This document shows positions 1-64,000 of a stretch of DNA of 64,000 bases, in pieces (the stretch's first letter is position 1; every line of letters starts with the position of its first letter). A program made the translations under genes and the position numbers. The notes under the pieces are model-generated. The model was not told the origin of the DNA and searched no databases. It saw only the letters and a list, made by a program, of their open reading frames with translations. Source of the stretch: Candidatus Levyibacteriota bacterium (GTDB lineage Bacteria > Patescibacteriota > Microgenomatia > Levybacterales > UBA12049); the NCBI GenBank assembly GCA_963790825.1, contig CAWBPM010000004.1:94987-158986 (forward strand), written 5' to 3'.

Positions 1-2429
1 GTACCGGAAATAATATTCCCAACCGGCGTGAAATACGCACTCGGACTTGATCCCGCTGTACCGCCAGGACCAACATAATTAAATGTCGCACCACTGCAGC
101 TACCACTTACCTGCGAAGCGACGGCAACTTGTGCTTTAATAGTAGTCGACGAGGGCTGACTTACTGTGGCTGTAAAATGATTAAAAGCTGCAGAAAAACT
201 GGAGGTAAAAATCCTCGATTCAAAAGTACCTGAGGGCACATAAATACCGGAGTCCGGACCTCCTTGAATAATTTTCAACTGTTTTTCATTCGTATTGGCA
301 ACCATATAGACAAAATTATCACCGTCTGCCTCAGATACTGACGTTAAATCATTAAATCCGGGGAGAAAATTTATACCACCGCAATAGGCTGGTGACGTTT
401 CAAGATTACCGCTCGGATCAGCAGGGTCAATATTGATTACTTGGTATTCCTGCGGTTCAATACCATCATTCGGGATACCGTCTTGTCCGACTAGAACAGC
501 GCGTTCTCCATTCAGTACTGTCAATGACCGACGTGGATAAAGTTCAATATTGGTAGAATTTCCATTATAATAGCCGCTCGTTGCCACGCTGCCGTTTCCC
601 GAACTGCTGGTTGAAAGAAATTTTGGTGCGCTCTTATTAGTTGTATCAATAATATAAAACTGGTCGCTGTCTGGTATGCCGTCACCATTTGCGTCAATTC
701 CTCCGTTTGAAGACATATACGCTCTCGTTCCGTCCGATTTGGCATAGACAGAGTTTGCTGCCTCTTCTGTATTTGATTTTGTATCGAAATCTAAAGAGCC
801 GATACGTTTCCATCCGCTATTTCCTCCCGAAATCCCACCGCAGTTATTACTGCTGATTTTTGGCGATGAACTAGTCGTGGGAACACTGGTCGCATTCACT
901 ATGTCGAGCTCCGGATCAGTTCCGGCGCCGACTGCGACATAAATATAATTATTGCTTCCAATTGTTACGCCCGAGAGTTGGTGGTCTGCATATAGTTCAA
1001 TGTTCCCGCCGTCGCTGCAGTTATTATGAGCAGGACTCGTCGTGTTTCCCCAGTTGGTTCCCGTCTGATTCGACGATCCTGCCGAATATTTCATATCTGT
1101 CCCATTTCCCGGCTGACAGTCATATCCATCCAGTTCAATGCGACATCCGAGCATATCCAAACCACTGCTCGCTGATTTACTGTCAATACTACTTAGATCA
1201 AAAGCATATAAATAACCTCCCGAAGCTACATATCCGGTATTACCTAATATCACTACTGACTCGGCACCATAACCAAAAGGCGATTGATCCTGATTTGGAG
1301 TTGAACGAGAATCGCCCTGATATTGTCTCGTATTAAAAAACGTCCAGTATTTATAGATATGATTGGTCGGATCCTGAAATGAATTATTTCCGCCGCTTTT
1401 AACTTGTATTACAATAACTTCTTTATTTGGCATATTCGTTCCCAAAAGCGCGTATAAGTTACCGCCTGTTGACGTATAATACTTCACGTCGGTTGTGGTA
1501 AAACTATTAGTAAATCCTAATCCCGAAGGGACAAGACCGGATGAACTGTACTTTGTGGAATCGAGCGTAAATGTTCCTTGAAGTGACGGAACGGGAATAT
1601 CTGTATTCGCCGTTACATTGAGATATGCCAGCTTTACTGAGCTCGTCGCATACGGAGAGGTCGCCACGAAGACATCGTTTGGAATACTGGTTGTTACGCC
1701 GTTTGCTTGTGCCGCTACCGCAATTGGAGGGCCATCTGGCAAATCAATAGTCGCGCTAGACAGTGCAGGAGAACACCATTTGGCTTTATTGTTGTTTGCC
1801 AAAGTTACTTCTCCTCCGCTAGTATTGGTCACCTGCGTATTTACTTTAATACCTAAATTAAAATCAGCAACCGTTGTATCGGTAAAAGAAATATTATCCA
1901 GATAGCGAGTCAGGTAGGTAGTGGCCTGCAGAAAAGAGGGGTAAGGCAAATTCCAGGAGACAGTAATGATCACCTGCTTGGTTGAGTTATCTAAAATTCC
2001 ACTATTCGAGGCAACAATAGCATCAGAGTTATTTCTATATACATCGCTAATAACGAGCTGTTGCGTCAATCCGCTCGCTGTCGCAGACCCTGCTGCCAAC
2101 ACCCAGGACGAACCGGATATAACCGGATGGTAGGTACCATCTAGCGCAAAACTGTTCCAGTCTTTTTCGCGGATATTTCTTACCGCCTCTTCTGTTTGCT
2201 GCAGGAGAGCAGTTGCTTGCAGTCGCTGCTCCTCTTGAGGTTTTCCCGCGCGGCTCGTGACAAGCCCGGTAAGAAGTGCCGGAAGGATAATTGCCGTAAC
2301 GCTGAGTGCTAGTAAGAGCTCGATTAAGGATTGCCCGGCCTGCCAATAACTCCGGCTGTCTCTCTTCGCTTGACAAGCGGGCGGGCGGGCATTGTCGGAC
2401 AGGCCGGCCTGCCAGGAATTTTTCTTCAT
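1..2429 (-). CDS. Large type IV prepilin-like protein with an N-terminal prepilin cleavage/methylation motif; partial, C-terminus lies beyond the window edge
   Basis: Minus-strand frame is open from the ATG at 2427-2429 to position 1. N-terminus translates to MKKNSWQAGLSDNARPPACQAKRDSRSYWQAGQSLIELLLALSVTAIILPALLTG. The G|QSLIE plus hydrophobic stretch is the class III prepilin signal with Glu at +5. Only short off-frame ORFs are listed by the track in this span. Confidence 0.55.
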   Translation of the reverse strand, partial: MKKNSWQAGLSDNARPPACQAKRDSRSYWQAGQSLIELLLALSVTAIILPALLTGLVTSRAGKPQEEQRLQATALLQQTEEAVRNIREKDWNSFALDGTYHPVISGSSWVLAAGSATASGLTQQLVISDVYRNNSDAIVASNSGILDNSTKQVIITVSWNLPYPSFLQATTYLTRYLDNISFTDTTVADFNLGIKVNTQVTNTSGGEVTLANNNKAKWCSPALSSATIDLPDGPPIAVAAQANGVTTSIPNDVFVATSPYATSSVKLAYLNVTANTDIPVPSLQGTFTLDSTKYSSSGLVPSGLGFTNSFTTTDVKYYTSTGGNLYALLGTNMPNKEVIVIQVKSGGNNSFQDPTNHIYKYWTFFNTRQYQGDSRSTPNQDQSPFGYGAESVVILGNTGYVASGGYLYAFDLSSIDSKSASSGLDMLGCRIELDGYDCQPGNGTDMKYSAGSSNQTGTNWGNTTSPAHNNCSDGGNIELYADHQLSGVTIGSNNYIYVAVGAGTDPELDIVNATSVPTTSSSPKISSNNCGGISGGNSGWKRIGSLDFDTKSNTEEAANSVYAKSDGTRAYMSSNGGIDANGDGIPDSDQFYIIDTTNKSAPKFLSTSSSGNGSVATSGYYNGNSTNIELYPRRSLTVLNGERAVLVGQDGIPNDGIEPQEYQVINIDPADPSGNLETSPAYCGGINFLPGFNDLTSVSEADGDNFVYMVANTNEKQLKIIQGGPDSGIYVPSGTFESRIFTSSFSAAFNHFTATVSQPSSTTIKAQVAVASQVSGSCSGATFNYVGPGGTAGSSPSAYFTPVGNIISG

Positions 2430-2469
2430 ACTTCTACTATATATCAGATATTTGTTTTGTTCTACTCTT

Positions 2470-3159
2470 TTAATGACCGTGTGCCAGCGTTATGCCATAT
2501 ACTTTCTTTACTCCTTGTTTTTTGAGTATTTTTGCTGCCTCAGACAACGTGGTGCCTGACGTTAGCACATCGTCAACCAAAAATATTGTTGAATATTTCC
2601 TGTCAATTGCTTTTTTTACCACAAATGCATTTTTGATATTCTGTTGTCTGTCAAGTTTAGTAAGTGCAAATTGAGACGTAGTTTTTTTTACACGCAGCAA
2701 ACAATCCTGAAGCGGAAGTTCTAATTTCTTTGCAATTCCCATTGCCAAAAGCTTAGCATGGTTATATCCCCTTGCGCGCTCTTTACTTATATGGAGCGGG
2801 ATTGGAATCAATACGCTATCTTTTGTCAAGACAGTATGAAATGCTTCTTTCTGGATAAGCCCCTCATACATCAGGTCGGTTAATGTCAGCTTCAGATCGG
2901 AAATATACGGCTTATATTTAAAAGCAGAAATTAATTTCTTTGCCGTGCGGTTATAGGAAAGGCTTGAAAATGCGCCGTTAATCGCGAAACGCGTCATGCA
3001 TCCGGGATGGGTCAAACCGTGAACAGACATCCTATTACAAACCAAACAAATACTTTCAACGTCAAATGATAAGTGAGAAAAACACGTAGGACACAGGTAT
3101 GAACCGGGAACACGACAATTTACACAGCGCTTGGGGAAAAGAAAGCTTAAGAGGTCCAT
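2470..3159 (-). CDS. comFC: Competence protein ComFC (phosphoribosyltransferase-like, zinc-finger N-terminus)
   Basis: C4 zinc motif CVNCRVPGSYLCPTCFSHL and the C-terminal PRTase signature IFLVDDVLTSGTTLSEAAKILKKQGVKKVYGITLA. The track ORF 2470..3423 was trimmed to the internal ATG (Met89, MDLLSF...) because the upstream extension overlaps a tRNA gene on the opposite strand. Confidence 0.75.
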   Translation of the reverse strand: MDLLSFLFPKRCVNCRVPGSYLCPTCFSHLSFDVESICLVCNRMSVHGLTHPGCMTRFAINGAFSSLSYNRTAKKLISAFKYKPYISDLKLTLTDLMYEGLIQKEAFHTVLTKDSVLIPIPLHISKERARGYNHAKLLAMGIAKKLELPLQDCLLRVKKTTSQFALTKLDRQQNIKNAFVVKKAIDRKYSTIFLVDDVLTSGTTLSEAAKILKKQGVKKVYGITLAHGH

Positions 3160-3253
3160 ATAGATTAAATGTAGCAGAAAACGAAAAAGCAATGGTATAA
3201 TCCATTTAGAGAGAATAGTATTCAAAGTTTTAAGTTTCCTGTTTTTAGTTCTT

Positions 3254-3343
3254 GGAGAAGTCGCATAGTTGGTCCATTGCGGGGGATCGCTAATCCCCTG
3301 AGCTTTTAACGAGCTCACGCAGGTTCGAATCCTGTCTCCTCCG
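3254..3343 (+). tRNA. tRNA-Ser(GCU), type II with long variable arm
   Basis: GGAGAAG acceptor, D-arm GCA/TGC, anticodon stem GGGGA/TCCCC with loop TCGCTAA (anticodon GCT), variable stem-loop TGAGC-TTTTAACGA-GCTCA, T-arm GCAGG-TTCGAAT-CCTGT. Hand-folded, coordinates +/- a few nt. An extended -10 element TGGTATAAT lies about 50 nt upstream. Confidence 0.7.
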
Positions 3344-3428
3344 CAGCGTAAGAAATTGCTTTGCAATTTCAACGCTGCTGGAACGTTTAAATTTCTCAGA
3401 AATTTATTACGTTCCGCCTTCAATAGAT

Positions 3429-3698
3429 ATGTTCTATTACTGCTATATTCTCCAAAGTCAAAAAGATAGGAGTTTGTATATTGGTTATACTGCAGACCTA
3501 AAGAAAAGATTTATCCAACATAACAATGGCGAAAATAAAGCGACTAAGCCTCATATACCATATAAACTAATCTTTTATGAAGCATTTCTTAATCGGGTTG
3601 ATGCAGAGAATAGAGAAAGATATCTTAAGGGTGGTTATGGAAGGAAAACAATAAATACTCTACTTAACCGATATTTGAAGCCCATCTCAAATCTATGA
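3429..3698 (+). CDS. GIY-YIG nuclease family small protein
   Basis: N-terminus YCYILQSQKDRSLYIGYTADLKKRFIQHNNG matches the GIY-YIG motif (YhbQ/UPF0213-like). 89 aa, lying between two tRNA genes. Confidence 0.7.
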   Translation: MFYYCYILQSQKDRSLYIGYTADLKKRFIQHNNGENKATKPHIPYKLIFYEAFLNRVDAENRERYLKGGYGRKTINTLLNRYLKPISNL

Positions 3699-3779
3699 AG
3701 TAAGAAGGTTGAAATTGAAGAACTAAATCTTGCTTGTCATTGCCTCAAGAACTAATCCGTAGTACAATCAAAAGACTCT

Positions 3780-3865
3780 GGAGAGGTGACCGAGTGGTCT
3801 ATGGTAACGGTTTACTAAACCGTCGAATCGCAAGATTCCGGGGGTTCGAATCCCCCCCTCTCCGC
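3780..3865 (+). tRNA. Type II (long variable arm) tRNA, Ser-like; anticodon reads ACU by hand folding
   Basis: GGAGAGG acceptor, Ser-type D-loop GAGTGGTCTAT, anticodon stem ACGGT/ACCGT with loop TTACTAA, variable hairpin GAATC-GCAA-GATTC, T-arm GGGGG-TTCGAAT-CCCCC, 3' CCTCTCC-G. The A34 is unusual, see findings. Confidence 0.6.
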
Positions 3866-3965
3866 TTTATCTTTTGAGCGTATTTAGCCTCGATGAATTC
3901 TCAACTTTAGAGTCTAAAGCCAGACAAGATTTGACAACCTATTCCTAAGATACGATACTAGGTAT

Positions 3966-4805
3966 ATGGATGAGCAGGTTAAATCATTTCAACTTACTCC
4001 AGCACCTGACAAGAATCATCATAAACGAATAATTTTGTATACAATAGGAGTACTACTTCTTCTAATTATTGGTGGAGGAATAGGATATCTTTGTGCACTG
4101 AACTCTTCGCTCTCTCCTCATTCTTCGTACGAACAAAATAATGGACGAATAATCCCTCCTCAAAATCTTATGGCCTCTCCCCCAAATCCTCCAATTACTA
4201 CTACTCCACATTCATCTATGGATACATCAGGCTGGAAAACTTTCAGTAATCCTAAATATGACTTTGAATTTAGTTATCCAGCAAATCTTGATCTGAAAGA
4301 ATATCCTAATAGGGTGAATTTATATAACAATAATTCTATTAACGGGTCTAATTACATAAACATTGGTATTGTGGAAAAGAAAATACCGACTACACAATCC
4401 TTAAAAGATTTAATTCAACAGGATACCTATATGGATCTGCCAAGCGGGCATAAAGGTTCAATTATTCAAGAACCGCTTACTCCATATCCGTTTGGGCAAT
4501 ATGAGGCCTATACCTTTTCAGGTGGCACCAAAGAAAATGATAAATATATCTATGTAAGAAACGGCACGACAGTAGTGATCTTCTCTGCAACCGGTTTTCA
4601 AACCGGCAGTAGTTACAGTAAAAATGAATTAACTATATTAAATCGCCTAATCTCAACCTTCAAATTTACAAATCAAAATCATACTTCATGTAATTCAAAC
4701 AGCGATTGTCAGAACAATGAAACCTGCCAGATCTGGGGACCACTTATAGCCAACCAGCCTCCAAACAAAGTTTGCACAAAACAAGGCGAAGCTGTTCCTT
4801 TATAA
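3966..4805 (+). CDS. Hypothetical membrane-anchored protein (N-terminal TM helix, Cys-rich C-terminal region)
   Basis: ORF track. TM segment ILYTIGVLLLLIIGGGIGYLCAL, then a Ser/Pro/Asn-rich extracytoplasmic region and a C-terminal CNSNSDCQNNETCQ...CTKQ motif. No recognisable family. Confidence 0.45.
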   Translation: MDEQVKSFQLTPAPDKNHHKRIILYTIGVLLLLIIGGGIGYLCALNSSLSPHSSYEQNNGRIIPPQNLMASPPNPPITTTPHSSMDTSGWKTFSNPKYDFEFSYPANLDLKEYPNRVNLYNNNSINGSNYINIGIVEKKIPTTQSLKDLIQQDTYMDLPSGHKGSIIQEPLTPYPFGQYEAYTFSGGTKENDKYIYVRNGTTVVIFSATGFQTGSSYSKNELTILNRLISTFKFTNQNHTSCNSNSDCQNNETCQIWGPLIANQPPNKVCTKQGEAVPL

Positions 4806-4947
4806 CCCCTTAGTTAACAGGATATTCCTTTGATAATGCTTCTATCATTTTATGTCAATTGCTGTATTTGTTGATATATTATTTCCGGATCTTCAACTAT
4901 TTCTCCCAATTCATAGTTCGAAAATCATTCCATTTTCTTCATAGTTA

Positions 4948-6315
4948 TTAAATAATTCCCTGTTTTCGTTTTATCTCCGTCCAATATTTTTCTTGTCTGC
5001 ATAATTTTCTCTCATCTGCTTTATCTTTCAGAATATATTTGATTGCTTCTTCCAGAAAAATAGTGTTTTGCGATCCTTTTACTAAAATAAGAGCGTTCTG
5101 GGGTAAATGCTCGGAGAGATATTCGCCTGCTCTTTTTGCCGAGTCAAACCAGCGGATTTCCTTAAAGTTCTTATTCTGGTGTTCTACGTCTTGAATCACA
5201 TAGTCGCGAGTCAGTGGTCCAACGCAATATAAATAATCGGCCTGTTTTGCAATTTCTTGGGCAATTTTTTCATGTTCCTGCCCTGCTTCTTTTCCCAGTT
5301 CGCGCATGTCGCCAAAGAGAAATACAAACGGCCGGTTTGTCTGTTTTTTTAATTCCTGCAAAAGAGCAAGAAATGCCCTAACCGCTGATGGAGATGCGTT
5401 ATAGGAAGAGTCAATAATAAGAGTTTCGTTAATGCCCTGGAAAATACTGCCGCGCCCTTTCGGAAGAAGAAAGTTTTTCTCTAAAGAAAGCGTTATTTGT
5501 TGAAGATTAAGCCCTGCAGTCAGTCCTACCAGGATACTTGCAGCAAAAACTTCTTGGTAGACAATTGGCAGAATTTGCTTTAAAAAATGCAAGTTAATTT
5601 CTTCTTTTTTCCCAAGCCAATTCACTATAAATGAATAATTTATTCCCTCAACTGAGATTTTATAAGATTTATAAGAAATAGTGTTCTCTACCCCTTCCCC
5701 GAAGGACAATAGTTCTGTTTTCGTCGTCTTTTTCTGAAAGGCATTTATTTGCTCAGCAATATATCTATCGTCCATGTTATAGATTCCAATTCGACACATT
5801 GATTCTCTGATAATTTTCGTGTCTTCCCATGCCATTTGGCTTAGAATTTGTTCCATGGGATTTTCTATCTCCTTACCCTTGAATATTTTTTCAAATTGCT
5901 CCGTATGTGTCGGTGAAATATTCAGGGAAATTGCAATATCCGGTTTCACAATCGTTAGTAAATACTCCATATTTTTCGGCGGGTTTGGATCATCGATTCC
6001 CATTTCTGCAATTAAATACTTCGTTCCTCTAAGATAATTCAGTCCGAACGGCAATCTCACAACTATTAATAACCAATCAAGCCAAGTAAAACCAACAGGT
6101 GTAATGCCCAAAATCCCAAGCGGCACGCCGGTTTCCGAATTACCCACGGCTTTTGTTAAAAAATGATCTCGTAAGATCGCTGTTATTGCGTTTCGAGCGG
6201 ACGATTTACCGACCGATCCGGCAACGCCGATAACAGTCGGTTTATGCAAAGCGAGTGCCAACCGTGCCCAAAATCGCAAATAGCAAAGGATACTAAAGAT
6301 AAGGTATTTCCTCAT
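4948..6315 (-). CDS. Mur ligase family protein, MurF-like (UDP-MurNAc-peptide ligase)
   Basis: P-loop VIGVAGSVGKSS, then DSSYNASP and FGDMRELG motifs typical of Mur ligases and MurF. Confidence 0.65.
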   Translation of the reverse strand: MRKYLIFSILCYLRFWARLALALHKPTVIGVAGSVGKSSARNAITAILRDHFLTKAVGNSETGVPLGILGITPVGFTWLDWLLIVVRLPFGLNYLRGTKYLIAEMGIDDPNPPKNMEYLLTIVKPDIAISLNISPTHTEQFEKIFKGKEIENPMEQILSQMAWEDTKIIRESMCRIGIYNMDDRYIAEQINAFQKKTTKTELLSFGEGVENTISYKSYKISVEGINYSFIVNWLGKKEEINLHFLKQILPIVYQEVFAASILVGLTAGLNLQQITLSLEKNFLLPKGRGSIFQGINETLIIDSSYNASPSAVRAFLALLQELKKQTNRPFVFLFGDMRELGKEAGQEHEKIAQEIAKQADYLYCVGPLTRDYVIQDVEHQNKNFKEIRWFDSAKRAGEYLSEHLPQNALILVKGSQNTIFLEEAIKYILKDKADERKLCRQEKYWTEIKRKQGII

Positions 6316-6361
6316 GCTCTTGTATTATAGCAAGATTTGAGTAGTTACAAATCATTTGATG

Positions 6362-6450
6362 GGCGGAGGGAGGGGGATTCGAACCCCCGGTGATCTTGCG
6401 ACCACACACGCTTTCCAAGCGTGCGCACTAGACCACTATGCGATCCCTCC
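6362..6450 (-). tRNA. tRNA-Ser(GGA), type II
   Basis: Reverse complement reads GGAGGGATCGCATAGTGGTCTAGTGCG-CACGC-TTGGAAA-GCGTG...GGGGGTTCGAATCCCCC-TCCCTCC-G. Anticodon loop TTGGAAA gives GGA. Coordinates approximate. Confidence 0.7.
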
Positions 6451-6462
6451 ATCTACAACAAA

Positions 6463-6888
6463 CTAATAACTGGAGATTAGTTTTTCCGCTTCCTTCCAGA
6501 CTTTTTTATCTGACGAATACGTTAAACGATCCCCTGTCTCACCAATCGGTAGCCACTGCACATTTTCCATCTCGAAATCATGTTTAGTTATATCACCTTT
6601 TAAATATTCCATGATGTAATAATAAACTGTTTTTTTAATTTTCTCTCCTTTAAACTGATACCAAAAAGTCGTGGGGGTTAATGGTTGTATGATATTGCCT
6701 TTTGCTCCGGTTTCTTCTTCTACCTCTCTAAGAGCTGTCGATTCTTTAGTTTCACCTTTATGCGTATCTCCGATCAGTCCCTTGGGAAATACCCACCCGT
6801 GATGCTGTGAATGCTGCGCCAAAAGAACATACAGTTTCCCGTTTTGCTTTTTATACACTACCCCGCCTGCAGAAAATTCGAATTTCAT
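6463..6888 (-). CDS. NUDIX hydrolase
   Basis: Nudix box GETKESTALREVEEETG (GX5EX7REUXEEXGU) in a 141-aa protein. Confidence 0.8.
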   Translation of the reverse strand: MKFEFSAGGVVYKKQNGKLYVLLAQHSQHHGWVFPKGLIGDTHKGETKESTALREVEEETGAKGNIIQPLTPTTFWYQFKGEKIKKTVYYYIMEYLKGDITKHDFEMENVQWLPIGETGDRLTYSSDKKVWKEAEKLISSY

Positions 6889-7013
6889 AGTTAAATTTCT
6901 AAAAAGATTTTATAAGCTAAATATCAAGTTAACCTGAGCTATTCTTTCTATACTTCGAGTGTAATTATATCGTATTTGCTTGACAAATGCAGGGCAGAAA
7001 GGAAATAATAAAT

Positions 7014-7616
7014 ATGATAGAAAGATTTATTATGGGAGAAACCGGAGAAATACAAATCAATCCCGCTCCTCCATCAGGAGAAGTCTTACCGCCGGCACTT
7101 ACCCCTACGCCGCTAGAAGGAGCACCTTCGGTTTCTCCTCTTGAACCCGCAGCCTCTGACTTAACAATGGCAGAAAATAAGGCCGAAATCGCAGACATCC
7201 AGCACCAATTACAAGAAATGCCTCCAGCAGCTATCGGAGGTTCTGAGCATTCCGAACTAATAGGAGCACCGATAACTGAGACTAATCTACCTACCCCTGC
7301 TCCTGAACAGACTCTCGCTGTGCAGCCCGGACAGAGCCCGGAGAGAGCAGTAGCAACGCCTGGCAAAACACAAACGCATGCTGCGGAAAACAAAAATAAA
7401 TTTCAGAAGTTTTTGGATAAACTTCCCCATCCGATAAAATGGACGAAAAACGAGTTGATTGAATGGCGGGAGCACCCGATACAAAAGCTAAAAGGACTTG
7501 GACTGGGAACATGGAGGGTGGGCTCGCTTTTAGCTATGCTATTTGGCGTCTTTTCTATTTGGCTTACGAAAGTCACCACTAAGCCATTTGCCCAGCTGGG
7601 TCAACGAAAACGCTAA
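7014..7616 (+). CDS. Hypothetical Pro/Ala-rich protein with C-terminal TM helix
   Basis: ORF track 6987..7616, trimmed to the in-frame ATG (MIERFIMGE...). Low-complexity PAPPSGEVLPPALTPTPLEGAPS region and C-terminal hydrophobic LGTWRVGSLLAMLFGVFSIWL. A TTGACA/TAATAA promoter-like pair lies about 30 nt upstream. Confidence 0.4.
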   Translation: MIERFIMGETGEIQINPAPPSGEVLPPALTPTPLEGAPSVSPLEPAASDLTMAENKAEIADIQHQLQEMPPAAIGGSEHSELIGAPITETNLPTPAPEQTLAVQPGQSPERAVATPGKTQTHAAENKNKFQKFLDKLPHPIKWTKNELIEWREHPIQKLKGLGLGTWRVGSLLAMLFGVFSIWLTKVTTKPFAQLGQRKR

Positions 7617-7721
7617 GTGGCGGGCAGGATTCTCAACATAACCGGTTGGATCTTTAGCGAGAGCTATCAACACCTATTCACTCCAGTCAATTGATTTGTT
7701 TAATAAAGACATGGCGAAGTG

Positions 7722-7795
7722 TACGCCTGAGAGGATTTGAACCTCCGACCCTCAGATCCGGAATCTGATGCTCTATCCAGCTGAGCTACAGGCGC
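7722..7795 (-). tRNA. tRNA-Arg(CCG)
   Basis: Reverse complement GCGCCTGTAGCTCAGCTGGATAGAGCA-TCAGA-TTCCGGA-TCTGA-GGGTC-GGAGG-TTCAAAT-CCTCT-CAGGCGT-A. Anticodon loop TTCCGGA. Confidence 0.7.
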
Positions 7796-7878
7796 ATGAG
7801 GAAGGCGAAACGTAATAAATTTCTTCGAAATTTAAACGTTTCAGCAACGTTGAAATTGTTTTGCAATTTCTTACGTTG

Positions 7879-7967
7879 CGGAGGGAGGGAGATTCGAACT
7901 CCCGATCCCGCAAATGCGGGATAGCGGTTTTCGAAACCGCCGCACTCGACCACTATGCGATCCCTCC
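7879..7967 (-). tRNA. tRNA-Ser(CGA), type II
   Basis: Reverse complement GGAGGGATCGCATAGTGGTCGAGTGCG-GCGGT-TTCGAAA-ACCGC-(variable arm)-GGGAGTTCGAATCTCCC-TCCCTCC-G. Confidence 0.7.
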
Positions 7968-8036
7968 AGATTTTACAAAAAAAATCAAATCTTTATTTAA
8001 TTTTGAATTTTACACTTTAAATTTTAAATTATTCCG

Positions 8037-8110
8037 TACCCTCGGGAGGATTCGAACCTCTGACCTCAACGTCCGCAACGTTGCGCTCTATCCAGCTGAG
8101 CTACGAGGGC
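8037..8110 (-). tRNA. tRNA-Arg(GCG)
   Basis: Reverse complement GCCCTCGTAGCTCAGCTGGATAGAGCG-CAACG-TTGCGGA-CGTTG-AGGTC-AGAGG-TTCGAAT-CCTCC-CGAGGGT-A. Anticodon GCG by hand fold. One T-stem mismatch. Confidence 0.6.
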
Positions 8111-8150
8111 TTATCGGTATTGTAGCCGATATAATTGTTTGAAGCAATTC

Positions 8151-8861
8151 TTACGAAGTTTTTTCCAGGGGAAATGTCCGTTCCAGCCAATCTCCAGCTT
8201 TTTCCATAAAAACTTTTTTTACGAATTCCCTATATGGAAGATAGGGTAAGAGTACTGATTTTACCTCTTCTTTTGACATACTGCCTAGTGTAATAACCAA
8301 CTCTCCGGGAAAAAGTGATTGCGTTGTAATAATAAGCACCTCTGCCCCGCTACGCTTTTGGAAGTAAAAATCATAGAGTTCTTGCCAGAGAAAAAAGTAC
8401 TCATCGACTCCAACCCCTTCTGTGCTAATTCGATATCTGGAATCATGCGGCGGAATAGAAACCAAAGCAAACACCGCAAAAACCAGAGCTAAAACGACTG
8501 CCATGAGCGCAATTTGACTAAAAAGAAAGAGGATGATTTCAATTGCAAGCATAATCAGCAGGCAATTAGCGTAGAATTCATGACTGTGTTTACGAAACGG
8601 TCTTCCCGGGCCGGTCCAGGTAAGGAGTGTTTGTACGTCTGTAAAGGCGGCATTTTCTGATTCTGCGACTTTTGTAGTAGCTGGCTTTGTTACGGCTTGT
8701 GTTTTCTCCTGCGTTTGAGTAGCTGATTTTTCCTGCAATGAACTTTTCGCCGTTTTTACTTCTTTTTTTTCCATAGACAATTCCATAGTAATATGCATTT
8801 CCCCAAACGTCAAGTAAGCACTTCTTCCATTGTGGACAAAGACATGATTTGTTATACTCAA
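8151..8861 (-). CDS. Hypothetical membrane protein
   Basis: ORF track. Lys/Thr/Gln-rich N-terminal region, then two hydrophobic helices (LLIMLAIEIILFLFSQIALMAVVLALVFAVFALV) and a C-terminal soluble domain. The true start may be an internal Met (MELSMEKKEVK). Confidence 0.45.
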   Translation of the reverse strand: MSITNHVFVHNGRSAYLTFGEMHITMELSMEKKEVKTAKSSLQEKSATQTQEKTQAVTKPATTKVAESENAAFTDVQTLLTWTGPGRPFRKHSHEFYANCLLIMLAIEIILFLFSQIALMAVVLALVFAVFALVSIPPHDSRYRISTEGVGVDEYFFLWQELYDFYFQKRSGAEVLIITTQSLFPGELVITLGSMSKEEVKSVLLPYLPYREFVKKVFMEKAGDWLERTFPLEKTS

Positions 8862-8870
8862 AAAGCCTTT

Positions 8871-8960
8871 GGAGAGGTCGTCCCAGTCGCGGGACTAACC
8901 TCCTCAATACATTCGGAGAGGTCGCATATCGCAGTGAAGCGAAGACCCCAATTAGCGGGG
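8871..8960. repeat. Two truncated copies of a tRNA-Ser 5' end (GGAGAGGTCG...)
   Basis: GGAGAGGTCGTCCCAGTCGCGGGA... at about 8871 and GGAGAGGTCGCATATCGCAG... at about 8915 share 10-14 nt with the 5' end of the intact tRNA-Ser(UGA) at 9028. They lack D, anticodon and T arms. Confidence 0.4.
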
Positions 8961-9027
8961 GGTGGTCGTCCTGCAAAGCAGGATAAAAAACGAGATAACA
9001 CTCCGAATCAAAGTTTTAGGAATAGAT

Positions 9028-9114
9028 GGAGAGGTCGCATAGTGGTCGAGTGCGGAGGTCTTGAAAACCTTTGTGGCAGTAATGCTACCGCGAGTTCGAA
9101 TCTCGCCCTCTCCG
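9028..9114 (+). tRNA. tRNA-Ser(UGA), type II
   Basis: GGAGAGGTCGCATAGTGGTCGAGTGCG-GAGGT-CTTGAAA-ACCTT-TGTGGCAGTAATGCTACCGC-GAGTTCGAATCTC-GCCCTCTCC-G. Anticodon loop CTTGAAA. Confidence 0.7.
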
Positions 9115-9159
9115 CACTTCAGCAAGCTCAGTACTTCGATCATTAAGATTGCCATAATA

Positions 9160-9212
9160 GTGGCGAGATGAGAGGTGGTGAGCCCGTCGTACCAAATCTC
9201 GCCCTCTCCGCC
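9160..9212 (+). repeat. Degenerate duplicate of the tRNA-Ser(UGA) 3' end (AATCTCGCCCTCTCCGC) inside a short hairpin
   Basis: 17-19 nt identical to tRNA positions about 9098-9116, repeated about 95 nt downstream and embedded in a GGCGAGAT...ATCTCGCC inverted repeat. Confidence 0.35.
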
Positions 9213-9259
9213 AAGTAATCCCGCTTCATTTTTAGGACAGAGTGGATGACTTTAGAACT

Positions 9260-9856
9260 TTAGGGGTAAGTTACTAGATAGTGCACAGGGCATGGATACG
9301 GATATATTTTTATCAAATGTTTTTTGTTTAAATCAAGAATTTTACTGCCATTCTTTATTTTCTTATTTGCAAACACACAATCAAAATCAACAATTAGTAT
9401 TTTTTTATCTTTATTCTTTAAAATATATTTCTCTAGTAACTTAACCGCACGAGATTGATTAAATTGCACGCTATTCCAGGCATCCATAGATTGATAAAAT
9501 TTACTAATATTTGGAAAATAAGATTGACTCCAAAGAAGGACTAACTTATTAGTTGAAAAAGGGATTATTTCATCACTTGAATAATTTTTATTACTTGATA
9601 CATAAATCATGGCATTTTGGTCAAACGAGCCAATTCTATATATACCAATCATATATATAAATATTAGCTGACTACCAAGAAAACATAATAATATTGATAA
9701 ATAAACGTAAACATTAATAATTAAAAATACTTTATAAGAATAAACTTTTATATTGTGTAAAATAATAGTTACTACTTTTATAAGAAAGATACATGAAGTT
9801 AACGAAAAGAAACAGAGTAAGTGAGTAAAGTGTTTTGTAAAAATAATAACTAACAT
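9260..9856 (-). CDS. Hypothetical protein; possibly the C-terminal soluble domain of the upstream membrane protein separated by a frameshift
   Basis: ORF track. Overlaps the 3' end of 9732..11162 by 125 nt in another frame. Hydrophobic N-terminal part, then a soluble tail. Extremely AT-rich. Confidence 0.3.
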   Translation of the reverse strand: MLVIIFTKHFTHLLCFFSLTSCIFLIKVVTIILHNIKVYSYKVFLIINVYVYLSILLCFLGSQLIFIYMIGIYRIGSFDQNAMIYVSSNKNYSSDEIIPFSTNKLVLLWSQSYFPNISKFYQSMDAWNSVQFNQSRAVKLLEKYILKNKDKKILIVDFDCVFANKKIKNGSKILDLNKKHLIKIYPYPCPVHYLVTYP

Positions 9857-11162
9857 GCCCCGCAGTTACCATTTGTAGGATAAATATTAGAAAAGAATAT
9901 CCTCCGGAGAATATAATAGAAAGCAGTAAATAGATATTTCCTTTGTTTTTTTTATTAAAAAATACATAACCTATTGCTATTAACAATAAAACAGTAAGTA
10001 TTTGTATGCTAATGCTGAACACTCCTCCCGGTGAATTAAAAGCATTTATAATCCCATCAATATTACTAGCTGCTATGTCTCTCAGATTATAAACAATTGG
10101 GATAAGAGAGCCAATAATCCCTGCAATAAATATCATTAGCATTTTTTTATTAATGTTCTTATAGAGATAATAAACACAAAGGGCTGATGAAACAGGTGTT
10201 AATACCCACCAACTTGCAGAAATTGCGAAATTTAAAAGCATAATAAATACGAACCTGGAAGTACTATGGTCCTTTTTGGAATTCTCAAGAATATAAAGTA
10301 ATAATATAAGGAAAATAAATGATGTAATTTGTGCAAAAAATCCAAAATAAAATAAGCTCAGTATTATAAATCCAAAAATAAACAAAAATAGGAAAGGGAT
10401 TGTAATTATTTTTATGGAAAATTCTCTAGACCTATCAATATATTTATCTACAAGTAGTCCAAATATATATAAAAATACTCCAATGAGAAAAAATGAGAAA
10501 ATATAATAATAATTTGAAAGAAATAAAATATTATCTTGATTTATATCTTGCTTAAAAAATAAAAAAGTTATGGCGGTATTAACATAGAACCCTGGAGGAT
10601 AAGCTAAAATCGATGTAGGTCCTAATATATTGTAAAGAAAATGGGTACCATAAAGCAGTTCTTTTCGCTCGACTGCCAATTTTACCATTGCGAAATGAAC
10701 TCCCCCATCCCAATCTGTCATAACTGGTAATCTATTACCGTTACCGTAATGACTAATACCTGAGAAAAAAACAGCAAATATTAAAACTGGTGTTGTTAAA
10801 TATAATAGATCTTCTTTCGTGCATATCTTGTCTACAGAAAACTTCTTCTTAATAAAAAGTAAATATAAACCCACAATAAATATATATAAAGTACCGATAT
10901 AAATAGGATAAAGTGGGATGTGGAAAAAGAAAAAAATAAATGCCAGTACTATATTTACAGCCAAGAATGTAACGAAAGCGATTACAAGCCTTTTAACTAA
11001 ACTCCAATCATTTGGAAAAGCAAAAGCAATTAAAAACAGGGCCAATAACAACAAAATAATTGTAAATTTCAATCCACAAATGTAGAGCAAAAAAATAATC
11101 AGTAATTTCTTGTTCTTGGATTTTATAATAGATTTGCTGTTGTTTAGCTTTTTATTTGTCAT
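9732..11162 (-). CDS. Polytopic membrane protein, putative lipid-linked-sugar (GT-C/GtrC-like) glycosyltransferase
   Basis: 476 aa with more than 10 predicted TM helices and no soluble catalytic domain. Sits divergently from a GtrB/ArnC-like GT2 plus a small membrane protein, the classic three-gene glycan-modification layout. ATG confirmed at 11160-11162. Confidence 0.5.
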   Translation of the reverse strand: MTNKKLNNSKSIIKSKNKKLLIIFLLYICGLKFTIILLLLALFLIAFAFPNDWSLVKRLVIAFVTFLAVNIVLAFIFFFFHIPLYPIYIGTLYIFIVGLYLLFIKKKFSVDKICTKEDLLYLTTPVLIFAVFFSGISHYGNGNRLPVMTDWDGGVHFAMVKLAVERKELLYGTHFLYNILGPTSILAYPPGFYVNTAITFLFFKQDINQDNILFLSNYYYIFSFFLIGVFLYIFGLLVDKYIDRSREFSIKIITIPFLFLFIFGFIILSLFYFGFFAQITSFIFLILLLYILENSKKDHSTSRFVFIMLLNFAISASWWVLTPVSSALCVYYLYKNINKKMLMIFIAGIIGSLIPIVYNLRDIAASNIDGIINAFNSPGGVFSISIQILTVLLLIAIGYVFFNKKNKGNIYLLLSIIFSGGYSFLIFILQMVTAGHVSYYFYKTLYSLTLFLFVNFMYLSYKSSNYYFTQYKSLFL

Positions 11163-11358
11163 ATAAGGACATCTATTTAGGTTAATTTCGCATTTTTCGC
11201 ATTTATAGTATATAAAGACAGGAATTTTCTTGATTACACCAATACTTTACATAAATCGAACGGGCTATTCTCAAATTCATATCTAACTTCTAATTTCTTG
11301 GGTGGCATTCTTTTTAATATACTATATTTATATGGTAGAATACAATTCAGCTGAGTTT

Positions 11359-12033
11359 ATGATAAAGAAAAAAATATTTATTATTATTCCGGTATTTAAT
11401 GAGGAATCTGTATTGAGAGATATAATTAATAAGGTAAGAAAAGAAGGCTATACTAACATTTTAGTTATTGATGATGGGTCTACAGACAATTCTTATGGGG
11501 TTGCAAAAAAACAGAAAGTAATTGTATTAAGACATTTAATTAATAGAGGAAAAGGTGCAGCGATTAAGACTGGTTTTGAAGCGGCTAAAATACTTAATGC
11601 ATCTGCTGTGGTTACATTTGATGGAGACGGACAGCATAGCCCAAATGATATTACTAATTTAATCAAAAAAGTGAATGCTGGCTACGATGTAGTGCTAGGC
11701 ACAAGAAGTATGAATATAAAAACCATGCCTTTTATTAAGCTCCTTGCCAACTTTACAGCAAATTTTATTACCATGATGATATATGGTTTGTGGGTACACG
11801 ATAGTCAATGTGGGCTTAGAGCTTATTCAAAAAAAGCGCTCTCGTTAATTAATACAAAAAATGACAGATATGAGTATGACAGCGAGATAATTAGGGAGAT
11901 ATCAAGACATAAGTTGCGATATACCGAAGTACCTATCCAGGTTCACTACACAAGATATTCAACAACTAAAGTATATAAACAATCTTTGCCTAACGGAATT
12001 AGAGCCGTGACAAAAATGATTCTTTCTCTATAG
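11359..12033 (+). CDS. GT2 polyprenyl-phosphate glycosyltransferase (GtrB/ArnC/DPM1-like)
   Basis: IIPVFNEESVL...VIDDGSTDNS...LINRGKGAAIKTGF...FDGDGQH, the DXD/GT-A signature of Und-P sugar transferases. Track start 11302 is GTG, trimmed to ATG (MIKKKIFIIIPVFNE). Confidence 0.75.
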   Translation: MIKKKIFIIIPVFNEESVLRDIINKVRKEGYTNILVIDDGSTDNSYGVAKKQKVIVLRHLINRGKGAAIKTGFEAAKILNASAVVTFDGDGQHSPNDITNLIKKVNAGYDVVLGTRSMNIKTMPFIKLLANFTANFITMMIYGLWVHDSQCGLRAYSKKALSLINTKNDRYEYDSEIIREISRHKLRYTEVPIQVHYTRYSTTKVYKQSLPNGIRAVTKMILSL

Positions 12034-12036
12034 AAT

Positions 12037-12396
12037 ATGATTTCAGATTTTCCTATTTATCGAATAATTGTTATTTTAATTTCTTTATATTTTTTGGTTT
12101 CTGGATTTTATAAGTTCTTTAAGAGAGAGCACTATCAGTCTTTATTTAAATTACTAGTAACTTTAATTGTTTGGGGAGGAATACTGATCTTTATTTCAAC
12201 ACCGAATATTACACATTTCATATCAAAAAAACTGGGTCTGGGGGAAAACTTAAATACATTAATTTTTACAGGTTTTATTTTAGTTTTTATTTTATTGTTT
12301 AAATTAATAAATATTATTGAGAAGGTCGAAAGAGATATTACGGATATTGTCAGAAAAGAAGCAATTAAAAAAATAGGGGCTAAAAGTAATGAGTAA
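12037..12396 (+). CDS. Small membrane protein partner of the GT2 (GtrA/DUF2304-like position)
   Basis: 119 aa with 2-3 TM helices, immediately downstream (4 nt gap) of the GT2. Confidence 0.45.
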   Translation: MISDFPIYRIIVILISLYFLVSGFYKFFKREHYQSLFKLLVTLIVWGGILIFISTPNITHFISKKLGLGENLNTLIFTGFILVFILLFKLINIIEKVERDITDIVRKEAIKKIGAKSNE

Positions 12397-13486
12397 AAAA
12401 GCGCTTAATATTTGTTTTATATTAGAGCATTATTATCCTCATGTCGGGGGGGCAGAAATCATCTTTAAAGAGTATATAACAAGGTTGTCGAAACTTGGTC
12501 AGAACGTAAATGTGATAACAAGCAACTCAGGTGGCATAGAAGGCATATCTGTTATTGATGGGATAAAAGTCCATGGCCATAAATGGAAATCATTTTTCGG
12601 GCATCCAGTTCCAAATATAAATGATATCGAGAAGGCTATTCAAGAAGCAGATATAGTTCATACTGCAACATACACAGCAGGGCCAATTGCACAACGTATT
12701 GCAAAGAAGTACAGCAAGCCCTGTGTTATTACTGTATATGAAGTATTAGGGAGAAAGTGGTTATGGGTGGAAAGTAATCTAATTTTGGCATTATGTTATC
12801 TATTTTTTGAAAAATATGTTATCAGTAGACCGTATACTGCTTATCACGCTATATCTCATGCTACTGAAAAGGATTTAATTAATTGTGGGGTTAAGAGAAA
12901 AAAAATAGTTACAATCTATCCCGGCGTGGATATAAAGGATCGTAAAAGAGTACTGTCTACTTCGAAAAACAAATATTTTTTGTATTTTGGGAGACCCGGG
13001 AAAACAAAGGGTATATTTATTTTATTTAATGCTTTTAAGAAAATACATAAAGAATTAAATAATTACAAACTCTTGTATATACTAAGCAATGATCCTTTAA
13101 GTGAGAAGCAAAAGTTGAAAAGGTTAGTTAAAAAAGATAACTTGACAAATCAAATTAAGATAATTGACTCTGTTTCTAAAAAAAAATTAATTAGAATCAT
13201 CCAAAAATCGTTTTGTGTTGTGGTGCCATCAATTACAGAAGGATTTGGCTTAAGTGCATTAGAGTCATGCATACTAGGTGCTCCAATAATTGCAAGTGAC
13301 GCAGGTTCACTACCAGAAGTGGTATATGGAAGAAAAGTATTATTTTTTAAAAACCGCGATATTGATGATTTAACAAATAAAATTAAAAAGGCTATTTATG
13401 GAGAATACGAAATAGTTAGTAAAAAAAACTTTTCATGGAATAAGTCTGTAAATTACTTAGCAGATTTATATATAAAATCATCATGA
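12389..13486 (+). CDS. Glycosyltransferase family 4 (GT-B, Glycos_transf_1)
   Basis: C-terminal EGFGLSALESCILGAPIIASDAGSLPEVV motif (E-X7-E region of GT4). Confidence 0.7.
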   Translation: MSKKALNICFILEHYYPHVGGAEIIFKEYITRLSKLGQNVNVITSNSGGIEGISVIDGIKVHGHKWKSFFGHPVPNINDIEKAIQEADIVHTATYTAGPIAQRIAKKYSKPCVITVYEVLGRKWLWVESNLILALCYLFFEKYVISRPYTAYHAISHATEKDLINCGVKRKKIVTIYPGVDIKDRKRVLSTSKNKYFLYFGRPGKTKGIFILFNAFKKIHKELNNYKLLYILSNDPLSEKQKLKRLVKKDNLTNQIKIIDSVSKKKLIRIIQKSFCVVVPSITEGFGLSALESCILGAPIIASDAGSLPEVVYGRKVLFFKNRDIDDLTNKIKKAIYGEYEIVSKKNFSWNKSVNYLADLYIKSS

Positions 13487-14652
13487 AAAAGTCAATTTAT
13501 TGGCACTTTCCACATTTCCTATATTGGATGGGTGGTACAAGATTTTTATTAGATATAGCTCAACGATTTAATGATAGTAATTTAGAACTTATTTTTATAT
13601 GCAATAATGGTAATGACAGTATTATAAATACTTTTAGGAAAAATAACAAAGTAATTACAACTTCATTTTTAACAACAAATTCGATATTTTATTGGCTTTT
13701 ATTTCCAATTTTTATTATTTGGGATATAATTATATCCTCTTTCTATTTGAGTAAAGCTGATTATATAATTGCAACTGCTTTTCCATCCAATTTAATTTGC
13801 GCCGTTTACTCTTTTATTCTTAATAAAAAATATTATTTCTATTGCTATGAACCGTTTATCTTTTTTCATAATAGAGATTTTATTAATAGGCTACCTCTGG
13901 CTAAAAAATTATTTGTTAAATTTTTAGCATTACTCTATGGAAACTTAGATATGTTGGCTTCAAAAAAAGCATATAAAATATTTACTATTGATGCTTTTAA
14001 GGCACAGGAAATACAATTAGTATATAACGTAAAACCAATAATTACATCCCTAGGAGTAGACACTAACCATTTTCGTTTTATAAATAATAAAAAAATAAAC
14101 AATTTATTTAAGGGAAGACCAATTATATTACATTCTACGGATTATACAGAATTAAAAAGAACAGATTTAGCCATCATGGCATTTAATGAATTAGTTAAAA
14201 AGATACCAAATATTATATTATTAATCACCTCTACTCAGCCAAATTCTCCTAATAAGAAAAAATATCAAAATTTAGTTAAGACTTTACATTTACAAGAAAA
14301 TGTAAAGTTTCTAGGAACAATACCCTATAAAGAATTACCTTTATATTATTCATCAGCAATTTGTTATATATCCAGTTGTCATGATAAAATAACTGCGGGC
14401 AATTGGCCAGTAAAAGAATCGTTAGCTTGCGAAACACCAGCCATTAGATCCCCTATTGCCACAAGGGATGTCATAGATGGTATATCGGGTTTTTTGGTTG
14501 ACCCCAAAAACATCAAGTTGGTAGCAAATAAAATCGAATTTCTCGTAAAAAATCCAAATCTTGCACACAATATGGGAAAACAAGGCAGAAAGTTCATACG
14601 TAAAGAATACAATTGGGATAACATTATAAACAAAATATTAATTAATTTATAG
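13483..14652 (+). CDS. Glycosyltransferase family 4-like
   Basis: C-terminal KESLACETPAIRSPIATRDVIDGISGFLV resembles the GT4 nucleotide-sugar binding region. Overlaps the previous gene by 4 nt. Confidence 0.6.
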   Translation: MKKSIYWHFPHFLYWMGGTRFLLDIAQRFNDSNLELIFICNNGNDSIINTFRKNNKVITTSFLTTNSIFYWLLFPIFIIWDIIISSFYLSKADYIIATAFPSNLICAVYSFILNKKYYFYCYEPFIFFHNRDFINRLPLAKKLFVKFLALLYGNLDMLASKKAYKIFTIDAFKAQEIQLVYNVKPIITSLGVDTNHFRFINNKKINNLFKGRPIILHSTDYTELKRTDLAIMAFNELVKKIPNIILLITSTQPNSPNKKKYQNLVKTLHLQENVKFLGTIPYKELPLYYSSAICYISSCHDKITAGNWPVKESLACETPAIRSPIATRDVIDGISGFLVDPKNIKLVANKIEFLVKNPNLAHNMGKQGRKFIRKEYNWDNIINKILINL

Positions 14653-14675
14653 AAAATATTGTATATTTTATTACG

Positions 14676-15302
14676 ATGCTTAAAAATGTAATTATTATTG
14701 GATCAGGCGGCCATGCGAAAGTAGTTATAGATATTTTAAATATAAATGCAAATTATAAAATCATTGGCTGCATTTCAAAAGATCCTCCAGAAAAACATAT
14801 ATTAAATATTCCCATATTGGGAAATGATGATATTATTCCCGAATTATTCCAAAAAGGTATAACAAACGTATTTATAGCAATTGGAGAAAATAAACTAAGA
14901 TTGAAGCTGGCGGAGTATCTGACCAAGATGGGTTTTAATATTATAAATGTAATTAGTAATGACTCTAATATATCAACAACTGTTAGCCTCGGAAAAGGTA
15001 TTGTGGTTATGCCGGGTGCTAGTATAAACGTTGATACAGTAATCTCAGACTATTCTATTATTAATACAAATTCTTCAGTAGACCATGATTGTTTTATCGG
15101 TAAAGCAATACATATTGCTCCTGGGTCAAATTTAGCTGGTAATGTAAGCGTAGGGGAAGGATCGTTTCTTGGGATAGGATGTGTTGTCACCCCAGGGATA
15201 TCAATTAATGAGTGGACAACCGTAGGTGCAGGAAGCGTTGTAATTAAGAATCTCGAGTCTCATTCGGTTTATGTAGGAAATCCTGCAAAGAAAATAAAAT
15301 GA
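14676..15302 (+). CDS. Sugar N-acetyltransferase, NeuD/PglD/WbpD hexapeptide-repeat family
   Basis: N-terminal Rossmann-like IIIGSGGHAKVVIDIL, then a left-handed beta-helix hexapeptide region (IGKAIHIAPGSNLAGNVSVGEGSFLGIGCVV). Confidence 0.7.
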   Translation: MLKNVIIIGSGGHAKVVIDILNINANYKIIGCISKDPPEKHILNIPILGNDDIIPELFQKGITNVFIAIGENKLRLKLAEYLTKMGFNIINVISNDSNISTTVSLGKGIVVMPGASINVDTVISDYSIINTNSSVDHDCFIGKAIHIAPGSNLAGNVSVGEGSFLGIGCVVTPGISINEWTTVGAGSVVIKNLESHSVYVGNPAKKIK

Positions 15303-16447
15303 CTAATTATATGAAAACTAAAAAATACATAAGTATCGCATGTCCAACACTTAACGGTAATGAAAAAAAATATGTAAATGATTGTCTTGATACCGTGTGG
15401 ATATCTTCTATAGGTAAATATATAAATAAATTTGAAGAAGAATTTGCAAAGTATTGCGGAGTTAAACATGCAATTGTGTGCAGTAACGGAACCGTAGCAT
15501 TGCACTTACCCTTACTTGCTTATGATATAAAGCCCGGAGATGAGATAGTGCTTCCCACATTAACATATATAGCAACAGCAAATGTCGTTAAATATTGTGG
15601 AGCCACACCTGTTTTAGTTGATAGCGAAAAGGATGCATGGAACATAGACCCCACAAAGATAGAAGAAAAAATTACAAATCGTACAAAGGGAATTATTGTT
15701 GTGCATCTTTATGGACATCCCGTAGATATGGATCCTATTCTAAAACTCGCAAAAAAATATAATTTATTTATCATTGAAGATGCATCAGAAGCTCACGGAG
15801 CAGAATATAAAAATAGAAAGGTAGGATCGATTGGCAACGTTGGAACATTTAGTTTTTATGGAAACAAAATAATCACCGCTGGCGAAGGCGGAATGGTAGT
15901 AACAAATAGTAATACGCTTGCAGGTAAAGTAAGACTATTAAAAGGGCAGGGTATGGATCCAAAACACCGATATTGGTTTCCTATAATTGGATACAATTAC
16001 CGAATGACTAATATTCAGGCTGCAATTGGATTAGCACAATTAGAAAAAATTGACTGGCATATGAAAAAGAGAGAAATAATTGCTGAAAAATACCAAAGAC
16101 GCTTAAATAAACTTAAAGATTTTATAGAAACTCAAAAAGAAAAAGCTTGGGCACATCACGCTTATTGGATGTTTAATATCGTCTTGAAAAGCAATTTAAA
16201 TATCTCTAGGGATTCGTTTATGAAAAAATTAGAAGAGAAAGGTATTGAAACACGACCCATATTCTACCCCATGCACATAATGCCTCCTTATCTCGATAAG
16301 CTTTGTAAATATCCTGTTGCCGATTATGTATCATCAAGAGGAATAAGTTTACCGTCTCATGCTAACTTAAATAATAAAGACATAGAATACGTTACCAATC
16401 AAATAGAACAAATAATCCAAAGTTGCTTAGGGAATCAAGTAAAATAA
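15299..16447 (+). CDS. DegT/DnrJ/EryC1/StrS-family PLP-dependent sugar aminotransferase
   Basis: GTFSFYGNKIITAGEGGMVVTN (PLP lysine region) and overall DegT architecture. Start overlaps the previous stop (ATGA). Confidence 0.8.
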   Translation: MTNYMKTKKYISIACPTLNGNEKKYVNDCLDTVWISSIGKYINKFEEEFAKYCGVKHAIVCSNGTVALHLPLLAYDIKPGDEIVLPTLTYIATANVVKYCGATPVLVDSEKDAWNIDPTKIEEKITNRTKGIIVVHLYGHPVDMDPILKLAKKYNLFIIEDASEAHGAEYKNRKVGSIGNVGTFSFYGNKIITAGEGGMVVTNSNTLAGKVRLLKGQGMDPKHRYWFPIIGYNYRMTNIQAAIGLAQLEKIDWHMKKREIIAEKYQRRLNKLKDFIETQKEKAWAHHAYWMFNIVLKSNLNISRDSFMKKLEEKGIETRPIFYPMHIMPPYLDKLCKYPVADYVSSRGISLPSHANLNNKDIEYVTNQIEQIIQSCLGNQVK

Positions 16448-16575
16448 TTAGAGATTCTATGCAATTCTAAAATTCATGGATAGTAAATTTACTAAAGCTT
16501 TTTTCATCACTCTCCTGGCAATTGCCCCTCCCCTCTCTTGACAACTCCCCGGAAATGTCCCACACTAGAGATATT

Positions 16576-18363
16576 ATGCGATCTGCCCTTGCGTATTTTA
16601 TGGGAAAAAAGTTCTTGTCTTTTTTGGCTGTCATTTTTTTTGCAGCTGTTTTTTTCTTCTCCCCAACATCCAGTTTTGCTCAAGCTACTGCTTCCTCTCA
16701 ACAGACCACACAGACACAAGCCGCAAACAATTATCTTTTCCCGAAAGTTGATCCGGGCGTTGAGCAGAATCAATCTACCTTTGTTCAAGCAATTTTCCTA
16801 GAATCGATGGCCGGAGTTATCTGTCAACTGGATGGAGTCGATCCCACCAATCCGACCCATGGCTGTTTAACGATTAATCCGCAGACACACGCCTTTACCT
16901 ATTCACCTCTCCCGCAAAATGGAAAAGTTGGCGGTCTCATAGGCTTCTCGACAGTTGCAATGGGCGGTCTATATACTCCTCCCGCCAGCAGCGGTGAGTA
17001 TTTTCGCGACTTGGCGTATAATTTCGGAATTGCCAAACCGGCTGAAGCATCCGGATTTGATCAACTGGTACCGCTTCTAAACATGTGGAAATTATCCAGA
17101 AACATTGCCTATCTCTTTCTGGTAATTGTATTCATTATTTTAGGCGTTATGATCATGCTTAGAGTAAAGGTAAATCCGCGGACCGTGATGACAGTGCAAA
17201 ACCAAATACCCAGAATTATTATCGGCATTCTCCTGATTACCTTCTCCTATGCAATCGCCGGACTACTGGTCGATGCGATGTGGGTTACCACTTATTTTGC
17301 GATTAATGAACTTTCAAATATTCCCCATGGCTCTGTCGGCGGAGGAGCAGCTACGGCAAGTATTCTAAACCATCCTCTTTCTTGGTTTAATGACGTCCTC
17401 AGCAATGCTCCAGTCCCTCCGGGCGCCTCCCGCGCGCCATACGACTGTGGCACTATTAACCTTCCGGGAGGAAGCATCCCCGTTAAAGGAATAGCGTGTC
17501 TTACGGGAAAAATAGGGGACAGTTTCACCACTCTTCTCTCAAATCTTATTTCACAAGTTACCGGATTTGATAATAATAATAAATGTAGTTTTACAGATCC
17601 CACGTCTTGGGTTACGGGGTGTTTATATAATTTTGTCTTCTGGCTTATACATTTCATCATAAATCTTATCATTCTTATTACTATAGTGATTCTCCTGTAT
17701 CGTGTTTGGTTTATGCTGCTTAAAGCTTACATACTTATTCTCATATACGTCGCAACAGGTCCCTTGTGGATTATTGCCGGCATGCTTCCGGGAAGTACTT
17801 TTGGTTTTATTCCTTGGATCAAGCGTCTTTTGGCGCACCTGCTGGTATTTCCCGGTGTTGTTGCGCTTATTATTTTCGGTTTGGATATTGCCTCATCTTT
17901 CTCGCAACAAACAGGGGGGACGAACGGGCTATTTATTCCTCCGCTGATTGGCAATGTCGCCAGTAACACTAGCCCTGTTGGTAATATCGGCTGGATGATC
18001 GCACTTGGCGTGCTGCTTTTAGCCCCTGAAGTCTTACAAATGCTGAAGGACGCATTCGGCTTAAAAAGAAATCCATACACCCCGGCAATCGCGCTCGGAC
18101 TGGCAGCGGGTGCTAATCCGCTCAACGCCGGAGCCAACGCAGGTTGGAGTAGACTGATGAGACCTGAGGATCAGATGCATAATGCAGGGGCAGCCAGACG
18201 GATGCTATTAACCGCTGCTAAACCAAGTACTACTGACAATAGATTCCAAAAGGTCGCAAGAGGCGTGTTAAAAACAGTGATAGTTCCAAATAAGTGGGAA
18301 ACAGGATCAAAGACAATACAACCACAACAACCTGTCCAAGGCCAAGGAGGAGGAACGCCATAA
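16576..18363 (+). CDS. VirB6/TrbL-like polytopic membrane protein with Sec signal peptide (putative T4SS inner-membrane channel component)
   Basis: Signal peptide MGKKFLSFLAVIFFAAVFFFSPTSSFA|QA, at least 6 TM helices in the central region, Gly/Ala/Pro-rich C-terminal tail. Track ORF starts at TTG 16522. Plausible ATGs at 16555, 16576 and 16600. Confidence 0.45.
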   Translation: MRSALAYFMGKKFLSFLAVIFFAAVFFFSPTSSFAQATASSQQTTQTQAANNYLFPKVDPGVEQNQSTFVQAIFLESMAGVICQLDGVDPTNPTHGCLTINPQTHAFTYSPLPQNGKVGGLIGFSTVAMGGLYTPPASSGEYFRDLAYNFGIAKPAEASGFDQLVPLLNMWKLSRNIAYLFLVIVFIILGVMIMLRVKVNPRTVMTVQNQIPRIIIGILLITFSYAIAGLLVDAMWVTTYFAINELSNIPHGSVGGGAATASILNHPLSWFNDVLSNAPVPPGASRAPYDCGTINLPGGSIPVKGIACLTGKIGDSFTTLLSNLISQVTGFDNNNKCSFTDPTSWVTGCLYNFVFWLIHFIINLIILITIVILLYRVWFMLLKAYILILIYVATGPLWIIAGMLPGSTFGFIPWIKRLLAHLLVFPGVVALIIFGLDIASSFSQQTGGTNGLFIPPLIGNVASNTSPVGNIGWMIALGVLLLAPEVLQMLKDAFGLKRNPYTPAIALGLAAGANPLNAGANAGWSRLMRPEDQMHNAGAARRMLLTAAKPSTTDNRFQKVARGVLKTVIVPNKWETGSKTIQPQQPVQGQGGGTP

Positions 18364-18400
18364 CCATAGTTTTCGCTACGTATCTTATACCTCTTTTTTA

Positions 18401-21400
18401 TTAAGTAGCAAGTTGTTCAGTCGTACTAGATAATCCTTTATAGAAGCTGGCGAATAAGGCCCCAAAGAAATCAAGCCATGATTCTCCTCGGGAAAATCTG
18501 GCCAGAAAATTCGCGCCAATCGGTTTTTCGACGTGTTTTTTCCACTGTTTCGCAGTAAGAAATCTGCCTTCGCGCACCTGAAGAGTCGCCTCATCATTAT
18601 TAATATTCTCTGTCACATATTTTTCGGGGCTTGTCATAAAAAACTCTCTGATCAGCTGGATCATGCCGTCAGAATATTTAGATACCGTGCTTTTTTTGTT
18701 AATATGCTCCAGGATATCCTGGCGTACAGTATACATAAGTATATTTTTGGCTAAATCAAATGAGCCGTCTGCACTCACCTTAGCCCGTTCGCTTCCCCAG
18801 ATTCTCCGCTCTTCCGGCGTTTGGCTATCCTGTACATTTTTTTCATCATATATTCCCATTTTCAGCAGTTCCGGTCCGAACATATGCTGAGCTACTGTAA
18901 TATCTTCAAATACCAAATCGCCTTTATGCTCTGGATCTTTCCTCCATGACCGTATCTTATGAGCATAGGGAATTTTCGTCATTTCTATATACCGGCAATT
19001 TTTATATATTTCACCCAAAACCTTTTCCCGAAAACCGGGTTCTACCACTAATCTTCCTAGGTAATCATAATGCAGGTTTTTTTCAAACTCAAAGCCCTGC
19101 CCATGCCGGATAAACTCTCCGAAATCGACCGCATTTAAAAAGTGGATGCCGGCATACCTATTTTCCGCGTCTCCTGGACACTCAAATTTCTGGTATTTCA
19201 TTTGCGTCAGATCAACTTCGCTTCCTTCTCCGCCCTGGAGCACCTCGGCAAGTGTTTTGGTAAAATCATCTCCCCCCAAGGGACGCATGCGAAGTGCATC
19301 AAACATGCTCAGCATAACATGCTTTAAGCCTCTCAGCGTTTGCGGATTGCCAATTTCGTTTTTATTTGTTTGGTTTTCACGAAAGGCTTGGAAATTCATA
19401 AATCTGGTCGGAGCAACAAAAGCCCTGGAGCCGGTTTCCTGCTTCGCGTCAACGATGAAATACTGAGCAAGGTTTTTTGCCCAACCTTTGGCATAGACAA
19501 CCTCGTCGCTGTCAAGTCTCAAGTTTTTACAGACTGCATCTGAAATCGCATCTTCGACATAAGTGGTTATGTCTTTGGGTATGTCAGCTTCGTTAAAGAT
19601 ATTTAGGTTTTCCAGTTTCAATCTCCCTTGCCCGTCAGTACTGCTTTTTGTTCCTAAAATAGCTAAAGCGAATTTTTCGTTATTAATTTTTTTGTTATTA
19701 CTGCCTTTTCCAAAACCGAAGTAGTCCCGGGGATCCTCAGTGACTCTTGACCCTCTTGTTCCTGGATTTAAATCTGCCAACTTACTGAGAAATTCCTCCT
19801 TAACACTATCCCTAACTGTTTTAGCATCTTCTTGTCTGATTTTATCTTTTTCCTCGTCTGTTAAGCGTGTCCTTTCTGCTCGTTCCCTTACGGCAATCCG
19901 CATCTCGGATAATTCCTTCATGCTGGCAAAGGTAATCTTAAATTCTCCTTCCCCAACCGCATCCTTTTTGGCTATTTCACCAATATACTCATCTACGATA
20001 AGCAGTCTCGACTCTAGGAGGGCATCGTCTTTAAATTTTTCTTCCGTCTTCTTTTTCTCTGCCTTAAGTATACCGAGAACATATTCTTTGTATTGCTGTT
20101 TATAGTAGACATTTGTGTCCATAATGCTGGCAGCCAACGATTGCCAGAAGACATCAATTCCCCGATCAATTACTACAGGCTCCAGATGCTTCTGTCCATG
20201 AGAGTCAGTAAGCTCGCGGTAGAGGACTCTCTTCTCTTTATACTCTGTACCCCGTTTTATGACCGTTCGCTGCTCCCGAACCAGCTTAACCAGTCCCTTT
20301 TCTGTAACTATCTTGCCCTTTTCCATAAGAACCGGTTCTAAATATTCCCCATCTGAAGATTGTACTTTCCGGTAAAGGGTCTCTTCTTTTTCCATTTTCT
20401 CTCCTTCTTTTACCTTTTCAGCGTCATCGCTAGCATAACCCAGCTCAATTAGTCCGTCCTGGGTAACCGTACCGTCGCCCAGAAGTTTTATAAATAGGTT
20501 CCTGTTCGTTACTGTCGGTCTGTTATCTTGACCGTAAATAATTTCTCCATTTTCCCCGTCTCCTCTTCTTTTATAGTTTTCTGCCCGCCGGAACGTATTA
20601 TGTGAGAGTTCTGACATCGCGTTAAACAAAAGTACCTGGGTTTGGATTGCCCGGCCGACTTCTCCTTGTACCTCATCTTCCGTATAATCCCGAAGTTCTC
20701 TTTTATCTCTTCTGGCTAGTTTCAGCATTCGAATACTCCTGGCGCTCTGATTAACATTTCCCGAATCGGTAAAAATGCTTTTTCTCGAGTGGGCCTGAAG
20801 TACTTCCATGTATTTTTTAATATCATTCCTGCCTGCCGTAAAAATATTCACTTGTTTATTGTGGGCAAGCGAGCGGAGCCAGGCCTCGTAGAGAAAGTTC
20901 ATTTTCATTTTCATAAACTCCGGGTCAACCTGAGTATCCCAGCTAGTTTTATAGACAACATTTCCCTCTTCATCTTTTAAAACCTTTTCCTTTTCATCTT
21001 TAACTTCTGCAATATGGACTCTTTTGCGTCTGGAATATTGGTTGATTTTGATCATTTCTAAAAGTGAGATTTGGGCAAAATAGGTAGGAACGCTGGTTAA
21101 AGACAGAAGGTCTACCTCGCTCATTCCGGCGGAAGCAATTTCCTCAACCGACCGCTTCCGAACCCAAGAGAGAAAATTATGGTACTGAATTTCGCCGCTG
21201 CTATCAACAATTTCATGCGATCCGCCGATGTGATATTCAGGTCCTGCATAGCTCATAAGTCGGAAGAGAAGTTGATCTAAATTTCTCGGCTGGACCTGAA
21301 AATCATACTCTTCGCTGTTTGGCGTATCATCTTTAAAGTATTTTTGTAAATCTAATGCTTCTATTTGTGTTGTTCTTTGTTTAAGCTGCTTAAGCGTCAG

Positions 21401-22753
21401 GCTGCTGGGATCTTCCTGCATAATCTCCTGGAATTGTTTTTGCATGTCGGGCGTGACGGTCTCAAGATGCCCCATATTTCGCCTGACATCCGTAATCCGC
21501 AGACGAAGACCATTATACTGGCGTCGCGCGTCGTCCAATAAACGACTCTGTTTTTCTATGGGGAATAAGTTATTATCTTCAATCTTTTTGATTTCTTCTA
21601 TTCTATATCTTACCTGCGCACCTAGAGACATACCGAAGATAACAGCATCTTCTTCTGTCATGTTGGCAATCCCCCGTCTCGCCGCCTCTGACGCGACATC
21701 CCCTCCTCGCATCGTTCCTGCCAGAAGCCTTGGCAACACATCGCGAAAAAAAGTATTCAATGCTTCTGTATCGACATTGCTGTCAATTAATGCATTAAAA
21801 TTATTTAAATGCGCCTCTACTCTTGGATCGGACAAATCCATTAACCTTCCGTCAAGTGCGCCGGTAATCCAAGCTCTTTTCATCGCCCTTGCACATTCGG
21901 ATTTTCTATCGGCAGGCGCCCTGAGAAATGCTTCCTGCAACCCTCGATTCAGGTCGCTAAGCCGCTCTTCTTCTGTCTGTCCCGCTGCTCCTCCTTGCTG
22001 CGATTTATTCAGTGTATCAGCAATTAGATCTTCATATCCTCGCGGCTGAGGAGGAATATTTGGATTAGAAGGATTCATTTGGAAAAATCCGGGCTCTAAT
22101 CCCCGATCTGTTTGCATAATGATTTCTGCTTGTCTTTGTATCTCCGGCGGAAGCACTCCCTGAAGTCTCTCTAAATCTTTAGGGGGTAATTGAGGTGTAA
22201 TCATCCTTGCTTGTTCACGCTTTTTATCTACTTCTCCAAAAAATTTGTCAACAGGAATCTCTTGACCTCTTACAGCCTTCATAATAAGTGTTCTAGCATC
22301 AATTGAAACACGCTCTAGCTCGGGATTTACTCTTTCAGCTTCTCTTTCTAACGGTGATTGCATTTGCAAATAGAGATCTGCAAGCGTACCCATATCTAGT
22401 GTTACTAGAGACGGATCTTCACTGGTTCTTTCCTTAAATGCTCTTAGTAAATATCTTGCTTCGGGGTCTCTAATATCACTCTCCTGTATGAGAATCGGGT
22501 GATCCGACCTAGGTTTTTCTTGAAGTTGTGTTTCTCGCCTACCCAGTTGTCCGTCTGCATTTCCTTCCTGCGCCATATTAATATCTCCTCTTAGTCTAGC
22601 ATAGCCTGCCTGAGGACGCGGTGTCAATTTAATAGGCATTTCCCCTTCAATACTCCTGAAGACTTCGGTTACATTTGGCGTAATAAGCCTCTCTCCTTCG
22701 ATGCGAGGCGTAAATGATTGCGTGCGAATTGGCATCCCTTCTTTCATAGCCAC
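18401..22753 (-). CDS. Giant (1450 aa) highly charged hypothetical protein, no signal peptide or TM helices
   Basis: Uninterrupted 4.35 kb ORF, Glu/Lys/Arg/Asp-rich, with an internal repeat LYRKVQSSDGEYLEPVLMEKG / LYRELTDSHGQKHLEPVVIDRG. No Walker motifs or known domains recognised. Confidence 0.6.
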   Translation of the reverse strand: MAMKEGMPIRTQSFTPRIEGERLITPNVTEVFRSIEGEMPIKLTPRPQAGYARLRGDINMAQEGNADGQLGRRETQLQEKPRSDHPILIQESDIRDPEARYLLRAFKERTSEDPSLVTLDMGTLADLYLQMQSPLEREAERVNPELERVSIDARTLIMKAVRGQEIPVDKFFGEVDKKREQARMITPQLPPKDLERLQGVLPPEIQRQAEIIMQTDRGLEPGFFQMNPSNPNIPPQPRGYEDLIADTLNKSQQGGAAGQTEEERLSDLNRGLQEAFLRAPADRKSECARAMKRAWITGALDGRLMDLSDPRVEAHLNNFNALIDSNVDTEALNTFFRDVLPRLLAGTMRGGDVASEAARRGIANMTEEDAVIFGMSLGAQVRYRIEEIKKIEDNNLFPIEKQSRLLDDARRQYNGLRLRITDVRRNMGHLETVTPDMQKQFQEIMQEDPSSLTLKQLKQRTTQIEALDLQKYFKDDTPNSEEYDFQVQPRNLDQLLFRLMSYAGPEYHIGGSHEIVDSSGEIQYHNFLSWVRKRSVEEIASAGMSEVDLLSLTSVPTYFAQISLLEMIKINQYSRRKRVHIAEVKDEKEKVLKDEEGNVVYKTSWDTQVDPEFMKMKMNFLYEAWLRSLAHNKQVNIFTAGRNDIKKYMEVLQAHSRKSIFTDSGNVNQSARSIRMLKLARRDKRELRDYTEDEVQGEVGRAIQTQVLLFNAMSELSHNTFRRAENYKRRGDGENGEIIYGQDNRPTVTNRNLFIKLLGDGTVTQDGLIELGYASDDAEKVKEGEKMEKEETLYRKVQSSDGEYLEPVLMEKGKIVTEKGLVKLVREQRTVIKRGTEYKEKRVLYRELTDSHGQKHLEPVVIDRGIDVFWQSLAASIMDTNVYYKQQYKEYVLGILKAEKKKTEEKFKDDALLESRLLIVDEYIGEIAKKDAVGEGEFKITFASMKELSEMRIAVRERAERTRLTDEEKDKIRQEDAKTVRDSVKEEFLSKLADLNPGTRGSRVTEDPRDYFGFGKGSNNKKINNEKFALAILGTKSSTDGQGRLKLENLNIFNEADIPKDITTYVEDAISDAVCKNLRLDSDEVVYAKGWAKNLAQYFIVDAKQETGSRAFVAPTRFMNFQAFRENQTNKNEIGNPQTLRGLKHVMLSMFDALRMRPLGGDDFTKTLAEVLQGGEGSEVDLTQMKYQKFECPGDAENRYAGIHFLNAVDFGEFIRHGQGFEFEKNLHYDYLGRLVVEPGFREKVLGEIYKNCRYIEMTKIPYAHKIRSWRKDPEHKGDLVFEDITVAQHMFGPELLKMGIYDEKNVQDSQTPEERRIWGSERAKVSADGSFDLAKNILMYTVRQDILEHINKKSTVSKYSDGMIQLIREFFMTSPEKYVTENINNDEATLQVREGRFLTAKQWKKHVEKPIGANFLARFSRGESWLDFFGALFASFYKGLSSTTEQLAT

Positions 22754-22818
22754 AGTCTAGCCGTCAAGCCTTACATAAACTTGATAAAAGTCTTTTACTG
22801 AGGTAACAAAAGTAGGAG

Positions 22819-24231
22819 TTAGCTTACGAACTTAAAACCGCGGCCCTTTATGGTTATGAGATGGGCGGGAAGATTCGGATCGTCCTCAATTTTCTTTCTG
22901 ACTCTAAAGATAAGCTGATCTACTGCCTGATCCGTTACTCCGGCAGTAGAGCGAAACGCCGACCAGACAATCTGGATTATTTGCTCCCTGTCCACAATTT
23001 CATCCGGATGACTGAGGAGAAATTGCAGCAACCTAAATTCCGAACCGGTCAGCCGGTCTGAGAGAACTATCTTCCCTTTACGAATCGTATTGGTTGTGCT
23101 GTCATATGTTATTTGTTCATTTTGTGACGGCGTATTTCGCAGCTCCAAATCGAGAAGCACGCTAAAAAGCGGAATCTGTATTTTCCTTTCCTTGATAAAT
23201 CCGATATTGGAAAAGTAGGCTGCAGTAAGCTTGTCCTCTTCGTTACCCGGGAAATCACCGAGAATAAAACGCTGCTCTTCGGGAGAAAATGAGCGCCAGA
23301 TCTCCAAGAGTGCCCCCCGAACCGGCCGATGGGTACAAAGCCAGGATGCAAATTTCGTTCCTTTTGTCACCTCATTATTTTCAGTTTCCAAAACCGTTTC
23401 CATACACAGTCTGGTCAGCTTGCCGTGTCCCGCAGTCAGCTGCAAAATGCTAGTATAAAGAGACTCCGGCAATTTTTCCTCTGATACCTTTTCTAGATAC
23501 TCCGTCCTAAATTTCAGAAGCGACTTATCCTGAACATTCATATAGACAATATTTCCGGCTAAAAATTCATGAAACTCCGCAAAAAGTACCGGCTCTACTA
23601 TATCTTCAAGCGGTTTATTTAAAGAAAAAATGACTGAAAAACGGTATTTGGCCCGGTTACGAAGCACCCGAAGATTGGCAAAAAAATCCGAAGTTAGCAT
23701 CGGGACATATTCCTCGAACCGGTCAAAAAGGAAAACTATGGTCAACTCTTTTTCTATTGCCAGAAAATCAATCGCCCGTTTTAAACCCTGAAAGAGTACC
23801 AGCTCGTCCTCAAGAAGCAGACTTTCTTTGAAAATTTCAGTTACCGCCTGGTATTCTGTCAGCATACCTCGTTCTCTGAGAGAATCCGTCAAGGAAAGAA
23901 AAAGGAATTTTGTCACGTCGTAGAGATTTCGCCGTCTGACTTCTGAAAAACTAACAAGCATAAAGTGCATCCATTTCTCATTCTCTCCGAGATGTTTCTG
24001 CCTGCCTGCTTTGTTAAAAACCAGAAACTTCAGGAGATTTCCTCTACCAACTCCGGGTAGACCGACGAGCTCTACGGAACTTCCCCGTTGGATAAATTTC
24101 AATAAACCCGAGACTTCCTGAAAATAAGAATCTTCGGGGTAAAGCGATTCAAATCTGGTGGGTTCAATGGGTTGTGCTATTCTTTTTTGCATCATATATC
24201 TTATTGTACTGCGCCTCAAAGCTTTCTTCAA
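22819..24231 (-). CDS. Transcriptional regulator: N-terminal P-loop-like NTPase domain fused to a C-terminal OmpR/PhoB-type winged-helix DNA-binding domain
   Basis: C-terminus LTGSEFRLLQFLLSHPDEIVDREQIIQIVWSAFRSTAGVTDQAVDQLIFRVRKKIEDDPNLPAHLITIKGRGFKF matches trans_reg_C. N-terminal VGLPGVGRGNLLKFLVF is a glycine-rich loop lacking the canonical Lys. Divergent from the first pilin gene. Confidence 0.6.
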   Translation of the reverse strand: MKKALRRSTIRYMMQKRIAQPIEPTRFESLYPEDSYFQEVSGLLKFIQRGSSVELVGLPGVGRGNLLKFLVFNKAGRQKHLGENEKWMHFMLVSFSEVRRRNLYDVTKFLFLSLTDSLRERGMLTEYQAVTEIFKESLLLEDELVLFQGLKRAIDFLAIEKELTIVFLFDRFEEYVPMLTSDFFANLRVLRNRAKYRFSVIFSLNKPLEDIVEPVLFAEFHEFLAGNIVYMNVQDKSLLKFRTEYLEKVSEEKLPESLYTSILQLTAGHGKLTRLCMETVLETENNEVTKGTKFASWLCTHRPVRGALLEIWRSFSPEEQRFILGDFPGNEEDKLTAAYFSNIGFIKERKIQIPLFSVLLDLELRNTPSQNEQITYDSTTNTIRKGKIVLSDRLTGSEFRLLQFLLSHPDEIVDREQIIQIVWSAFRSTAGVTDQAVDQLIFRVRKKIEDDPNLPAHLITIKGRGFKFVS

Positions 24232-24259
24232 GCGGTAAGGCTTGCGCCGCGTATTATAA

Positions 24260-25102
24260 ATGGTTTATTCTGAATATATGAGAAAAATAGATTTACTTTT
24301 TATTATTCCACTTTTTCTACTGGCATTTTTACTGCTTTCCTCAGTTTCTTCAGCCGCCGACCCAACCGCCCCTCCAGCCCCAACAGCCGTACCTCCCACT
24401 CCCACCCCTACAAGATCTTTCACTATTTCAGTACAGCCTCCTGATGAAGTTCATATTACCCAAAGCGTTATTGTCACAGTAATTCAAGCTCCTCCTGACC
24501 ATCTGAGTGGAGGAGGTACATATAATATTCTTTTTATGCAATTAGATAATATACTGCAAAATTGCAATGGATTCTCCTGTGCCGGTTTTGGACCATTACA
24601 TTGTCCTACTGTTAGTTGTACATTTCCTCCCTATCAAGTTCTACTCGGTCCTGCCAGTATACTCATCATTCGTGTCACCTCTGCCGATACCGCCCCATAC
24701 GAAATAGATAAAGAGCTGACGATAAATGGCTCTGTCCCCACACCAACTAACGTTCCCACTTCTCCTACAGAAATTCCCCCCCCGCCTGCCTGCACTACTC
24801 CGGGTACCGGAGGAGAATGTGCTGGTGTCGACACCGCTATTGGACCGGCAAGCACCACGCCGAATGAATTGATCACTACTATTATGAGAATACTCCTTAG
24901 TATTTCAGGCGGTATCGCATTGCTTCTTTTAATCTATGCGGGTTATAAAATCCTCACTTCCCGCGGAAATCCTGAAACAGTAAAAGGCGCTCGGGAGCTG
25001 ATCACCTCGGCAATTGCAGGACTTCTCCTTATTATTCTCTCCCTGGTCATCCTGGAAGTACTGGGAGTTGACATATTGCACATCCCAGGATTTAGCCATT
25101 AG
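24260..25102 (+). CDS. Secreted protein with Pro/Thr-rich linker, globular domain and C-terminal VirB2/TrbC-like pilin domain
   Basis: Signal peptide, PTAPPAPTAVPPTPTPT linker, a Cys pair (PPPACTTPGTGGECAGVD), then SISGGIALLLLIYAGYKILTSRGNPETVKGARELITSAIAGLLLIILSLVILEV (two hydrophobic helices around a charged loop). Contains a C8 tract. Confidence 0.6.
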   Translation: MVYSEYMRKIDLLFIIPLFLLAFLLLSSVSSAADPTAPPAPTAVPPTPTPTRSFTISVQPPDEVHITQSVIVTVIQAPPDHLSGGGTYNILFMQLDNILQNCNGFSCAGFGPLHCPTVSCTFPPYQVLLGPASILIIRVTSADTAPYEIDKELTINGSVPTPTNVPTSPTEIPPPPACTTPGTGGECAGVDTAIGPASTTPNELITTIMRILLSISGGIALLLLIYAGYKILTSRGNPETVKGARELITSAIAGLLLIILSLVILEVLGVDILHIPGFSH

Positions 25103-25135
25103 AAAAGTAAACTCTACTTGCATTTCACCCGAATA

Positions 25136-26353
25136 ATGGTTTACTCTAAAAGTGTGAGAAAAAATGTTTATGTTGTTTTATATATAGTTATATTCGTTTT
25201 TGTTGGTTTTATTTTAGATACTGTTTTCTTTAGCGAAAAAGACTACGCTAATTCAGATTCTGATCAGGCGATTCTTACTTGTGCACAAGTTATACATGCG
25301 CCGGATTTTAAGACCTGTACAGGAACTATTGAAGATACTACTACCGGTACTGCAATACCCACTGCTATACTACATTTACACGTTAAGAGTACTAGTGATG
25401 GGGACCAGACATATCCCCTGACAAGTGCCAATGCGCTTCTTCAGCAGGAATTTACTCAACCACAAGACGGCTCCTATAAATATTGCGCCTACGCGAACGG
25501 TAGCCCGGGAGCCCCAAGCATAATATCTGTTTTTGCGAGTGCTATCGGATATGATGATAGTAACTCGATCGATATTCCCGGTACTACTGTGTGTCCACCA
25601 GGCGGAACAATTAAATTAACAAAGAAAGCTGCCGGTTCTCCTCTTGGCTACTATTGTACTATTCCTAATGGAGCACAACTAACAGACCACAATGCCAACT
25701 CCAGTTGTCAACAAGCACCACTAGATCCTGAAATTGCCCCTCATGTAACGATAGTGGGCTCTAATGTATACGCAACTGTAGATGCTTGCACTAATAATTG
25801 CAAAAAAGTCTTCTATGACAAAGAAATACCGGGAGGAGCATGTGGTATCGTGGGCCCTGATTTCTGGAACACGTATGTTCCCGCCATTGAAATCCTTGCT
25901 TGGTCGATGGATACATGTACCGCAACACAGCAATCCGGAGGAAATCCCCCAGCTACCGCTCCGCCTACCAACACCCCCGTTCCTCCTACTCCCACATCTA
26001 CTCCTCTTCCTCCCGAGCCGGCATGCACCCATAACACGGGTGGGGAATGTCCAAGTGTGGATACAGCACTCGGAGTAATTAATGTTGGCGCAGGAGGCGA
26101 AGTGGGCAACGAAGGAATAGTAACCAGCATTATGGGAGTGCTTCTCAGTATCTCGGGAGGACTTGCGCTGCTTCTGATTATTTACGCGGGATACAAACTA
26201 CTTACCTCCGGCGGAAATCCTGACACAGTAAAAGGCGCACGGGATCTCCTGACTGCGGCAATTGTAGGACTTTTGTTTATTATTCTCGCTCTGGTTGTCT
26301 TGCAGGTTATCGGCGTTGATATCCTGCATATACCAGGCTGGACTGGTGTCTAG
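25136..26353 (+). CDS. Paralogous larger secreted protein with C-terminal VirB2/TrbC-like pilin domain
   Basis: Starts MVYSKSVRK, like its neighbour (MVYSEYMRK). PPATAPPTNTPVPPTPTSTPLPP linker, EPACTHNTGGECPSVD Cys pair, C-terminal SISGGLALLLIIYAGYKLLTSGGNPDTVKGARDLLTAAIVGLLFIILALVVLQV. Track start 25118 is TTG, trimmed to ATG. Confidence 0.6.
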   Translation: MVYSKSVRKNVYVVLYIVIFVFVGFILDTVFFSEKDYANSDSDQAILTCAQVIHAPDFKTCTGTIEDTTTGTAIPTAILHLHVKSTSDGDQTYPLTSANALLQQEFTQPQDGSYKYCAYANGSPGAPSIISVFASAIGYDDSNSIDIPGTTVCPPGGTIKLTKKAAGSPLGYYCTIPNGAQLTDHNANSSCQQAPLDPEIAPHVTIVGSNVYATVDACTNNCKKVFYDKEIPGGACGIVGPDFWNTYVPAIEILAWSMDTCTATQQSGGNPPATAPPTNTPVPPTPTSTPLPPEPACTHNTGGECPSVDTALGVINVGAGGEVGNEGIVTSIMGVLLSISGGLALLLIIYAGYKLLTSGGNPDTVKGARDLLTAAIVGLLFIILALVVLQVIGVDILHIPGWTGV

Positions 26354-26374
26354 TTGAGTATATATAATAATTCT

Positions 26375-26692
26375 ATGCAAAAACTCTTAGCTTTATCTCT
26401 TCAAGGAACACCGATTGCAGCCCCCGGTAACGTTCCCACCGGCGGATTATCGCCAAATGGTTGGAATATTATCTATACGGGAATCTCTATTTTTCTCCTT
26501 ATTATAGTGGCTCTGGCTCTCATATTTCTCATTTGGGCGGGCATCAGGCTTACCATGTCGGAAGGAGATAAGGCAAAGGTTGATGCATCGAGAAAGCAGG
26601 CAATCTACTCCATAGTCGGACTCGTTATCGCCCTTTTGGCATTTGCCATTATAAATATCGTCGGCAATCTGTTTGGAGTACAGTTGTTCTGA
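26375..26692 (+). CDS. Small VirB2/TrbC-like pilin
   Basis: IYTGISIFLLIIVALALIFLIWAGIRLTMSEGDKAKVDASRKQAIYSIVGLVIALLAFAIINIV: two TM helices flanking a charged loop. Track start 26354 is TTG. ATG at 26375 is preceded by a TATATAAT -10-like box. Confidence 0.55.
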   Translation: MQKLLALSLQGTPIAAPGNVPTGGLSPNGWNIIYTGISIFLLIIVALALIFLIWAGIRLTMSEGDKAKVDASRKQAIYSIVGLVIALLAFAIINIVGNLFGVQLF

Positions 26693-26780
26693 GCTTTTTA
26701 GCACACATTTTACTTGCAATTATTTAACAACCTGCAATATACTAATCTTCTAGGCGCAATATGCCTCATCTATCCTTTAT

Positions 26781-28281
26781 ATGTCAAAAAAAGTAAAAAT
26801 AATATTTCTTGCACTCTGTTTGTTCTTTTTTATACTTTTTGCCTTCATAGGAGTCCTTAATCTAAGCATCGATTTCGGCTGGTACTTACGCATCGGAGAC
26901 ATTATATTAAACCATGGTTTTCCTAAAACTGATCCGATGATCTACTCCATGCCCAGCTATCCCTTTATTGACCACGAGTGGCTGGTTGAGGTTATAATTG
27001 CTTTACTTTACCCCTATGTTAAATTACTGGGAATCTCTGCTCTTTTTTTCCTTAATCGCCGTAGTATCGGTAGCATTGCCGGTTTACGCGTTCCGCTTAT
27101 ATCGCTATTGGCTCTTTATCCCCTTACTTCTGGCTTTAAGTACTCTTTTCTTCTACGAAGGGATCGCTATTGAAATGACCAGCTGGTTCTTCGTGTCCCT
27201 TCTCATAACTATCCTATTAAAAAATACTCTGTGGAAAAAGGTTAAATATTTAGTACCTTTTCTTTTTCTTCTCTGGGCAAATATACACGGCAGCTTTCCT
27301 TTGGGCATCGTTCTTTTATTGCTTTTTATAGGAGTACGCACAGTTACCGAAAGGAAGATTCTTCTATCTGATATTTTCGTCTTATTGAGCAGCATTTTCA
27401 TAACTCTTGTTAATCCGTACGGCATTAATCTTTGGCATGAAGTATGGATGCAGATGTCAGATACCGCGGCGCATCAGACAATTTCGGAGTGGCAGCCGCT
27501 GCTTTTCTCCGATGGATTTCATTTGCCTATACTTTGGGTGCTGTTAGTACTGGCAAGCTTTCTGTTCGTATTTTATAGAAGGCGGTACTCTGTTCTGGAG
27601 TTTGTGTTTTTTTTATTCTTTCTTCTCCTTGCTTTCAGCGCAAGAAGACAACTTCCGTTTTTGCTAATTTATTCGATGCTACCCATATATAGGGGCATTG
27701 GCTTTCTCTCCGCTGATGCCGTAAAGATAAAATATGGCGCGCTGCGGCTTCGAAACGGCATACTGCTCCTTATCGCCATAGTTCTAGTTCTTTCGTGTAT
27801 AGAGTTATTCTTCGGATTTCGTAATGCAATTCTTAATCCTTTGGTTATCTATCCTAATAAGGCAATTGTCTATTTGGAAAACCACCCCACTTCCGGACAA
27901 ATATTTTCAATTAACGAATGGGGCGGATATCTGGAATGGAAATTACCACAAAAACAGATATTCTCAGATGGCTTGACAGAAACTTGGAGGTGGCATGCTC
28001 CAAATTCGAAAGAAAGCGATAATGTGTTTATGGAGTATAAAAACATTATTCAGGGAAAAATTACGCTAAGTAGTACTGTTGAAAAATATAACATTGATAC
28101 GCTTCTTCTTTATAAACAGCAAACAATTAGCAAGCCGAATCCTCCGTTTATAAAATTTATAGATGCATTTTTACCGAATAAGAAAAAGACAAATAAAAAA
28201 TCAATATATACCCAAATAGAACAAATGGGATGGAAAATCGTCTATAAAGACAGTGTCGCGGTCATTTACCGCAAGCAATAA
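26781..28281 (+). pseudogene. GT-C-fold-like polytopic membrane protein split by a +1 frameshift at a T7 homopolymer (ORFs 26781..27173 and 26998..28281)
   Basis: Both frames read through TCTTTTTTTC (27043-27049). Upstream frame gives ...DHEWLVEVIIALLYPYVKLLGISAL, downstream frame continues FFSLIAVVSVALPVYAF... with at least 10 further TM helices. Removing one T fuses them into one protein of about 500 aa. Confidence 0.45.
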
Positions 28282-28405
28282 AGATACTCAGATGGCAGAC
28301 CTATATTAATTTTGCTCATTGTTTAGCCTTAGAAGCACCTCTTGACAAGAAGAAAATTCTATTGCAATAATAGATATAGATTAAATAAATCGAAACAATA
28401 AATAT

Positions 28406-28825
28406 ATGAGTACACAATTAAAAAAATTTGCAATCATTTCCTCAACAGTAGTACTTTACACATTAGCTGCTTCCCAGACTTTTGCTGCTGGTGCTGCTAG
28501 CTTTGGATCGGGGTGTAATGGTAGTTTTAGTGCTCTTTGCGGTAACAGCGCATCATTTGCTACTATCTTTAGTTGGGTTGTTAATCTCTTGTTCTTTGCT
28601 GCAATCGCAATTGCGCTTATCTTCTTAATTTGGAATGGTATTCGCTGGATTCTTTCCGGTGGAGATAAAGGAAAAGTTGATGAGGCAAGAAAAGGTGTTA
28701 TTGCAGCTCTGATTGGGCTTGTGGTTGCACTTGTTGCCTATTTCATCATCAATCTTGTATTAAATCTCTTGGGACTGGGTGGACTAAATTCTCTTAGTGT
28801 TCCCTCTATTACTCTTCTCTCTTAG
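28406..28825 (+). CDS. VirB2/TrbC-like pilin with signal peptide
   Basis: Signal peptide FAIISSTVVLYTLAASQTFA, Cys pair (SGCNGSFSALCGNS), then LLFFAAIAIALIFLIWNGIRWILSGGDKGKVDEARKGVIAALIGLVVALVAYFIINLV. Confidence 0.6.
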   Translation: MSTQLKKFAIISSTVVLYTLAASQTFAAGAASFGSGCNGSFSALCGNSASFATIFSWVVNLLFFAAIAIALIFLIWNGIRWILSGGDKGKVDEARKGVIAALIGLVVALVAYFIINLVLNLLGLGGLNSLSVPSITLLS

Positions 28826-28966
28826 TCTTTTTAGTTCTTAATTCTAACTTCTCTTCTTTATTGTAAGTTCTTCTACTCGTGATTGCGCTTGCCGCCCTGC
28901 CATAATTCGCTTTATTTATAGTAAGTTATATTCCTAAAAGCATATTTTTATGACATAATTTAGCAA

Positions 28967-30154
28967 TTGAGCAATATGTTTCTTTTTAAACACAGAATTT
29001 TACTCTTGCTTTTACTTCCATTAACCACAGTCCTTTTATATTGTTTTATCACAAACTTTTATTCCCTTTTCCCCTTGCAAACTTTCAGTTATTTCAATAA
29101 CTATAATCACTACATTGCTGATCCCCGCGCATCCGGTCAAAAATTTAATTTATTATTGTCGTTAGCGCCAGCTGATGCTCAGTGGTATTTAAAAATTGCT
29201 GATTCAGGCTATCCCATCCGTCCCCGTGTTATTTACTCCGGCAGTCACCAGACAATAGACGGCGCTACCTATGCCTTCTTCCCGCTCTATCCAATTACCA
29301 TCGCACTCGTTAATTTCTTTTTGAAAAACATTGTGTTATCTGCTTTTATTCTTACGCAATTACTATTCCTTCTTAATATTGTCAGCCTTTACTATGTCAT
29401 AAAGAAGTTGTATAACGAACAACTGGCCATAAAGACCTTGTTTCTCCTCTTTTTATTTCCTTTCAGCATTTTCTTTCGCAGTTATTTCAGCGAAAGTCTC
29501 TTTCTTTTGGAACTCATTTGGTTTAGTTATTTTCTTATTAAAAAAAGGCTATTTATAAGCTCTCTCCTGCTTGGCTTACTGCTTGTAACCCGCGGGAATG
29601 GATTATTCTTGCTGCCTGTCTTCTTTTGTGTTGTGTTTAGAGATGTGCAAAATCGTCGGTTATTTATTAAAAAGAGTATTCTGTATGGTTTTATTTTAAT
29701 ACTACCATTTTTAGCTTGGATCGCTTATTGCTACCTGCAAACAGGAAACGGTTTCTATTTTATTATTGCCAGAAAAGCCTGGTTCCAATATCCTTTTCCG
29801 CTTCCTCTTTTTTATAACATAGCATTGGTACTGCTTGTACGATACTTGCCCTTTCATTTCTTTCATCTCTCGCAACTTGATGTTTTTTTTGTAGTTCTCG
29901 ATATGATACTCTTGGTTTTTTCGAAAAAGTTTCTCCGTCCCGTACTTTGGTGGGTAGCATTTACTCTTTGGATAAGTCCTCTGTCAACTCAGGACGCCAT
30001 GTCCTCCACTAGGTTTCAAATTATCTACTTTCCCCTTTTCATCTATGCAGCGTATATACTAAAAGGAAGATGGTACTTGGCAACGCTTGTCTTCTTTTCT
30101 ATATGTCTGCTCATCGTATCTCTTCTTTTTGTTAACTGGTATTGGATAGGATAG
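28967..30154 (+). CDS. Polytopic membrane protein, GT-C-type glycosyltransferase-like (PIG-V/GT76-like WY..IA..GY motif)
   Basis: 395 aa, about 10 TM helices. First extracytoplasmic loop LAPADAQWYLKIADSGYP resembles the WDA..Y..IA..GY loop of PIG-V-type mannosyltransferases. Confidence 0.45.
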   Translation: MSNMFLFKHRILLLLLLPLTTVLLYCFITNFYSLFPLQTFSYFNNYNHYIADPRASGQKFNLLLSLAPADAQWYLKIADSGYPIRPRVIYSGSHQTIDGATYAFFPLYPITIALVNFFLKNIVLSAFILTQLLFLLNIVSLYYVIKKLYNEQLAIKTLFLLFLFPFSIFFRSYFSESLFLLELIWFSYFLIKKRLFISSLLLGLLLVTRGNGLFLLPVFFCVVFRDVQNRRLFIKKSILYGFILILPFLAWIAYCYLQTGNGFYFIIARKAWFQYPFPLPLFYNIALVLLVRYLPFHFFHLSQLDVFFVVLDMILLVFSKKFLRPVLWWVAFTLWISPLSTQDAMSSTRFQIIYFPLFIYAAYILKGRWYLATLVFFSICLLIVSLLFVNWYWIG

Positions 30155-30753
30155 ATATTGTACCTTTACCCAATAATCATTGCTATACTTTAGAAATAAT
30201 GATTGTCTTCAAATTCTTAATCATTGCTTTTCTCCTCCTCGTCGCAGCGATTCCCCTAGCGCTTATCGCTGCTTTCTTCTTCGGACCACCCTTCATTCCG
30301 ACCCCTAAAAAAACAGTAAAAGAAATGGTTGCGCTTGCCGGTATTTATAAAGGGGATACAGTACTGGACATGGGCTCTGGAGACGGCAGAATGCTCCTAG
30401 AAGCAGCGAAATGCGGAGCACGCGCAGTTGGCTGGGAAATTAATCTCTACCTTGTTTTATGGACAAAAATATTAGCATATCGTTATGGCGTTAATAGACT
30501 AGTAGAAGTCCATTGGGGAAGCTACTATCAGGCGGATTTTTCAAAAGCAAATGTCGTCTTTCTCTATGGTATTACTCACGAAATGGAAAAAATTGAACAG
30601 AAACTGCAAAAAGAGTTAAAACCTGGATCGAAAGTTATTTCTTATACGTTTGTTTTCCCGCATCTCAAGCCGACTAAAACCCTTTCCGAAAATTACTGTC
30701 TATACTATCGCCTGATTTCTTTCCTGCTATTATACTTATTGTATTTTATTTAA
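30142..30753 (+). CDS. Class I SAM-dependent methyltransferase with N-terminal TM anchor
   Basis: Motif I VLDMGSGDGRML, then an acidic post-I loop (AVGWEIN). N-terminal hydrophobic helix FLIIAFLLLVAAIPLALIAAFFF. Confidence 0.65.
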   Translation: MDRIDIVPLPNNHCYTLEIMIVFKFLIIAFLLLVAAIPLALIAAFFFGPPFIPTPKKTVKEMVALAGIYKGDTVLDMGSGDGRMLLEAAKCGARAVGWEINLYLVLWTKILAYRYGVNRLVEVHWGSYYQADFSKANVVFLYGITHEMEKIEQKLQKELKPGSKVISYTFVFPHLKPTKTLSENYCLYYRLISFLLLYLLYFI

Positions 30754-30774
30754 AGAGGAGTATACAATTAGCCT

Positions 30775-31095
30775 ATGGACTGGAGTTCTATTCCGGGATG
30801 TATTGGGGCACTAGGCGAAGCGCATTTACAATGCTTGCCGGCAGTGTTCCAAAATCTTATAAACGGCGCGCTTATTTTGGCAGGAATCGCTGCGGTTATT
30901 TTTATCATTCTTGCCGCGTACCGACTGATAACCTCCCGGGGAAACCAGCAAGGAGTAAGCAAAGCCCGGAAAACGCTTATCTTTGCAATTGCCGGTTTGG
31001 TAATTATTTTATTATCCTTTTTCCTGGTTAATTTTCTGGCAAATATTACCGGAACAAATTGCATCACCCAAATGGGCTTTACCAATTGCCAATAA
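30775..31095 (+). CDS. VirB2/TrbC-like pilin
   Basis: Cys pair GCIGALGEAHLQC, then LILAGIAAVIFIILAAYRLITSRGNQQGVSKARKTLIFAIAGLVIILLSFFLVNFL. GGAGG located 13 nt upstream of the ATG. Confidence 0.6.
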   Translation: MDWSSIPGCIGALGEAHLQCLPAVFQNLINGALILAGIAAVIFIILAAYRLITSRGNQQGVSKARKTLIFAIAGLVIILLSFFLVNFLANITGTNCITQMGFTNCQ

Positions 31096-31261
31096 CTGTC
31101 TATCCACTTTTCACAGAAAAGCTTGATTTTATACTATATTTGACATACTTTGTAGGACTTGCAATCAAATTTTTCACGTTATACACTGACTGGTATAGAA
31201 GATACTACTAACTGCCCGGAGGGAGCTTTTCTGAGGTGGGAATTAACTTCTAGATAAAAAT

Positions 31262-32611
31262 ATGGATAATCACCCGATTCCGCAAGACGTTACCGGATTT
31301 CAATTTAAACTTGTGGGCAGTATGACCGTAAAGCAATTTGCCCAACTTGCGGGGCCGTGCATTATAGCAGTTATTCTTTATTATTCCCCTTTTTTTATTC
31401 TGATAAAAATTATCGGTATTCCGTTTTTTGTTCTTTTCGGGCTTTGTCTCGCATTTGTTCCGATAGAAGGCCGTCCGATTGACGTGATGGCATCGCATTT
31501 CTTAAGAGCCCTTTTCGCTCCTAATCAATTTGTCTTCCATAAAATAGGGAGGCAGTTGGCATTTACTACTGTAGATTTAAGGCGTACTGCCAAAGAAAAG
31601 GTCTCTGTACATATTGATCCTCTAAAAAAAAAGCAACTTCAGGCATTTTTACAAAACGTTCAGAGTAGACCACAAAGCCCGTCTGACTCAAAAGAAGATG
31701 AGTTTCTTAAGTCTCTTGATTCGATCCAATTTCAAGGACCGGTTCTTTTGCCCGCTTCTTCGCCAATGCAGCAGCGAGGAGAGGCGGCTTCGCCAATAAG
31801 CACCAACCCCTTGCCTCCACAACCGCAAATGCCGCCAACAAAAAACATTGCGCAAACACAAAATCAGGCTTCCTTAAATCAACAAACAGCAGCACCTATG
31901 GACAATGTTAAGCCGGATATCCCCCTACCACAGATGGTTAAGCCATCAACTGCTGCTCAATCTATAAACTCGTCTTTGCCGTATGTTCCGCAGCCGAATA
32001 GTCTGCCTCAGAAGAATATTGACTCTACGCCAAACCCAAAGGAAAGTTTAGGACAGGAAGAACAACCCGAGTATAAGGAGACTGAGCAATTATCGCAAAA
32101 ATTAGATGATATCGCTCATGAGAAACAGAAACTAGAAGATGAGCTTCGGGCTTTAAAGAGTCAATTAGCCGGTCGGCAAACAGTTTCTGTTCCTATTGCC
32201 AAACCTGTAGATAGACAGGTAGAACAACCGGCTCAGGAGGAAGACAGCCCACATGTTTTGAAAGTACCAAAGTCCCTGACTACCAGCATTGGGGCTCCTG
32301 CTATGCCTGATTCTCCCAATCTCATTGCGGGCGTTGTGAAAGACCCAAGAGGAAATGTTCTGCAAAATATTCTGGTAGAGGTAAAAGATAAAGAGGGCAG
32401 TCCTGTTCGGGCGTTTAAAACCAATGCGCTGGGTCAATTCTCCTCAGCAACGCCACTAATAAATGGCGATTATACTATAGAATTTGAAGATCCAAAGGAT
32501 CAACATAAATTTGATACGATTGAACTCAGGGCGAGTGGCGAGATTATGTTGCCCATCGAAGTGATCTCGAGAGATGCGCGGGAGGAGTTGAGGCGCGCGT
32601 TATTTACCTAA
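31262..32611 (+). CDS. PrgI/VirB3-like membrane protein with long Pro/Gln-rich region and C-terminal domain
   Basis: N-terminus IPQDVTGFQFKLVGSMTVKQFAQLAG followed by two TM helices resembles PrgI-family (VirB3-like) proteins. Sits directly upstream of the VirB4-like ATPase, as in Gram-positive-type T4SS. Confidence 0.5.
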   Translation: MDNHPIPQDVTGFQFKLVGSMTVKQFAQLAGPCIIAVILYYSPFFILIKIIGIPFFVLFGLCLAFVPIEGRPIDVMASHFLRALFAPNQFVFHKIGRQLAFTTVDLRRTAKEKVSVHIDPLKKKQLQAFLQNVQSRPQSPSDSKEDEFLKSLDSIQFQGPVLLPASSPMQQRGEAASPISTNPLPPQPQMPPTKNIAQTQNQASLNQQTAAPMDNVKPDIPLPQMVKPSTAAQSINSSLPYVPQPNSLPQKNIDSTPNPKESLGQEEQPEYKETEQLSQKLDDIAHEKQKLEDELRALKSQLAGRQTVSVPIAKPVDRQVEQPAQEEDSPHVLKVPKSLTTSIGAPAMPDSPNLIAGVVKDPRGNVLQNILVEVKDKEGSPVRAFKTNALGQFSSATPLINGDYTIEFEDPKDQHKFDTIELRASGEIMLPIEVISRDAREELRRALFT

Positions 32612-32612
32612 T

Positions 32613-33254
32613 ATGAATACACCTGTCCAAAAAATTCACGCTTCAACGCAAAAGTTTACTGAAATTCAGGATATTTTTGATACCGTGGTGATACTAAACG
32701 GCGGTAATGCCTGCTTAGTTATCGAAGTTACTGCCAGTAACTTTGCTCTCTTATCCAGACAAGAGCAGGATATGAAAATCTTTTCCTATGCTTCGCTGTT
32801 AAATTCTTTAACCTTTCCGATTCAAATACTTATCAGAAACGAAAAGGTCGATATTACGTCCTACTTAAAGTCTCTTGAGGAAGCTGAGAAAAACACTCAA
32901 AACTCCCTGCTTCGCAAAAATATTGGCTTCTACCGGAATTTTATCAAAGAAATGATTTTGGTCAATACGGTTCTCAATAAACGGTTCTATATTGTTCTTA
33001 ACTTTTCCTCTCTGGAGGCAGGACCTACCGGCGTAAGCTTGACCGATAAAGTAAATTTCGCCCGGGTTGCCAAAAAAATGCTTGAGTCCAAGGCAGATTC
33101 CCTGCTTCCTGAGCTGCAAAAAATTTCTTCTTCCTCAAGGGTACTAGAGAAAGATGAGCTGGTAAAACTTTTTTATGAAATTTTCAATCACGAAGCAGTT
33201 GATGCTACTCAGGTAGCAGCAGATATAAAAGTGCCGATTATTACTAGTCATTAG
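32613..33254 (+). CDS. Hypothetical T4SS-associated protein (resembles the non-ATPase N-terminal region of VirB4/TrbE proteins)
   Basis: 213 aa with no TM helices. DTVVILNGGNACLVIEVTASNFALLSRQEQDMKIFSYASLLNSLTFPIQILIR is reminiscent of the VirB4 N-terminal domain. Translationally coupled (2-nt gap) to the PrgI-like gene. Confidence 0.4.
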   Translation: MNTPVQKIHASTQKFTEIQDIFDTVVILNGGNACLVIEVTASNFALLSRQEQDMKIFSYASLLNSLTFPIQILIRNEKVDITSYLKSLEEAEKNTQNSLLRKNIGFYRNFIKEMILVNTVLNKRFYIVLNFSSLEAGPTGVSLTDKVNFARVAKKMLESKADSLLPELQKISSSSRVLEKDELVKLFYEIFNHEAVDATQVAADIKVPIITSH

Positions 33255-33275
33255 TATTCATTAACATTCGTTAAT

Positions 33276-35345
33276 ATGAAATTATTTGGAAAGAAAACAA
33301 CAGCGGAAACGACAAAAGCAAATTCCACAACTGACGGAAAGGGCGTTAAGCAGTTGGAAAAGGGAACCGTGTCTTTGGTAGATATTATTGCTCCGTCTTC
33401 AATTGAAGTAGATTTTAGATTTATCCGGGTTGGAGAAACATTTTATACAACTCTTTTTATCGTTGGTTATCCGAGATTCGTCTCCCCCAGCTGGCTTGAG
33501 CCGCTTATCGACTTTGACCATACGCTGGATATCTCAATGTTTGTTTATCCAACGTCAGGAGCCGACGTACTTACGGATTTACGGCGTAAGATCGGCGAAA
33601 TGGAGGCAACGCTCATGTCGGACGCAGAAGCAGGAAAACAGGAAGATCCGACAGTTGCAGCAGCCCTAGAAGATGCGAAGTCGCTCCAGGAAGAACTGGC
33701 TAAGGGTATTGAGCGTTTTTTTCAATTTAGCTTTTATATTAAAATCTCTTCAGACAATATCATTGATCTACACGATACAACCAAAAGGCTGAAAACGACA
33801 CTCTCCTCTCTCCTTTTAACCGCCAAAAATGCAACCTTGCAAATGGAGGAAGGTTTTAAATCAACCATGCCGCTGGGCTCTGACAAGCTTTATATGCCGC
33901 GAAATATGGATACCACGTCTCTCGCTTCCACGTTTCCTTTTACTTCGGCAATTTTAACCCAGAACAAGGGCGTCATGTATGGTCTTAACCAGCAAAACGG
34001 TTCGCTCATTATCTTTGACCGGTTCTCTCTGGAAAACGCCAATGAGGTTGTGTTGGGAAAATCGGGCGCAGGGAAATCGTACCTTATTAAACTTGAAATT
34101 ATGCGCCAATTTATGTTGGGAGCCGAGGTATTTGTGATCGACCCTGAGGGAGAATATGGAACGCTGGCACAGGGACTAGGCGGTGAGACAGTGGAATTTA
34201 GCCCAAACGCACCGGTTAAGATAAATCCGTTCGATCTTTCAGAGCTGTACGAGGAGGGTGAGAATGAACTGGGGCTAAAAATTCTTTCGCTTCATGGGCT
34301 ACTTAAAATTATCATGGGTGAACTTGACGCCGAACACGATGCAATCTTAGACCGGGGTATTATCGAGACATATCGACAAATGGGAATCACAACCGATCCG
34401 GAAACGCAGAAACGTACACCACCGCTTCTTGAGGATTTATATAAAACACTTTTGGGCTATGAGTCGGCACCAGCCCGCGATTTGGCGTACAGGCTTGAAA
34501 AATTTATCAAGGGTTCTGCTGCCGGCATTTTTAATCAGAGATCAAATTTTGATATTACTAATCCTTTGACTGTTTTCAGTATTAAAAATTTAGAAGAAGA
34601 GCTCCGCCCGGTTGCCATGCATATCATCCTCGATTTTATCTGGACCAAAGTGAAGCGGTCGCTTAAAAAAAGAATTTTAGTTCTGGACGAGGCATGGTAT
34701 ATGATGAAATATGAGGATTCTGCATCTTTTGTCTATTCAATTGCCAAACGGGCCAGGAAATATTATCTTGGATTAACAACCGCTACGCAGGATGTTGAGG
34801 ATTTTTTAGGGACCGACTACGGAAAGGCAGTGCTAACAAATTCATCTATTCAAATGTTATTAAAGCAAAGTGGTGCCGGAGTTGATCTGGTTTCAGATAC
34901 ATTCTTTTTATCGGAGGGTGAAAAAGAATTATTACTATCGGCAGATATAGGAGAAGGGTTATTTTTCGCTGGGCAAAATCATGTTGCAATAAAGGTAGTT
35001 GCAGCGCCATTTGAACATGAGTTTATTACCTCAAATCCGGCAGAACTTCTAAAAAGGCAGCAAGCAGGACTTGCGCAAGTTACCCAACCACAACCACTAC
35101 AACAACAGATGCCCCAACAACCACCAGCCAATCCTCTATCATCATCTAATCAAACCCCACCTATCCGTCCGACATATATGGGTCAGGCACCGACAAACAA
35201 TACGATGGGAGGCTATCCGATGCAGACCGGCCAATCTACTCCGAATCAACAAATACCGCAGAATAATACTCCCCCCCAGACTCAATCTCAATTACCAGGA
35301 CAGCCCCTACCACCTCAACCTCCTCCATCTTTACCTAACCACTGA
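33276..35345 (+). CDS. virB4: VirB4/TrbE/PrgJ-family type IV secretion ATPase
   Basis: Gram-positive-type VirB4 N-terminus (IAPSSIEVDFRFIRVGETFYTTLFIVGYPRFVSPSWLEPLI), Walker A VLGKSGAGKSYL, Walker B ILVLDEAWYMM, and a Pro/Gln-rich low-complexity C-terminal tail. Confidence 0.8.
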   Translation: MKLFGKKTTAETTKANSTTDGKGVKQLEKGTVSLVDIIAPSSIEVDFRFIRVGETFYTTLFIVGYPRFVSPSWLEPLIDFDHTLDISMFVYPTSGADVLTDLRRKIGEMEATLMSDAEAGKQEDPTVAAALEDAKSLQEELAKGIERFFQFSFYIKISSDNIIDLHDTTKRLKTTLSSLLLTAKNATLQMEEGFKSTMPLGSDKLYMPRNMDTTSLASTFPFTSAILTQNKGVMYGLNQQNGSLIIFDRFSLENANEVVLGKSGAGKSYLIKLEIMRQFMLGAEVFVIDPEGEYGTLAQGLGGETVEFSPNAPVKINPFDLSELYEEGENELGLKILSLHGLLKIIMGELDAEHDAILDRGIIETYRQMGITTDPETQKRTPPLLEDLYKTLLGYESAPARDLAYRLEKFIKGSAAGIFNQRSNFDITNPLTVFSIKNLEEELRPVAMHIILDFIWTKVKRSLKKRILVLDEAWYMMKYEDSASFVYSIAKRARKYYLGLTTATQDVEDFLGTDYGKAVLTNSSIQMLLKQSGAGVDLVSDTFFLSEGEKELLLSADIGEGLFFAGQNHVAIKVVAAPFEHEFITSNPAELLKRQQAGLAQVTQPQPLQQQMPQQPPANPLSSSNQTPPIRPTYMGQAPTNNTMGGYPMQTGQSTPNQQIPQNNTPPQTQSQLPGQPLPPQPPPSLPNH

Positions 35346-35367
35346 ATTTCTGCTACCATAATCATAT

Positions 35368-36858
35368 ATGGACAATAAAGACAGTTCCAAACCCCAAACA
35401 CCATCCGCAAATAAAACATCACAATCCTCATCCGTATCTAAAATGGCACGTGGAGTTTCGGGAGTAAGAAATGTCCAGCAAGTGTTAAGAGCCAAAGATA
35501 TGGAGCAAGCAGCGGAAGAGTTGGTAAAACTTTTAATTAAACGGTTCGTTGTTTTTAATCCGTATGTTTGGATAGCTGCAGGAGCTGTTATATTAATCAT
35601 CCTCTTTATCGTCGCTATGGTAATTATTATTGAGGGAGGATATTGTTACCTAAAAAACAAGGCTGAAAACGTGTTCGTCCTCGGTGGCTTAGTAAGTATC
35701 GTTGATAGCTGGGCAGATATGCCTGATTGTAAAACCGGAATTACTATTCCGGGAACAGGGACTGGAACCGGCACGGGAACAGGGACTGGAACCGGCACGG
35801 GAACAGGGACTGGAACCGGCACGGGAACAGGGACTGATCCTGTATCTCAAATGACAATTAAAAAGACAGATAATAAAAATGGGGCAACCTCTAACGGCAC
35901 CCAAATCACCTATACTATTACTGTTACCTATCCGCCTGCCATTCAAACTTTTTCAGTCGTCGATACGCTTCCTCCAACAACGCAGGCAACTTTAAATGAT
36001 GACGGTAGTGGCGCTCATGTCGATAATAGCTATACCTGGACAGTTGTTAACCCTAATAATACCGGTACCACAAATCTTACTGCTACATTTACACTCAAAT
36101 TAACTCCTAAGGTTTCAGATATCTATTTGGTAAATAACGCTTCTATCAACGGCGCCGTAGCCGCAGCTACCACCACCTCTCCCCCCGGGGGAGGAACCCT
36201 AACGGGGAATATCGCTCAACTTTTTCCTAATACACTACCCCCTGACCCTTCAGGTGTAGACCAGATAAAAGCTGGGGTACTGAGTGCAGTCAATCCGAAT
36301 ATACAAGTATATAAAGACGCCGAAGCGGCCACTGGTGTTCCTTGGCAAGTGTTGGCTGGACTTCATTATAGAGAAGGTGGGGCCGCTTCCAATGCTTCTC
36401 TTGTTAGCGGCAGGATAATAGGAAATGATGAACCTGACATTGACGCTAACAATCCATGTCTCCAAAGCACGCCGATAGGCGTTGCAGACGGTCTTGCTGA
36501 GCCGCTTCCCGGTGGGGGTTGTGGATTCAGCTCTCTTCTTGATTCAGCTATATATGCAGGTAATTGGCTAAAACGTGGTATTGGTGGGAATATCACTTCT
36601 TTTCAAGATCTGGTTCATGCTTTTGCGGCATATAATGGAATCCCTGGTAACGCCAACTGCGGAAGAGGTGTTCCCTACACCAACTGTCCTGCTCCTTTTG
36701 TTGGTGATGATAACCCATATGCTATGAACCTTTTTGACGCTAATCATACGCCTATGTTTATCATCTATTGTGGAGATGGAAGCCTTTGTTCGCCCGCACC
36801 TCAAGATACTCGTCCTGGAGCAGCTACCGTAACTAAATGGGTTGCAACATCTCTGTAG
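35368..36858 (+). CDS. Membrane-anchored surface protein: TM helix, (Gly-Thr)13 repeat, Ig-like/DUF11-like domain, C-terminal lysozyme-like (SLT-like) domain
   Basis: TM WIAAGAVILIILFIVAMVIII, PGTGTGTGTGTGTGTGTGTGTGTGTGTDP, TYTITVTYPP...TFTLKL beta-rich segment. C-terminal GVPWQVLAGLHYREGG and FAAYNGIPGNA resemble the catalytic Glu region and AYNxG motif of soluble lytic transglycosylases. Confidence 0.45.
   Translation: MDNKDSSKPQTPSANKTSQSSSVSKMARGVSGVRNVQQVLRAKDMEQAAEELVKLLIKRFVVFNPYVWIAAGAVILIILFIVAMVIIIEGGYCYLKNKAENVFVLGGLVSIVDSWADMPDCKTGITIPGTGTGTGTGTGTGTGTGTGTGTGTGTGTDPVSQMTIKKTDNKNGATSNGTQITYTITVTYPPAIQTFSVVDTLPPTTQATLNDDGSGAHVDNSYTWTVVNPNNTGTTNLTATFTLKLTPKVSDIYLVNNASINGAVAAATTTSPPGGGTLTGNIAQLFPNTLPPDPSGVDQIKAGVLSAVNPNIQVYKDAEAATGVPWQVLAGLHYREGGAASNASLVSGRIIGNDEPDIDANNPCLQSTPIGVADGLAEPLPGGGCGFSSLLDSAIYAGNWLKRGIGGNITSFQDLVHAFAAYNGIPGNANCGRGVPYTNCPAPFVGDDNPYAMNLFDANHTPMFIIYCGDGSLCSPAPQDTRPGAATVTKWVATSL
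35751..35838 (+). repeat. Tandem repeat, 24-bp unit GGGAACAGGGACTGGAACCGGCAC x about 3.6, encoding (Gly-Thr)13
   Basis: Directly visible as GGGAACAGGGACTGGAACCGGCAC repeated in tandem three times plus a partial copy. Confidence 0.7.
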
Positions 36859-36883
36859 TTTATCTATAGTAAAAGTAGGTATT

Positions 36884-37468
36884 ATGAATAATCAAAAGAA
36901 TCTCTTGTTTTTCTTTTATGGTCTTGCTTTTCTCGTTCTTGCTTGTATTATCTTATATATTTTTTTTATTGGCTCTCACCATTCTATAAAAAACCCATCT
37001 ATACAACCCGTTGAGACAGTTACTTCATTTCCTTCGCAAGGCACAAATAACATTAACCCCCCATCTTTTAAATCAATTCCAACAACCCCCCCCAGTCAAG
37101 GGGGAGGTATTAGTGAAAATTCTCCAATCTTACTTGCTTCAAAAGCAGAAATACAAAAGATCTATCTCTACCTACCTTATAAAATTGATTATCAATTATC
37201 CACGGGTATTAGTGTATCTGTAATTATTCCAGGAAGAGACCTGCAGCTCAATCCTTGGAGTCTAACTGTTCAAATTGAAAATATTAATTATAATACCTCT
37301 TCTACCCAACCTGACTACGAACAAATGAAAGCTTCATTTATCCAGGCTGCGGGCAATGTATTTGGATGGATTGAGCAAAAGGGAGCTGATCCAAAAAAAA
37401 TTCTCTTTGTTTGGTCTAATAAGAAATACGCACAAGAGCAAGCAGAAAGCTGGTTGATCTCACAATAA
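36884..37468 (+). CDS. Hypothetical secreted/membrane-anchored protein
   Basis: Track ORF 36842 starts at TTG, trimmed to ATG (MNNQKNLLFFFYGLAFLVLACIILYIFF). Contains a C8 tract encoding TPPS. Confidence 0.45.
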   Translation: MNNQKNLLFFFYGLAFLVLACIILYIFFIGSHHSIKNPSIQPVETVTSFPSQGTNNINPPSFKSIPTTPPSQGGGISENSPILLASKAEIQKIYLYLPYKIDYQLSTGISVSVIIPGRDLQLNPWSLTVQIENINYNTSSTQPDYEQMKASFIQAAGNVFGWIEQKGADPKKILFVWSNKKYAQEQAESWLISQ

Positions 37469-37476
37469 ATTAGATT

Positions 37477-38169
37477 ATGCGAAAACACTGCTTAAAAACA
37501 TTTTATTCTTTTAATAGTTGCCTCCTGGTTCTTGTTTTTTTTCTTACCCTTGCGTTTCCGCAGAATCTTGCTTTTGCGCAAAATCAAGCTACTACTTGTA
37601 CAAAAATTGGGTCTCCGGTAGGGAGTCCGCCAGCCGGATGTGGTGGTGGATCGAGCGATATGGCTAGCGCTGCAAACGCCTTAATTAATCTAATAGTCAG
37701 CAAATGTGGTGGGAGTTATTCCTCGGGCAACGAGACATGTATTTCTGTCAACGACTTGACGATGTTCAAGTATCCTATTGATGCCTATACCGATATTACT
37801 GCTTCTGTAAATTCTTACACATTTCTTCAATGTGTTGGTTTTGTAAATACAGTTACAGCAGGTATGTTTCAACAAGGACTAAAAGAAATAGATGCTCGGG
37901 GTAGCGCCGCAGCTTATGCCAGCACTAACGCCCCTCCTGGATATGTGTATGTTGATAAAAATAGTGGTACAATAAAGCCAGGAGATATTCCTGTTTGGAC
38001 AGATAATGGCGTTGATTCTAATGGACACATCGCAATTGCAATTAGTGTTCTTGACTCTGATCATTTTGTTATAGCAGAAGCCAATGGATTCAATGGTCAT
38101 GTAGCAAATACTAGAAATATTCAAACAAGCACAGAATATGGCTTAGCTGGTTGGCTAGAAAAACTATGA
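37477..38169 (+). CDS. Secreted CHAP-domain peptidoglycan hydrolase (cysteine, histidine-dependent amidohydrolase/peptidase)
   Basis: Signal peptide plus catalytic Cys context FLQCVGFVNTVTAGMF and His context NGHIAIAISVLDSDHFVIAEAN typical of CHAP domains. Adjacent to the SLT-like protein, mirroring the SLT+CHAP hydrolases of Gram-positive conjugation systems. Confidence 0.6.
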   Translation: MRKHCLKTFYSFNSCLLVLVFFLTLAFPQNLAFAQNQATTCTKIGSPVGSPPAGCGGGSSDMASAANALINLIVSKCGGSYSSGNETCISVNDLTMFKYPIDAYTDITASVNSYTFLQCVGFVNTVTAGMFQQGLKEIDARGSAAAYASTNAPPGYVYVDKNSGTIKPGDIPVWTDNGVDSNGHIAIAISVLDSDHFVIAEANGFNGHVANTRNIQTSTEYGLAGWLEKL

Positions 38170-38894
38170 TGTATTCAAAAACTAAATTATTATTGTTTTA
38201 CTCGCTCATTGCACTGATATTTATTCTAGTAGTAGGTATGTTTTTGATCCTTAGAAATAAAAAAAATGGTCAAACGCAACCGGGTAACCAAAATGGTTTT
38301 GTAACAATCACCCCTTTCCCAACAAACGGAATTCAACATTTGTCGATTATAAAAACCACCCCACTAGACAAGGCCATAAATATTCCACTGAGCTCAGATA
38401 TCTTTATCACATTTAACAGCTCACAACAAATTAATCAGGTTACAGTTAACGCTGTCCCAGCAATTCAATACACTCAATCAATCTTAGGAAATACGCTAGT
38501 ACTCACACTTTCTCAAGTCCTTCAATCAAACACTAAATATCAAATATCCACTAGTCTTCCTGGTGGCTCGCCATATACTTTTTCTTTTACAACTATCGGT
38601 AATACAATTACTCCGTCTCCCGATACGAGAGATACAAATTTATTTAATAAGATTAAGGCAAACGAAAGAGAAAAATCTCCCGATGTGTATGTTTCCAACA
38701 ATTCTCCCTATCACAACCAAGACTTCTCAATAAGTTATAATTTTGTTTCTGGAACACCCACGGGTCATTTTCACTTCACTGTAATTTTATTAAATCCGGA
38801 TAAAAACGTCGTACAGGCAAGTTTCATCAACTGGCTAAAATCACTTGATATGACAGATGAACAAATACAACGCCTTGATATCACGTATCAATAA
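38166..38894 (+). CDS. Hypothetical membrane-anchored secreted protein
   Basis: Track ORF starts at TTG 38151. ATG (MMYSKTKLLLFYSLIALIFILVVGMFLIL) overlaps the CHAP gene stop (ATGA). Beta-rich Thr/Ser/Asn-rich body. Confidence 0.45.
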   Translation: MMYSKTKLLLFYSLIALIFILVVGMFLILRNKKNGQTQPGNQNGFVTITPFPTNGIQHLSIIKTTPLDKAINIPLSSDIFITFNSSQQINQVTVNAVPAIQYTQSILGNTLVLTLSQVLQSNTKYQISTSLPGGSPYTFSFTTIGNTITPSPDTRDTNLFNKIKANEREKSPDVYVSNNSPYHNQDFSISYNFVSGTPTGHFHFTVILLNPDKNVVQASFINWLKSLDMTDEQIQRLDITYQ

Positions 38895-39202
38895 ATTCTC
38901 AGCCAGTACAAAAAAGCGGCTCGCAATCACGGGTCCAAATTGATAAACAAACGCTTCAAAATGATTTTCCTTTAACAAAATGGACACCCCTTACTACAAA
39001 TGATTATAAAATATATTATCCTGACAAAAAAAAGCACTTCGGGTAAATATACTAAACCCAAACATAGATACAACAACCATAGAACAAGAAGTAACGGATT
39101 GGATCCAGAGTAAAGGCGTAGACCCCACAACATATACAATCACCTACTATAGTGTTAGCGGCCAACAAATAGCCATACAAACTGCTTCAAAATAATCTAC
39201 CA

Positions 39203-40318
39203 TTACTGCTGGATCCTAACCGGCATGACGAGGTGGAGAAAAGAGGGGTCGTCTTTTATTTTAAATACCCCGGGGTTTAAGGGTCCTGTCATTTCAAACA
39301 CTAGGTTGTCTGCTTCGATATTTGAAAAACAATCAAGAAGATAGTGGGCGTTAAAGGCTATTTCATTCTCTTCGCCTTTTATTTGCGCTTCCACCTCAAC
39401 CATATTCTCCCCAACTGATGCTGCTTGGGAAGAAACAATAATTTTTCCATTACTTAGTGAAAACCTGATAATATTTGCGCTGTCTCTGGCAAAAATAGAA
39501 CAGATCTTTACTGCTTTTAGCATTTCCTCCCTATCAAATTCTGCTTTAACTGAAAATTCGGTCGGAATGATTTTTGCAAACGGCGGAAACTCCGCTTCAA
39601 TAAGACGCCCAATAAGAATTGTATCTTCCTGCTCAAAAAGAATTTGATTACTTTGCTCTCCGACATACATTGACACTTTTTCTCCGTTTTTTAGGGCTAT
39701 AAGTTCGCGAAACACCCGGGACGGAACAATCATCGACCCATCTTCTTCCGACGCATCCTGGGGCGGAAGAGAAAGAGCGTAGTGCTTAAGAGAGAGACGA
39801 TACCCGTCGGTCGCAACCAAAAGAAATCCCTCCTTTTCCCGCCTGATCAAAACACCGGATAGCGCAGGACGGGCGGTATCATTACTGGAAGCAAAAATAA
39901 CTGAGGCAAAGTCCCCTTTAAGATCCGCTGTCTGAATCGTAGCAACCAGATTACCGCGATTTTCATAAAGTTTTGGGAAATCTTCCGCCGGAATTGTTTG
40001 AAATATGCTTTTACTTTTTTTACTGTGGACTTCCAAGATCTGGTCTTTTGTTTCTATGGTTATTTTCTCTGACACAAGAGATCCAATTAGCTCAGTAAAG
40101 GTTTTTGCAGGAACCGTCGTTGCCCCCTCTTCGTTTACGTCCACTGGAATTTGAATCTGTACTCCAATTTCCAGATCAGTACTACTAATACAAAGCGTTC
40201 CGTCTTTTACTTTTAAGAGGATATTAAGAAGTATAGGTAGTTGGCTTTTCGTAGAGATAGCATGAGTTACTAAGGAAAGTTTTTTTTGTAAAGTTTCTGC
40301 CAAGAGCGTTATCTTCAT
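39203..40318 (-). CDS. dnaN: DNA polymerase III beta sliding clamp
   Basis: MKITLLAETLQKKLSLVTHAISTKSQLPILLNILLKVKDGTLCISSTDLEIGVQIQIP and a three-domain length of 371 aa. Confidence 0.85.
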   Translation of the reverse strand: MKITLLAETLQKKLSLVTHAISTKSQLPILLNILLKVKDGTLCISSTDLEIGVQIQIPVDVNEEGATTVPAKTFTELIGSLVSEKITIETKDQILEVHSKKSKSIFQTIPAEDFPKLYENRGNLVATIQTADLKGDFASVIFASSNDTARPALSGVLIRREKEGFLLVATDGYRLSLKHYALSLPPQDASEEDGSMIVPSRVFRELIALKNGEKVSMYVGEQSNQILFEQEDTILIGRLIEAEFPPFAKIIPTEFSVKAEFDREEMLKAVKICSIFARDSANIIRFSLSNGKIIVSSQAASVGENMVEVEAQIKGEENEIAFNAHYLLDCFSNIEADNLVFEMTGPLNPGVFKIKDDPSFLHLVMPVRIQQ

Positions 40319-40567
40319 ATATTACTACTTGTAGTTGTAGTAGTGTATATGGAAAAGTGGAAAATTGCAAGAGAAGCTTACCCCATAATACAACAAAAAA
40401 CAGAGAACACTTTTTTATTAAAAGCTAAATATTGAAAGACAGCAGACTTAATTTGTGCAATAATAAATAATTAGCTGATAAACAACAGGTATAAAAAATG
40501 TGGAAAAAAAGTTGATATTTTTGGGCATAACTTGTTAATAAGGTAATTGATGGGTTATCCCCCTTTT
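40319..40567. promoter_or_regulatory. AT-rich dnaN-dnaA intergenic region with imperfect DnaA boxes, candidate oriC/DUE
   Basis: AGTGGAAAA (about 40356), TGTGGAAAA (about 40499), TTATCCCCC (about 40552), plus long A/T runs (AATAATAAATAATTAGCTGATAAACAAC). Confidence 0.35.
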
Positions 40568-41917
40568 CTACCCATGAAGTTTTAAAGTTATCCCCGCGAT
40601 ATCCTCTGCCACCATGGTTTTATCAGATGTTAATTTCTCCATCTTCCCCACCCCATACATGATGGTTGTATGATCTCTGCCACCTAAAATATTCCCAATC
40701 TCCATTAAAGTAAGTCCCAACTCATGTTTTAAAAGAAACATGGTCACTTGTCTGGCGCGAACCAAGCCGGCATCTCGCTTTGGTCCTTTGAGTTGAGTTG
40801 ATTTAACGTCGTAAAACACACAAACCGCCTTGATAATATCGTCAGCATAGAGATGTTCCCGCTTTTCCTGGATTTGCTGCCCCAGTGCTTTTTTTGCCAA
40901 CTCAATACTTATTGGACTGTTTTCTATCATTGCCTGAGAGATAACACGGGTCAAAAGCCCCTCTAATGTTCTTGTGTCTGAAGCGGAGTCAGCCAGGATT
41001 TTTGCAACCTCAATCGGCAATTCATGACCGAACTTCTCCGCCTTTTTTTGTAAAATTGCGGTTTTTAACTCAAAATCTGGCGGACTTATATCAACCGTTA
41101 GTCCACCGGCAAACCGGGAAGAGAGTCGTTTTTCAATTTTTTTAATTTCTTGCGGAGGCCGATCAGAAGACAAGCAGATCTGTGAATTATTGTCAATTAA
41201 AATATTAAAAGTATGAAATAGCTCTTCCTGCACCCGTTCTTTTCCTTCAATAAACTGAATGTCGTCAATTAAAAGTAGGCTGGATGTGCGAAAACGTTTC
41301 TTCATTCGGGCAGTATCGTTATTGCGAATTGCATCAATGACCTCATTGGTAAATTCTTCACTCGTGATGTAGATAATTTTTCTTTCCGGGGTTTTTTGAT
41401 ACACATGATTGGCAATTGCGTGCATTAAATGTGTCTTTCCTACCCCAACCGGACCATAGATAAAAAATGGATTATATGACGTGCCGATATGATTGGCAAC
41501 AGTTGTTGCGGAGGCAAATGCCAATTCGTTCGTCGAAGGGGACACCGCAAAGTTTTCAAATGTATATTCAGGTCGTACTCTGGGAAGATGCCCCACCGTT
41601 GTGGGTTGACTGGGGACGGAATTTTCAAAAAGCGGACCGGTTGGGGTATTTATTTTCTCAGACAAGATATGTTTGGGGATAAAAACTAAGGTTAAGTTGC
41701 GTTTTGTCTGTGCGTCAAGCGCTGCTTTAATTTCTGCAGAGAAGCGTTTTTTAAGTAAATCAATTACTATCAGCGATGGTGCGGCAATAGTGGCAGAGTC
41801 CTTATCAAGCGATAAAAGCGCAGTGGATTTAAAAAAAGTAAAAAAATTGGCCTTAGAAACGGATTTTTCCAAATCCGCAAGCACCTGTTTCCAAAGTGTT
41901 GTTGTGTCAATATCCAT
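40568..41917 (-). CDS. dnaA: Chromosomal replication initiator DnaA
   Basis: Walker A GPVGVGKTHL, LLIDDIQF, C-terminal DNA-binding helix DHTTIMYGVGKM. Track ORF trimmed to Met21 (MDIDTTTLWKQVLADLEK, canonical DnaA N-terminus). Confidence 0.9.
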   Translation of the reverse strand: MDIDTTTLWKQVLADLEKSVSKANFFTFFKSTALLSLDKDSATIAAPSLIVIDLLKKRFSAEIKAALDAQTKRNLTLVFIPKHILSEKINTPTGPLFENSVPSQPTTVGHLPRVRPEYTFENFAVSPSTNELAFASATTVANHIGTSYNPFFIYGPVGVGKTHLMHAIANHVYQKTPERKIIYITSEEFTNEVIDAIRNNDTARMKKRFRTSSLLLIDDIQFIEGKERVQEELFHTFNILIDNNSQICLSSDRPPQEIKKIEKRLSSRFAGGLTVDISPPDFELKTAILQKKAEKFGHELPIEVAKILADSASDTRTLEGLLTRVISQAMIENSPISIELAKKALGQQIQEKREHLYADDIIKAVCVFYDVKSTQLKGPKRDAGLVRARQVTMFLLKHELGLTLMEIGNILGGRDHTTIMYGVGKMEKLTSDKTMVAEDIAGITLKLHG

Positions 41918-42098
41918 ACGGTGAATACATAGAACAGAAATAATTATCGGGAAGAAGATGAATGGTAAAAAAAACAAATGCGCTTATCATAGTAACTACC
42001 GGTACCATGCAGTGTAATAATGTGGATAACTCTTTGTCAAGTAGGAAAAGCTCTTTATCTTTGACCGATAATCCCTTTTCTGCTATACTCAGATCAGA
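41918..42098. promoter_or_regulatory. dnaA-rpmH intergenic region: perfect DnaA box TGTGGATAA (about 42021-42029), weaker boxes, and the rpmH promoter (TTGACC-18nt-TATACT about 42061-42090)
   Basis: The consensus DnaA box is seen directly. TTGACC/TATACT are spaced 18 nt apart and end about 8 nt before the rpmH ATG, so the transcript is nearly leaderless. Confidence 0.5.
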
Positions 42099-42233
42099 AT
42101 GGAAAAATCAATCAAATTAAAAAAGAAAAAACGCATACGAAAGCACGGTTTTATGAGTCGGATGAGCTCGTATGGCGGAGAGAAAGTGCTCAAAAGACGG
42201 AGAAACAGAAAAAGAGCAAGTTTGTCCTTATAA
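42099..42233 (+). CDS. rpmH: 50S ribosomal protein L34
   Basis: Hand-translated MEKSIKLKKKKRIRKHGFMSRMSSYGGEKVLKRRRNRKRASLSL, matching the L34 pattern K-R..HGF..RM.T..G..VL..RR.KGR. Under 60 aa so absent from the track. Confidence 0.7.
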   Translation: MEKSIKLKKKKRIRKHGFMSRMSSYGGEKVLKRRRNRKRASLSL

Positions 42234-42251
42234 AACCACACATCCTATCTC

Positions 42252-42581
42252 ATGTTTAAAAAAATATACCGTTTACCCTCTCACGCGAGAATTATTGCAA
42301 AGTACTCAGCCCGCACACCTTTTTTTACACTTATTGCAGCTCCGAACAACACGCTGGTTAGCAGATTTGGTTTTATTATAAGTAAAAGAGTAGAAAAGCG
42401 GGCTACCGGCAGAAACAGGACTAAACGAATTTTCCGGTCATATGTTGAGACCCTGTGGGAACGCATTTTACCGGGATACGACTTTTTATTTATTATTCAT
42501 GATACAATAGGTTCAACTAAAAACGTCTTTTCCTGCGAACAGTTGGAAAAGGAACTGCAAAAAGGGAGATTTTTAAAATGA
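42252..42581 (+). CDS. rnpA: Ribonuclease P protein component
   Basis: Immediately after rpmH. Basic 109-aa protein with FGFIISKRVEKRATGRNRTKR (RNR motif region). Confidence 0.8.
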   Translation: MFKKIYRLPSHARIIAKYSARTPFFTLIAAPNNTLVSRFGFIISKRVEKRATGRNRTKRIFRSYVETLWERILPGYDFLFIIHDTIGSTKNVFSCEQLEKELQKGRFLK

Positions 42582-42787
42582 AACAATTGATATTGGGTAT
42601 GATTAGCATTTACGCAATTTTTATCTCGCCGATTCTTAAACAGCTGATTGCCAGTCCGCGGATGTGCCGCTATACCCCTTCCTGCTCAGCTTATACAGCC
42701 GGCGTTATTAATAAATATGGGGTGGCAAGAGGCTTATTGTACGGATTGAAACGATTTCTTTCCTGTCAGCCATTTAGCGGGGCATAA
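42578..42787 (+). CDS. yidD: Membrane protein insertion efficiency factor YidD
   Basis: ISIYAIFISPILKQ...CRYTPSCSAY...YG...G..L...R..RC.P (YidD/hemolysin-like signature) in the conserved position between rnpA and yidC. Confidence 0.8.
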   Translation: MKQLILGMISIYAIFISPILKQLIASPRMCRYTPSCSAYTAGVINKYGVARGLLYGLKRFLSCQPFSGA

Positions 42788-42793
42788 AAACAT

Positions 42794-43621
42794 ATGGGAA
42801 ATTTCTTTGCAACTTTTTTTACTAATCCTATCTTAAATATTTTGGTTTTCATTTACCAGGGATTATCTTTTTTACATATTCCCTATGCACTTGGCTTCTC
42901 AATTATTATATTAACTGTTGTGATCCGATTTATTCTCTATCCGTTAACAGCAGCACAACTTAAGTCTTCAAAAAAAATGCAGGCAGTTGCTCCTCATATC
43001 AATAAACTGAAAGAGAAACATAAAGGCGATATGAAGCGGATCCAGGAGGAAACTATGCTGCTATATAAAGAGCATGGGGTAAATCCTGTGGCAGGATGTC
43101 TGCCTGCGTTAATTCAACTTCCGGTGATTTGGGCACTTTACGCGGTGCTTAGGCAAATTGTTGGAACAGGCAACCATCAAACGCTTGCACAACTAAATAA
43201 AGTAATTTACTTCGGAAACCTAAAATTACATGCACTTTGGAGTCCAGATTTTTTTGGTGTGTCCTTAGGGCAATCCCCAGCTCACCTTATTGCCACAGCC
43301 GGTCCGGTGGTGCTTTTAGTGCCGCTTCTTACCGGACTGTTTCAGTTTCTGCAAACCAAAATGATGTTCCCCGTTCAGCCCCCGGTGCCTAAAACAAATA
43401 ACGACAAAAAAGATGAAACTGACTTTGCCGCAAGTTTTCAGTCCCAATCCCTTTACCTTTTTCCGATTATGATCGGCTATCTGTCCTACAAGTTTCAATT
43501 TGGTTTATCTTTGTACTGGAATACCTTTACGATTTTTGGTATCATACAGCAATACAAAGTTGCGGGTTTAGGCGGAATTGAACCCTGGATACAAAAAACA
43601 AAAAAGATTTTAAAAAAATAA
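42794..43621 (+). CDS. yidC: Membrane protein insertase YidC/Oxa1 (short form)
   Basis: YidC core PLTAAQLKSSKKMQAVAPHINKLKEKHKGDMKRIQEETMLLYKEHGVNP and 5 TM helices. Confidence 0.85.
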   Translation: MGNFFATFFTNPILNILVFIYQGLSFLHIPYALGFSIIILTVVIRFILYPLTAAQLKSSKKMQAVAPHINKLKEKHKGDMKRIQEETMLLYKEHGVNPVAGCLPALIQLPVIWALYAVLRQIVGTGNHQTLAQLNKVIYFGNLKLHALWSPDFFGVSLGQSPAHLIATAGPVVLLVPLLTGLFQFLQTKMMFPVQPPVPKTNNDKKDETDFAASFQSQSLYLFPIMIGYLSYKFQFGLSLYWNTFTIFGIIQQYKVAGLGGIEPWIQKTKKILKK

Positions 43622-43622
43622 T

Positions 43623-44078
43623 ATGCCGGAAGACAAACAAGTAGTTATACACAGTACGGTTTCAGAATTATTCCACAAGCTGGATATCAGCGGAACGTTT
43701 GAGCTGGTAGAGCGTGACGATATCGTTGAGGTAGTTTTAACTACGCAAGAAAGCGGTATGGTTATCGGATACCATGGTGAGACCTTAGACGCAATGCAAT
43801 TCCTGCTCTCTTTAATGGTCGCAAAGAAACTGGGAAGTTTTGTCAGGATATCACTGGAAGTCGGCGACTATAAAAAGAATAGAAGCGAATATCTTGAAAG
43901 ATTGGCTATCCAAGTAAAAGAACGGGTGTTAGCCGAAGGGCGCGAGCATACACTACCCGATCTCAAACCTTGGGAACGGCGTATTGTTCACTTGATTCTT
44001 CAAGATGATGATGAAGTTACCTCCGAATCAATTGGCGAAGGGAAAGAGCGGGTTTTGGTGGTCAAGCCAAAAGCTTAA
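43623..44078 (+). CDS. jag: Jag/KhpB-like RNA-binding protein (KH + R3H domains)
   Basis: GYHGETLDAMQFLL (KH) and C-terminal R3H region LPDLKPWERRIVHLILQ, in the conserved position after yidC. Confidence 0.75.
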   Translation: MPEDKQVVIHSTVSELFHKLDISGTFELVERDDIVEVVLTTQESGMVIGYHGETLDAMQFLLSLMVAKKLGSFVRISLEVGDYKKNRSEYLERLAIQVKERVLAEGREHTLPDLKPWERRIVHLILQDDDEVTSESIGEGKERVLVVKPKA

Positions 44079-45351
44079 AACCAGTCTTTTTTACTTTACG
44101 CTCCTTTTTTTACCCACTCAGCTTGGTAAACATTTCTGGCCATCCTTTGCTTTTCTGGAAGGTATTAAAATTGATTACCTTTCCCCCACGCTTTACCTAA
44201 CCGATATCAGCACCCTTTTTTTGTTTTTTTTATCTTTGACATCTATAAGAAAAAGATTTATTTTTTCTGCTATTTCCCAACCCAAAATAATTATTTTTTT
44301 AGGATTTATACTTCTTCTCCTCTTTGTGTCACTTATCTCGCTTAGTCCCCAGGAAGTAATCTATGGTCTTATTAAACTACTGGAGATGATATTTTTTGCA
44401 ATTGTCTGTGCCAAATACATACAAAACAAAAAATCTTTTACCAAAGTAGTTTATCTTTTCTCGATCGGTGTTTTAATAGAATCCGGTCTTGCCATAGGGC
44501 AAAGTATCCACCAAAGTTCGCTCGGTGGTTGGTGGTATTTTCTGGGAGAGCGGACGTTTACGGCTCAGACGCTCGGTATTGCCAACGCAGCCATTCACGG
44601 CATTTTGCTACTTCGTCCTTATGGTACGTTTTCTCATCCAAATGTTTTGGCGGGGTACCTGGTTATTAGTTTGTGCTTAATTGCTTCCTGGGTCGTTTTG
44701 AATTTTCGCCGTCTTAATTTAGCAAAAAGAATATATTTTCTTTTGCTTTTTTTATCAGGCATTTGCGCGCTGATCCTATCTCTGAGCAGAGTAGCAATCA
44801 CCGCGTTTGTAATTGTCGGAGTTTTGTTCCTTCTCTTTAACCGGGCAATAGTTCACAAAAACCGTTTTCATCTTCTCTTTTTTATCCTGCTATTTATTCT
44901 TGTTGTTCTGTTTATTTCTCCGCTCGGCTATCGATTTTTGCAGCTCTCACTCACAGACGAGACATATACGCTTCGTCGAACTCTCGCCCTTGAGTCACTG
45001 CAAATTTTTTGGCTCCATCCGTTGTTAGGCGTGGGCTTACAAAACTTTTTACCGGCACTTATAAAACTTCATCCCGACACTCCCCTTTCTTTTTTACAGC
45101 CGGTTCATAACATTTATCTTCTTACCCTTTCTCAAACCGGCATTATCGGTGCCATCTATTTTCTCTCATTTCTATTTAAAACATATTCTCTGCTTCTCAA
45201 AAAAATAAAACACAATGCCCCCCGCTCGATGATTTCACTCACGCTTTTATCGCTCGTTCTTTTTATCGGTTTATTCGATCATTATTTTCTGACCCTACAG
45301 CAGGGACAATTGCTATTTGCCTTTATCCTGGGACTCAGTTGGAAAAAGTAG
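44005..45351 (+). CDS. O-antigen ligase/polymerase family membrane protein (Wzy_C domain)
   Basis: About 12 TM helices and a periplasmic loop GIANAAIHGILLLRPYGTFSHPNVLAGYLVISL matching the Wzy_C/WaaL signature. Track start overlaps jag by 74 nt, so the true start is probably downstream and uncertain. Confidence 0.55.
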   Translation: MMMKLPPNQLAKGKSGFWWSSQKLKTSLFYFTLLFLPTQLGKHFWPSFAFLEGIKIDYLSPTLYLTDISTLFLFFLSLTSIRKRFIFSAISQPKIIIFLGFILLLLFVSLISLSPQEVIYGLIKLLEMIFFAIVCAKYIQNKKSFTKVVYLFSIGVLIESGLAIGQSIHQSSLGGWWYFLGERTFTAQTLGIANAAIHGILLLRPYGTFSHPNVLAGYLVISLCLIASWVVLNFRRLNLAKRIYFLLLFLSGICALILSLSRVAITAFVIVGVLFLLFNRAIVHKNRFHLLFFILLFILVVLFISPLGYRFLQLSLTDETYTLRRTLALESLQIFWLHPLLGVGLQNFLPALIKLHPDTPLSFLQPVHNIYLLTLSQTGIIGAIYFLSFLFKTYSLLLKKIKHNAPRSMISLTLLSLVLFIGLFDHYFLTLQQGQLLFAFILGLSWKK

Positions 45352-45531
45352 CGTTTAGCTTGTATTGATAAGCTTATTTCTTTGTGACTGTCTGCCCGAA
45401 AAAATACCAGAAAAAATTAGCTTGATTTGACAAGCTAAAAGAAAAATTCCCGATACGGTTTTTTAAACAGTCTCGATCTGGACATTGTCTCCCCAGTCTC
45501 CTAGAATGAAATTACAGGGAGTAATTATCAC

Positions 45532-48210
45532 ATGAATACAACTCGTCTTTTTATCGCAGAGAAAAAACAGTCATTGCCTGTCCTTATCGTTGACAAGGGA
45601 GGAAGACTTGGACATATGCAGGAAAAACTTGGACATATGCTGGCTGCAAAAATTAGCACAAGCATGATTACGGTTCTGGTATCTGAGAGCGAGCCCGTGT
45701 CCGAACAGGTAGTTTTTATTCCCTACAAAAATCGGATGCCGGCGATTCCCGACAGTTTATTCTCCCATATATTTTTATTCTACTCCGGCGACAAAGATCT
45801 GCTTGGTCTCTTGCCGTCATTTTGTAAAAAGGCCAGGGAAAGTAGGGGCAAGTGCTTTCTTCTCATTTCTATCCGTGAGGTTGATGAACAGGTTCTCTCA
45901 GCGCTTAAACACCACGAGCACCAACTTTCCGTTTTGTTTTATGGTGATTTATTCTCCGACTCTGAATTTTTCCCCGGACCCATCACTGCTATGCTGGAGC
46001 AAGCAAAAATTGAACAGCAGGTTTCGCTGAGCGGCGAAGGACTCTCGCTTTGGTACCCGGTTGAAATATCGGATTTTCTTGATATTGTTATAAGTATTGG
46101 TTTCGGCAATCAGACTACAGATCACGAGCTCTGCCTATTCCCCAGACATGCTTATACAGAACTCTCCCTCTTCCGTTTATTGCTGCAAAAAAATCCGCTG
46201 CTAAAAGTCCGTTTCCAAAAAGAGAAAAATACAACGCATTCGGCTTTTATTCCTCCGACGGGACAATATCTGTTGCCCGCGTCTTACCAGGTAGAGAAAA
46301 AATTAGTGAAGACTTTTTCTTTACTTTCCGAAACCGCAAAAGCAAAAAAGAATATATTGAGGGGAAGAGATAAAAGGTGGAAAAACCCCGGGACATTTAT
46401 TTTTGTTTGTTTTCTGGCGTTTCTTTGTCTCCCCTTTTTATTAAGTGTCATATTCGGATTCTTTGGCATCTTCCTTTTGCAAGCTGCAGAGCGGCAAAGT
46501 GTTAATATTAACGCCTCCGAAGAGCTTATTCAGGCTTCCCAGATATTTTTTGCTATTTCCGACCAGGCAAAAAAAATTGATTTGCTTGGGAACTTTGTGC
46601 CGATTTCTCAGTCCGGCAGGTTGTCGGAATTGTCCAGTGCTGGTCGGGAAATCGCGAGCATACTCGATGATGAAGTCCAAATAAAAATACTTTTGGCAGG
46701 GATAGCCACCGGTACGAACAGTAATCCGATTACCGATTCCGAAGGAGTACTTGGATTAATCCGTCACGGCCTACTTACAGGGCGCAGTTTGCTGCTTGAA
46801 GGGGTTTTGCCAAATGCACTTAGTGAGAAAGTAGAAGGAATTGATAGGTCTCTAAGTCCGGCAATGGGAATTGCCGACTCTCTGCCTAATCTTCTGGGTT
46901 TTCAAGGAGAGAAAAAATACTTGGTACTATTCCAAAACAACATGGAACTTCGTCCGGGCGGAGGGTTTATCGGTTCCTACGCAATTTTAGAGGTAAAAAA
47001 TGGCAAAGTGATAAGCCTCAAAGTTTATGATGTGTATAGTGCTGATGGACAATTGAAGGGACACATAGAGCCGCCATTTGCGCTTCGTAGGTATGTGGGA
47101 GTTAAACACTGGTTTCTTAGGGATAGTAATTTTTCTGTTGATTTTCCCGAAGATGCGAAAGACGCGGCGAGTTTCCTGTCTTTGGAAACCGGTGAAAAAG
47201 TTGACGGTGTCATCGCGATAGACACATCATTTCTGCGTTCTCTACTTGTGTTAACCGGGCCAATAACTTTACCCGACTATCACGCGACCATTACTCCCGA
47301 TAATTTTTTCCTACTCACCGAGGAGCACTCGGAGCAAAATTTCTTCCCGGGTTCAACCCAAAAAACAGATTTTCTGCACGCATTCTATACCGCACTGCTT
47401 TTGCGTTTTTCAAGCGCGCTCTCCATGCAGGAAACAATAAAAACAATAGTTAGTCAAGCCGAACAAAAACACCTAATGTTTGTTTCAGCCGACACAGGAA
47501 TAGAGCAATTGTTTACAGTGAATGATTTTTCAGGTTCCCTCTGGGACAATAGGATAAATGACGGCAAAAACATTAATGATTTTCTTGCCGTAATTGATGC
47601 AAATGTCGGACTGAATAAAGCAAATTATTATGTGCATCGTTCTATTACGCAAAATATTACTATTGATAAGAAGCTAAATACGTCCGGACAAGCAAGTGTG
47701 ACCTGGAAAAACACCAGCACAAATACAAGTGAGTTCGGGGGAGATTATAAAAACTATGTGCGCTTTGTTTTACCCGTGGGAACACAAATTACCAAGATTG
47801 AAGTTGACGGACAGGAGAGAAAAACAACCCCTGCGATTACCGATTCTGCGGTTTATGAAAGTAAAACATTTACCCCGCCTCAAGAACTTGAGATTGAGCA
47901 GACCTCAGATGGAGGGAAAAGCGTTTTTGCTTTTTTAGTTGTTGTGCCGGTTGGACAGACCAGGAAGGTGAGTGTTTTTTATAATTTACCTCCTTTTGTA
48001 TCCCAAGATTCGCAGGACTTCTTGTATAACCTGACTGTTTATAAACAGCCCGGAGAAGAGACTGAGCAGTACAGTTTATCGTTTACGTATCCTGATTTTT
48101 TGCAAATTGTGAATAAAAGCCCAGGTTTTATGCCAAGCGGGAATGGAGAGAGTTTTCTTTCCGAACTGGATACAGATCAGAATGTTCAGATTATGCTGTC
48201 AAGAAAATAG
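45532..48210 (+). CDS. Large membrane-anchored hypothetical protein (DUF4012-like GGGFIGSYA motif)
   Basis: 892 aa with a single TM helix near residue 290 (FIFVCFLAFLCLPFLLSVIFGFFGIFLL) and ELRPGGGFIGSYAILEV in the extracytoplasmic part. Family assignment is tentative. Confidence 0.5.
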   Translation: MNTTRLFIAEKKQSLPVLIVDKGGRLGHMQEKLGHMLAAKISTSMITVLVSESEPVSEQVVFIPYKNRMPAIPDSLFSHIFLFYSGDKDLLGLLPSFCKKARESRGKCFLLISIREVDEQVLSALKHHEHQLSVLFYGDLFSDSEFFPGPITAMLEQAKIEQQVSLSGEGLSLWYPVEISDFLDIVISIGFGNQTTDHELCLFPRHAYTELSLFRLLLQKNPLLKVRFQKEKNTTHSAFIPPTGQYLLPASYQVEKKLVKTFSLLSETAKAKKNILRGRDKRWKNPGTFIFVCFLAFLCLPFLLSVIFGFFGIFLLQAAERQSVNINASEELIQASQIFFAISDQAKKIDLLGNFVPISQSGRLSELSSAGREIASILDDEVQIKILLAGIATGTNSNPITDSEGVLGLIRHGLLTGRSLLLEGVLPNALSEKVEGIDRSLSPAMGIADSLPNLLGFQGEKKYLVLFQNNMELRPGGGFIGSYAILEVKNGKVISLKVYDVYSADGQLKGHIEPPFALRRYVGVKHWFLRDSNFSVDFPEDAKDAASFLSLETGEKVDGVIAIDTSFLRSLLVLTGPITLPDYHATITPDNFFLLTEEHSEQNFFPGSTQKTDFLHAFYTALLLRFSSALSMQETIKTIVSQAEQKHLMFVSADTGIEQLFTVNDFSGSLWDNRINDGKNINDFLAVIDANVGLNKANYYVHRSITQNITIDKKLNTSGQASVTWKNTSTNTSEFGGDYKNYVRFVLPVGTQITKIEVDGQERKTTPAITDSAVYESKTFTPPQELEIEQTSDGGKSVFAFLVVVPVGQTRKVSVFYNLPPFVSQDSQDFLYNLTVYKQPGEETEQYSLSFTYPDFLQIVNKSPGFMPSGNGESFLSELDTDQNVQIMLSRK

Positions 48211-48266
48211 AAGGTGTAAATTGATAAACAGTCGGAAAGTTAACAGGGCGGCGGGGCCAGAAAAAT

Positions 48267-49181
48267 ATGGGCATTTTTACAATAATACTGATTGTTGTCG
48301 GGCTAAGTTTATTTGAGGTAGCTTCAAGTGTTGATAATGCAATTATTAATGCCGAAGTCCTTTCAACGCTTGGTAAAAAAGCAAAAAGGTGGTTTCTCAC
48401 CTGGGGGCTTTTAGTGTCGGTGTTTGTTGTGCGCGGGCTATTGCCTTGGGGTATTGTCTGGATTACTATGCCGCGTTTGGGGCCAATAGGTGCTTTCACA
48501 GCCTCTTTTAGCAGCGACCCTAAGGTATATAGAGCTGTTGCGGATGCCTCCCCGATTCTTTTAATTGCTGGTGGAACATTCTTACTGTTTTTGTTTATTC
48601 GTTGGTTATTTTTAGAGGAAAAATCATATGGACTTTGGGGCGAACGCTTCTTTTATGAGCGGGGAGTTTGGTTTTTTGCTATTGTGTCGGCTATTTTATC
48701 ACTTCTAGTTTTTCTTTCTCTCCACATCAATCCTCCTATGGCTTTTGGGGCAGTGATAGGATCAACCTGTTTCTTTCTTGTGCATGGGTTTCAAGAGAAT
48801 GCTGAAAAAGAGGAGCGGGAGCTTATCCATAAGGGAGATATCTCAGACACGAGCAAGCTGTTTTACTTAACAATTATCGACGCTACGTTTTCCCTGGACG
48901 GAGTGCTTGGCGCATTCGCTTTTACCCTTTCAATACCGCTAATCTTAATCGGAAGCGGACTAGGAGCAGTGGTTGTCAGACAACTAACGGTAAGTAATAT
49001 GACTAAAGTTAAAAAATATATTTTCTTAAAAAACGGAGCAATGTATTCAATCTTCTTTTTATCGCTCATTATGATCCTAAATAGTTTTGCTTTTCACATC
49101 CCCAGTTTTATTTCGCCGGTTATGACGCTTCTGATCGTCGGCAGTTTCTTCTATAAATCAACCCAGTCAAAACCAGACTAA
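48267..49181 (+). CDS. TerC/DUF475-family integral membrane protein
   Basis: N-terminal LSLFEVASSVDNAIINAEVL (TerC-type SxDNA motif) and about 8 TM helices. Confidence 0.5.
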   Translation: MGIFTIILIVVGLSLFEVASSVDNAIINAEVLSTLGKKAKRWFLTWGLLVSVFVVRGLLPWGIVWITMPRLGPIGAFTASFSSDPKVYRAVADASPILLIAGGTFLLFLFIRWLFLEEKSYGLWGERFFYERGVWFFAIVSAILSLLVFLSLHINPPMAFGAVIGSTCFFLVHGFQENAEKEERELIHKGDISDTSKLFYLTIIDATFSLDGVLGAFAFTLSIPLILIGSGLGAVVVRQLTVSNMTKVKKYIFLKNGAMYSIFFLSLIMILNSFAFHIPSFISPVMTLLIVGSFFYKSTQSKPD

Positions 49182-49232
49182 ATTACTTTTGGAAATTATG
49201 AAATTGAAATGAGAAAGGACGGAGCTTGCATC

Positions 49233-50414
49233 TCATGATGTTTTTGCTCTCTCTAATGCCTCGATCCCGGGGAGTGTGCCGTTTTCAATAAACTCGAGCA
49301 TCGCGCCTCCACCGGTTGAAATATGGGAAATCTTTTCCAAATATTCCTTCTTGGAAATGGCAGCGAGTGTTTCTCCGCCTCCTATGACCGAAAAAGCCTG
49401 AGTATTTTGGCTGATTGCATAATAAATAAAATCAGTCCCCCTTCTGAAAGCCGGATTTTCAAAGTAGCCGACAGGACCATTCCAGACAATAGTCTTCGCC
49501 TCTAAAATTACTGATTCAAAATGCGCCTGAGTATCCGGACCAATATCTAAAATTATTGCCTCCGGTGGGATGCTTCGGATACTAACGACATTACCCGTAT
49601 CAGCGGTTTCTGAGTCAGCTACAATAACATCGGTTGGCAGCAGGATATCTGTATTGTTGTCGCGTGCTATTTGCAAGAGACGCTTCGCTTCATCCAGCTC
49701 GGTTTCCTCACAGAGGCTTTTCCCAACCCGAATCTCCTGAGCAAGCAAAAACGTATTTGCCAATCCGCCGCCCAAAATAACGCAATCTGCTAGCGTTGTT
49801 AATTTACTAATTAGTTTTATTTTTGTTGAAATCTTACTTCCGCCAAGAATTGCGACAAACGGCTTTTCCGGATTATTGGTCAAACGAGAAAGAGAGCTAA
49901 CCTCTTTTTTTAGAAGTAATCCGCCGTAAGAGGGGAGAAATGACGTTACTCCGACAATTGATGCTGCGATTCGATGGGAAACACTGAACGCATCGTTAAC
50001 ATAGATGTCGGCAAGGAGGGCTAACTCATGGGAAAAGTCAGGATCATTTTCTTCTTCTCCCGGATAGAAGCGGATGTTTTCCAGAAGTAAAATTTGAGAC
50101 GCTTGTTGAGTAAGAAAAATATCTTTTTGGGTTAAAAAGTCATCTACGAGAACCACGCTATTTCGGGGAAGAAGGGACGCAAGATCTGCCGCTACTTTAC
50201 GAAGCGAAAACTCAGGATCGCGTTTCTCCGGTCTGCCCAGATGCGACACTATAATCAGCTGGTTGTTATTTTTTGATAAATAGGTAATTGTCGGAATAGT
50301 TTGCCGAATTCGTTCGTCGTTGGCAATGGAATGGTCGGGATTTAAAGAGACATTAAAATCAACCCGCAATAATACTCGTTTATTTTGTATGTCTAACTCA
50401 TCAATATATTTCAT
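49233..50414 (-). CDS. pgk: Phosphoglycerate kinase
   Basis: KRVLLRVDFNVS, HLGRPEK and the C-terminal GGGA...FIENGTLPG motifs. Confidence 0.85.
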   Translation of the reverse strand: MKYIDELDIQNKRVLLRVDFNVSLNPDHSIANDERIRQTIPTITYLSKNNNQLIIVSHLGRPEKRDPEFSLRKVAADLASLLPRNSVVLVDDFLTQKDIFLTQQASQILLLENIRFYPGEEENDPDFSHELALLADIYVNDAFSVSHRIAASIVGVTSFLPSYGGLLLKKEVSSLSRLTNNPEKPFVAILGGSKISTKIKLISKLTTLADCVILGGGLANTFLLAQEIRVGKSLCEETELDEAKRLLQIARDNNTDILLPTDVIVADSETADTGNVVSIRSIPPEAIILDIGPDTQAHFESVILEAKTIVWNGPVGYFENPAFRRGTDFIYYAISQNTQAFSVIGGGETLAAISKKEYLEKISHISTGGGAMLEFIENGTLPGIEALERAKTS

Positions 50415-51735
50415 GATGCAATGTATATTTCTCTACAATTTCTCGGGTTTGGAAAACACGTAGGGCTTCAAAGATAAATAAAAGTTCCGTCTCGAGAGCT
50501 TTTAAAATCGGCTGTTTTTCTGCGCCTGAGAGATGGCAAAGATTTTCCCTGAAAGGACCAAGGGATTTTTTGCGCAGTTTATAAAAAAATTGCCTATTAT
50601 TCCATTCAGGCTTCCTCTCGCTCTGGCAATTTGCCGTGACCCAACTGTCCATTTCGGACAGAAGCGCTTTTGGTAGATTGTCAAAGATGATATTTTGAAA
50701 TCCGGTTGAAAGGTGAATCTCAAGTGTTCCGGCGTCAGGAAACTTAGGGAAAAGGTTTTTGGGTAGCGTCGAGGCGCCGTGTTGTACAACTCCTGCCATA
50801 TGATATTTGTCTCGTGCCAATTTTCCGATACTCTCAAGTAGTGGAAAATCAAGCGTTACTTCTTTAAGCGATCCGTCAGGCAGGGGAATGCCGCCATGGC
50901 TGCTGCCGGTTTGCACGCTGACTTTATTTATTCCTCTATTTTGTACTTGCCGTAGGTATTCTTCCATAAACGTAGTAAAGTCGGAAGAAGTGCTGTTTTT
51001 GTCGCCAATATGCCCAATCTCTCCTCCAATAGACACACTGATTCCCTGCGGTTGGTTCTCCTGGATAAAATTAGTCAGAGACGCAGTAACATAACTATTA
51101 TCTCTTTGCTGCTCGGGAATACTTGGCTTTCTTATATCAACGAGGGTTGAGCCGTCAATATCGACATTATAAAACTGAGCCGCAAGTGAATCGGCAGTAA
51201 GACTTCTAAGTTTCCCCATCTCCCCGTCCGGATTCGCATGATACTCCAAAGCATTTACCTGGTAATGATCACATTGGAGAAATACCGGCCCCACCCAGTC
51301 TTCTTTTATCGCGGCAGCCAGTATGCAAGTTGCGAAATCATCAGGGGTCTGAGAAGTATATTGCTGTTCGGAGCGAGCGATTTCAAAAATAAAAGCACCG
51401 ATATTATTTTTCTTTGCAAGCTGAAAAATCAAGCGGCCAAAATCGTAGGTCAGAGTTCGAATATTGATAGCAGGTACGGTAAAACCATGAACTTTCCCTT
51501 CGCCAATTGCCCGATAAAATTCATATGTAGAGGAGGGAAGAATACCAAGTGTTTCCGAGAGTTTACGAATAATCCATCTGGATTTTTTTTGTAAATCGCC
51601 ACTGGAAAAAATTGCAACATCAGCCAGTTTATCAATTGCCTCTTCTCGAAGTTTTAAGGAATCAACAATTTGAATGCTATTTTCCTCAAGGGTAAAAATA
51701 GATGAAAATTGAGATAGAAGATCGCTCGTATACAT
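50401..51735 (-). CDS. Class II fructose/ketose-bisphosphate aldolase family protein (long form)
   Basis: GFTVPAINIRTLTYDFGRLIFQLAKKNNIGAFIFEIARSEQQY and LQCDHYQV (metal-binding His region) resemble class II aldolases. 444 aa is longer than typical FbaA. Confidence 0.6.
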   Translation of the reverse strand: MYTSDLLSQFSSIFTLEENSIQIVDSLKLREEAIDKLADVAIFSSGDLQKKSRWIIRKLSETLGILPSSTYEFYRAIGEGKVHGFTVPAINIRTLTYDFGRLIFQLAKKNNIGAFIFEIARSEQQYTSQTPDDFATCILAAAIKEDWVGPVFLQCDHYQVNALEYHANPDGEMGKLRSLTADSLAAQFYNVDIDGSTLVDIRKPSIPEQQRDNSYVTASLTNFIQENQPQGISVSIGGEIGHIGDKNSTSSDFTTFMEEYLRQVQNRGINKVSVQTGSSHGGIPLPDGSLKEVTLDFPLLESIGKLARDKYHMAGVVQHGASTLPKNLFPKFPDAGTLEIHLSTGFQNIIFDNLPKALLSEMDSWVTANCQSERKPEWNNRQFFYKLRKKSLGPFRENLCHLSGAEKQPILKALETELLFIFEALRVFQTREIVEKYTLHHEIY

Positions 51736-51820
51736 AAACTGCGCTGTTTACTCAAGTAGTATAGCATACAAAGCAATGGTGATGGGTATTTGAATTAAAC
51801 TCCGGATTTTCATACTCATG

Positions 51821-51851
51821 TTTCCCGAACATGTCCCGATTTATTCCCGAA
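51821..51851. promoter_or_regulatory. 30-bp motif TTCCCGAA-N4-TCCCGATTTATTCCCGAA in the fba/valS divergent intergenic region; second copy at about 54276-54305
   Basis: The two copies match at 26/30 positions. Confidence 0.35.
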
Positions 51852-51955
51852 TTGCTGAAACCATGAGGCTATGTTACAATCCCTATATCAAGCTTTTTTG
51901 CTCCCGAGAGGTCTACGTTCTCGCGTCGCAAGAGCCTATGCAGGACAGGTAGCTT

Positions 51956-54082
51956 ATGGAAACAAAAAACAATCATCAGGAAATGGAGAAAAAATGGTAT
52001 GATTTTTGGGAGAAAAATGATTATTTCAAAGCAGATCCAAATTCTTCAAAAAAGCCTTACTCACTTTTGATGCCGCCGCCTAATCTAACGGGATCGCCGC
52101 ATCTGGGACATACAATGCAACACGCAATCCTTGACGCAATCGCCCGGTATAAAAGAATGCAGGGATTTGACGTATTGCTACTTCCGGGCGTTGACCATGC
52201 GGGTATCCAATTTGAAGGGACACTGACAAAACTTTTAGAAAAAGAAGGGTTGAGTAAAAGAAAGTTGGGTAGGGAAGCGTGGATGGAAAGAGCCTGGAAA
52301 TTTAAAAAAGAAAATTATATTGCATATCACGACACATGGAAAACTATTGGTATCTCGGCAGATTGGTCAAGGGAAGTATTTACACTTGATCCCCAAATAC
52401 AACGAGCCGTTCTGACAGAATTTAAATTATTTTGGGAGCAGGATTTGCTATATAAAGGAGCATATATTGTTCAGTGGTGTCCAAAGTGCGGTACGGCGAT
52501 TGAAGACGTGGAAATGGAGTACCAGGAAAAGAAAGAAAAACTTTATTATCTCAAATATGGTCCCTTAGTACTGGCTACAACACGTCCAGAAACAAAATTT
52601 GGCGATACTGCGATGGCAGTGAACCCAAACGATAAACGTTATCAACACTTAGTTGGTAAAGAGTTTGAAATAGAGACTCTCACCGGTAAAAAAATGATGA
52701 AGGTTATCGCAGACGATGCAATTGACCCTAATTTTGGAACTGGGGCAGAAAAAGTGACACCGGGACATGACGTGCTCGATTATGAAATTGGCAAGAGACA
52801 CAATTTACCAATTATCCAGGTGATTGATAAACAAGGACGTTTGACAGAGGCGGCTGGGAAATATGCAGGAATGAAAACTGCAGACGCACGACTTGCCATG
52901 CTGCCTGAGCTTCGCGAAAAAGGAATTTTGCTGAAAGAAGAAGATTATGTACACGCAGTACCGGTCTGCGAAAGGTGTAAGACGGTTGTTGAGCCAATTA
53001 TTTCAGAAGAGTGGTTTGTCAAAATGAAGCCATTAGCGGAAAAGGCCTTAGGAATCCTTAATAATATTAATTTTGTACCAAAGAATTATGAGAAAATCAT
53101 TTCCGACTGGCTTGAGAAAATACATGACTGGTCTATTTCGCGCAGTCAGTGGTGGGGGCACCGGATTCCGGTTTGGTATTGTCAAAAAAGTAATCCCGGT
53201 CATTTGGTTGGGAAAAACAAAGATTTACTTATTTCGCTTGAAAAACCAACAACTAAATGTAAAACCTGTGGAGTTGCAGAGTGGGAACAGGATGAACAAG
53301 TCCTTGACACATGGTTTTCAAGCGGTATGTGGCCGCTCTCCGTGCTTGGTTGGCCGGAGAAAACAATCGAATTGAAACGTTATTTTCCTTGGGATTTTGA
53401 AATCTCTGCACCCGAAATCAAATACTTGTGGATCAGTAGGATGATCATGTTAAGTTTACATTTTCAGGGTGAAATCCCCTTTAAAAATATGTTCTTCCAT
53501 GGGATGATTAGAGATCTACAAGGGAGAAAGTTTTCCAAATCTTTGGGAAACGGAATAGATCCTAATGCGCTCCAGATGGAGTGGGGAACAGACGCCCTGC
53601 GAATGGCCCTGTATAGCTATTCTGCGCCAGGAAGAGATGGCAAAGCGTCCCATCAAACAATGGATGCACGGTGTAAAAACTTCCGTAATTTCGCAACCAA
53701 ACTAAAAAACATTACCCGTTTTATTGTTGATTTAAAACCTGCAGACAATGCCGAAAAAACGGATCTTTCGCATCCCGATGATATTGCAATACGAAAAAGG
53801 ATGCGGGAAATTGTAAAAGAAGTAACAAGACAAATAGACACCTTTAATTTTCACTTAGCAACAGAGCTATTGTATAATTTCATCTGGCATGAATTTGCAG
53901 ATATGTATATTGAAAAAATAAAGACTCGACGCATTGAAGCGCAGCCCGTACTGGAAGAGTTACTTACAATTTGTCTACAATTACTTCATCCTTTTATGCC
54001 GTTTACCTCCGAAGAACTTTACCAAAAACTTCCCAAGCATAAGGACTCTATTATGGAAGAAGCTTGGCCTGCTTTATTTTGA
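51956..54082 (+). CDS. valS: Valine--tRNA ligase (compact form)
   Basis: HIGH region PPPNLTGSPHLGH (ValRS-type PPPN-TG), KMSKS region KFSKSLGN, editing-domain remnants. Confidence 0.75.
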   Translation: METKNNHQEMEKKWYDFWEKNDYFKADPNSSKKPYSLLMPPPNLTGSPHLGHTMQHAILDAIARYKRMQGFDVLLLPGVDHAGIQFEGTLTKLLEKEGLSKRKLGREAWMERAWKFKKENYIAYHDTWKTIGISADWSREVFTLDPQIQRAVLTEFKLFWEQDLLYKGAYIVQWCPKCGTAIEDVEMEYQEKKEKLYYLKYGPLVLATTRPETKFGDTAMAVNPNDKRYQHLVGKEFEIETLTGKKMMKVIADDAIDPNFGTGAEKVTPGHDVLDYEIGKRHNLPIIQVIDKQGRLTEAAGKYAGMKTADARLAMLPELREKGILLKEEDYVHAVPVCERCKTVVEPIISEEWFVKMKPLAEKALGILNNINFVPKNYEKIISDWLEKIHDWSISRSQWWGHRIPVWYCQKSNPGHLVGKNKDLLISLEKPTTKCKTCGVAEWEQDEQVLDTWFSSGMWPLSVLGWPEKTIELKRYFPWDFEISAPEIKYLWISRMIMLSLHFQGEIPFKNMFFHGMIRDLQGRKFSKSLGNGIDPNALQMEWGTDALRMALYSYSAPGRDGKASHQTMDARCKNFRNFATKLKNITRFIVDLKPADNAEKTDLSHPDDIAIRKRMREIVKEVTRQIDTFNFHLATELLYNFIWHEFADMYIEKIKTRRIEAQPVLEELLTICLQLLHPFMPFTSEELYQKLPKHKDSIMEEAWPALF

Positions 54083-54167
54083 GATTAATTAAATACTTAC
54101 GAAAAACTTGCGGAAAATGTCCGGGAAAGTGTTATAATAAAAGAGATATATAAAATATCTGTCCAAC

Positions 54168-54683
54168 ATGAAACAGTCAGCATTTACTAAGGCACAAAAA
54201 AGATGTTTTTATAAATACATCAATCGTCCTGAGGCTACAGCAAGGGTAAAAAAACTCTTGCACCCATCATTACAATTCCCGAATATATCCCGATTTATTC
54301 CCGAAAGAGCTGCGCTTTCCGCATTATCAGCCATAAAGATTTTTACAATAAATTTTCTTTGCGGGTTTTTGATCATGGCAATTTCTCTCCAGATCTATCA
54401 AGTAGCTCAGCAGATGCAGCAGGTTAAACAAATACAACAATACAGAGAACACATACAAAGTGAAATTGGCTATTGGCAGAAAATTACCAATTCCTATCAG
54501 GGTTACCGGGATGGCTATAAAGAACTTTCTTATCTGGAACAACAAATCGGAGATATAAAGCAAGCAGCTCTTTACCAACAAAAAGTATTGCTATTAGATC
54601 CCGGTTATCGGGAAACAAGTCCTATTCCGGCAGGAGAATCATCTCAGGAAAAACTTACTCGGACTTTGCAGGCTGTTCCGTAG
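54168..54683 (+). CDS. Hypothetical protein (one TM helix, Gln-rich), doubtful
   Basis: ORF track only. Overlaps the rplY 3' end by 29 nt and contains one copy of a 30-bp motif also found upstream of valS, so it may be non-coding. Confidence 0.3.
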   Translation: MKQSAFTKAQKRCFYKYINRPEATARVKKLLHPSLQFPNISRFIPERAALSALSAIKIFTINFLCGFLIMAISLQIYQVAQQMQQVKQIQQYREHIQSEIGYWQKITNSYQGYRDGYKELSYLEQQIGDIKQAALYQQKVLLLDPGYRETSPIPAGESSQEKLTRTLQAVP

Positions 54684-55326
54684 CGGGAGCCTCTGTGGGC
54701 GCGGTCTCTTCGGCTGCTTCTCCTTCTGTTGCTTCGGCTGCTGCTACTTCAGGTTCTGGCTCGGGTTCCGGCGCGGTAAGCTCTGATATCTTAACGACCG
54801 TCTGAGACGGATCGGTGAGAATGGTGACACCGGACGGAACGGATAATTGTTCGACGGTAATGTGCTCGTCAAGCGAAGCGAGGTTTTCAACGTTAACATC
54901 AATCTGGTCTGGAAGTTCTTCGGGAAGCGCTTCAACCTCAACTTCTGAAAGCGTTTGCAGTACCAGACCAACCTTGTCTGTCACTGCCTTTGCTTCGCCT
55001 GTGACAATCAAGGGAATCATTGCCTTAATTTTTTCTTTAAGATTTACCTGATAAAAATCAGCATGAAGCGGTGTGTGCGACCGTACGTCCATTTGTAAAT
55101 TTTTAATCAACACCGGGCGAAGCGTCCCTTCTGCCTCAACATCAATAATGCCAGTTTCTCCGACCTCTTTAAAAATCTTGCGAAATTCATCCAGTTTTAC
55201 TTGAACTGGGGTGGAAGCAATATTATTTCCGTAGATATTTGCAGGCATAAAACCATCTCTGCGCAATCTTTTTACTTTTTTACCGAGTATTTCTCGTGTT
55301 AAGACAATAAGTTTAGGATGTTTCAT
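54655..55326 (-). CDS. rplY: 50S ribosomal protein L25/general stress protein Ctc with acidic Ala/Glu/Pro-rich C-terminal tail
   Basis: MKHPKLIVLTREILGKKVKRLRRDGFMPANIYG (L25 signature). Track ORF trimmed to this Met. Confidence 0.75.
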   Translation of the reverse strand: MKHPKLIVLTREILGKKVKRLRRDGFMPANIYGNNIASTPVQVKLDEFRKIFKEVGETGIIDVEAEGTLRPVLIKNLQMDVRSHTPLHADFYQVNLKEKIKAMIPLIVTGEAKAVTDKVGLVLQTLSEVEVEALPEELPDQIDVNVENLASLDEHITVEQLSVPSGVTILTDPSQTVVKISELTAPEPEPEPEVAAAEATEGEAAEETAPTEAPATEQPAKSE

Positions 55327-55411
55327 AAGTGCCTTGTATTGTAGTATAGATCCGGCTAAATTACAAGCTAAAGAAGTTAATAGGGGAGTATAATGGAGTA
55401 TAATAAGGTAT

Positions 55412-55900
55412 ATGCGAATTATAGGGATTGATCCGGGAATCGCAAGGACAGGAATAGGCATTATTGATGAAGAGAAGGGAAAAATCTCAGCCCTGCACTT
55501 TACTTGTTTGGAGACGCTTCAGGCTACGTCTCTACCAAACCGACTGCAAGAGATTTTTACTCAAACAACTGAAATACTAAAAACATATCGGCCGGATGTA
55601 TTGGCGATTGAAGAGCTATTTTTCAATACCAATGCCAAAACAGCTTTTATTGTCGGACAGGCTCGAGGTGTTATTTTATTAACTGCGGCAGAAAAAAATA
55701 TTCCGGTTGCTACATATACCCCGCTTCAGGTAAAAATCGCGGTTACCGGCTATGGAAGGGCTGAAAAAAAACAAGTGGGACAAATGGTACAAACAATCTT
55801 ACATCTGTCCTCTTTACCGAAGTTGGATGACACGACAGATGCATTGGCTGTTGCGCTTACTCACGCATTTTCTTATAGGATGTCATCTTCTCTTCGTTAA
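55412..55900 (+). CDS. ruvC: Holliday junction resolvase RuvC
   Basis: MRIIGIDPGIARTGIGIID (catalytic Asp context) and 162 aa length. Confidence 0.85.
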   Translation: MRIIGIDPGIARTGIGIIDEEKGKISALHFTCLETLQATSLPNRLQEIFTQTTEILKTYRPDVLAIEELFFNTNAKTAFIVGQARGVILLTAAEKNIPVATYTPLQVKIAVTGYGRAEKKQVGQMVQTILHLSSLPKLDDTTDALAVALTHAFSYRMSSSLR

Positions 55901-55979
55901 TCCCCGTTAATTGAGATTAAACTGATTTATATTATTTTTTAGAAAACATCCTATGCTATAATCTGAATACTTCTCGTCT

Positions 55980-56552
55980 ATGATTGGCATGCTTAAAGGC
56001 AGAATTGAACTGCGACAGGATCCCTATATTATTTTGGATGTAAACGGTGTTGGGTATAAGGTGTTGGTTTCGCAAAACGTACTTGCAAATTTGCCGGAAA
56101 AAGAAAAAGAACTAAAGCTCTATATTTATACCCATGTTCGCGAGGACTTGCTGGAGCTGTATGGCTTTACAGACTATTTGGATCTTAAGTTATTTGAGCA
56201 ATTAATTGGAGTATCGGGAATAGGCTGTAAGTCGGCAATCGGTGTTTTCTCTGTAGGAAGTAGGCTAGAAATTATCCAGGCAGTTCTTCAGGCTAATGTG
56301 GCGTTTTTCACCAGTGTGTCACGTCTTGGTAAGAAAAATGCCCAAAAAATTATTATTGAGCTGAAAAGCAAATTGGGCGACACCACAGAAGTGGATTTAT
56401 CAGATAACACAGATGAAACTGAAGCAGTAGCTGCTCTGCGAAGCTTTGGTTTTACAACTAAGGAGGCTGCAGGTGCGCTCAGGGCTGTTCATGCAGACAA
56501 CCAAACAACAGCGGAAAAAGTCCGTCTGGCTTTAAAATATTTAGGAAAATAA
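55980..56552 (+). CDS. ruvA: Holliday junction branch migration protein RuvA
   Basis: [28 protein letters not shown] (OB fold) and HhH motifs [13 protein letters not shown]. Confidence 0.85.
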
Positions 56553-56556
56553 CGAG

Positions 56557-57606
56557 ATGGATACGAAAATAAACAAAGAACAACAAACAGAGAGCGAACA
56601 GATAACACCTGAGGAGGAGGTGCTTCTAACCTCAGTCCGCGCGAAAAGTTGGGAAGAATATTACGGTCAGAAGGAGCTTAAGGAATCAATCATGATTGCG
56701 ATTGAGGCTGCAAAGAAACGGAAAGAAGCGTTGGAGCATATTCTTCTTTATGGTCCTCCGGGTCTTGGGAAAACGACACTTTCTCATATTATTGCCAAAG
56801 AAATGGGAGCAAAGATCCGGGTTACCTCGGGACCTGCAATTGAAAGAGCAGGAGATCTGGCATCAATCCTTACAAACCTAGAAAAAGGAGACATCTTATT
56901 TATCGATGAGATTCACCGTTTAAATAAGGTTGTTGAGGAAACACTCTATCCGGCAATGGAAGATTATGCACTGGATATTATTATCGGTAAGGGTCCATCG
57001 GCAAGGACCCTGCGGCTTGATCTTCCGCAGTTTACGATCATTGGAGCAACTACAAGGGTCGGACTTCTTTCAAGTCCATTGAGGGACCGTTTTGGTGTCG
57101 TTCATCGGTTAAATTTTTACAAACATGAAGAGCTCGAGCGAATTATTCTAAATGCTGCAAAAAAACTCCAGGTAAAAATTGACCCAAGTAGTGCAAAAGA
57201 GCTCTCAAAGAGAGCGCGCGGTACGCCGAGAATCGCTCTTAAGCTCCTGAAGCGTGCCAGGGATTACGCTCAGGTAAAAGGTAAAGGGGAGATTACCAGT
57301 GAATTAACAAGGGAAGCCCTGGAAATACTTCGCGTGGACACCTTGGGACTTGAAAACATTGATATCTGGTTTCTTGAAGCAATTATTAAAAAGTATAATG
57401 GAGGACCGGTCGGAATCGAAACAATTGCTTCAACGATCGCGGAAGACATTGGTACGCTTGAGGATATGATCGAGCCCTACCTGCTGCAAATTGGTTTTAT
57501 TAAGCGGACCCCAAAAGGTCGCATGGTAACAAAAGCAGGCTACGAGCATCTGGGAATTCCTTATCCCCAAAACCCGGATGATCCAAAACAGCAGCGTTTA
57601 TTATAG
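56557..57606 (+). CDS. ruvB: Holliday junction branch migration ATPase RuvB
   Basis: Walker [11 protein letters not shown], Walker [11 protein letters not shown], sensor [16 protein letters not shown]. Confidence 0.9.
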
Positions 57607-57644
57607 AAAAAATAGTAGTTGTTGACTGTTGAAATATTGGCAAC

Positions 57645-58316
57645 TCAAGCTAGCTGCTGAAGTATGATGACTTGCGAGTTAACAACATTTGTTTTAAACG
57701 TAGTTTCCGCATCAGAACACTTATCTCCCAGTTGTCTTTTATAATGTATCGGAATGGTGATTTTCGCCCCAATCGCATTCGCGGCAGCACTCGCTTCCGC
57801 TACGTCCATTGTATATGTCCCGCCAATTGGCAGCAAGGCAACATCCAATTGCTTCTCTTTTAAAGTTTGCATCTCGGGAATATAATCCGTGTCACCTGCA
57901 TGATAAATCTTTTTCCCGTTTAGATAAAAAACGTAACCCACCCAGTGACTGTCTTTCGGATGGAACATTAATCGGTCCGGGTGGATATTATATGCGGGAA
58001 TTGTTAAGAACCTGAAATCCTGGAGAGTATACTCTTTATTTGGTTCAACAGGAAATTGCCTCTTTGGATCCCAGGTAATTTTATCCAGGCAGTTTTGCGG
58101 TGCAATAATGATGCTGGTATTTTTGACTACTTTTACGATGTCAACTGGTGACAAATGGTCAGGATGCGCATGGGTAATAAATACCAGATCACCTTTTGGC
58201 AAATTTGCTTGGGTTAGCAAAAAGGGATCAACATAATAAATCTTGTTACCGGTTTTTTTGTCGGTAAAATAAAAGCCGGCATTTCCCAACCAAATAATAT
58301 CATTAAGATCATTCAT
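57645..58316 (-). CDS. MBL-fold metallo-hydrolase
   Basis: HAHPDH motif (FITHAHPDHLSPV) and a later HAGD motif. Confidence 0.65.
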   Translation of the reverse strand: MNDLNDIIWLGNAGFYFTDKKTGNKIYYVDPFLLTQANLPKGDLVFITHAHPDHLSPVDIVKVVKNTSIIIAPQNCLDKITWDPKRQFPVEPNKEYTLQDFRFLTIPAYNIHPDRLMFHPKDSHWVGYVFYLNGKKIYHAGDTDYIPEMQTLKEKQLDVALLPIGGTYTMDVAEASAAANAIGAKITIPIHYKRQLGDKCSDAETTFKTNVVNSQVIILQQLA

Positions 58317-58404
58317 AAATTGAGTATAGAATAAACCCGAAAAAAAGTCTGTAAGAGAAAAGTAAATTTTTACTTTCTTAGCAATCGAAGAGGATTTATT
58401 TATT

Positions 58405-59937
58405 TTAATAAAGAGAGCTTTCTATTTTCGGGCGGTACTGCAGTGCTTCGGCAAGATGTTTTGGCAGAATGTTCTTTACACCTTCTAAATCAGCAATAGT
58501 TCTTGCGAGTTTAATCGTCCGATAATAAGACCTTCCCGATAGATTCATTTTCATAGCTGCCAGGCGTAGAAGCGCCAACGAATCCTCGGCTAAGGGGCAG
58601 AAAGCTTTTATATCTTTATTATTCATTTCGGCGTTACTCATAATTTTCGTTTTTTGAAACCTGGCTGTTTGTATATCTCTGGCGGATTGTACCCGCTTGC
58701 GAATTTCAGATGAAGATTCAATATTTTGAGTATCCTGCTCGGTCAGTTTTTCTACCCTTACCGCAGGTACGTCCAGATGAATATCGATACGGTCCAGAAT
58801 CGGTCCGGAAACCTTTTTATGATAACGCAATATTTGCGAAGGCAAGCATGTACATTCTCTTTTACTATCTCCTAAGTATCCACACATGCAAGGATTTTGT
58901 GCTGCGACAAGCATACACTTAGCAGGAAAGGTTACTTTTCCGTTTGCCCGAGAAATTGTGACAATGTTGTCTTCGATTGGCTGTCTGAGAGCTTCTAATA
59001 TTATGCGGGGAAATTCGGGAAATTCATCCAGAAACAATACTCCCCGGTGAGCCAGAGTAATCTCACCAGGCTTGGGGCTGCTGCTTCCGCCGATAAGTCC
59101 TGCCAGGGAGGTCGTGTGGTGAGGCGAACGAAACGGACGTTTTCTCATAATGCTTTCGCTTTGCAAAAGACCCGCTATGCTATAAATCTTGGTTACTTCC
59201 ACTGCTTCTTCAAATGTAAGATAGGGCAGAATGGAAGGCAAAGTTCTTGCCAGTAGCGTTTTGCCGGCACCCGGCGGACCCTTCATTAAAATATTGTGTC
59301 CTCCAGCTGCCGCTATCTCGAGTGCTCGTTTGGCAAGCTGCTGGCCCTTAACATCCTTCATATCAAAGTCAAAAATCTCCTCTTTATCACAATCGAAACG
59401 TAAAGGAAGTGCCGGTTGAATGGGCAATATATTGGTAAGGTGGTTGAAAAGACTAAGAAGTGAGGATACAGGATAAATCGTAAGCCCTTGGACAATAGCT
59501 GCTTCTTTCGTATTCGCTTCAGGGATAAACACCTCTTTGATATGCAGCTTTTGTGCAAGGAGGACTTGGGGCAAAACGCCGGTTGTACTTCTAACTCTTC
59601 CATCGAGCGATAACTCACCAGTAAAAAAGGCATTTGTAATATCCGCCTTAATCTGTTCAGATGCCAGAAGTATGCCAACGGCAATCGGCAGATCATACGA
59701 AGGGCCTTCTTTGGGTAAATCCGCGGGAGCTAAATTTACCGTAATCCGTTTTGCCGGAAAATCAGCTCCTGAATTTCGAATTGCCGAGCGGACGCGTTCC
59801 TTTGCTTCCTCAACTGCTTTATCGGGTAGCCCGACAATTGTAAATGAGGGAAGGCCTTGGGAGGCAATATCAATTTCAACTTCAACCGGGACTGCGTCAA
59901 TTCCGATAACAGCAGCAGATAATACTTTTGCGAGCAT
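58405..59937 (-). CDS. comM: YifB/ComM-family Mg-chelatase-like AAA+ ATPase
   Basis: N-terminal MLAKVLSAAVIGIDAVPVEVEIDI, Walker A GPPGAGKT, VLFLDEFPEF. Confidence 0.8.
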   Translation of the reverse strand: MLAKVLSAAVIGIDAVPVEVEIDIASQGLPSFTIVGLPDKAVEEAKERVRSAIRNSGADFPAKRITVNLAPADLPKEGPSYDLPIAVGILLASEQIKADITNAFFTGELSLDGRVRSTTGVLPQVLLAQKLHIKEVFIPEANTKEAAIVQGLTIYPVSSLLSLFNHLTNILPIQPALPLRFDCDKEEIFDFDMKDVKGQQLAKRALEIAAAGGHNILMKGPPGAGKTLLARTLPSILPYLTFEEAVEVTKIYSIAGLLQSESIMRKRPFRSPHHTTSLAGLIGGSSSPKPGEITLAHRGVLFLDEFPEFPRIILEALRQPIEDNIVTISRANGKVTFPAKCMLVAAQNPCMCGYLGDSKRECTCLPSQILRYHKKVSGPILDRIDIHLDVPAVRVEKLTEQDTQNIESSSEIRKRVQSARDIQTARFQKTKIMSNAEMNNKDIKAFCPLAEDSLALLRLAAMKMNLSGRSYYRTIKLARTIADLEGVKNILPKHLAEALQYRPKIESSLY

Positions 59938-59975
59938 ACCATTATCATAGCAAATAGATGAGCTTGATTACAGGC

Positions 59976-60512
59976 TTAATTATGCCCTAAGTATTCTTTT
60001 AGTAATTCTACAGCAATGCCGCGCATGCTGATTTTATTTTTCTCTACCTTACTCATTTGTCCAAAAGTTTTCTTGGACCCAACTGGTTGAAAAACAGAAT
60101 TAAAGCCAAACGTACTTTCTCCTTTGGGCGAGACGATATTTCCCCTAACCGTTCCTTCAAAAAAATGCATATCATCTTTATTTTTTGCGAAGCCAATAAT
60201 TGTACTACATACAGCCTTGGAGTTTCCCAGTTTGGTCACTAAATTATATAAGCCATCAAATCCCAATTTTTCCTCAAACCATTTTCCCAAAGGACCCGGA
60301 AGTCCATTAAGACAATCAAGATATAAGCTGGTATCCTCGACTATAAAGGGGCCGGGATGATATTTAAGTGCTTCCTGAAGTTTATGTCTGATGATTTTAT
60401 GCGGATCCAATTCTTGAATTTCCGTCAGGCTGATAGTTGATTGTCTAAGGCCCGGAAGCAGTTTTTTAACCTCGGCGAATTTATATTTATTACTTGTGAT
60501 AAAAGTAAGCAT
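59976..60512 (-). CDS. rdgB: Non-canonical purine NTP pyrophosphatase (RdgB/HAM1/Maf-Ham1 family)
   Basis: FITSNKYKFAEV and FIVEDTSLYLDCLNGLPG motifs. Confidence 0.75.
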   Translation of the reverse strand: MLTFITSNKYKFAEVKKLLPGLRQSTISLTEIQELDPHKIIRHKLQEALKYHPGPFIVEDTSLYLDCLNGLPGPLGKWFEEKLGFDGLYNLVTKLGNSKAVCSTIIGFAKNKDDMHFFEGTVRGNIVSPKGESTFGFNSVFQPVGSKKTFGQMSKVEKNKISMRGIAVELLKEYLGHN

Positions 60513-60519
60513 AGAATAG

Positions 60520-61278
60520 TTAACTATTCAAGTTGAGAATAAATTTTTCAATGATATCCGCAACACCATCCTCGTCGACGCTTGGGGCGACATAATCAGC
60601 AATCGCCTTAAGCTCCTGCACGGCATTTCCCATTGCTATTTTTAGTCCACAGGCCATAAGTAAGGGAAAATCATTATCGCCGTCTCCCACACCGATAATC
60701 TCATATGTTTCAATACCTAAAATTTTAGCCACTTCAAAAATTGCCTGCTGCTTGGTTGCTAAACTATTAGAAATTGTGATCCACACTTTACCGTTTTCAT
60801 ACCCGGGAATTTTATAAGCAATAATGGTTGGAATATGGGAAAAAGCAAAAATCAGCTGGTCTGCAACTTCGGGAGACAGTTCTTTGCAAAAGACCTGGGT
60901 TAACTTATTTGGTATATAATCGGTGGCATAAAGCTGGTAAAGACCTGTTGTCTCTTGGATGAAAAATGGCTGTTTCTGTGTTTGCAATATAGTTCTGATT
61001 TCTGCAAAATCCGAATCGGAAATTAAATGTTCCGAGAGAATCCGGTGATGCGTCAAGTCGATAATTTGAGCTCCGCTATTTAAAATTGATGGGCCTGAAA
61101 GGGAAAGCCGTTTAATAATTGCAGAGGACGTATAGTATGATCTGGAAGTAGCGATACCCACATGAAGTAATTTGCTGGCTTTTTTGATTGCTTCTACGAC
61201 TTTTTCAGAAGGCAGACCGTCGGGCGTATTGGGAATCGTTGTTCCGTCCAGATCCAGCATGAGGGCTTTATACTTCAC
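60520..61278 (-). CDS. HAD-superfamily hydrolase, Cof-like
   Basis: Motif I LMLDLDGT and C-terminal GDGDND. Confidence 0.7.
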   Translation of the reverse strand: MKYKALMLDLDGTTIPNTPDGLPSEKVVEAIKKASKLLHVGIATSRSYYTSSAIIKRLSLSGPSILNSGAQIIDLTHHRILSEHLISDSDFAEIRTILQTQKQPFFIQETTGLYQLYATDYIPNKLTQVFCKELSPEVADQLIFAFSHIPTIIAYKIPGYENGKVWITISNSLATKQQAIFEVAKILGIETYEIIGVGDGDNDFPLLMACGLKIAMGNAVQELKAIADYVAPSVDEDGVADIIEKFILNLNS

Positions 61279-61414
61279 GCAGTTTATTCTAACTGGGGAT
61301 TATAGGAAAAGCAAGGCTTCTTCTATACTTGCCGCTCTGCCCCGCTAAGTAGGGACGGGGCTAGCATTATACTTATTGTATTTTATTTACAGAGGGGTAT
61401 ACAATACTTTCACT

Positions 61415-63193
61415 ATGGACCAGGTCTCACAAATCCGCGAAAAAATTGATATTGTTTCTTTTATCGGTGAGTTCATTTCTCTCAAGCGCGGCGGGAAAAA
61501 TTTTAAAGCTAATTGTCCCTTTCATGGAGAAAAAACACCATCATTTATGGTTTCACCCGAGAGGCAAATCTGGCACTGCTTCGGTTGCGGAAAAGGAGGA
61601 GACGTTTACTCTTTTCTTATGGAGTATGAGCATTGTGATTTTCCTGAGGCACTACGTCTCCTTGCGAAGCGCACCGGTATTACCCTAACACAGTTTGGTC
61701 GAGACTTAGGTCAAAGTTCAAAAAAAGAACAGATGTATCAACTTAATGCTATAGCATTAGAGTTCTACCACTTTGTTTTAACCAAGCACCCCGCAGGGAA
61801 AAAGGCATTAATGTATCTTGAAAACCGAGGAGTGAACCCAAAAGTAATCGAAACATTTCAGCTGGGATTCGCGCCCGTGCAAAAAAATAGCTTGACGAGG
61901 TTTTTACTTGGTAAAAAAAATTACACAAAAGAAGATCTCTTTGAAGCAGGGCTTGCTACTTATCGTGACGGGGGAATGTTTGACTTTTTTCGGGGCAGGC
62001 TTATCTTTCCCTTGATGGATCACAGGGATAATGTCGTCGGATTCTCGGGCAGGATTTTAGATGATGCGTCTCCTTTCGCCGGGCCAAAATATATTAATAC
62101 TAAAGAAACTCTGATCTACCACAAAGGGGAACTTTTCTATGGTCTGCATATTACCAAAGAGGCAATAAGACGGGAAAAGCAGGCAATTCTCCTTGAGGGA
62201 GAATTTGACGTTCTTTCTTGTTTCCAGGAAGGGGTAAGTAATGTAGTGGCGGTGAAAGGGACAGCCTTGACAGATTTTCAGGTGCAGCTTCTATCCCGCT
62301 ATGTACCTAAAGTTACTGTTTGTTTTGACGGTGATCGGGCAGGGCAAGAAGCGATTAAAAGAAGCCTGCCATTAATAGAGAAACGGGGACTCGCAACAAC
62401 GGTTATTGTTATTCCAAACGGTAAAGATCCTGATGAGGCACTAAAAAAAGACCCAATCAGTTTCAAAAAAGCAGTTGCAGAAGACAGTAATGTTTACGAG
62501 TATCTTTTTTTCGAGGCGCTTGCCAACTCTGACAGAAAAACAGCCGAAGGAAAGCAAAAAATCGCAGATGCACTTCTCCCGACAATCGCTGATATTGAGA
62601 ACGCGATAGTCAGAGAGCATTACTTAAAGAAAATAAGTACGGAGCTTGATACCACATACGAAAGTATTTTAAAAGAAATACAGCGAATACAAAAAAAAGA
62701 ACTGAAAGGAGTACCGGTCAAAGCCAATCAAGAAGTAAAAAAATCACGCGAAGAAAATCTGGAGGAATATTTACTCTCACTTATATTGCAAAGCGAAGAG
62801 CCGAAAGCTGCTACCCAAAAAGCAGCTCTAGTACTCACAGATGTTATGCCCAAAGAACGTGCGCAGCAAAAAATATTTTATCACCTACTTTCCTTTAGCG
62901 AAAAGACCGGTGCAATTACCACCCGGCAGCTTGGAGTAGATCTTAAAGCAGAGCTGTTGGAAAGCTTCAATCGCGCTTTTCTATTTCCGCTGCTTCCTTT
63001 TCCCAACAAAGAAGCAGAACTAATAGAAATCAGTAAAGTAGCCACTAAACTTTGTGAACTATACCTGCATGCGAAGATAAAGGCGCTTGGGATACAAATA
63101 AAAGAGAAAGAAACAAGCGGAATAAATAGTGAAGTAGGAAAACTAAAAGAGAATATTTCTGAATTAACAGCAAAATTACAAGCCTTAGAATAG
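61415..63193 (+). CDS. dnaG: DNA primase
   Basis: Zinc-ribbon CPFHGEKTPSFMVSPERQIWHCFGCGKGGD and TOPRIM EGEFDVLS...DGDRAG. Track ORF trimmed to MDQVSQIREKIDIV. Confidence 0.85.
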   Translation: MDQVSQIREKIDIVSFIGEFISLKRGGKNFKANCPFHGEKTPSFMVSPERQIWHCFGCGKGGDVYSFLMEYEHCDFPEALRLLAKRTGITLTQFGRDLGQSSKKEQMYQLNAIALEFYHFVLTKHPAGKKALMYLENRGVNPKVIETFQLGFAPVQKNSLTRFLLGKKNYTKEDLFEAGLATYRDGGMFDFFRGRLIFPLMDHRDNVVGFSGRILDDASPFAGPKYINTKETLIYHKGELFYGLHITKEAIRREKQAILLEGEFDVLSCFQEGVSNVVAVKGTALTDFQVQLLSRYVPKVTVCFDGDRAGQEAIKRSLPLIEKRGLATTVIVIPNGKDPDEALKKDPISFKKAVAEDSNVYEYLFFEALANSDRKTAEGKQKIADALLPTIADIENAIVREHYLKKISTELDTTYESILKEIQRIQKKELKGVPVKANQEVKKSREENLEEYLLSLILQSEEPKAATQKAALVLTDVMPKERAQQKIFYHLLSFSEKTGAITTRQLGVDLKAELLESFNRAFLFPLLPFPNKEAELIEISKVATKLCELYLHAKIKALGIQIKEKETSGINSEVGKLKENISELTAKLQALE

Positions 63194-63247
63194 TAGCGCT
63201 TGCGTTTTGTTCTGGACTTCGCTACAATGGGTAAATTCCCCGGGAGG

Positions 63248-64000
63248 CGGTAGGGTTTTTCTGTAGTATGACAAAGCAAAAGTTACCACCAATTTTAACT
63301 GACATTGTTACATCTGCGAAAAAACGTGGTTATATCACCCAAGACGAGATTTTAGGCATTTATTCACGCCCTGAAGAACATATTTTAGAACTGGACGGGC
63401 TGTATGACAAGCTTATGCAGTCGAATATTGACGTGTTTGAAAGCGTTGCCCGGGAAAGTGATGATCAGAAGCCGATTGAAGACCTGGAAAAAGAGCTCGA
63501 AGCATTGACAGTTCTGGCAGAGGGGACAGTTTCTGATCCGGTTCGCATGTATCTTAAAGAAATCGGTAGAATCCCACTTCTTAATTTCAATCAAGAAATC
63601 GAGCTGGCCAAGCGAGTTGAGAAAGGAGACAAGAAAGCAAAAGAAATCTTAGTAAATTCAAATTTGCGTCTCGTCGTTTCAATTGCGAAAAAATATATTG
63701 GCCGGGGATTATCTCTTCTGGATTTAATCCAGGAAGGCAATCAGGGATTAATTCGCGCAGTAGAAAAATACGACTGGCGCCGTGGATATAAATTTTCTAC
63801 ATATGCGACATGGTGGATTCGCCAATCAGTTACCCGTGCGATTGCCGATCAGGCCAGAACAATTAGAATTCCAGTGCATATGGTTGAAAATATCAATAGG
63901 TTTTTACGGACATCACGAAAATTAATGCAAGAACTCGGACGTGAGCCGACACCCGAGGAAGTAGCCAAGGCACTTGGGATCGAGCCTGATAAGGCTCTTG
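63248..64000 (+). CDS. rpoD: RNA polymerase sigma-70 factor RpoD, partial (runs off window)
   Basis: Region 1.2/2 motifs [74 protein letters not shown] read in frame from an ATG near 63248. Start is approximate. Confidence 0.75.

Follow-up and report, generated by a model that had tools for sequence, protein, structure and literature searches.

A low-GC glycan island beside a tRNA-Ser gene in a candidate-phyla-radiation bacterium, very likely acquired horizontally and probably serving N-acetylperosamine decoration of the cell surface

Lipid-linked side-chain glycosylation of wall polysaccharides is carried out by GacI/GacJ/GacL in Streptococcus pyogenes and by PpgS/Rv3632 (and Rv3630) in Mycobacterium tuberculosis. 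In GacI/GacJ/GacL and PpgS/Rv3632, the division of labour among a GT2 glycosyltransferase, a DUF2304 protein and a GT-C enzyme was experimentally characterised, with GacJ and Rv3632 activating their GT2 (bioRxiv 10.1101/180810). The Arn (PmrHFIJKLM) pathway of lipid A aminoarabinose modification comprises an aminotransferase, N-acylation, a GT2 that loads the amino sugar onto undecaprenyl phosphate, small membrane proteins and a GT-C enzyme acting outside. Perosamine loci are represented by Per/PerB of Caulobacter crescentus and by RfbE/PerA of E. coli O157 and Vibrio cholerae O1. Surface-polysaccharide loci typically have a lower GC content than their genomes, and for many loci of O-antigens and capsules it has been argued that low GC is kept up locally. 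In Patescibacteria, genomic islands have been reported (mSystems 2025, PMC12455944).

In the window, i.e., the whole 64-kb stretch of DNA that was analysed, we found a 7.2-kb block of seven sugar-pathway genes. This island is of a familiar kind and is not a new kind of system. It probably serves N-acetylperosamine decoration of the cell surface. The genes and the neighbouring features are as follows:

6360..9115, inverted compared with relatives: block bounded by tRNA-Ser(GGA) and tRNA-Ser(UGA)
8915..8928, plus strand: exact 14-nt copy (0 mismatches) of the 5′ end of tRNA-Ser(UGA)
9028..9115, plus strand: tRNA-Ser(UGA), left neighbour of the island (ARAGORN; Rfam tRNA, 57.6 bits)
9195..9211, plus strand: repeat, without mismatch, of the last 17 nt of tRNA-Ser(UGA), then CCA; lies between the tRNA and the island
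9260..11162, minus strand: multi-pass membrane protein of predicted GT-C fold, putative polyprenyl-phosphate-sugar-dependent glycosyltransferase (AlphaFold2 and Foldseek)
11302..12033, plus strand: soluble GT2, putative polyprenyl-phosphate sugar synthase resembling PpgS, GacI, ArnC and DPMS (Pfam PF00535, NCBIfam, PDB)
12037..12396, plus strand: DUF2304 small membrane protein, GacJ/Rv3632-type GT2 partner (Pfam PF10066)
12389..13486, plus strand: GT4 glycosyltransferase a (Pfam Glycos_transf_1 and Glyco_transf_4)
13483..14652, plus strand: GT4 glycosyltransferase b (Pfam Glycos_transf_1)
14676..15302, plus strand: PerB-like N-acetyltransferase of the NeuD/PglD family, left-handed beta-helix (TIGR03570, PDB 4EA7)
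15299..16447, plus strand: Per-like PLP aminotransferase, GDP-perosamine synthase type (Pfam DegT, PDB 3DR7/3BN1)
16522..18363, plus strand: VirB6/TrbL-like right neighbour of normal GC, first gene of a conserved Patescibacteria T4SS-like cluster

The GT-C membrane gene is divergent from a six-gene operon (GT2, DUF2304, GT4, GT4, PerB, Per), and the spacer between them is 139 nt. From GT2 to Per, consecutive genes overlap by 4–8 nt or are separated by gaps of 3–23 nt. The original prediction had called a membrane GT, a GT2 with a small partner, two GT4s, a NeuD/PglD acetyltransferase and a DegT aminotransferase; these calls were right and could be refined. The PDB similarity of both GT4s was only generic.

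The Per protein (Pfam DegT, 2.4e-127; start at 15311 in the database gene call) had the Caulobacter perosamine synthetase 3DR7/3BN1 as its top PDB match (2e-136, 458 bits, full length, approximately 53–55% identity). It scored 197 bits against ArnB and 376 bits with the NCBIfam LegC-family model, which is under the cut-off of 420. In a blastn search against plasmids, its sole match was an annotated E. coli rfbE, "GDP-perosamine synthase". PerB reached 218 bits with TIGR03570 (cut-off 160.8), and its top PDB match, also full-length, was the Caulobacter perosamine N-acetyltransferase 4EA7 (7e-53, 182 bits). Judging from these closest solved homologues, the sugar is probably N-acetylperosamine (4-acetamido-4,6-dideoxy-D-mannose). 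In contrast to the Per/PerB loci, to which identity is only about 45–55%, the island has no nearby gmd or manBC.

The bacillosamine (PglF/PglE/PglD) pathway was considered and rejected. A PglD_N domain was detected; however, the match to PglD reached about 100 bits, compared with 182 for that to PerB, PglE-type structures scored far below Per, and no PglF is present.

The GT2 (PF00535, 4.5e-26) probably starts at 11332, and Logan predicts a protein of 233 aa. Its top NCBIfam model was PpgS (144 bits; equivalog cut-off 370), with AglJ and ArnC next, and its top PDB matches were ArnC (2.4e-15) and DPMS. These matches agree with the expected family, although the score fell far short of each NCBIfam equivalog cut-off. 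The DUF2304 protein scored 58.6 bits with PF10066 (cut-off 25.5), and its gene begins 3 nt past the GT2 stop codon. As in GacI/GacJ/GacL and PpgS/Rv3632, a soluble or peripheral GT2 is directly followed by DUF2304, and a polytopic GT-C protein is encoded alongside. Unlike in the Gac and PpgS systems, a sugar other than GlcNAc or GalNAc is probably used, and the host is a CPR bacterium.

The GT-C gene is interrupted in the window assembly by a frameshift, one extra A at 9805–9808, which leaves ORFs of 476 and 198 aa. An independent assembly (Logan contig L001), whose 14,987 aligned bases are 99.993% identical to the window and contain just one gap, of 1 nt, carries the intact gene of 633 aa. 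No sequence match to this protein was found in Pfam, NCBIfam or PDB. Its AlphaFold2 model (pLDDT 86.9, pTM 0.91) has a GT-C fold, which gives a fold to what had been called a membrane GT: the best 13 Foldseek PDB matches were all GT-C enzymes (STT3, AftA, DPY19, PglB and Pmt4), with probabilities of 0.96–1.00 and TM-scores of only about 0.4, and there was a sharp drop thereafter. A full HMMER scan returned 127 remote homologues of approximately 600–650 aa in which D152, H156, Y439 and K443 are invariant. The closest of them (P0242, 33% identity) is also encoded divergently beside a GT2. In sequence, the protein resembles neither GacL nor Rv3630 nor any GT-C family of Pfam, and it likewise has no sequence relation to ArnT.

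The likeness to the Arn pathway lies in the aminotransferase, the N-acylation, the GT2, putatively of the lipid-loading type, with ArnC as its top PDB match, the small membrane protein and the predicted GT-C enzyme. In contrast to Arn, the island lacks ArnA, ArnD and ArnE/F, and the acyl group would be acetyl (PerB-type) and not formyl. To our knowledge, CPR bacteria have no lipid A. In contrast to the Gac and PpgS systems, a GacK/Wzx- or GtrA-type flippase is absent from the island, and no GtrA-, Wzx- or ArnE/F-like flippase for a lipid-linked sugar was found there or in the rest of the window. Among the scanned genes of the window, there was also no 4,6-dehydratase (Gmd), ManB/ManC, initiating phosphoglycosyltransferase or exporter. 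The sugar pathway proposed originally therefore holds and is sharpened to the Per/PerB pair, but it is incomplete in the window, since the dehydratase, the flippase and the initiating transferase are missing.

The sharp AT-rich drop first noted at about 9.25–16.45 kb was borne out by GC content, by segmentation and by four-fold sites. The GC content of 9250–16450 is 0.298 (29.8%) vs. 0.416 (41.6%) across the rest of the window, while none of the 424 non-overlapping 7.2-kb windows fell below 0.389 (mean 0.413, sd 0.011). When the sequence was segmented by likelihood with two boundaries, sharp edges came out at about 9300 and about 16510, and the log-likelihood rose by about 196 units compared with the unsegmented sequence. 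In the island genes, GC is lowered at all three codon positions, and GC3 is 0.21–0.28 vs. mostly 0.34–0.45 elsewhere. At four-fold degenerate sites, GC is 0.24 (range 0.20–0.27) vs. 0.41 +/- 0.07 in 41 other genes (Mann–Whitney p = 4e-5). In codon usage, suggested as a check together with GC, the choice of arginine codons differed as well: AGA accounts for 59% of arginine codons vs. 28.5% in the comparison genes, and CGG for 0% vs. 17%. The 41 genes used for both synonymous-site GC and arginine codons include membrane proteins.

Low four-fold GC was also seen in other genes of the window, at 3966–4805, 28406–28825 and 36842–38894.

To place the island in its chromosomal context, the gene and tRNA order and strand were compared with four Patescibacteria relatives (L008, L010, L011 and L012). 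These are distant from the window, with identities of 35–44% for the VirB6-like protein, 61–68% for NUDIX and 49–52% for Trans_reg_C. The flanking order (ComF, a Ser/Arg tRNA cluster, NUDIX, tRNA-Ser(GGA), VirB6-like T4SS genes) is kept in all four, and a 236-aa gene, a giant protein and Trans_reg_C are conserved there as well. In none of them does an island gene lie less than 10 kb from the VirB6-like orthologue; instead, tRNA-Ser(GGA) lies directly upstream of that gene in 4/4. The synteny check thus shows the island to be absent from the conserved position, albeit in distant relatives. In the window, the block bounded by the two tRNA-Ser genes is inverted; it holds NUDIX, tRNA-Arg(CCG), tRNA-Ser(CGA), tRNA-Arg(GCG) and the 236-aa gene. 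As a consequence of this inversion, tRNA-Ser(UGA) faces the island.

Homologues of the VirB6/TrbL-like gene are named Levybacteria, Saccharimonadales or Patescibacteria, some of them with PF04610. The named top matches of Per, on the other hand, come from Nitrospirota, Thermodesulfovibrionales, Paenibacillus and similar organisms. The nearest Per/PerB pairs are found on contigs with 29–35% GC throughout (L002, L005, L006, L014, L015 and L024), although a common AT-driven bias in amino-acid usage may exaggerate the similarity of Per/PerB to such low-GC homologues. PerB and Per are also adjacent, and in this order, in the closest metagenomic loci, and none of the 80 metagenomic Per loci presented a donor with the full seven-gene arrangement. 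Because of the synonymous-site composition, the absence at the syntenic site and the low-GC Per/PerB contigs, we consider it very likely that this candidate-phyla-radiation bacterium acquired the island horizontally from a low-GC donor lineage.

How the island came to lie at the tRNA is a separate question. It shares atypical composition, tRNA adjacency, surface-glycan cargo and absence from relatives with tRNA-associated low-GC islands, O-antigen and capsule loci and the Patescibacteria islands (PMC12455944). Unlike those, it has no integrase, bracketing direct repeats or mobility genes, and it lies at the junction of an inversion between paralogous tRNA-Ser genes. The island was originally said to begin right after tRNA-Ser(UGA) and tRNA fragments, and both fragments proved to be exact copies; the chance expectation for such matches is about 0.14–0.21, even with mismatches allowed. 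A classical integrase-mediated insertion into the 3′ end of tRNA-Ser(UGA), with the 17-nt copy as an att remnant and the integrase later lost, would agree with the first island gene lying only 145 nt beyond the tRNA and with the exact 3′-end copy and CCA, given that this 3′ end is single-copy in relatives. It would also agree with the variable cargo 3′ of the tRNA-Ser(UGA) orthologues, which is VIT1 in L008 and YjbQ together with a P-type ATPase in L010, whereas L011 has no cargo there. However, both 3′-end copies are on the left side, the 17-nt one after the tRNA and before the island, so that they do not enclose the island, and no tRNA-derived repeat was found at the right border (16440–16620). 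No integrase, recombinase, excisionase or remnant of one was found in the island, where all ORFs are assigned to glycan functions, and the non-coding borders of only 145 and 74 nt leave no room for a remnant. Phage similarity and PADLOC hits were absent, and plasmid similarity was limited to the Per gene. Furthermore, the 5′-end copy, which belongs to no detectable pseudo-tRNA, is not predicted by 3′-end integration. A site-specific insertion of this type is therefore not supported, and we regard the scenario as unlikely. Of the proposed acquisition at a tRNA site, the foreign origin stands and the tRNA integration does not; the adjacency partly reflects the inversion of the tRNA-bounded block and not insertion alone.

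Even less probable, in our opinion, is vertical inheritance of the glycan cluster from an ancestor, with low GC kept up locally and with loss or relocation of the cluster in the four relatives. The common low GC of surface-polysaccharide loci and the low four-fold GC of the other window genes mentioned above would fit it, and, with relatives this distant, a loss or a similar cluster elsewhere in their genomes is conceivable. However, repeated clean losses would be needed to leave tRNA-Ser(GGA) beside the VirB6-like gene in each of them. The differences in synonymous GC and arginine codons from 41 neighbouring genes and the non-Patescibacteria best matches of Per also argue against it.

Finally, a mis-assembly, in which a low-GC fragment of another metagenome organism was joined at a repeated tRNA sequence, is very improbable: the tRNA fragments do lie exactly at the left join, and the join to the genes left of the tRNA is outside L001, which starts inside the tRNA at window position 9087, but this contig carries the last 29 nt of the tRNA, the 17-nt fragment, the island and a T4SS flank of 7.6 kb that has normal GC and Patescibacteria synteny, so the right junction, reproduced by an independent assembler, is not an assembly chimera.

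Based on the above results, we consider it likely that a seven-gene cluster without mobility genes came from a low-GC donor into a Patescibacteria chromosome, at a rearrangement-prone junction between a tRNA cluster and a T4SS-like operon, and we suggest the following pathway for its products. Per and PerB would convert GDP-4-keto-6-deoxymannose into GDP-N-acetylperosamine, the keto-sugar being supplied by a Gmd encoded elsewhere. The GT2, activated by its DUF2304 partner, would then charge polyprenyl phosphate with a sugar on the cytoplasmic side of the membrane. If ArnB, ArnA and ArnC are taken as a model, the most economical choice for this sugar would be the N-acylated amino sugar. After being flipped by a factor outside the identified genes, it may be transferred by the GT-C enzyme to an extracytoplasmic acceptor, such as a wall glycopolymer, a lipoglycan or a surface protein. 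The two GT4s could build or extend the glycan in the cytoplasm, possibly also with GDP-PerNAc.

It is possible, although rather doubtful at present, that the cluster represents an Arn-like route not yet described, in which a GacI/GacJ-type pair charges polyprenyl phosphate from GDP-N-acetylperosamine and in which transfer outside the cell is then left to a member of an uncharacterised GT-C family, resulting in a strain-specific CPR surface decoration. This GT-C family has no Pfam model, and its Asp152 and His156 are invariant. If such a route exists, the decoration may be located on pili, on the S-layer or on the T4SS-like apparatus encoded next door, and it could alter host attachment or phage recognition.

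A GC profile of the window confirmed the sharp AT-rich drop that the original prediction had placed at about 9.25–16.45 kb. The GC content was 29.8% in 9250–16450 versus 41.6% for the remaining window, and the lowest value among 424 non-overlapping 7.2-kb windows was 38.9% or more. Two-boundary likelihood segmentation placed the edges of this seven-gene island at ~9300 and ~16510. In the island genes, GC was reduced at all three codon positions. GC at four-fold degenerate sites was 0.24 (range 0.20–0.27) in the seven island genes versus 0.41 ± 0.07 in the 41 others (Mann–Whitney p = 4e-5), and arginine codon choice also differed (AGA, 59% versus 28.5%; CGG, 0% versus 17%), so that codon usage sets the island apart as well. 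The composition break is real and large. Since codon positions, four-fold sites and arginine codons are all shifted, it is not merely an effect of Lys/Asn/Ile-rich proteins. Island-like four-fold GC (0.21–0.29) was also found at 28406–28825 and 36842–38894, in genes for a type IV secretion system (T4SS) pilin paralogue, a 208-aa ORF, a CHAP-domain protein and a Big_5 protein, which may be other recent imports into the T4SS-like cluster.

Genes of the island and its left neighbour
9028–9115, tRNA-Ser(UGA), left neighbour of the island
9260–11162, divergent to the operon, membrane protein (GT-C), 476- and 198-aa ORFs in the window
11302/11332–12033, plus strand, GT2, operon gene
12037–12396, plus strand, DUF2304 protein, operon gene
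12389–13486, plus strand, first GT4, operon gene
13483–14652, plus strand, second GT4, operon gene
14676–15302, plus strand, NeuD/PglD-type acetyltransferase, operon gene
15299–16447, plus strand, DegT aminotransferase, operon gene; the database gene call begins 4 codons later

The six-gene plus-strand operon is compact, with overlaps of 4–8 nt and gaps of 3–23 nt; promoter and terminator scans gave no signal better than that of shuffled sequence. Genes for a 4,6-dehydratase, ManB/C, a flippase, an initiating transferase or an exporter were not found among the window genes.

Among solved structures, the DegT aminotransferase was closest to the Caulobacter GDP-perosamine synthase (Per; 458 bits, 2e-136, roughly 53–55% identity), followed by another solved enzyme at 330 bits, with ArnB at ~197 bits. 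The acetyltransferase scored 182 bits to the Caulobacter perosamine N-acetyltransferase PerB versus ~100 bits to PglD. As Per and PerB of Caulobacter are the best solved matches, the likely product of this pair is GDP-N-acetylperosamine, which upholds the predicted N-acetylated amino-dideoxy sugar and narrows it to N-acetylperosamine. Bacillosamine, legionaminic acid and pseudaminic acid were considered and dropped in favor of perosamine, because of how the scores compare and because the remaining genes of those pathways are missing. A literature search yielded no paper tying N-acetylperosamine chemistry to bacteria of the candidate phyla radiation (CPR, Patescibacteria).

By its best matches, GT2 falls into the group of polyprenyl-phosphate sugar synthases. 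Its top NCBIfam models were PpgS, AglJ and ArnC, every one under the equivalog cut-off, and its best PDB matches were ArnC and DPMS. Directly after it lies the gene for the DUF2304 protein, whose family includes GacJ and Rv3632, known to bind and activate GacI and PpgS (10.1101/180810). The divergent membrane protein is split in the window. An independent Logan contig (L001, run ERR11594402) is 99.993% identical to the window across 14,987 bases, and the sole difference is the run at 9805–9808, AAA in L001 versus AAAA in the window. In L001 the gene is intact and encodes 633 aa, while the extra A yields the ORFs of 476 and 198 aa. The homologues have 600–650 aa and align over this join. The extra A may reflect an error in sequencing, a genuine pseudogene or variation within the population.

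The 633-aa protein had no sequence match in Pfam, NCBIfam or PDB, and a word-indexed homology search retrieved nothing else; a full HMMER scan across 1.84 billion representatives recovered 127 remote homologues. A 50-sequence alignment revealed the invariant residues D152, H156, Y439 and K443 and gave an AlphaFold2 model of high confidence, with a pLDDT of 86.9 and a pTM of 0.91, which was used in place of the unusable single-sequence model with a pLDDT of 50. In a Foldseek search against PDB with this model, the 13 best matches were all GT-C glycosyltransferases (STT3, AftA, DPY19, PglB, Pmt4), followed by unrelated transporters of low probability. The membrane glycosyltransferase of the original prediction is thus borne out as a protein with a predicted GT-C fold. 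The nearest homologue (33% identity) is likewise encoded divergently from a GT2. The module of GT2, DUF2304 protein and GT-C corresponds in its components to GacI/GacJ/GacL and PpgS/Rv3632 but lies outside those families, as the equivalog scores are too low and the flippase is missing. For the two GT4s, the PDB matches were generic and pointed to no particular specificity.

Based on the above annotations, we suggest the following pathway. Per and PerB would turn GDP-4-keto-6-deoxymannose, provided by a Gmd encoded elsewhere, into GDP-PerNAc. Then, GT2 with the DUF2304 protein would attach a sugar to polyprenyl phosphate on the inner side of the membrane; by analogy with ArnB, ArnA and ArnC, this is plausibly the N-acylated amino sugar from Per and PerB. 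The lipid-linked sugar would be flipped by some factor and subsequently moved by GT-C to an extracytoplasmic acceptor, while the two GT4s may assemble or lengthen a cytoplasmic glycan. Elsewhere in the window, the replication-origin neighbourhood (39203–48210; dnaN, dnaA, yidC; cumulative GC-skew minimum near 45–46 kb) includes a Wzy_C O-antigen-ligase-like protein (44005–45351) and a DUF4012 protein (45532–48210), both of normal GC, which could have an acceptor-side role for surface glycans.

The host sequence is a Patescibacteria chromosome, with dnaA, dnaN, yidC, housekeeping genes and a T4SS-like cluster in the window. The databases hold no close relative, the best homologue of the VirB6-like protein being only 38–43% identical. 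Nevertheless, the local gene order is kept in four distant relatives (L008, L010, L011 and L012): ComF; tRNA-Ser(GCU) and tRNA-Ser(ACU); variable cargo; tRNA-Ser(UGA) on the minus strand; a homologue of the 236-aa gene; tRNA-Arg(GCG), tRNA-Ser(CGA) and tRNA-Arg(CCG); a variable ORF; NUDIX; tRNA-Ser(GGA); and the VirB6-like gene, which tRNA-Ser(GGA) immediately precedes in 4/4 relatives. The seven island proteins had no tblastn match within 10 kb of this site in any of the four, so the island genes are absent from the equivalent position. The T4SS-like cluster (16522–36858) comprises VirB6-like, a 1450-aa protein, a Trans_reg_C regulator, several PF18895 pilins, PrgI and a VirB4/TraG-like ATPase; its order is preserved in distant relatives, with the giant protein ranging from 983 to 1890 aa.

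Compared with these relatives, the block from tRNA-Ser(UGA) to tRNA-Ser(GGA) (6360–9115) is inverted in the window and is bordered by serine tRNA paralogues in opposite orientation. Consequently, tRNA-Ser(UGA) points toward the VirB6-like gene, and the island lies between the two. In L011, tRNA-Ser(GCU) and tRNA-Ser(ACU) are also flipped, which suggests recurrent tRNA-bounded inversions in this lineage. On the 3′ side of tRNA-Ser(UGA), L008 has VIT1, L010 has YjbQ and a P-type ATPase, and L011 has no such cargo; given this differing cargo and the inversion, the tRNA-flanked region is a hotspot of rearrangement and insertion. The other inversion junction (3966–6315) contains a lineage-specific 279-aa ORF (four-fold GC 0.29) and a lineage-specific MurF-like Mur ligase (TIGR01143 score of 168 bits, under the cut-off), neither with a counterpart at that site in the relatives. 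Among GTDB representative genomes, the MurF-like protein led only to an unrelated Pirellulales locus. Nearby, tRNA-Ser(ACU), with A34, adjoins tRNA-Ser(GCU) at 3780–3865 (plus strand) and occurs in L010 (3074–3160) and L011 (7572–7659). Its anticodon loop TTTACTAAA is kept in these two distant relatives and its stem changes are compensatory, which indicates a real gene. Bacterial A34 tRNAs are rare apart from tRNA-Arg(ACG) (cf. PMC11066159).

Mis-assembly of the island into this site is unlikely, as L001 also carries it on one contig with 7.6 kb of T4SS genes of normal GC. On the left of the tRNA, the connection to the neighbouring genes is seen only in the window assembly, because L001 starts at window position 9087, inside tRNA-Ser(UGA) and beside its duplicated fragments; evidently, the tRNA repeats disrupt short-read assembly at this junction. 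These fragments are exact copies of the first 14 nt (8915–8928) and the last 17 nt (9195–9211, then CCA) of tRNA-Ser(UGA), with no pseudo-tRNA detected around either. Integrase-type insertion into tRNA-Ser(UGA) is not supported: the 17-nt 3′-end copy sits between the tRNA and the island, on the tRNA side, with nothing comparable at the right border, and the island has no integrase gene and no space for a remnant. The check proposed for the right border, for integrase remnants and att repeats, found neither. Remnants of tRNAs were likewise lacking there, and the other junctions showed no att repeat and no tRNA remnant. Recombination at the tRNA-rich hotspot, possibly tied to the inversion, is more economical.

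Thus, of the predicted horizontal acquisition at a tRNA site, the acquisition is well supported; integrase-type insertion, lacking an integrase and a bracketing repeat, is not. The named top matches of Per lie outside CPR (Nitrospirota, Thermodesulfovibrionales, Paenibacillus and similar taxa; 60–66% identity), and the best unnamed matches reach 68–69%. The contigs with the nearest PerB–Per pairs (L002, L005, L006, L014, L015 and L024) have 29–35% GC throughout, in agreement with the GC content of the island. Only this pair recurs; the full seven-gene arrangement was found in 0/80 metagenomic Per loci. Searches of phages and defence systems gave no similarity, and the sole plasmid match (blastn) was that of Per to an E. 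coli gene annotated as GDP-perosamine synthase.

CPR bacteria have tiny genomes and rely on host-cell contact, and to our knowledge their surface glycans have scarcely been described. Low-GC glycan loci adjoining tRNAs are a classical phenomenon. Genomic islands of Patescibacteria have been reported before (PMC12455944). Three features add modest interest: the uncharacterised GT-C family, the probable and unusual N-acetylperosamine chemistry in a CPR bacterium and the tRNA-bounded inversion. GT2, the DUF2304 protein and the new GT-C family form a trio open to experiment. The locus holds up as a real surface-glycan island in a CPR genome, with clear limits and a well-supported origin by horizontal transfer. 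It is a clean example of the recent import of a surface-sugar module, set between flanks whose intact synteny allows comparison, and it shows that reduced CPR genomes still exchange envelope-decoration genes.

Follow-up and report, generated by a model that had tools for sequence, protein, structure and literature searches.

Gene content of the locus

We analysed a 64-kb stretch of DNA (the window) from an uncultured Levybacteria-like (CPR) bacterium. Genes of a Gram-positive-style (probably MPF_FATA-derived) type IV secretion system (T4SS) occupy the window from 16.5 to 38.9 kb, adjoining dnaN/dnaA, and this is a real pilus-type T4SS gene cluster at the replication origin. The genes, with the evidence used to name them, are as follows.

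16600..18363 (+), divergent VirB6/TrbL-like polytopic membrane protein, 587 aa (ORF opens at 16522); TrbL matches of relatives and a fold model
18401..22753 (-), large soluble protein, 1450 aa, a conserved, fast-evolving member of the locus; family synteny
22819..24231 (-), regulator with a degenerate P-loop-like N-terminal domain and an OmpR/PhoB winged-helix DNA-binding domain; Trans_reg_C
24260..25102 (+), VirB2-like pilin 1, extended N-terminally by an extracellular domain of ~190 aa and a Pro/Thr linker; PF18895, 33.7 bits
25118..26353 (+), VirB2-like pilin 2, extended N-terminally by a domain of ~330 aa; PF18895, 26.5 bits, 0.1 below cut-off
26354..26692 (+), VirB2-like pilin 3; PF18895, 32.3 bits
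26998..28281 (+), polytopic membrane protein, ~9 TM segments, variable cargo within the pilin array; no family match
28406..28825 (+), VirB2-like pilin 4; PF18895, 36.9 bits
28967..30154 (+), polytopic membrane protein, ~11 TM segments, weakly GT-C/PMT_2-like, genome-specific cargo; PMT_2, E 0.012, below cut-off
30142..30753 (+), genome-specific cargo protein resembling SAM methyltransferases, membrane-anchored; several methyltransferase Pfam models, below cut-off
30775..31095 (+), VirB2-like pilin 5; PF18895, 34.3 bits
31262..32611 (+), PrgI/VirB3-like membrane protein that continues through a Pro/Gln-rich linker into a beta-sandwich domain at the C-terminus; PrgI, CarboxypepD_reg
32613..33254 (+), TrsD-like protein, the detached VirB4 N-terminal domain; profiles and reciprocal matches with pSK41 TrsD
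33276..35345 (+), VirB4 ATPase (C-terminal motor part) with a Pro/Gln-rich tail; conju_CD1110, PDB 4ag5
35368..36858 (+), bitopic surface protein, 496 aa: TM segment, (Gly-Thr)n linker, DUF11/CnaB-like domain, C-terminal domain; DUF11 and isopeptide-domain models, below cut-off
36842..37468 (+), small membrane protein of 208 aa, bitopic; a single TM segment (25-43)
37477..38169 (+), CHAP-domain peptidoglycan hydrolase, secreted, with a VirB1-like role; CHAP, 35.8 bits (cut-off 26)
38151..38894 (+), bitopic protein carrying an Ig-like domain of the Big_5 family; Big_5, 29.1 bits against 23.6
39203-40318 (-), dnaN, context gene directly downstream of the locus; Pfam
40568-41977 (-), dnaA, context gene of the replication-origin region; Pfam

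The secretion core

Profile searches bore out the VirB4, PrgI/VirB3, pilin and CHAP calls that an initial annotation had made from the sequence alone. The VirB4 protein passes the cut-off of the CD1110-family model (NCBIfam conju_CD1110, 380.6 bits against 325, profile positions 178-734 only), matches P-loop_TraG in Pfam (88 bits) and the VirB4 structure PDB 4ag5 (E 4.6e-44), and keeps both Walker A (GKSGAGKS) and Walker B (ILVLDE) intact. This best curated VirB4 model is an MPF_FATA prototype family; judged by the profile match and the relatives, VirB4 would probably group with MPF_FATA, inside the Patescibacteria clade.

That the CD1110 match begins only at position 178 is explained by the N-terminal domain, which the window encodes as a protein of its own. 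The coverage of NCBIfam VirB4_plasma (NF045975) is divided between the two neighbours, with positions 101-279 on the TrsD-like protein (E 3.9e-7) and positions 292-893 on VirB4. We also observed that the TrsD-like protein aligns with positions 8-200 of the 201 of the TrsD model NF041427 (E 2e-5; the score of 24.5 bits is far under the curated cut-off of 200), and that its matches with TrsD of pSK41 are reciprocal (1.6e-7 and 1.9e-7). It is present in 78 of the 80 related loci described below; a direct profile comparison with the VirB4 N-terminus of the Levybacteria lineage itself was negative. The sequence shows a VirB4 motor in two pieces, with a TrsD-like polypeptide as the N-terminal part and the ATPase as the C-terminal one.

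The PrgI/VirB3-like protein has full-length homologues in 77 of the 80 loci. Its PrgI match (PF12666) is right at the threshold, with 27.1 bits against 27, and its CarboxypepD_reg match (29.2 bits) is below cut-off.

The VirB6-like call of the initial annotation has indirect support, as the window protein itself had no match in Pfam or NCBIfam. The N-terminus is signal-like, there are at least 5 TM segments, and Pfam TrbL/VirB6 (PF04610) matches were found in 13 of 44 close relatives (best E 1.3e-7). The best 9 PDB fold matches of its AF2 model (pLDDT 73) were all R388 TrwI/VirB6 chains, at weak values (E 0.01-0.3, TM-score 0.32-0.44). The true start is probably M27 at 16600, giving 587 aa, and exactly this 587-aa sequence is present in a public collection. 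The family is located upstream in 19 related loci.

Pilin array and inserted cargo

All five pilins have a two-helix hairpin in common (a TM hairpin at 207-265 in pilin 1) and are mutually 25-65% identical, with the pilin domain of pilin 2 showing 65% identity to that of pilin 1. Against the T4SS_pilin (PF18895) cut-off of 26.6 bits, four of the five score above and pilin 2 falls just short. The membrane protein at 26998..28281 has homologues in only 5 of the 80 loci, while the proteins at 28967..30154 (local GC 0.355) and 30142..30753 have none in the 80. The best promoter-like site of the region is at 28342-28371, at pilin 4.

Surface proteins and wall hydrolases downstream of virB4

The family of the 496-aa surface protein directly follows virB4 in 43 loci. 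The C-termini of its 30 aligned members are SLT (6), glucosaminidase, M15 peptidase or SLT_3 domains, and the window protein is the positional equivalent of these wall-hydrolase fusions. Its own C-terminal domain had been called SLT-like; this was not sustained, since no link to SLT was found by Pfam, PDB or profile, and SLT was seen only in family members elsewhere.

For the next, 208-aa protein there was no family match in Pfam, NCBIfam or PHROG, and a homologue was found in just one locus. Its size and topology would suit a putative VirB8/PrgL-like part; no VirB8-like (NTF2-fold) part was found by sequence match among the locus proteins. The CHAP protein is also similar to PHROG endolysin families (E 3.5e-6), and its CHAP match includes a Cys (FLQCVG) and a His (NGHIAI), consistent with the catalytic pair of the family. 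Members of the Big_5 protein family lie between virB4 and dnaN in 27 loci.

The regulator and the large antisense protein

The initial annotation described an embedded ATPase/winged-helix regulator and a 1450-aa orphan. The C-terminal winged helix of the regulator is solid (Trans_reg_C 63.6 bits; family profile against PDB RegX3/PhoB, E 1e-13). The ATPase half, on the other hand, is reduced to a degenerate P-loop with a conserved Walker-A-like motif, GLPGVGR(S/G), that has Arg at the position of the Walker Lys. The regulator is present in 36 loci, on either strand.

The 1450-aa protein is no orphan, with a family of 91 representative clusters (members of 900-1700 aa) that is syntenic in related loci. 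In 21 of these it is flanked by the VirB6-like gene and the regulator and is always antisense. Both genes are conserved members of the locus in this lineage rather than intrusions. The protein has no TM segment and no Walker A, a Pfam search of 37 family members gave no match, and its structural model, with a confident core (pTM 0.82), had no informative match in the PDB, generic helical bundles at most. At ~27% identity across relatives, compared to ~72% for VirB4, it evolves far faster than the motor. Its position and rate of change make it the strongest candidate within the locus for a substrate or a lineage-specific accessory factor. Whether it is more specifically a Levybacteria/Microgenomatia-specific substrate delivered to the host cell, or a new cytoplasmic part replacing the missing coupling protein, is a tentative suggestion that we consider possible but doubtful.

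Origin setting and conservation of gene order

The cumulative GC-skew minimum is at ~40 kb in the window, and one perfect DnaA box was found, at 42021. In a set with one genome per species we found 221 VirB4 relatives, of which the best 80 were used for locus comparison. These are 63-79% identical to the window protein and mostly labelled Levybacteria or Patescibacteria; all their genomes are labelled as, or syntenic with, these groups.

A synteny comparison across CPR genomes had been proposed with the initial annotation. In 38 of 38 related loci with full flanks (Levybacteria MAGs), dnaN/dnaA are downstream of virB4, and the order is VirB6-like, large antisense ORF, regulator, pilins, PrgI, TrsD, VirB4, variable surface/hydrolase genes, dnaN, dnaA, rnpA, yidC. 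Therefore, the system is vertically inherited and is not a decaying mobile element. In GC content the core (0.41-0.44) is no different from the remaining window, and no integrase family was matched among the scanned ORFs of the 64 kb. Median identities to the window proteins across relatives were 71.5% for VirB4, 53% for the TrsD-like protein, 48.5% for the regulator, 41% for PrgI, 35% for the VirB6-like protein and ~27% for the large protein.

Given this conservation, the idea that the locus is an integrated conjugative element in decay, left with no present function, is scarcely credible, even though relaxase and coupling protein are missing locally and unrelated cargo genes are inserted into the pilin array: the core genes are all intact, including the VirB4 Walker motifs, order and position are kept in dozens of species at the above VirB4 identities, and base composition is native with no integrase found.

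Coupling protein, relaxase and function

No sizeable ORF of the 64-kb window matched the VirD4/T4CP (VirD4/TcpA) or relaxase families, and a six-frame search of the window with TrsK and Nes of pSK41 gave no match. TrsK had no match in the 80 related loci either, and neither T4CP nor relaxase was found within 10 kb of virB4 in these loci. Recognition of an oriT requires the relaxase type. The initial annotation was correct in describing a chromosomal, origin-adjacent T4SS with pilins and, within these 64 kb, no coupling protein or relaxase.

In our assessment the whole is probably best explained as a chromosomal, vertically inherited "Patescibacteria clade" T4SS of a Levybacteria-like (Microgenomatia) bacterium, a derivative of monoderm MPF_FATA conjugation machinery, that would serve host-bacterium contact and not conjugation. 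From knowledge of VirB/Trs systems, VirB4 hexamers would dock onto VirB3 and VirB6 in the membrane, pull pilins out of it and build from them, by polymerisation, a pilus or conduit that crosses peptidoglycan opened by the hydrolases. The winged-helix regulator would control the adjoining pilin operon. Extrapolating from work on Saccharibacteria, the machine may then act in protein export and/or pilus-mediated attachment. In S. epibionticum the same type of system is essential for epibiotic growth, without recognisable coupling or relaxase proteins, and the authors suggest that it may export proteins rather than carry DNA (PMC10633639). TrsD, arrays of pilins, a scarcity of relaxases and, in Microgenomatia, proximity to dnaA/dnaN were reported in a survey that covered 3,035 genomes (PMC12102498). 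The non-conjugative reading of the initial annotation agrees with the literature on such systems (PMC10633639, PMC12102498, PMC12857230); the function is inferred by analogy with a class other than Microgenomatia.

An organelle for pilus assembly and adhesion only, in which VirB4 polymerises pilins and no substrate is translocated, would fit the five divergent pilins (in two of which the N-terminal surface domain is large and variable), the variable Ig-like and DUF11 proteins of the surface, and the absence of a coupling protein for substrate recruitment. We consider it unlikely: a VirB6-like channel component is retained and conserved, the products of the locus include a large soluble protein that is conserved and lacks an export signal, and CPR bacteria already adhere via type IV pili (PMC12857230).

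There is a slim chance that the locus is a working conjugation or DNA-export system, with coupling protein and relaxase encoded elsewhere on the chromosome. Its ancestry is conjugative (CD1110-family VirB4, collinearity with pSK41 trs), and VirD4-like genes are present in most Patescibacteria genomes, usually far from virB4 (PMC12102498). Relaxases, however, were reported in only 103 of the 3,035 Patescibacteria genomes (PMC12102498), and neither the window nor the neighbourhoods of virB4 in 80 related species contain relaxase or T4CP. The locus is fixed beside dnaA across species, unlike a mobile element. By the survey's account of Wang 2023, a distant t4cp homologue of S. epibionticum is non-essential while other T4SS genes are essential (PMC12102498).

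A device for DNA uptake like Helicobacter ComB or archaeal Ced, supplying host DNA or nucleotides, is similarly improbable. CPR bacteria are without nucleotide synthesis (PMC12857230), and the window has a ComFC-like gene at 2470-3423. The similarity of VirB4 to CedB/CedD models is weak and far below cut-off (CedB 58 bits against 700) and amounts to generic VirB4 homology; domains for DNA binding or DNA processing were not found in the locus. In S. epibionticum, deletion of comEC abolished competence and not viability, while the T4SS is essential; the essential role is therefore not ComEC-linked uptake (PMC12857230).

Comparison with known systems

A role in protein export without a coupling protein has precedents in the relaxase-free or T4CP-free effector T4SSs Bordetella Ptl and Brucella VirB (PMC12102498, PMC12857230). 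Both belong to the diderm MPF_T type, whose outer-membrane core complex (VirB7, VirB9, VirB10) is absent from the window. Among conjugative transposons of Clostridia, CTn2 carries the CD1110-family VirB4, the best curated match above cut-off; the window match, however, starts at profile position 178, and no integrative or conjugative module accompanies it.

The trs operon of the Staphylococcus plasmids pSK41/pGO1 (MPF_FATA subclass with TrsD) has the core order in common with the window: small pilin-like protein (CagC family), TrsC/VirB3, TrsD, TrsE/VirB4, membrane protein, CHAP. It also has a TrbL-family protein, and TrsD and TrsE of pSK41 are detectably homologous to window proteins. In contrast to the window, pSK41, a plasmid, encodes TrsK/VirD4, topoisomerase, SSB and Nes relaxase, and it has one pilin-like gene compared to five. 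Its VirB6-like gene is at the operon end, whereas that of the window is ~15 kb upstream of virB4.

The initial annotation had considered content and order to be only partly like described systems. This proved wrong, not only by collinearity with trs but also by the match to published Patescibacteria T4SSs in pilin array, TrsD, PrgI and dnaA/dnaN/rnpA proximity. Relaxase-free, origin-adjacent systems of exactly this kind were described in 2023-2025 (Wang 2023; Quinonero-Coronel 2025). Since their architecture and non-conjugative reading are already published, the window locus is a further example and not a discovery, and the published concept (relaxase-free, origin-adjacent, pilin-rich) gains nothing from it. 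The system in S. epibionticum ML1 (SEML1_0006-0019; PMC10633639, survey PMC12102498) is likewise chromosomal and located at dnaA/dnaN/rnpA. The likeness extends to a VirB4 of probable MPF_FATA descent with adjoining TrsD-like and PrgI/VirB3 genes, a divergent VirB2-like (PF18895) pilin array, wall hydrolases downstream of virB4, and no relaxase or coupling protein nearby.

The window differs in belonging to another class (Levybacteria/Microgenomatia), in the membrane proteins and methyltransferase inserted in its pilin array, and in the conserved large antisense ORF and OmpR-type regulator between the VirB6-like gene and the pilins, neither of which was found by a text search of PMC12102498. 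It is a well-resolved Levybacteria version of the system, with gene order fixed across dozens of species, and its new points are modest. The first is a divergent, syntenic VirB6-like family in Microgenomatia, where the profile survey reports VirB6 as scarce (PMC12102498); the second is a conserved, dedicated OmpR-type regulator adjoining the pilin operon. The third is the large soluble protein, conserved yet rapidly diverging, as a concrete candidate substrate to test in the only kind of T4SS, that of Patescibacteria, reported to be essential for growth of its bearer.

Core of the secretion system

The interval 16522-38894, which stops 308 bp short of dnaN, carries a type IV secretion system (T4SS) with the following components:

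16600-18363 (+), VirB6-like protein
18401-22753 (-), large protein of 1450 aa
22819-24231 (-), regulator of 470 aa
24260-31095 (+), region containing pilins 1 to 5
31262-32611, PrgI/VirB3 homologue
32613-33254 (+), TrsD-like protein
33276-35345 (+), VirB4
35368-36858 (+), 496-aa protein
37477-38169 (+), CHAP hydrolase

The VirB4 ATPase proposed in the initial annotation was confirmed. The protein matched Pfam P-loop_TraG with 88 bits, and also DUF87 and AAA_10; it scored 380.6 bits against a cut-off of 325 in the curated NCBIfam model of CD1110-family VirB4, matched the solved VirB4 C-terminal domain 4ag5 with E-value 4.6e-44, and had intact Walker A (GKSGAGKS) and Walker B (ILVLDE) motifs.

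Upstream of virB4, a 213-aa protein was identified by sequence as a homologue of TrsD. It matched the NCBIfam TrsD model end to end, with an E-value of 2e-5 and a score well under the curated cut-off, while TrsD of pSK41 and the profile of the TrsD-like family matched each other reciprocally at ~1e-7. In the full-length NCBIfam VirB4 model, positions 101-279 were matched by the TrsD-like protein and positions 292-893 by the virB4 product. When the profile of the TrsD-like family was compared directly with that of the N-terminus of the lineage's own VirB4, the result was not significant; the link between the two was drawn instead via NCBIfam and pSK41 TrsD. Given the separate coverage of the VirB4 model and the TrsD reciprocity, VirB4 is made here as two polypeptides, as it is in the staphylococcal conjugation systems of pSK41/pGO1.

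The PrgI/VirB3-like assignment also held, with 27.1 bits against the Pfam cut-off of 27. At 449 aa the protein is unusually long, with a Pro/Gln-rich linker followed by a C-terminal CarboxypepD_reg-like beta-sandwich; this long architecture was conserved over the full length in 77 of 80 relatives.

For the VirB6-like protein, the evidence was indirect. Within the 613-aa ORF the start is most likely M27 (16600); the resulting 587-aa protein is present, identical, in a public collection. We found no match of the window protein itself in Pfam or NCBIfam, nor of its family HMM to pSK41 TrsL. On the other hand, 13 of 44 close relatives matched TrbL/VirB6 (PF04610; best E-value 1.3e-7), and each of the nine top PDB matches of the AlphaFold model (pLDDT 73) was a TrwI/VirB6 chain from the R388 machine, with probabilities up to 0.99 and weak E-values (0.01-0.3). 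Both observations support the VirB6-like call. VirB6 homologues are reported to be scarce in Microgenomatia, where divergence is suspected (PMC12102498); the family described here may close this gap for Levybacteria, a modest novelty.

Pilin array

The claim of five VirB2-like pilins was borne out: four proteins scored above the 26.6-bit cut-off of T4SS_pilin (PF18895, Pfam), the fifth reached 26.5, and the five domains had a common two-helix hairpin at pairwise identities of 25-65%. Pilins 1 and 2 (24260-26353) have N-terminal extracellular domains of 190-330 aa and Pro/Thr linkers ahead of the hairpin. Their conservation in relatives was limited to the hairpin (coverage 0.2-0.33), and the variable heads may serve adhesion or be cleaved off.

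The array is interrupted at 26998-30753 by two polytopic membrane proteins, one of them with weak similarity to GT-C/PMT_2, and by a methyltransferase-like protein. This cargo was missing from nearly all of the 80 related loci, and part of the stretch had lower GC; in other genomes the pilin/PrgI junction held different cargo. A putative role of these proteins, possibly, is modification of pilins or of the envelope.

Large protein and regulator

The 1450-aa protein, described initially as an orphan, turned out to belong to a family. A HMMER search with residues 360-1450, run as a full scan of 1.84 billion representatives, produced 91 clusters (58 at E-value ≤ 1e-10) that have two conserved blocks in common and lengths from 285 to 2021 aa, mostly ~900-1700 aa. 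Among the 27 related loci whose sequence extends far enough upstream, 20 had a family member in the same slot and on the same strand. Of the other seven, five were inspected, and each had a single antisense ORF of 895-1237 aa in the slot, one of which was weakly detectable as a member of the family.

TM segments, signal peptides and Walker motifs were all absent from the large protein, and we observed no Pfam domain in any of 37 family members. A confident model of residues 360-1450 (pLDDT 79.5, pTM 0.82) gave no Foldseek match in the PDB (best E-value 0.8). Identity of the protein was ~27% between genomes with ~72% identical VirB4. On account of its position in the locus and how fast it changes, the protein is a candidate for a substrate or for an accessory factor specific to the lineage. 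This family of unknown fold is the lead worth following.

In the regulator, predicted to be an ATPase/winged-helix protein, the second part of the prediction stood: an OmpR/PhoB winged-helix domain was found with 63.6 bits (Pfam), and it was the only convincing match of the family profile to the PDB. The putative ATPase half, at the N-terminus, has a P-loop-like motif in which, throughout the family, a conserved Arg replaces the Walker lysine.

Surface and wall-associated proteins

The CHAP wall hydrolase was verified (35.8 bits against a Pfam cut-off of 26), and the locus also encodes an Ig-like Big_5 protein (Pfam). Four parts can be told apart in the 496-aa protein: a TM segment, a (Gly-Thr)n linker, a DUF11/CnaB-like domain and a C-terminal domain. 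A tandem repeat of 3.6 perfect 24-bp units (35750-35836) codes for the linker, whose length could, to go by the repeat, change in frame through slippage.

Proteins of this family lie immediately downstream of virB4 in 43 related loci, and the C-termini of 30 aligned members were SLT (6), glucosaminidase, M15 peptidase or SLT_3 domains. The C-terminal domain of the window protein had no relative in Pfam, in the PDB by sequence or among SLT-type profiles; its 20 homologues lacked Pfam domains (one is named 'lysozyme family protein' by JGI), and hhalign gave no match to the SLT-type C-termini from within the family. Thus, the SLT-like call remained unconfirmed; a role as wall hydrolase is plausible only by position.

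Gene order, inheritance and chromosomal setting

A scan with VirB4 as query, using one genome per species, produced 221 relatives; the best 80 of these were 63-79% identical, most of them carrying the label Candidatus Levy(i)bacteria or Patescibacteria, by which the window belongs to Microgenomatia. Many public MAG records bearing the locus (L004, L005, L006, L009, L024 and others among the related loci), one of them the 1.6-Mb chromosome OZ246394.1, have the title 'uncultured Gammaproteobacteria bacterium', which is probably a mistake in how the source records were labelled.

With tBLASTn and iterated HMM searches across the related loci, we observed a conserved order: VirB6-like, one large antisense ORF, regulator (on either strand), pilin array, PrgI, TrsD-like, VirB4, a variable block of bitopic surface/hydrolase genes, then dnaN, dnaA, rnpA, yidC and jag. 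In all 38 loci with full flanks dnaN-dnaA was downstream of virB4. The GC content of the T4SS core equals that of the genome; given this and the conserved order, the system is native and vertically inherited. A decaying ICE was rejected on these grounds, and a recent-island origin of the core was ruled out by GC content and synteny.

By gene content, the 64-kb window is ordinary chromosomal DNA. Cumulative GC skew has its minimum at ~40 kb, at dnaN/dnaA; the single perfect DnaA box is at 42021, with no clustering of DnaA boxes in the window. Rfam matches were seven tRNAs only, and promoter and terminator scans gave no excess over shuffled expectation. Other features of the window are:

3-2489 (-), open frame of >829 aa running past the left window end, no Pfam match
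2470-3423 (-), ComFC-like (competence) gene: double zinc ribbon and phosphoribosyltransferase domain
3254-9115, seven tRNA genes in 6 kb (five tRNA-Ser, two tRNA-Arg)
9700-16447, low-GC cluster (0.29-0.32 vs ~0.42) immediately upstream of the T4SS locus: glycosyltransferases (GT2, two GT4), PglD-like acetyltransferase, DegT aminotransferase
Elsewhere: Mur ligase, NUDIX, dnaN, dnaA, rnpA, yidC, jag, pgk, fba, a class I aminoacyl-tRNA synthetase gene, ruvCAB, dnaG and the start of a sigma-70 gene

The low-GC cluster has the look of a surface-sugar island gained by horizontal transfer. The N-terminus of the leftmost frame (…AGQSLIELLL…) is similar to a type IV prepilin leader, and the frame may code for a giant pilin-like protein. 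The ComFC-like gene overlaps a tRNA-Ser predicted on the opposite strand (3254-3344); comF occurs near T4SS genes in the class ABY1 (PMC12102498). For the tRNA-Ser at 3780-3865, ARAGORN gave the anticodon ACT, with A at position 34, unusual for tRNA-Ser.

Comparison with known systems

No ORF of the 64-kb window matched coupling-protein, relaxase or integrase families, and six-frame searches of the window with pSK41 TrsK/VirD4 and the Nes relaxase were negative. The DNA-processing module is thus locally absent, as the initial annotation had stated in reporting no visible VirD4-type coupling ATPase or relaxase.

Such systems have been described. Southlakia epibionticum cannot grow as an epibiont without the T4SS cluster SEML1_0006-0019, which has an essential pilin series and in which no coupling or relaxase protein is recognisable; protein export or another capacity was proposed (Wang et al. 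2023, PMC10633639). Among 3,035 Patescibacteria genomes surveyed by Quinonero-Coronel et al. 2025 (PMC12102498), VirB4 was present in 2,417, as a clade nested in MPF_FATA, and relaxases in only 103; VirD4-like genes were common, usually distant. In the same survey TrsD and PrgI adjoin virB4, VirB2 arrays range from 2 to 11 genes, with particular abundance in Microgenomatia, and the surroundings of virB4 are enriched in dnaA, dnaN and rnpA in both Microgenomatia and Paceibacteria. Searches of its text turned up neither the conserved OmpR-type regulator nor the large antisense ORF, which may, with the Levybacteria VirB6, count as modest novelties.

Saccharibacteria genetics leads us to infer that the system would act in contact with the host or in the export of proteins rather than in conjugation or ComEC-type DNA uptake. 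By analogy with established VirB/Trs biology, VirB4 would dock on VirB3 and VirB6, pilins would be dislocated out of the membrane and then polymerised, and hydrolases would open the peptidoglycan.

The initial reading of an origin-adjacent, non-conjugative T4SS was correct in substance, and it restates published work (PMC10633639, PMC12102498, PMC12857230). The core order is collinear with the pSK41 trs operon, and systems of this sort already figure as a new type of T4SS in a 2025 review (PMC12857230); the locus is a genuine, well-conserved example of a known system type.

Follow-up and report, generated by a model that had tools for sequence, protein, structure and literature searches.

We have analysed a window of 64,000 nucleotides in which the largest open reading frame (ORF) encodes a protein of 1450 aa; the runner-up encodes 892 aa. 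The ORF is complete and uninterrupted and lies, as the initial annotation had placed it, inside a T4SS locus, with pilin, PrgI, TrsD-like and VirB4 genes on one side and a VirB6-like gene on the other. The genes that frame it are as follows.

18401..22753, minus strand: large-protein ORF, GTG start at 22753, stop codon 18401-18403, 1450 aa
16522..18363, plus strand: VirB6-like polytopic membrane protein, 613 aa; convergent partner, its 3' end 37 nt from the stop of the large gene
22819..24231, minus strand: regulator, 470 aa; upstream neighbour across a 65-nt gap; Pfam Trans_reg_C (1.9e-17), also matched in NCBIfam
24260..35345, plus strand: rest of the T4SS block, conserved cluster genes on one side of the large gene, which include the next four entries
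24260, 25118, 26354 and 28406, plus strand: four T4SS_pilin-domain genes
31262-32611, plus strand: PrgI/VirB3-like
32613-33254, plus strand: TrsD-like
33276-35345, plus strand: VirB4
39-42 kb: dnaN and dnaA, after the T4SS block

This cluster is a Patescibacterial T4SS block of the Microgenomatia type. The VirB6-like protein has a signal peptide, an external domain, five TM helices and a basic cytoplasmic tail, and the regulator joins a C-terminal OmpR/PhoB-type winged helix to an N-terminal domain that carries a degenerate P-loop and is not a receiver. Between 16.5 and 39 kb no VirD4-like ATPase was found, and no chaperone-like or immunity-like gene adjoins the large gene.

The large protein had been described from its sequence as rich in Glu, Lys and Arg and as free of a signal peptide, TM helix, Walker motif or recognised domain—a description that holds. 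Its N-terminus is hydrophilic, its highest 19-residue Kyte-Doolittle mean is 1.2, it shows no Walker A or NTPase motif, and it has no match in Pfam, NCBIfam, PHROGs, PADLOC or PDB sequences; D, E, K and R make up 31% of its residues (E 9.7, R 7.8, K 7.2 and D 6.6%). Besides the GTG, the gene has alternative starts at ATG 22747, two codons further on and the beginning of the database copy (P0001, 1448 aa), and at ATG 22639 (M39). The first conserved motif of the family described below begins at median residue 14 in its members and at residue 41 here, which suggests that M39 is possibly the true start.

A fast-evolving family and its domain layout

Far from being an orphan, as first thought, the large protein is one of a previously undescribed family (group A), whose members are large, soluble and evolve very fast. 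An exhaustive HMMER search, with the window protein as phmmer query, recovered 90 homologous cluster representatives at E<=1e-3 and 58 at <=1e-10, mostly of 900-2000 aa. Among the 90 there is no signal peptide, no TM helix or polytopic region and no fusion of VirB6 to the large protein, and Walker A occurs in only two; Pfam and NCBIfam detected no relaxase (HUH or other) when the window protein and 34 homologs were searched. Two blocks (aa 481-720 and aa 1040-1450) are common to the family and colinear, and the window copy carries both, along with the N-terminal peptide, the C-terminal amphipathic helix and the gene position typical of the family. Its layout, from N- to C-terminus, is given here.

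22562..22630, minus strand: conserved N-terminal peptide motif, aa 42-64, KLTPRPQAGYARLRGDINMAQEG
21314..22561, minus strand: variable N-terminal region, aa 65-480; occupancy 0.2-0.8, identity <=0.12
20594..21313, minus strand: conserved block N, aa 481-720; occupancy ~0.9-1.0, pLDDT 93
20144..20593, minus strand: window-specific insertion, aa 721-870; occupancy 0.01-0.30, pLDDT ~45
19637..20143, minus strand: long-helix linker, aa 871-1039; up to 50% D/E/K/R, variable across the family
18524..19636, minus strand: conserved block C, aa 1040-1410; occupancy ~0.9-1.0
18404..18523, minus strand: C-terminal amphipathic Gly/Ala/Ser-rich helix, aa 1411-1450, ..ESWLDFFGALFASFYKGLSSTTEQLAT

An AlphaFold model built with the family alignment is confident (pLDDT 79, pTM 0.82) and consists of two compact domains plus linkers, with 54% helix and 11% strand; Foldseek found it no relative in PDB or BFVD. 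Of the earlier suggestion, coiled-coil or helical, the coiled-coil option is not borne out by this model. Candidate identities that were rejected include an SMC/MukB-like or coiled-coil cytoskeletal protein (no Walker A, two compact domains in the model) and a relaxase of the MOB kind (no profile match, a mostly helical model and no PDB match).

The N-terminal motif takes the family form ELT-x(4-10)-[YL]-x-G(D)IFM-x-E-x-G and is present in 59 of 80 full-length members, where shuffled sequences give 1.1. The variable region that follows is first Pro/Gly- and charge-rich and later helical (pLDDT 87 at aa 401-480). Block N, matched in 71 of the 90 proteins, contains the motifs GG..E.., NF(L)xW.R.R, E.W and G.VG.A, and its kept residues are G510, N526, W530, R532, E623 and G700. 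In block C (pLDDT 92 at aa 1041-1300 and 86 at aa 1331-1410) N1051 is invariant and Y1087, R1125, G1135, R1254, Y1255 and H1350 are kept. The family signature of this block, YAE.WAFSM.YWTGI.ARNDT.A.GFDAWSK..N..YR.RQ, is degenerate in the window copy (YAKGWAKNLAQYFIVDAKQETGSRAFVAPTR; D1106->E, Y1124->F): at the signature (YAKGWAKNLAQYFIVDAKQETGSRAFVAPTRFMNFQAFRENQ) WTG, ND, GFD and Y1124 are lost, and Y1087 and R1125 are kept. Judged by its sequence, the window protein is a divergent member of group A.

The C-terminal segment is modelled as a single long helix (pLDDT ~72), with a hydrophobic moment (muH) of 0.43 and a G+A+S fraction of 0.34. Across the family this helix lies at the 93rd percentile of hydrophobic moment of each protein, with G+A+S at 0.29 vs 0.19. 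As to the T4SS-signal features that the initial annotation had proposed looking for at this end, a translocation signal of the VirB/D4 type would be an unstructured, net-positive tail; in 74% of members the net charge over the last 15 residues is positive (median +2), and the tail of the window copy is predicted helical with a net charge of 0.

An internal LYR..S.G..LEPV..(K/R)G duplication had also been singled out. It is present, at aa 793-813 (20315-20377) and aa 844-865 (20159-20224) with one indel, but its significance is weak; of random window pairs, 0.075% align as well (score 54), and about 0.4 such pairs are expected by chance in a protein of this size. Both copies are modelled as low-confidence beta-hairpins, and the insertion that holds them is absent from almost all homologs—the duplication is marginal, lineage-specific and no family feature.

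Within its cluster the large gene diverges fastest: identity is 25% over 41% of its length, compared with 43-45% for the pilins, 47-52% for the regulator and 69% for VirB4. Lengths across the family and its positional equivalents range from 830 to 2021 aa, with lineage-specific insertions. Divergence above that of every other cluster gene, pilins included, would be unusual for a core structural subunit.

A fixed place beside VirB6

The association with a T4SS is strongly supported and extends far past the window. All 21 other distinct loci with a family member show the same T4SS block wherever the contig is long enough, and no homolog was found outside a T4SS context. The conserved order is VirB4, TrsD, PrgI, pilin array, wHTH regulator and large protein, converging on the VirB6-like gene. 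In every locus with enough contig the large gene and the VirB6-like gene (540-730 aa) are adjacent and convergent, with gaps of 2-130 nt, and the genes on the far side of VirB6 vary from genome to genome. The regulator adjoins the large gene, co-directionally or divergently, in nearly all loci; mobile insertions (AbiE, PIN, TPR, EamA) split these two in some genomes and never part the large gene from VirB6. Since the large gene and VirB6 are convergent and not co-transcribed, their adjacency is a weaker argument than an operon would be. Pfam TrbL/VirB6 matches 2 of 13 orthologs of the partner, with a best E of 4.5e-7. VirB6 has been reported as scarce in Microgenomatia (PMC12102498; PMC10633639); these loci show that the apparently missing protein is present but divergent.

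The reverse search, anchored on VirB6 in metagenomes, found a convergent ORF of 830-1700 aa with about 30% charged residues at 43 of 48 loci. Recognisable members of group A account for about a quarter of these positional ORFs. The ELT...GDIFM.E.G peptide occurs in positional groups B and C as well, and all three groups share a C-terminal hydrophobic or amphipathic helix, the last 45 aa being far more hydrophobic than internal windows (median KD17 is 1.09 for group A, 1.7-1.8 for groups B and C, and 0.16 internally). In 26 of 37 proteins of groups B and C the tail is as hydrophobic (max KD17 >=1.6) as would be expected of a tail-anchored membrane protein, with its single TM helix within about 40 residues of the C-terminus; the segment of the window copy, like that of most group A members, is amphipathic, Gly/Ala-rich and below the hydrophobicity of a TM anchor. 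Homology between the body of group A and those of groups B and C (hhalign 59% and 5%) is only suggestive. In most clusters of the Microgenomatia type a large, unannotated, structured protein holds a fixed place beside VirB6.

Possible roles of the large protein

Such a protein is a concrete candidate for a missing machine component or a substrate of the T4SS, a system that ultrasmall Patescibacteria are thought to need for life on their hosts. In Southlakia epibionticum, the sole species tested, the T4SS is essential for epibiotic growth, and it works with no coupling protein or relaxase nearby (PMC10633639, PMC12102498, PMC12857230). The large protein outpaces the pilins in divergence yet retains two short terminal motifs, which gives experimenters defined peptides to work with. 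Effector, scaffold and cytoskeletal element had all been put forward at first; a scaffold or adaptor associated with the machine is now the preferred choice, a translocated substrate is retained, and the cytoskeletal option finds no support.

The reading we lean towards, though tentatively, is that the large protein is a cytoplasmic, membrane-associated accessory subunit of the T4SS that works with VirB6. Because an export signal and a TM helix are both lacking, it is probably made in the cytoplasm, and we infer docking at the membrane or VirB6 and a role as scaffold or adaptor. The protein would fold as two compact conserved domains, with helical linkers between them that are variable and highly charged; its C-terminal helix would hold it at the inner membrane face beside the VirB6-like channel protein, leaving the N-terminal peptide free to dock on, for example, VirB4/TrsD or the regulator. 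It would thereby supply in trans the large hydrophilic domain that the extended VirB6 of other host-dependent bacteria carries in cis, and substrates could dock on it in the absence of a VirD4 coupling protein from the cluster. We count in its favour the family with its colinear blocks, both with pLDDT >90, the conserved gene order, the reverse VirB6 search, the lack of signal peptide, TM helix and Walker A, the C-terminal helix, the VirB6-like partner, the absent VirD4 and the extended-VirB6 precedent. On the other side weigh the C-terminal helix, too weakly hydrophobic for TM anchoring in the window copy and most of group A, the net charge of 0 of the window tail, the fast divergence, the convergent arrangement, the merely suggestive body homology to groups B and C, and the want of a fused VirB6 form among the 90, the link of the large protein to VirB6 and the membrane being a predicted one.

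The large protein may instead be a translocated substrate or effector of the T4SS, which we regard as possible though unlikely, with the N-terminal peptide, the basic C-terminal tail or both as the recognition signal. Its variable body would then diverge under host-driven selection, and the C-terminal helix would insert in the host-cell membrane after delivery. The fastest evolution in the cluster, the wide range of lengths with lineage-particular insertions, the short terminal motifs kept beside bodies that are hypervariable across groups A, B and C, and the mostly positive tails would all suit a substrate. So would two points from the literature: Patescibacterial T4SSs mostly have no relaxases and are suspected protein exporters (PMC12102498; PMC10633639), and extended VirB6 hydrophilic domains have been proposed to be surface-exposed or released into the target cell (PMC7648143). 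However, the gene occurs once and keeps its place even between deeply diverged genomes, as machine parts more typically do than effectors; the cluster encodes no VirD4-type receptor and, next to the large gene, nothing chaperone-like or immunity-like; both large domains fold well and carry invariant polar residues; and the tail of the window copy is not basic.

A bolder form of this idea, to which we give rather little credence, is that the essential Patescibacterial T4SS has its long-sought cargo in the large protein and its positional equivalents, giant and hypervariable proteins that would act on the host via the two conserved domains. Recognition would proceed through the ELT...GDIFM peptide and passage via the VirB6 channel, and the C-terminal helix would enter the host-cell membrane. 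If true, these would be the first T4SS substrates identified in the Candidate Phyla Radiation, and the ELT...GDIFM motif would be a new type of T4SS export signal.

It is improbable that the large protein partners the adjacent wHTH regulator in signalling or regulation and so controls pilin and T4SS expression—for example, by being tethered to the membrane and sequestering or activating the regulator on host contact or according to T4SS state. The near-constant adjacency of the two genes (65 nt apart here, divergent elsewhere) would accord with this, as would a regulator that has a DNA-binding output domain and no recognisable input (receiver) domain; however, mobile insertions part the two in some genomes and leave the VirB6 pairing intact, and 1000-2000 aa is large for a sequestering factor. 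The contrast between a highly conserved regulator and a poorly conserved large protein also sits badly with a tightly co-evolving pair. Finally, a cytoskeletal, SMC-like or housekeeping protein that merely lies near T4SS genes and the replication origin is very improbable: the large, charged, helical sequence and nearby dnaA/dnaN might suggest one, but Walker A is nearly absent, no housekeeping fold emerged (MukB and Rad50 appear in Foldseek only as noise, at E>1 and TM<0.1), the gene lies within the T4SS block and tracks VirB6, not dnaA, where outer neighbours differ, and its divergence is far above that expected of a housekeeping gene.

Comparison with known systems

Rickettsiales have extended VirB6 proteins that carry large hydrophilic domains (PMC7648143), and in Saccharibacteria two genes of the essential T4SS, SEML1_0011 and SEML1_0013, have been annotated from structure as VirB6-like with an ARM-like extension (PMC10633639 Table S2). 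The roles proposed for this hydrophilic mass are docking, surface exposure and release (PMC7648143; PMC12857230; PMC10633639 Table S2). We compared the large protein with Rickettsiales RvhB6/VirB6-1..4, TraG of the F plasmid and SXT, and the two proteins of Southlakia epibionticum. As in these, a large, hydrophilic, variable and often charged mass is tied to VirB6 in a host-dependent, reduced-genome bacterium; the window protein, at 31% charged residues and adjoining the VirB6-like gene, would represent such a mass in trans. Unlike them, it is a separate polypeptide convergent to a short VirB6-like gene (540-730 aa), with neither a TrbL/VirB6 domain in Pfam nor TM helices, of which that polytopic domain has five or more. 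Homology to a VirB6 extension, in sequence or fold, would be conjectural.

The large protein possibly also resembles VirD4/T4CP, as a cytoplasmic mass at the membrane that would receive substrates beside the channel in a cluster without VirD4. In contrast to VirD4, it lacks a P-loop NTPase domain and N-terminal TM helices, shows no similarity in Pfam or Foldseek, and cannot energise transport. The type III ruler proteins FliK and YscP, which are secreted, have a conserved signal at one terminus, a middle that evolves fast and varies in length, and a C-terminal domain that is conserved, and are single-copy inside the gene cluster of their machine. Their likeness to the large protein is by analogy only; they belong to another secretion system, are not known to share sequence or fold similarity with it, and nothing observed here links its length to that of the pilus.

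The window carries the Patescibacterial MPF-FATA-like T4SS cluster (Quinonero-Coronel et al. 2025, PMC12102498; Wang et al. 2023, PMC10633639): it has VirB4, TrsD, PrgI/VirB3 and an array of VirB2-like pilins, lies close to dnaA/dnaN and has no relaxase in its neighbourhood. The texts of both papers describe no large soluble protein paired with VirB6, and the synteny figure draws profile-less genes in grey. To this published cluster inventory the present analysis adds the large-protein family and the recognition of its partner as VirB6-like.

The large gene and its T4SS-like locus

The large gene lies, as the initial annotation had it, inside a locus resembling a type IV secretion system (T4SS), with pilins, PrgI, TrsD and VirB4 on one side and a VirB6-like gene on the other. 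The window is chromosomal and near the replication origin, with dnaN and dnaA both present.

Features of the T4SS-like locus and the adjoining origin region
16522-18363, plus strand: VirB6-like gene, 613 aa, convergent with the large gene; signal peptide, external domain, five TM helices and basic tail
22753 (GTG) to 18401-18403 (stop), minus strand: large ORF, 1450 codons
22819-24231, minus strand: winged helix-turn-helix (wHTH) regulator, 470 aa, divergent from the pilins; C-terminal OmpR/PhoB winged helix (Pfam, 1.9e-17)
24260-35345, plus strand: four T4SS_pilin-domain genes, PrgI (VirB3-like), TrsD-like and VirB4
39203-40318: dnaN
40568-41977: dnaA

The large gene begins 65 nt past the regulator on the same minus strand, and 37 nt separate its 3' end from the VirB6-like gene. 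The VirB6-like label is upheld by a TrbL/VirB6 Pfam match in 2 of 13 orthologs (best E 4.5e-7); the window copy itself has no Pfam match. No VirD4-like ATPase is found between 16.5 and 39 kb of the window. The regulator lacks a receiver domain and carries a degenerate P-loop-like GLPGVGRGN in its N-terminal ~370 aa. The pilin genes are interspersed with genes for two 7-TM proteins and a small methyltransferase-like protein (26998-28281, 28967-30154 and 30142-30753, plus strand). One of the 7-TM proteins bears a weak resemblance to a family for cell-surface glycopolymer formation, which could hint at pilin or surface modification.

The initial coordinates of the large ORF, 18401-22753, are correct, with the strand now given as minus; the database copy (P0001) has 1448 aa and starts at an ATG two codons 3' of the GTG. 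Several further features of the initial description stand: the ORF is the largest gene in the window (the second-largest ORF has 892 aa), it is rich in Glu, Lys and Arg (31% charged; E 9.7, R 7.8, K 7.2, D 6.6%), and its hydrophilic N-terminus lacks a signal peptide. The top 19-residue hydropathy mean is only 1.2, and there is therefore no TM helix. The protein likewise has no recognisable domain, with zero matches in Pfam, PHROGs, NCBIfam and PADLOC, and zero matches to all PDB chains using phmmer; a single-sequence AlphaFold model is uninformative (pLDDT 34). The proposed internal duplication, LYR..S.G..LEPV..(K/R)G, is present at aa 793-813 and 844-865, with marginal statistical support: 0.075% of random window pairs match its alignment score of 54, which corresponds to ~0.4 expected per protein. 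The duplication falls in an insertion (aa ~721-870) missing from nearly all homologs.

The protein family and its conserved neighbourhood

The large protein is not an orphan, as it had been labelled. When 1.84 billion cluster representatives were searched exhaustively with HMMER, using aa 251-1450 as the query, 90 homologous representatives reached E<=1e-3; 58 of them reached <=1e-10, and 18 reached <=1e-30. Members of this family, here called group A, are nearly all 900-2000 aa long and have in common two colinear blocks, corresponding to window aa 481-720 (block N) and 1040-1450 (block C). Word-indexed protein searches with the single protein, a 58-sequence alignment or a compact block-C alignment returned the query alone or nothing, so this family lies outside the reach of that index. 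Three family alignments (A3, A4 and A5), searched as profiles against PDB sequences, matched nothing above noise, and Pfam and NCBIfam scans of 34 homologs revealed no credible or accessory domain, only isolated single-member matches at E>=1e-3. Where source names are given, the proteins are called 'hypothetical protein [Patescibacteria group bacterium]'; the genome matches are Patescibacteria MAGs, several labelled Levybacteria, the taxonomic breadth being that of pattern-limited scans. Within the family, the window copy is divergent. It retains N1051, the sole invariant block-C residue, and most nearly invariant residues, but the strongest family motif, YAE.WAFSM.YWTGI.ARNDT.A.GFDAWSK, is degenerate in it.

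We examined the contigs of eight family members, some of them barely detectable (E 2e-8 to 9e-5), and 13 further loci from a genome scan using a profile of 12 typical block-C sequences; the window's own proteins then served as queries. Every locus with sufficient contig displays the order VirB4, TrsD, PrgI, pilin array, wHTH regulator, and then the large gene convergent with the VirB6-like gene. Depending on the locus, the regulator and the large gene run in the same direction or diverge, and AbiE, PIN, TPR or EamA insertions can split the two; the pair of large gene and VirB6-like gene is uninterrupted in all compared loci, with a spacing of 2-130 nt. In the reverse direction, a metagenome scan with a profile of the VirB6-like protein yielded at least 567 confirmed matches, from which 80 loci were kept. 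A convergent ORF (830-1700 aa or contig-cut, ~30% charged) lies 2-100 nt past VirB6 in 43 of the 48 kept loci with at least 2.5 kb downstream of that gene, and the regulator and pilins come next wherever the contig permits. The position of the gene within a conserved T4SS block, together with a strict pairing to VirB6 that persists despite deep divergence, marks the large protein as T4SS-associated.

VirB6-like partners of 700-860 aa occur at other loci (L023 7932-10514, L037 7201-9714 and L013-L015), compared with 613 aa here, so VirB6 length is variable within the clade. Loci L008, L010, L016 and L018 (contigs CAZKJM01, CAYMDS01 and CAYWEJ01) come from MAGs labelled 'uncultured Gammaproteobacteria'; they carry a Patescibacteria-type T4SS cluster, and the labels therefore look wrong. 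In MAG CAZKJM01 the pair of large gene and VirB6 is present on two contigs.

Genes past VirB6 vary from genome to genome. In the window, the VirB6-like gene is adjoined by a glycosylation cluster (11302-16447) of glycosyltransferases, a PglD-like acetyltransferase and a DegT aminotransferase, with a GC content of 0.29-0.32 vs ~0.42 elsewhere; this is probably a horizontally acquired glycan island, given that the genes at this place differ in other genomes. Five tRNA-Ser and two tRNA-Arg genes are grouped within 3.2-9.1 kb, among them a tRNA-Ser with anticodon ACT (3780-3865, plus strand; ARAGORN) near a tRNA-Ser GCT (3254-3344, plus strand)—A at position 34 is unusual for a Ser tRNA.

Positional counterparts and rates of divergence

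Of the convergent positional ORFs, block HMMs or jackhmmer started with the window protein recognise only 8-11 as group A; the others form group B (25 ORFs) and group C (12 ORFs), neither of which jackhmmer reached. Between groups B and C, homology extends over the full length (hhalign 99.9%, E 8e-34). Group B aligns with group A at 59% probability (E 9e-5) in a single colinear alignment of 824 columns, and group C at 5%, so we do not claim common ancestry of the protein bodies.

Position, size and charge are common to all three groups, as are short features at both ends. The N-terminal peptide M(K/T)E..(E)LT..(L/Y)..G(D)IFM.E.G.G is found in 59 of the 80 group A proteins of full length vs 1.1 expected from shuffles, and in 19/20 group B and 5/6 group C ORFs with the N-terminus on the contig. 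In the window protein this motif lies at aa 42-64 vs a family median start at residue 14, which suggests that an ATG at 22639 may be the true start. All groups alike have a hydrophobic or amphipathic segment 25-35 residues before the C-terminal end; over the last 45 aa, the highest 17-residue hydropathy has a median of 1.09 in A, 1.81 in B and 1.74 in C, compared with 0.16 in internal windows. The segment is Gly/Ala/Ser-rich and strongly amphipathic in group A, followed by a net-positive tail in 74%, and is TM-like in groups B and C, with a conserved W..(F/L)RD motif (seen in group B at L028, L070, L073, L079, L082, L090 and L097). As this motif is conserved within the hydrophobic segment, the segment in group B may be a specific docking helix or helical hairpin rather than a plain TM anchor.

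Identity and aligned query fraction (medians), with window copies as reference
Large protein: 25% identity, 0.41 aligned
VirB6-like: 35% identity, 0.82 aligned
Pilins: 43-45% identity, 0.35-0.90 aligned
wHTH regulator: 47% identity (range about 44-52%), 0.96 aligned
TrsD: 54% identity, 0.99 aligned
VirB4: 69% identity, 0.88 aligned

Window-free pairs are equally divergent and give the same ratios; fast divergence is therefore a property of the family, and an unusually degenerate window copy is ruled out. Among the genes of the cluster that do not encode ATPases, the wHTH regulator is the best conserved.

Possible roles and comparison with known systems

Our readings of function draw on gene neighbourhood, composition and predicted structure. 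Relaxase, VirD4, SMC and polymorphic-toxin identities were rejected, as the large protein has no defining feature of any of them. We tentatively favour an accessory subunit that resides in the cytoplasm, where its C-terminal helix would anchor it to the membrane or to VirB6. The main rival, that the large protein is itself a substrate translocated by the T4SS, appears less probable to us; it would account for divergence faster than that of the pilins, for cross-group conservation limited to short terminal peptides, and for the basic tail, and it agrees with the view that relaxase-poor systems export proteins (PMC12102498; PMC10633639). A regulatory partnership with the wHTH protein is less likely than either, and a housekeeping or SMC-like role is the least credible of all. 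As an accessory subunit in this VirD4-less cluster, the large protein might, in addition, act as a platform for docking.

A 2025 survey of Patescibacterial T4SSs lists VirB1-, VirB2-, VirB3-, VirB4-, VirB6-, VirB8-, TrsD- and T4CP-like components, with VirB6 scarce in Microgenomatia and unannotated neighbours drawn grey (PMC12102498); a T4SS review gives the same inventory (PMC12857230). The divergent VirB6-like family probably explains the reported scarcity, since Pfam misses the window copy and most orthologs of a protein with so many metagenome relatives. Neither the text of the survey nor that of the review describes a large soluble VirB6-paired protein, and the large protein thus adds a new component, so far without annotation, to a system of a known kind. 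Extended VirB6 proteins with large hydrophilic domains are known from Rickettsiales (PMC7648143), and in the essential T4SS of Southlakia epibionticum, SEML1_0011 and SEML1_0013 are extended VirB6 proteins by structure-based annotation (PMC10633639 Table S2). In extended VirB6 the hydrophilic domain is present in cis; in the window system, by contrast, a comparable domain would be supplied in trans by the large protein, as a separate polypeptide.
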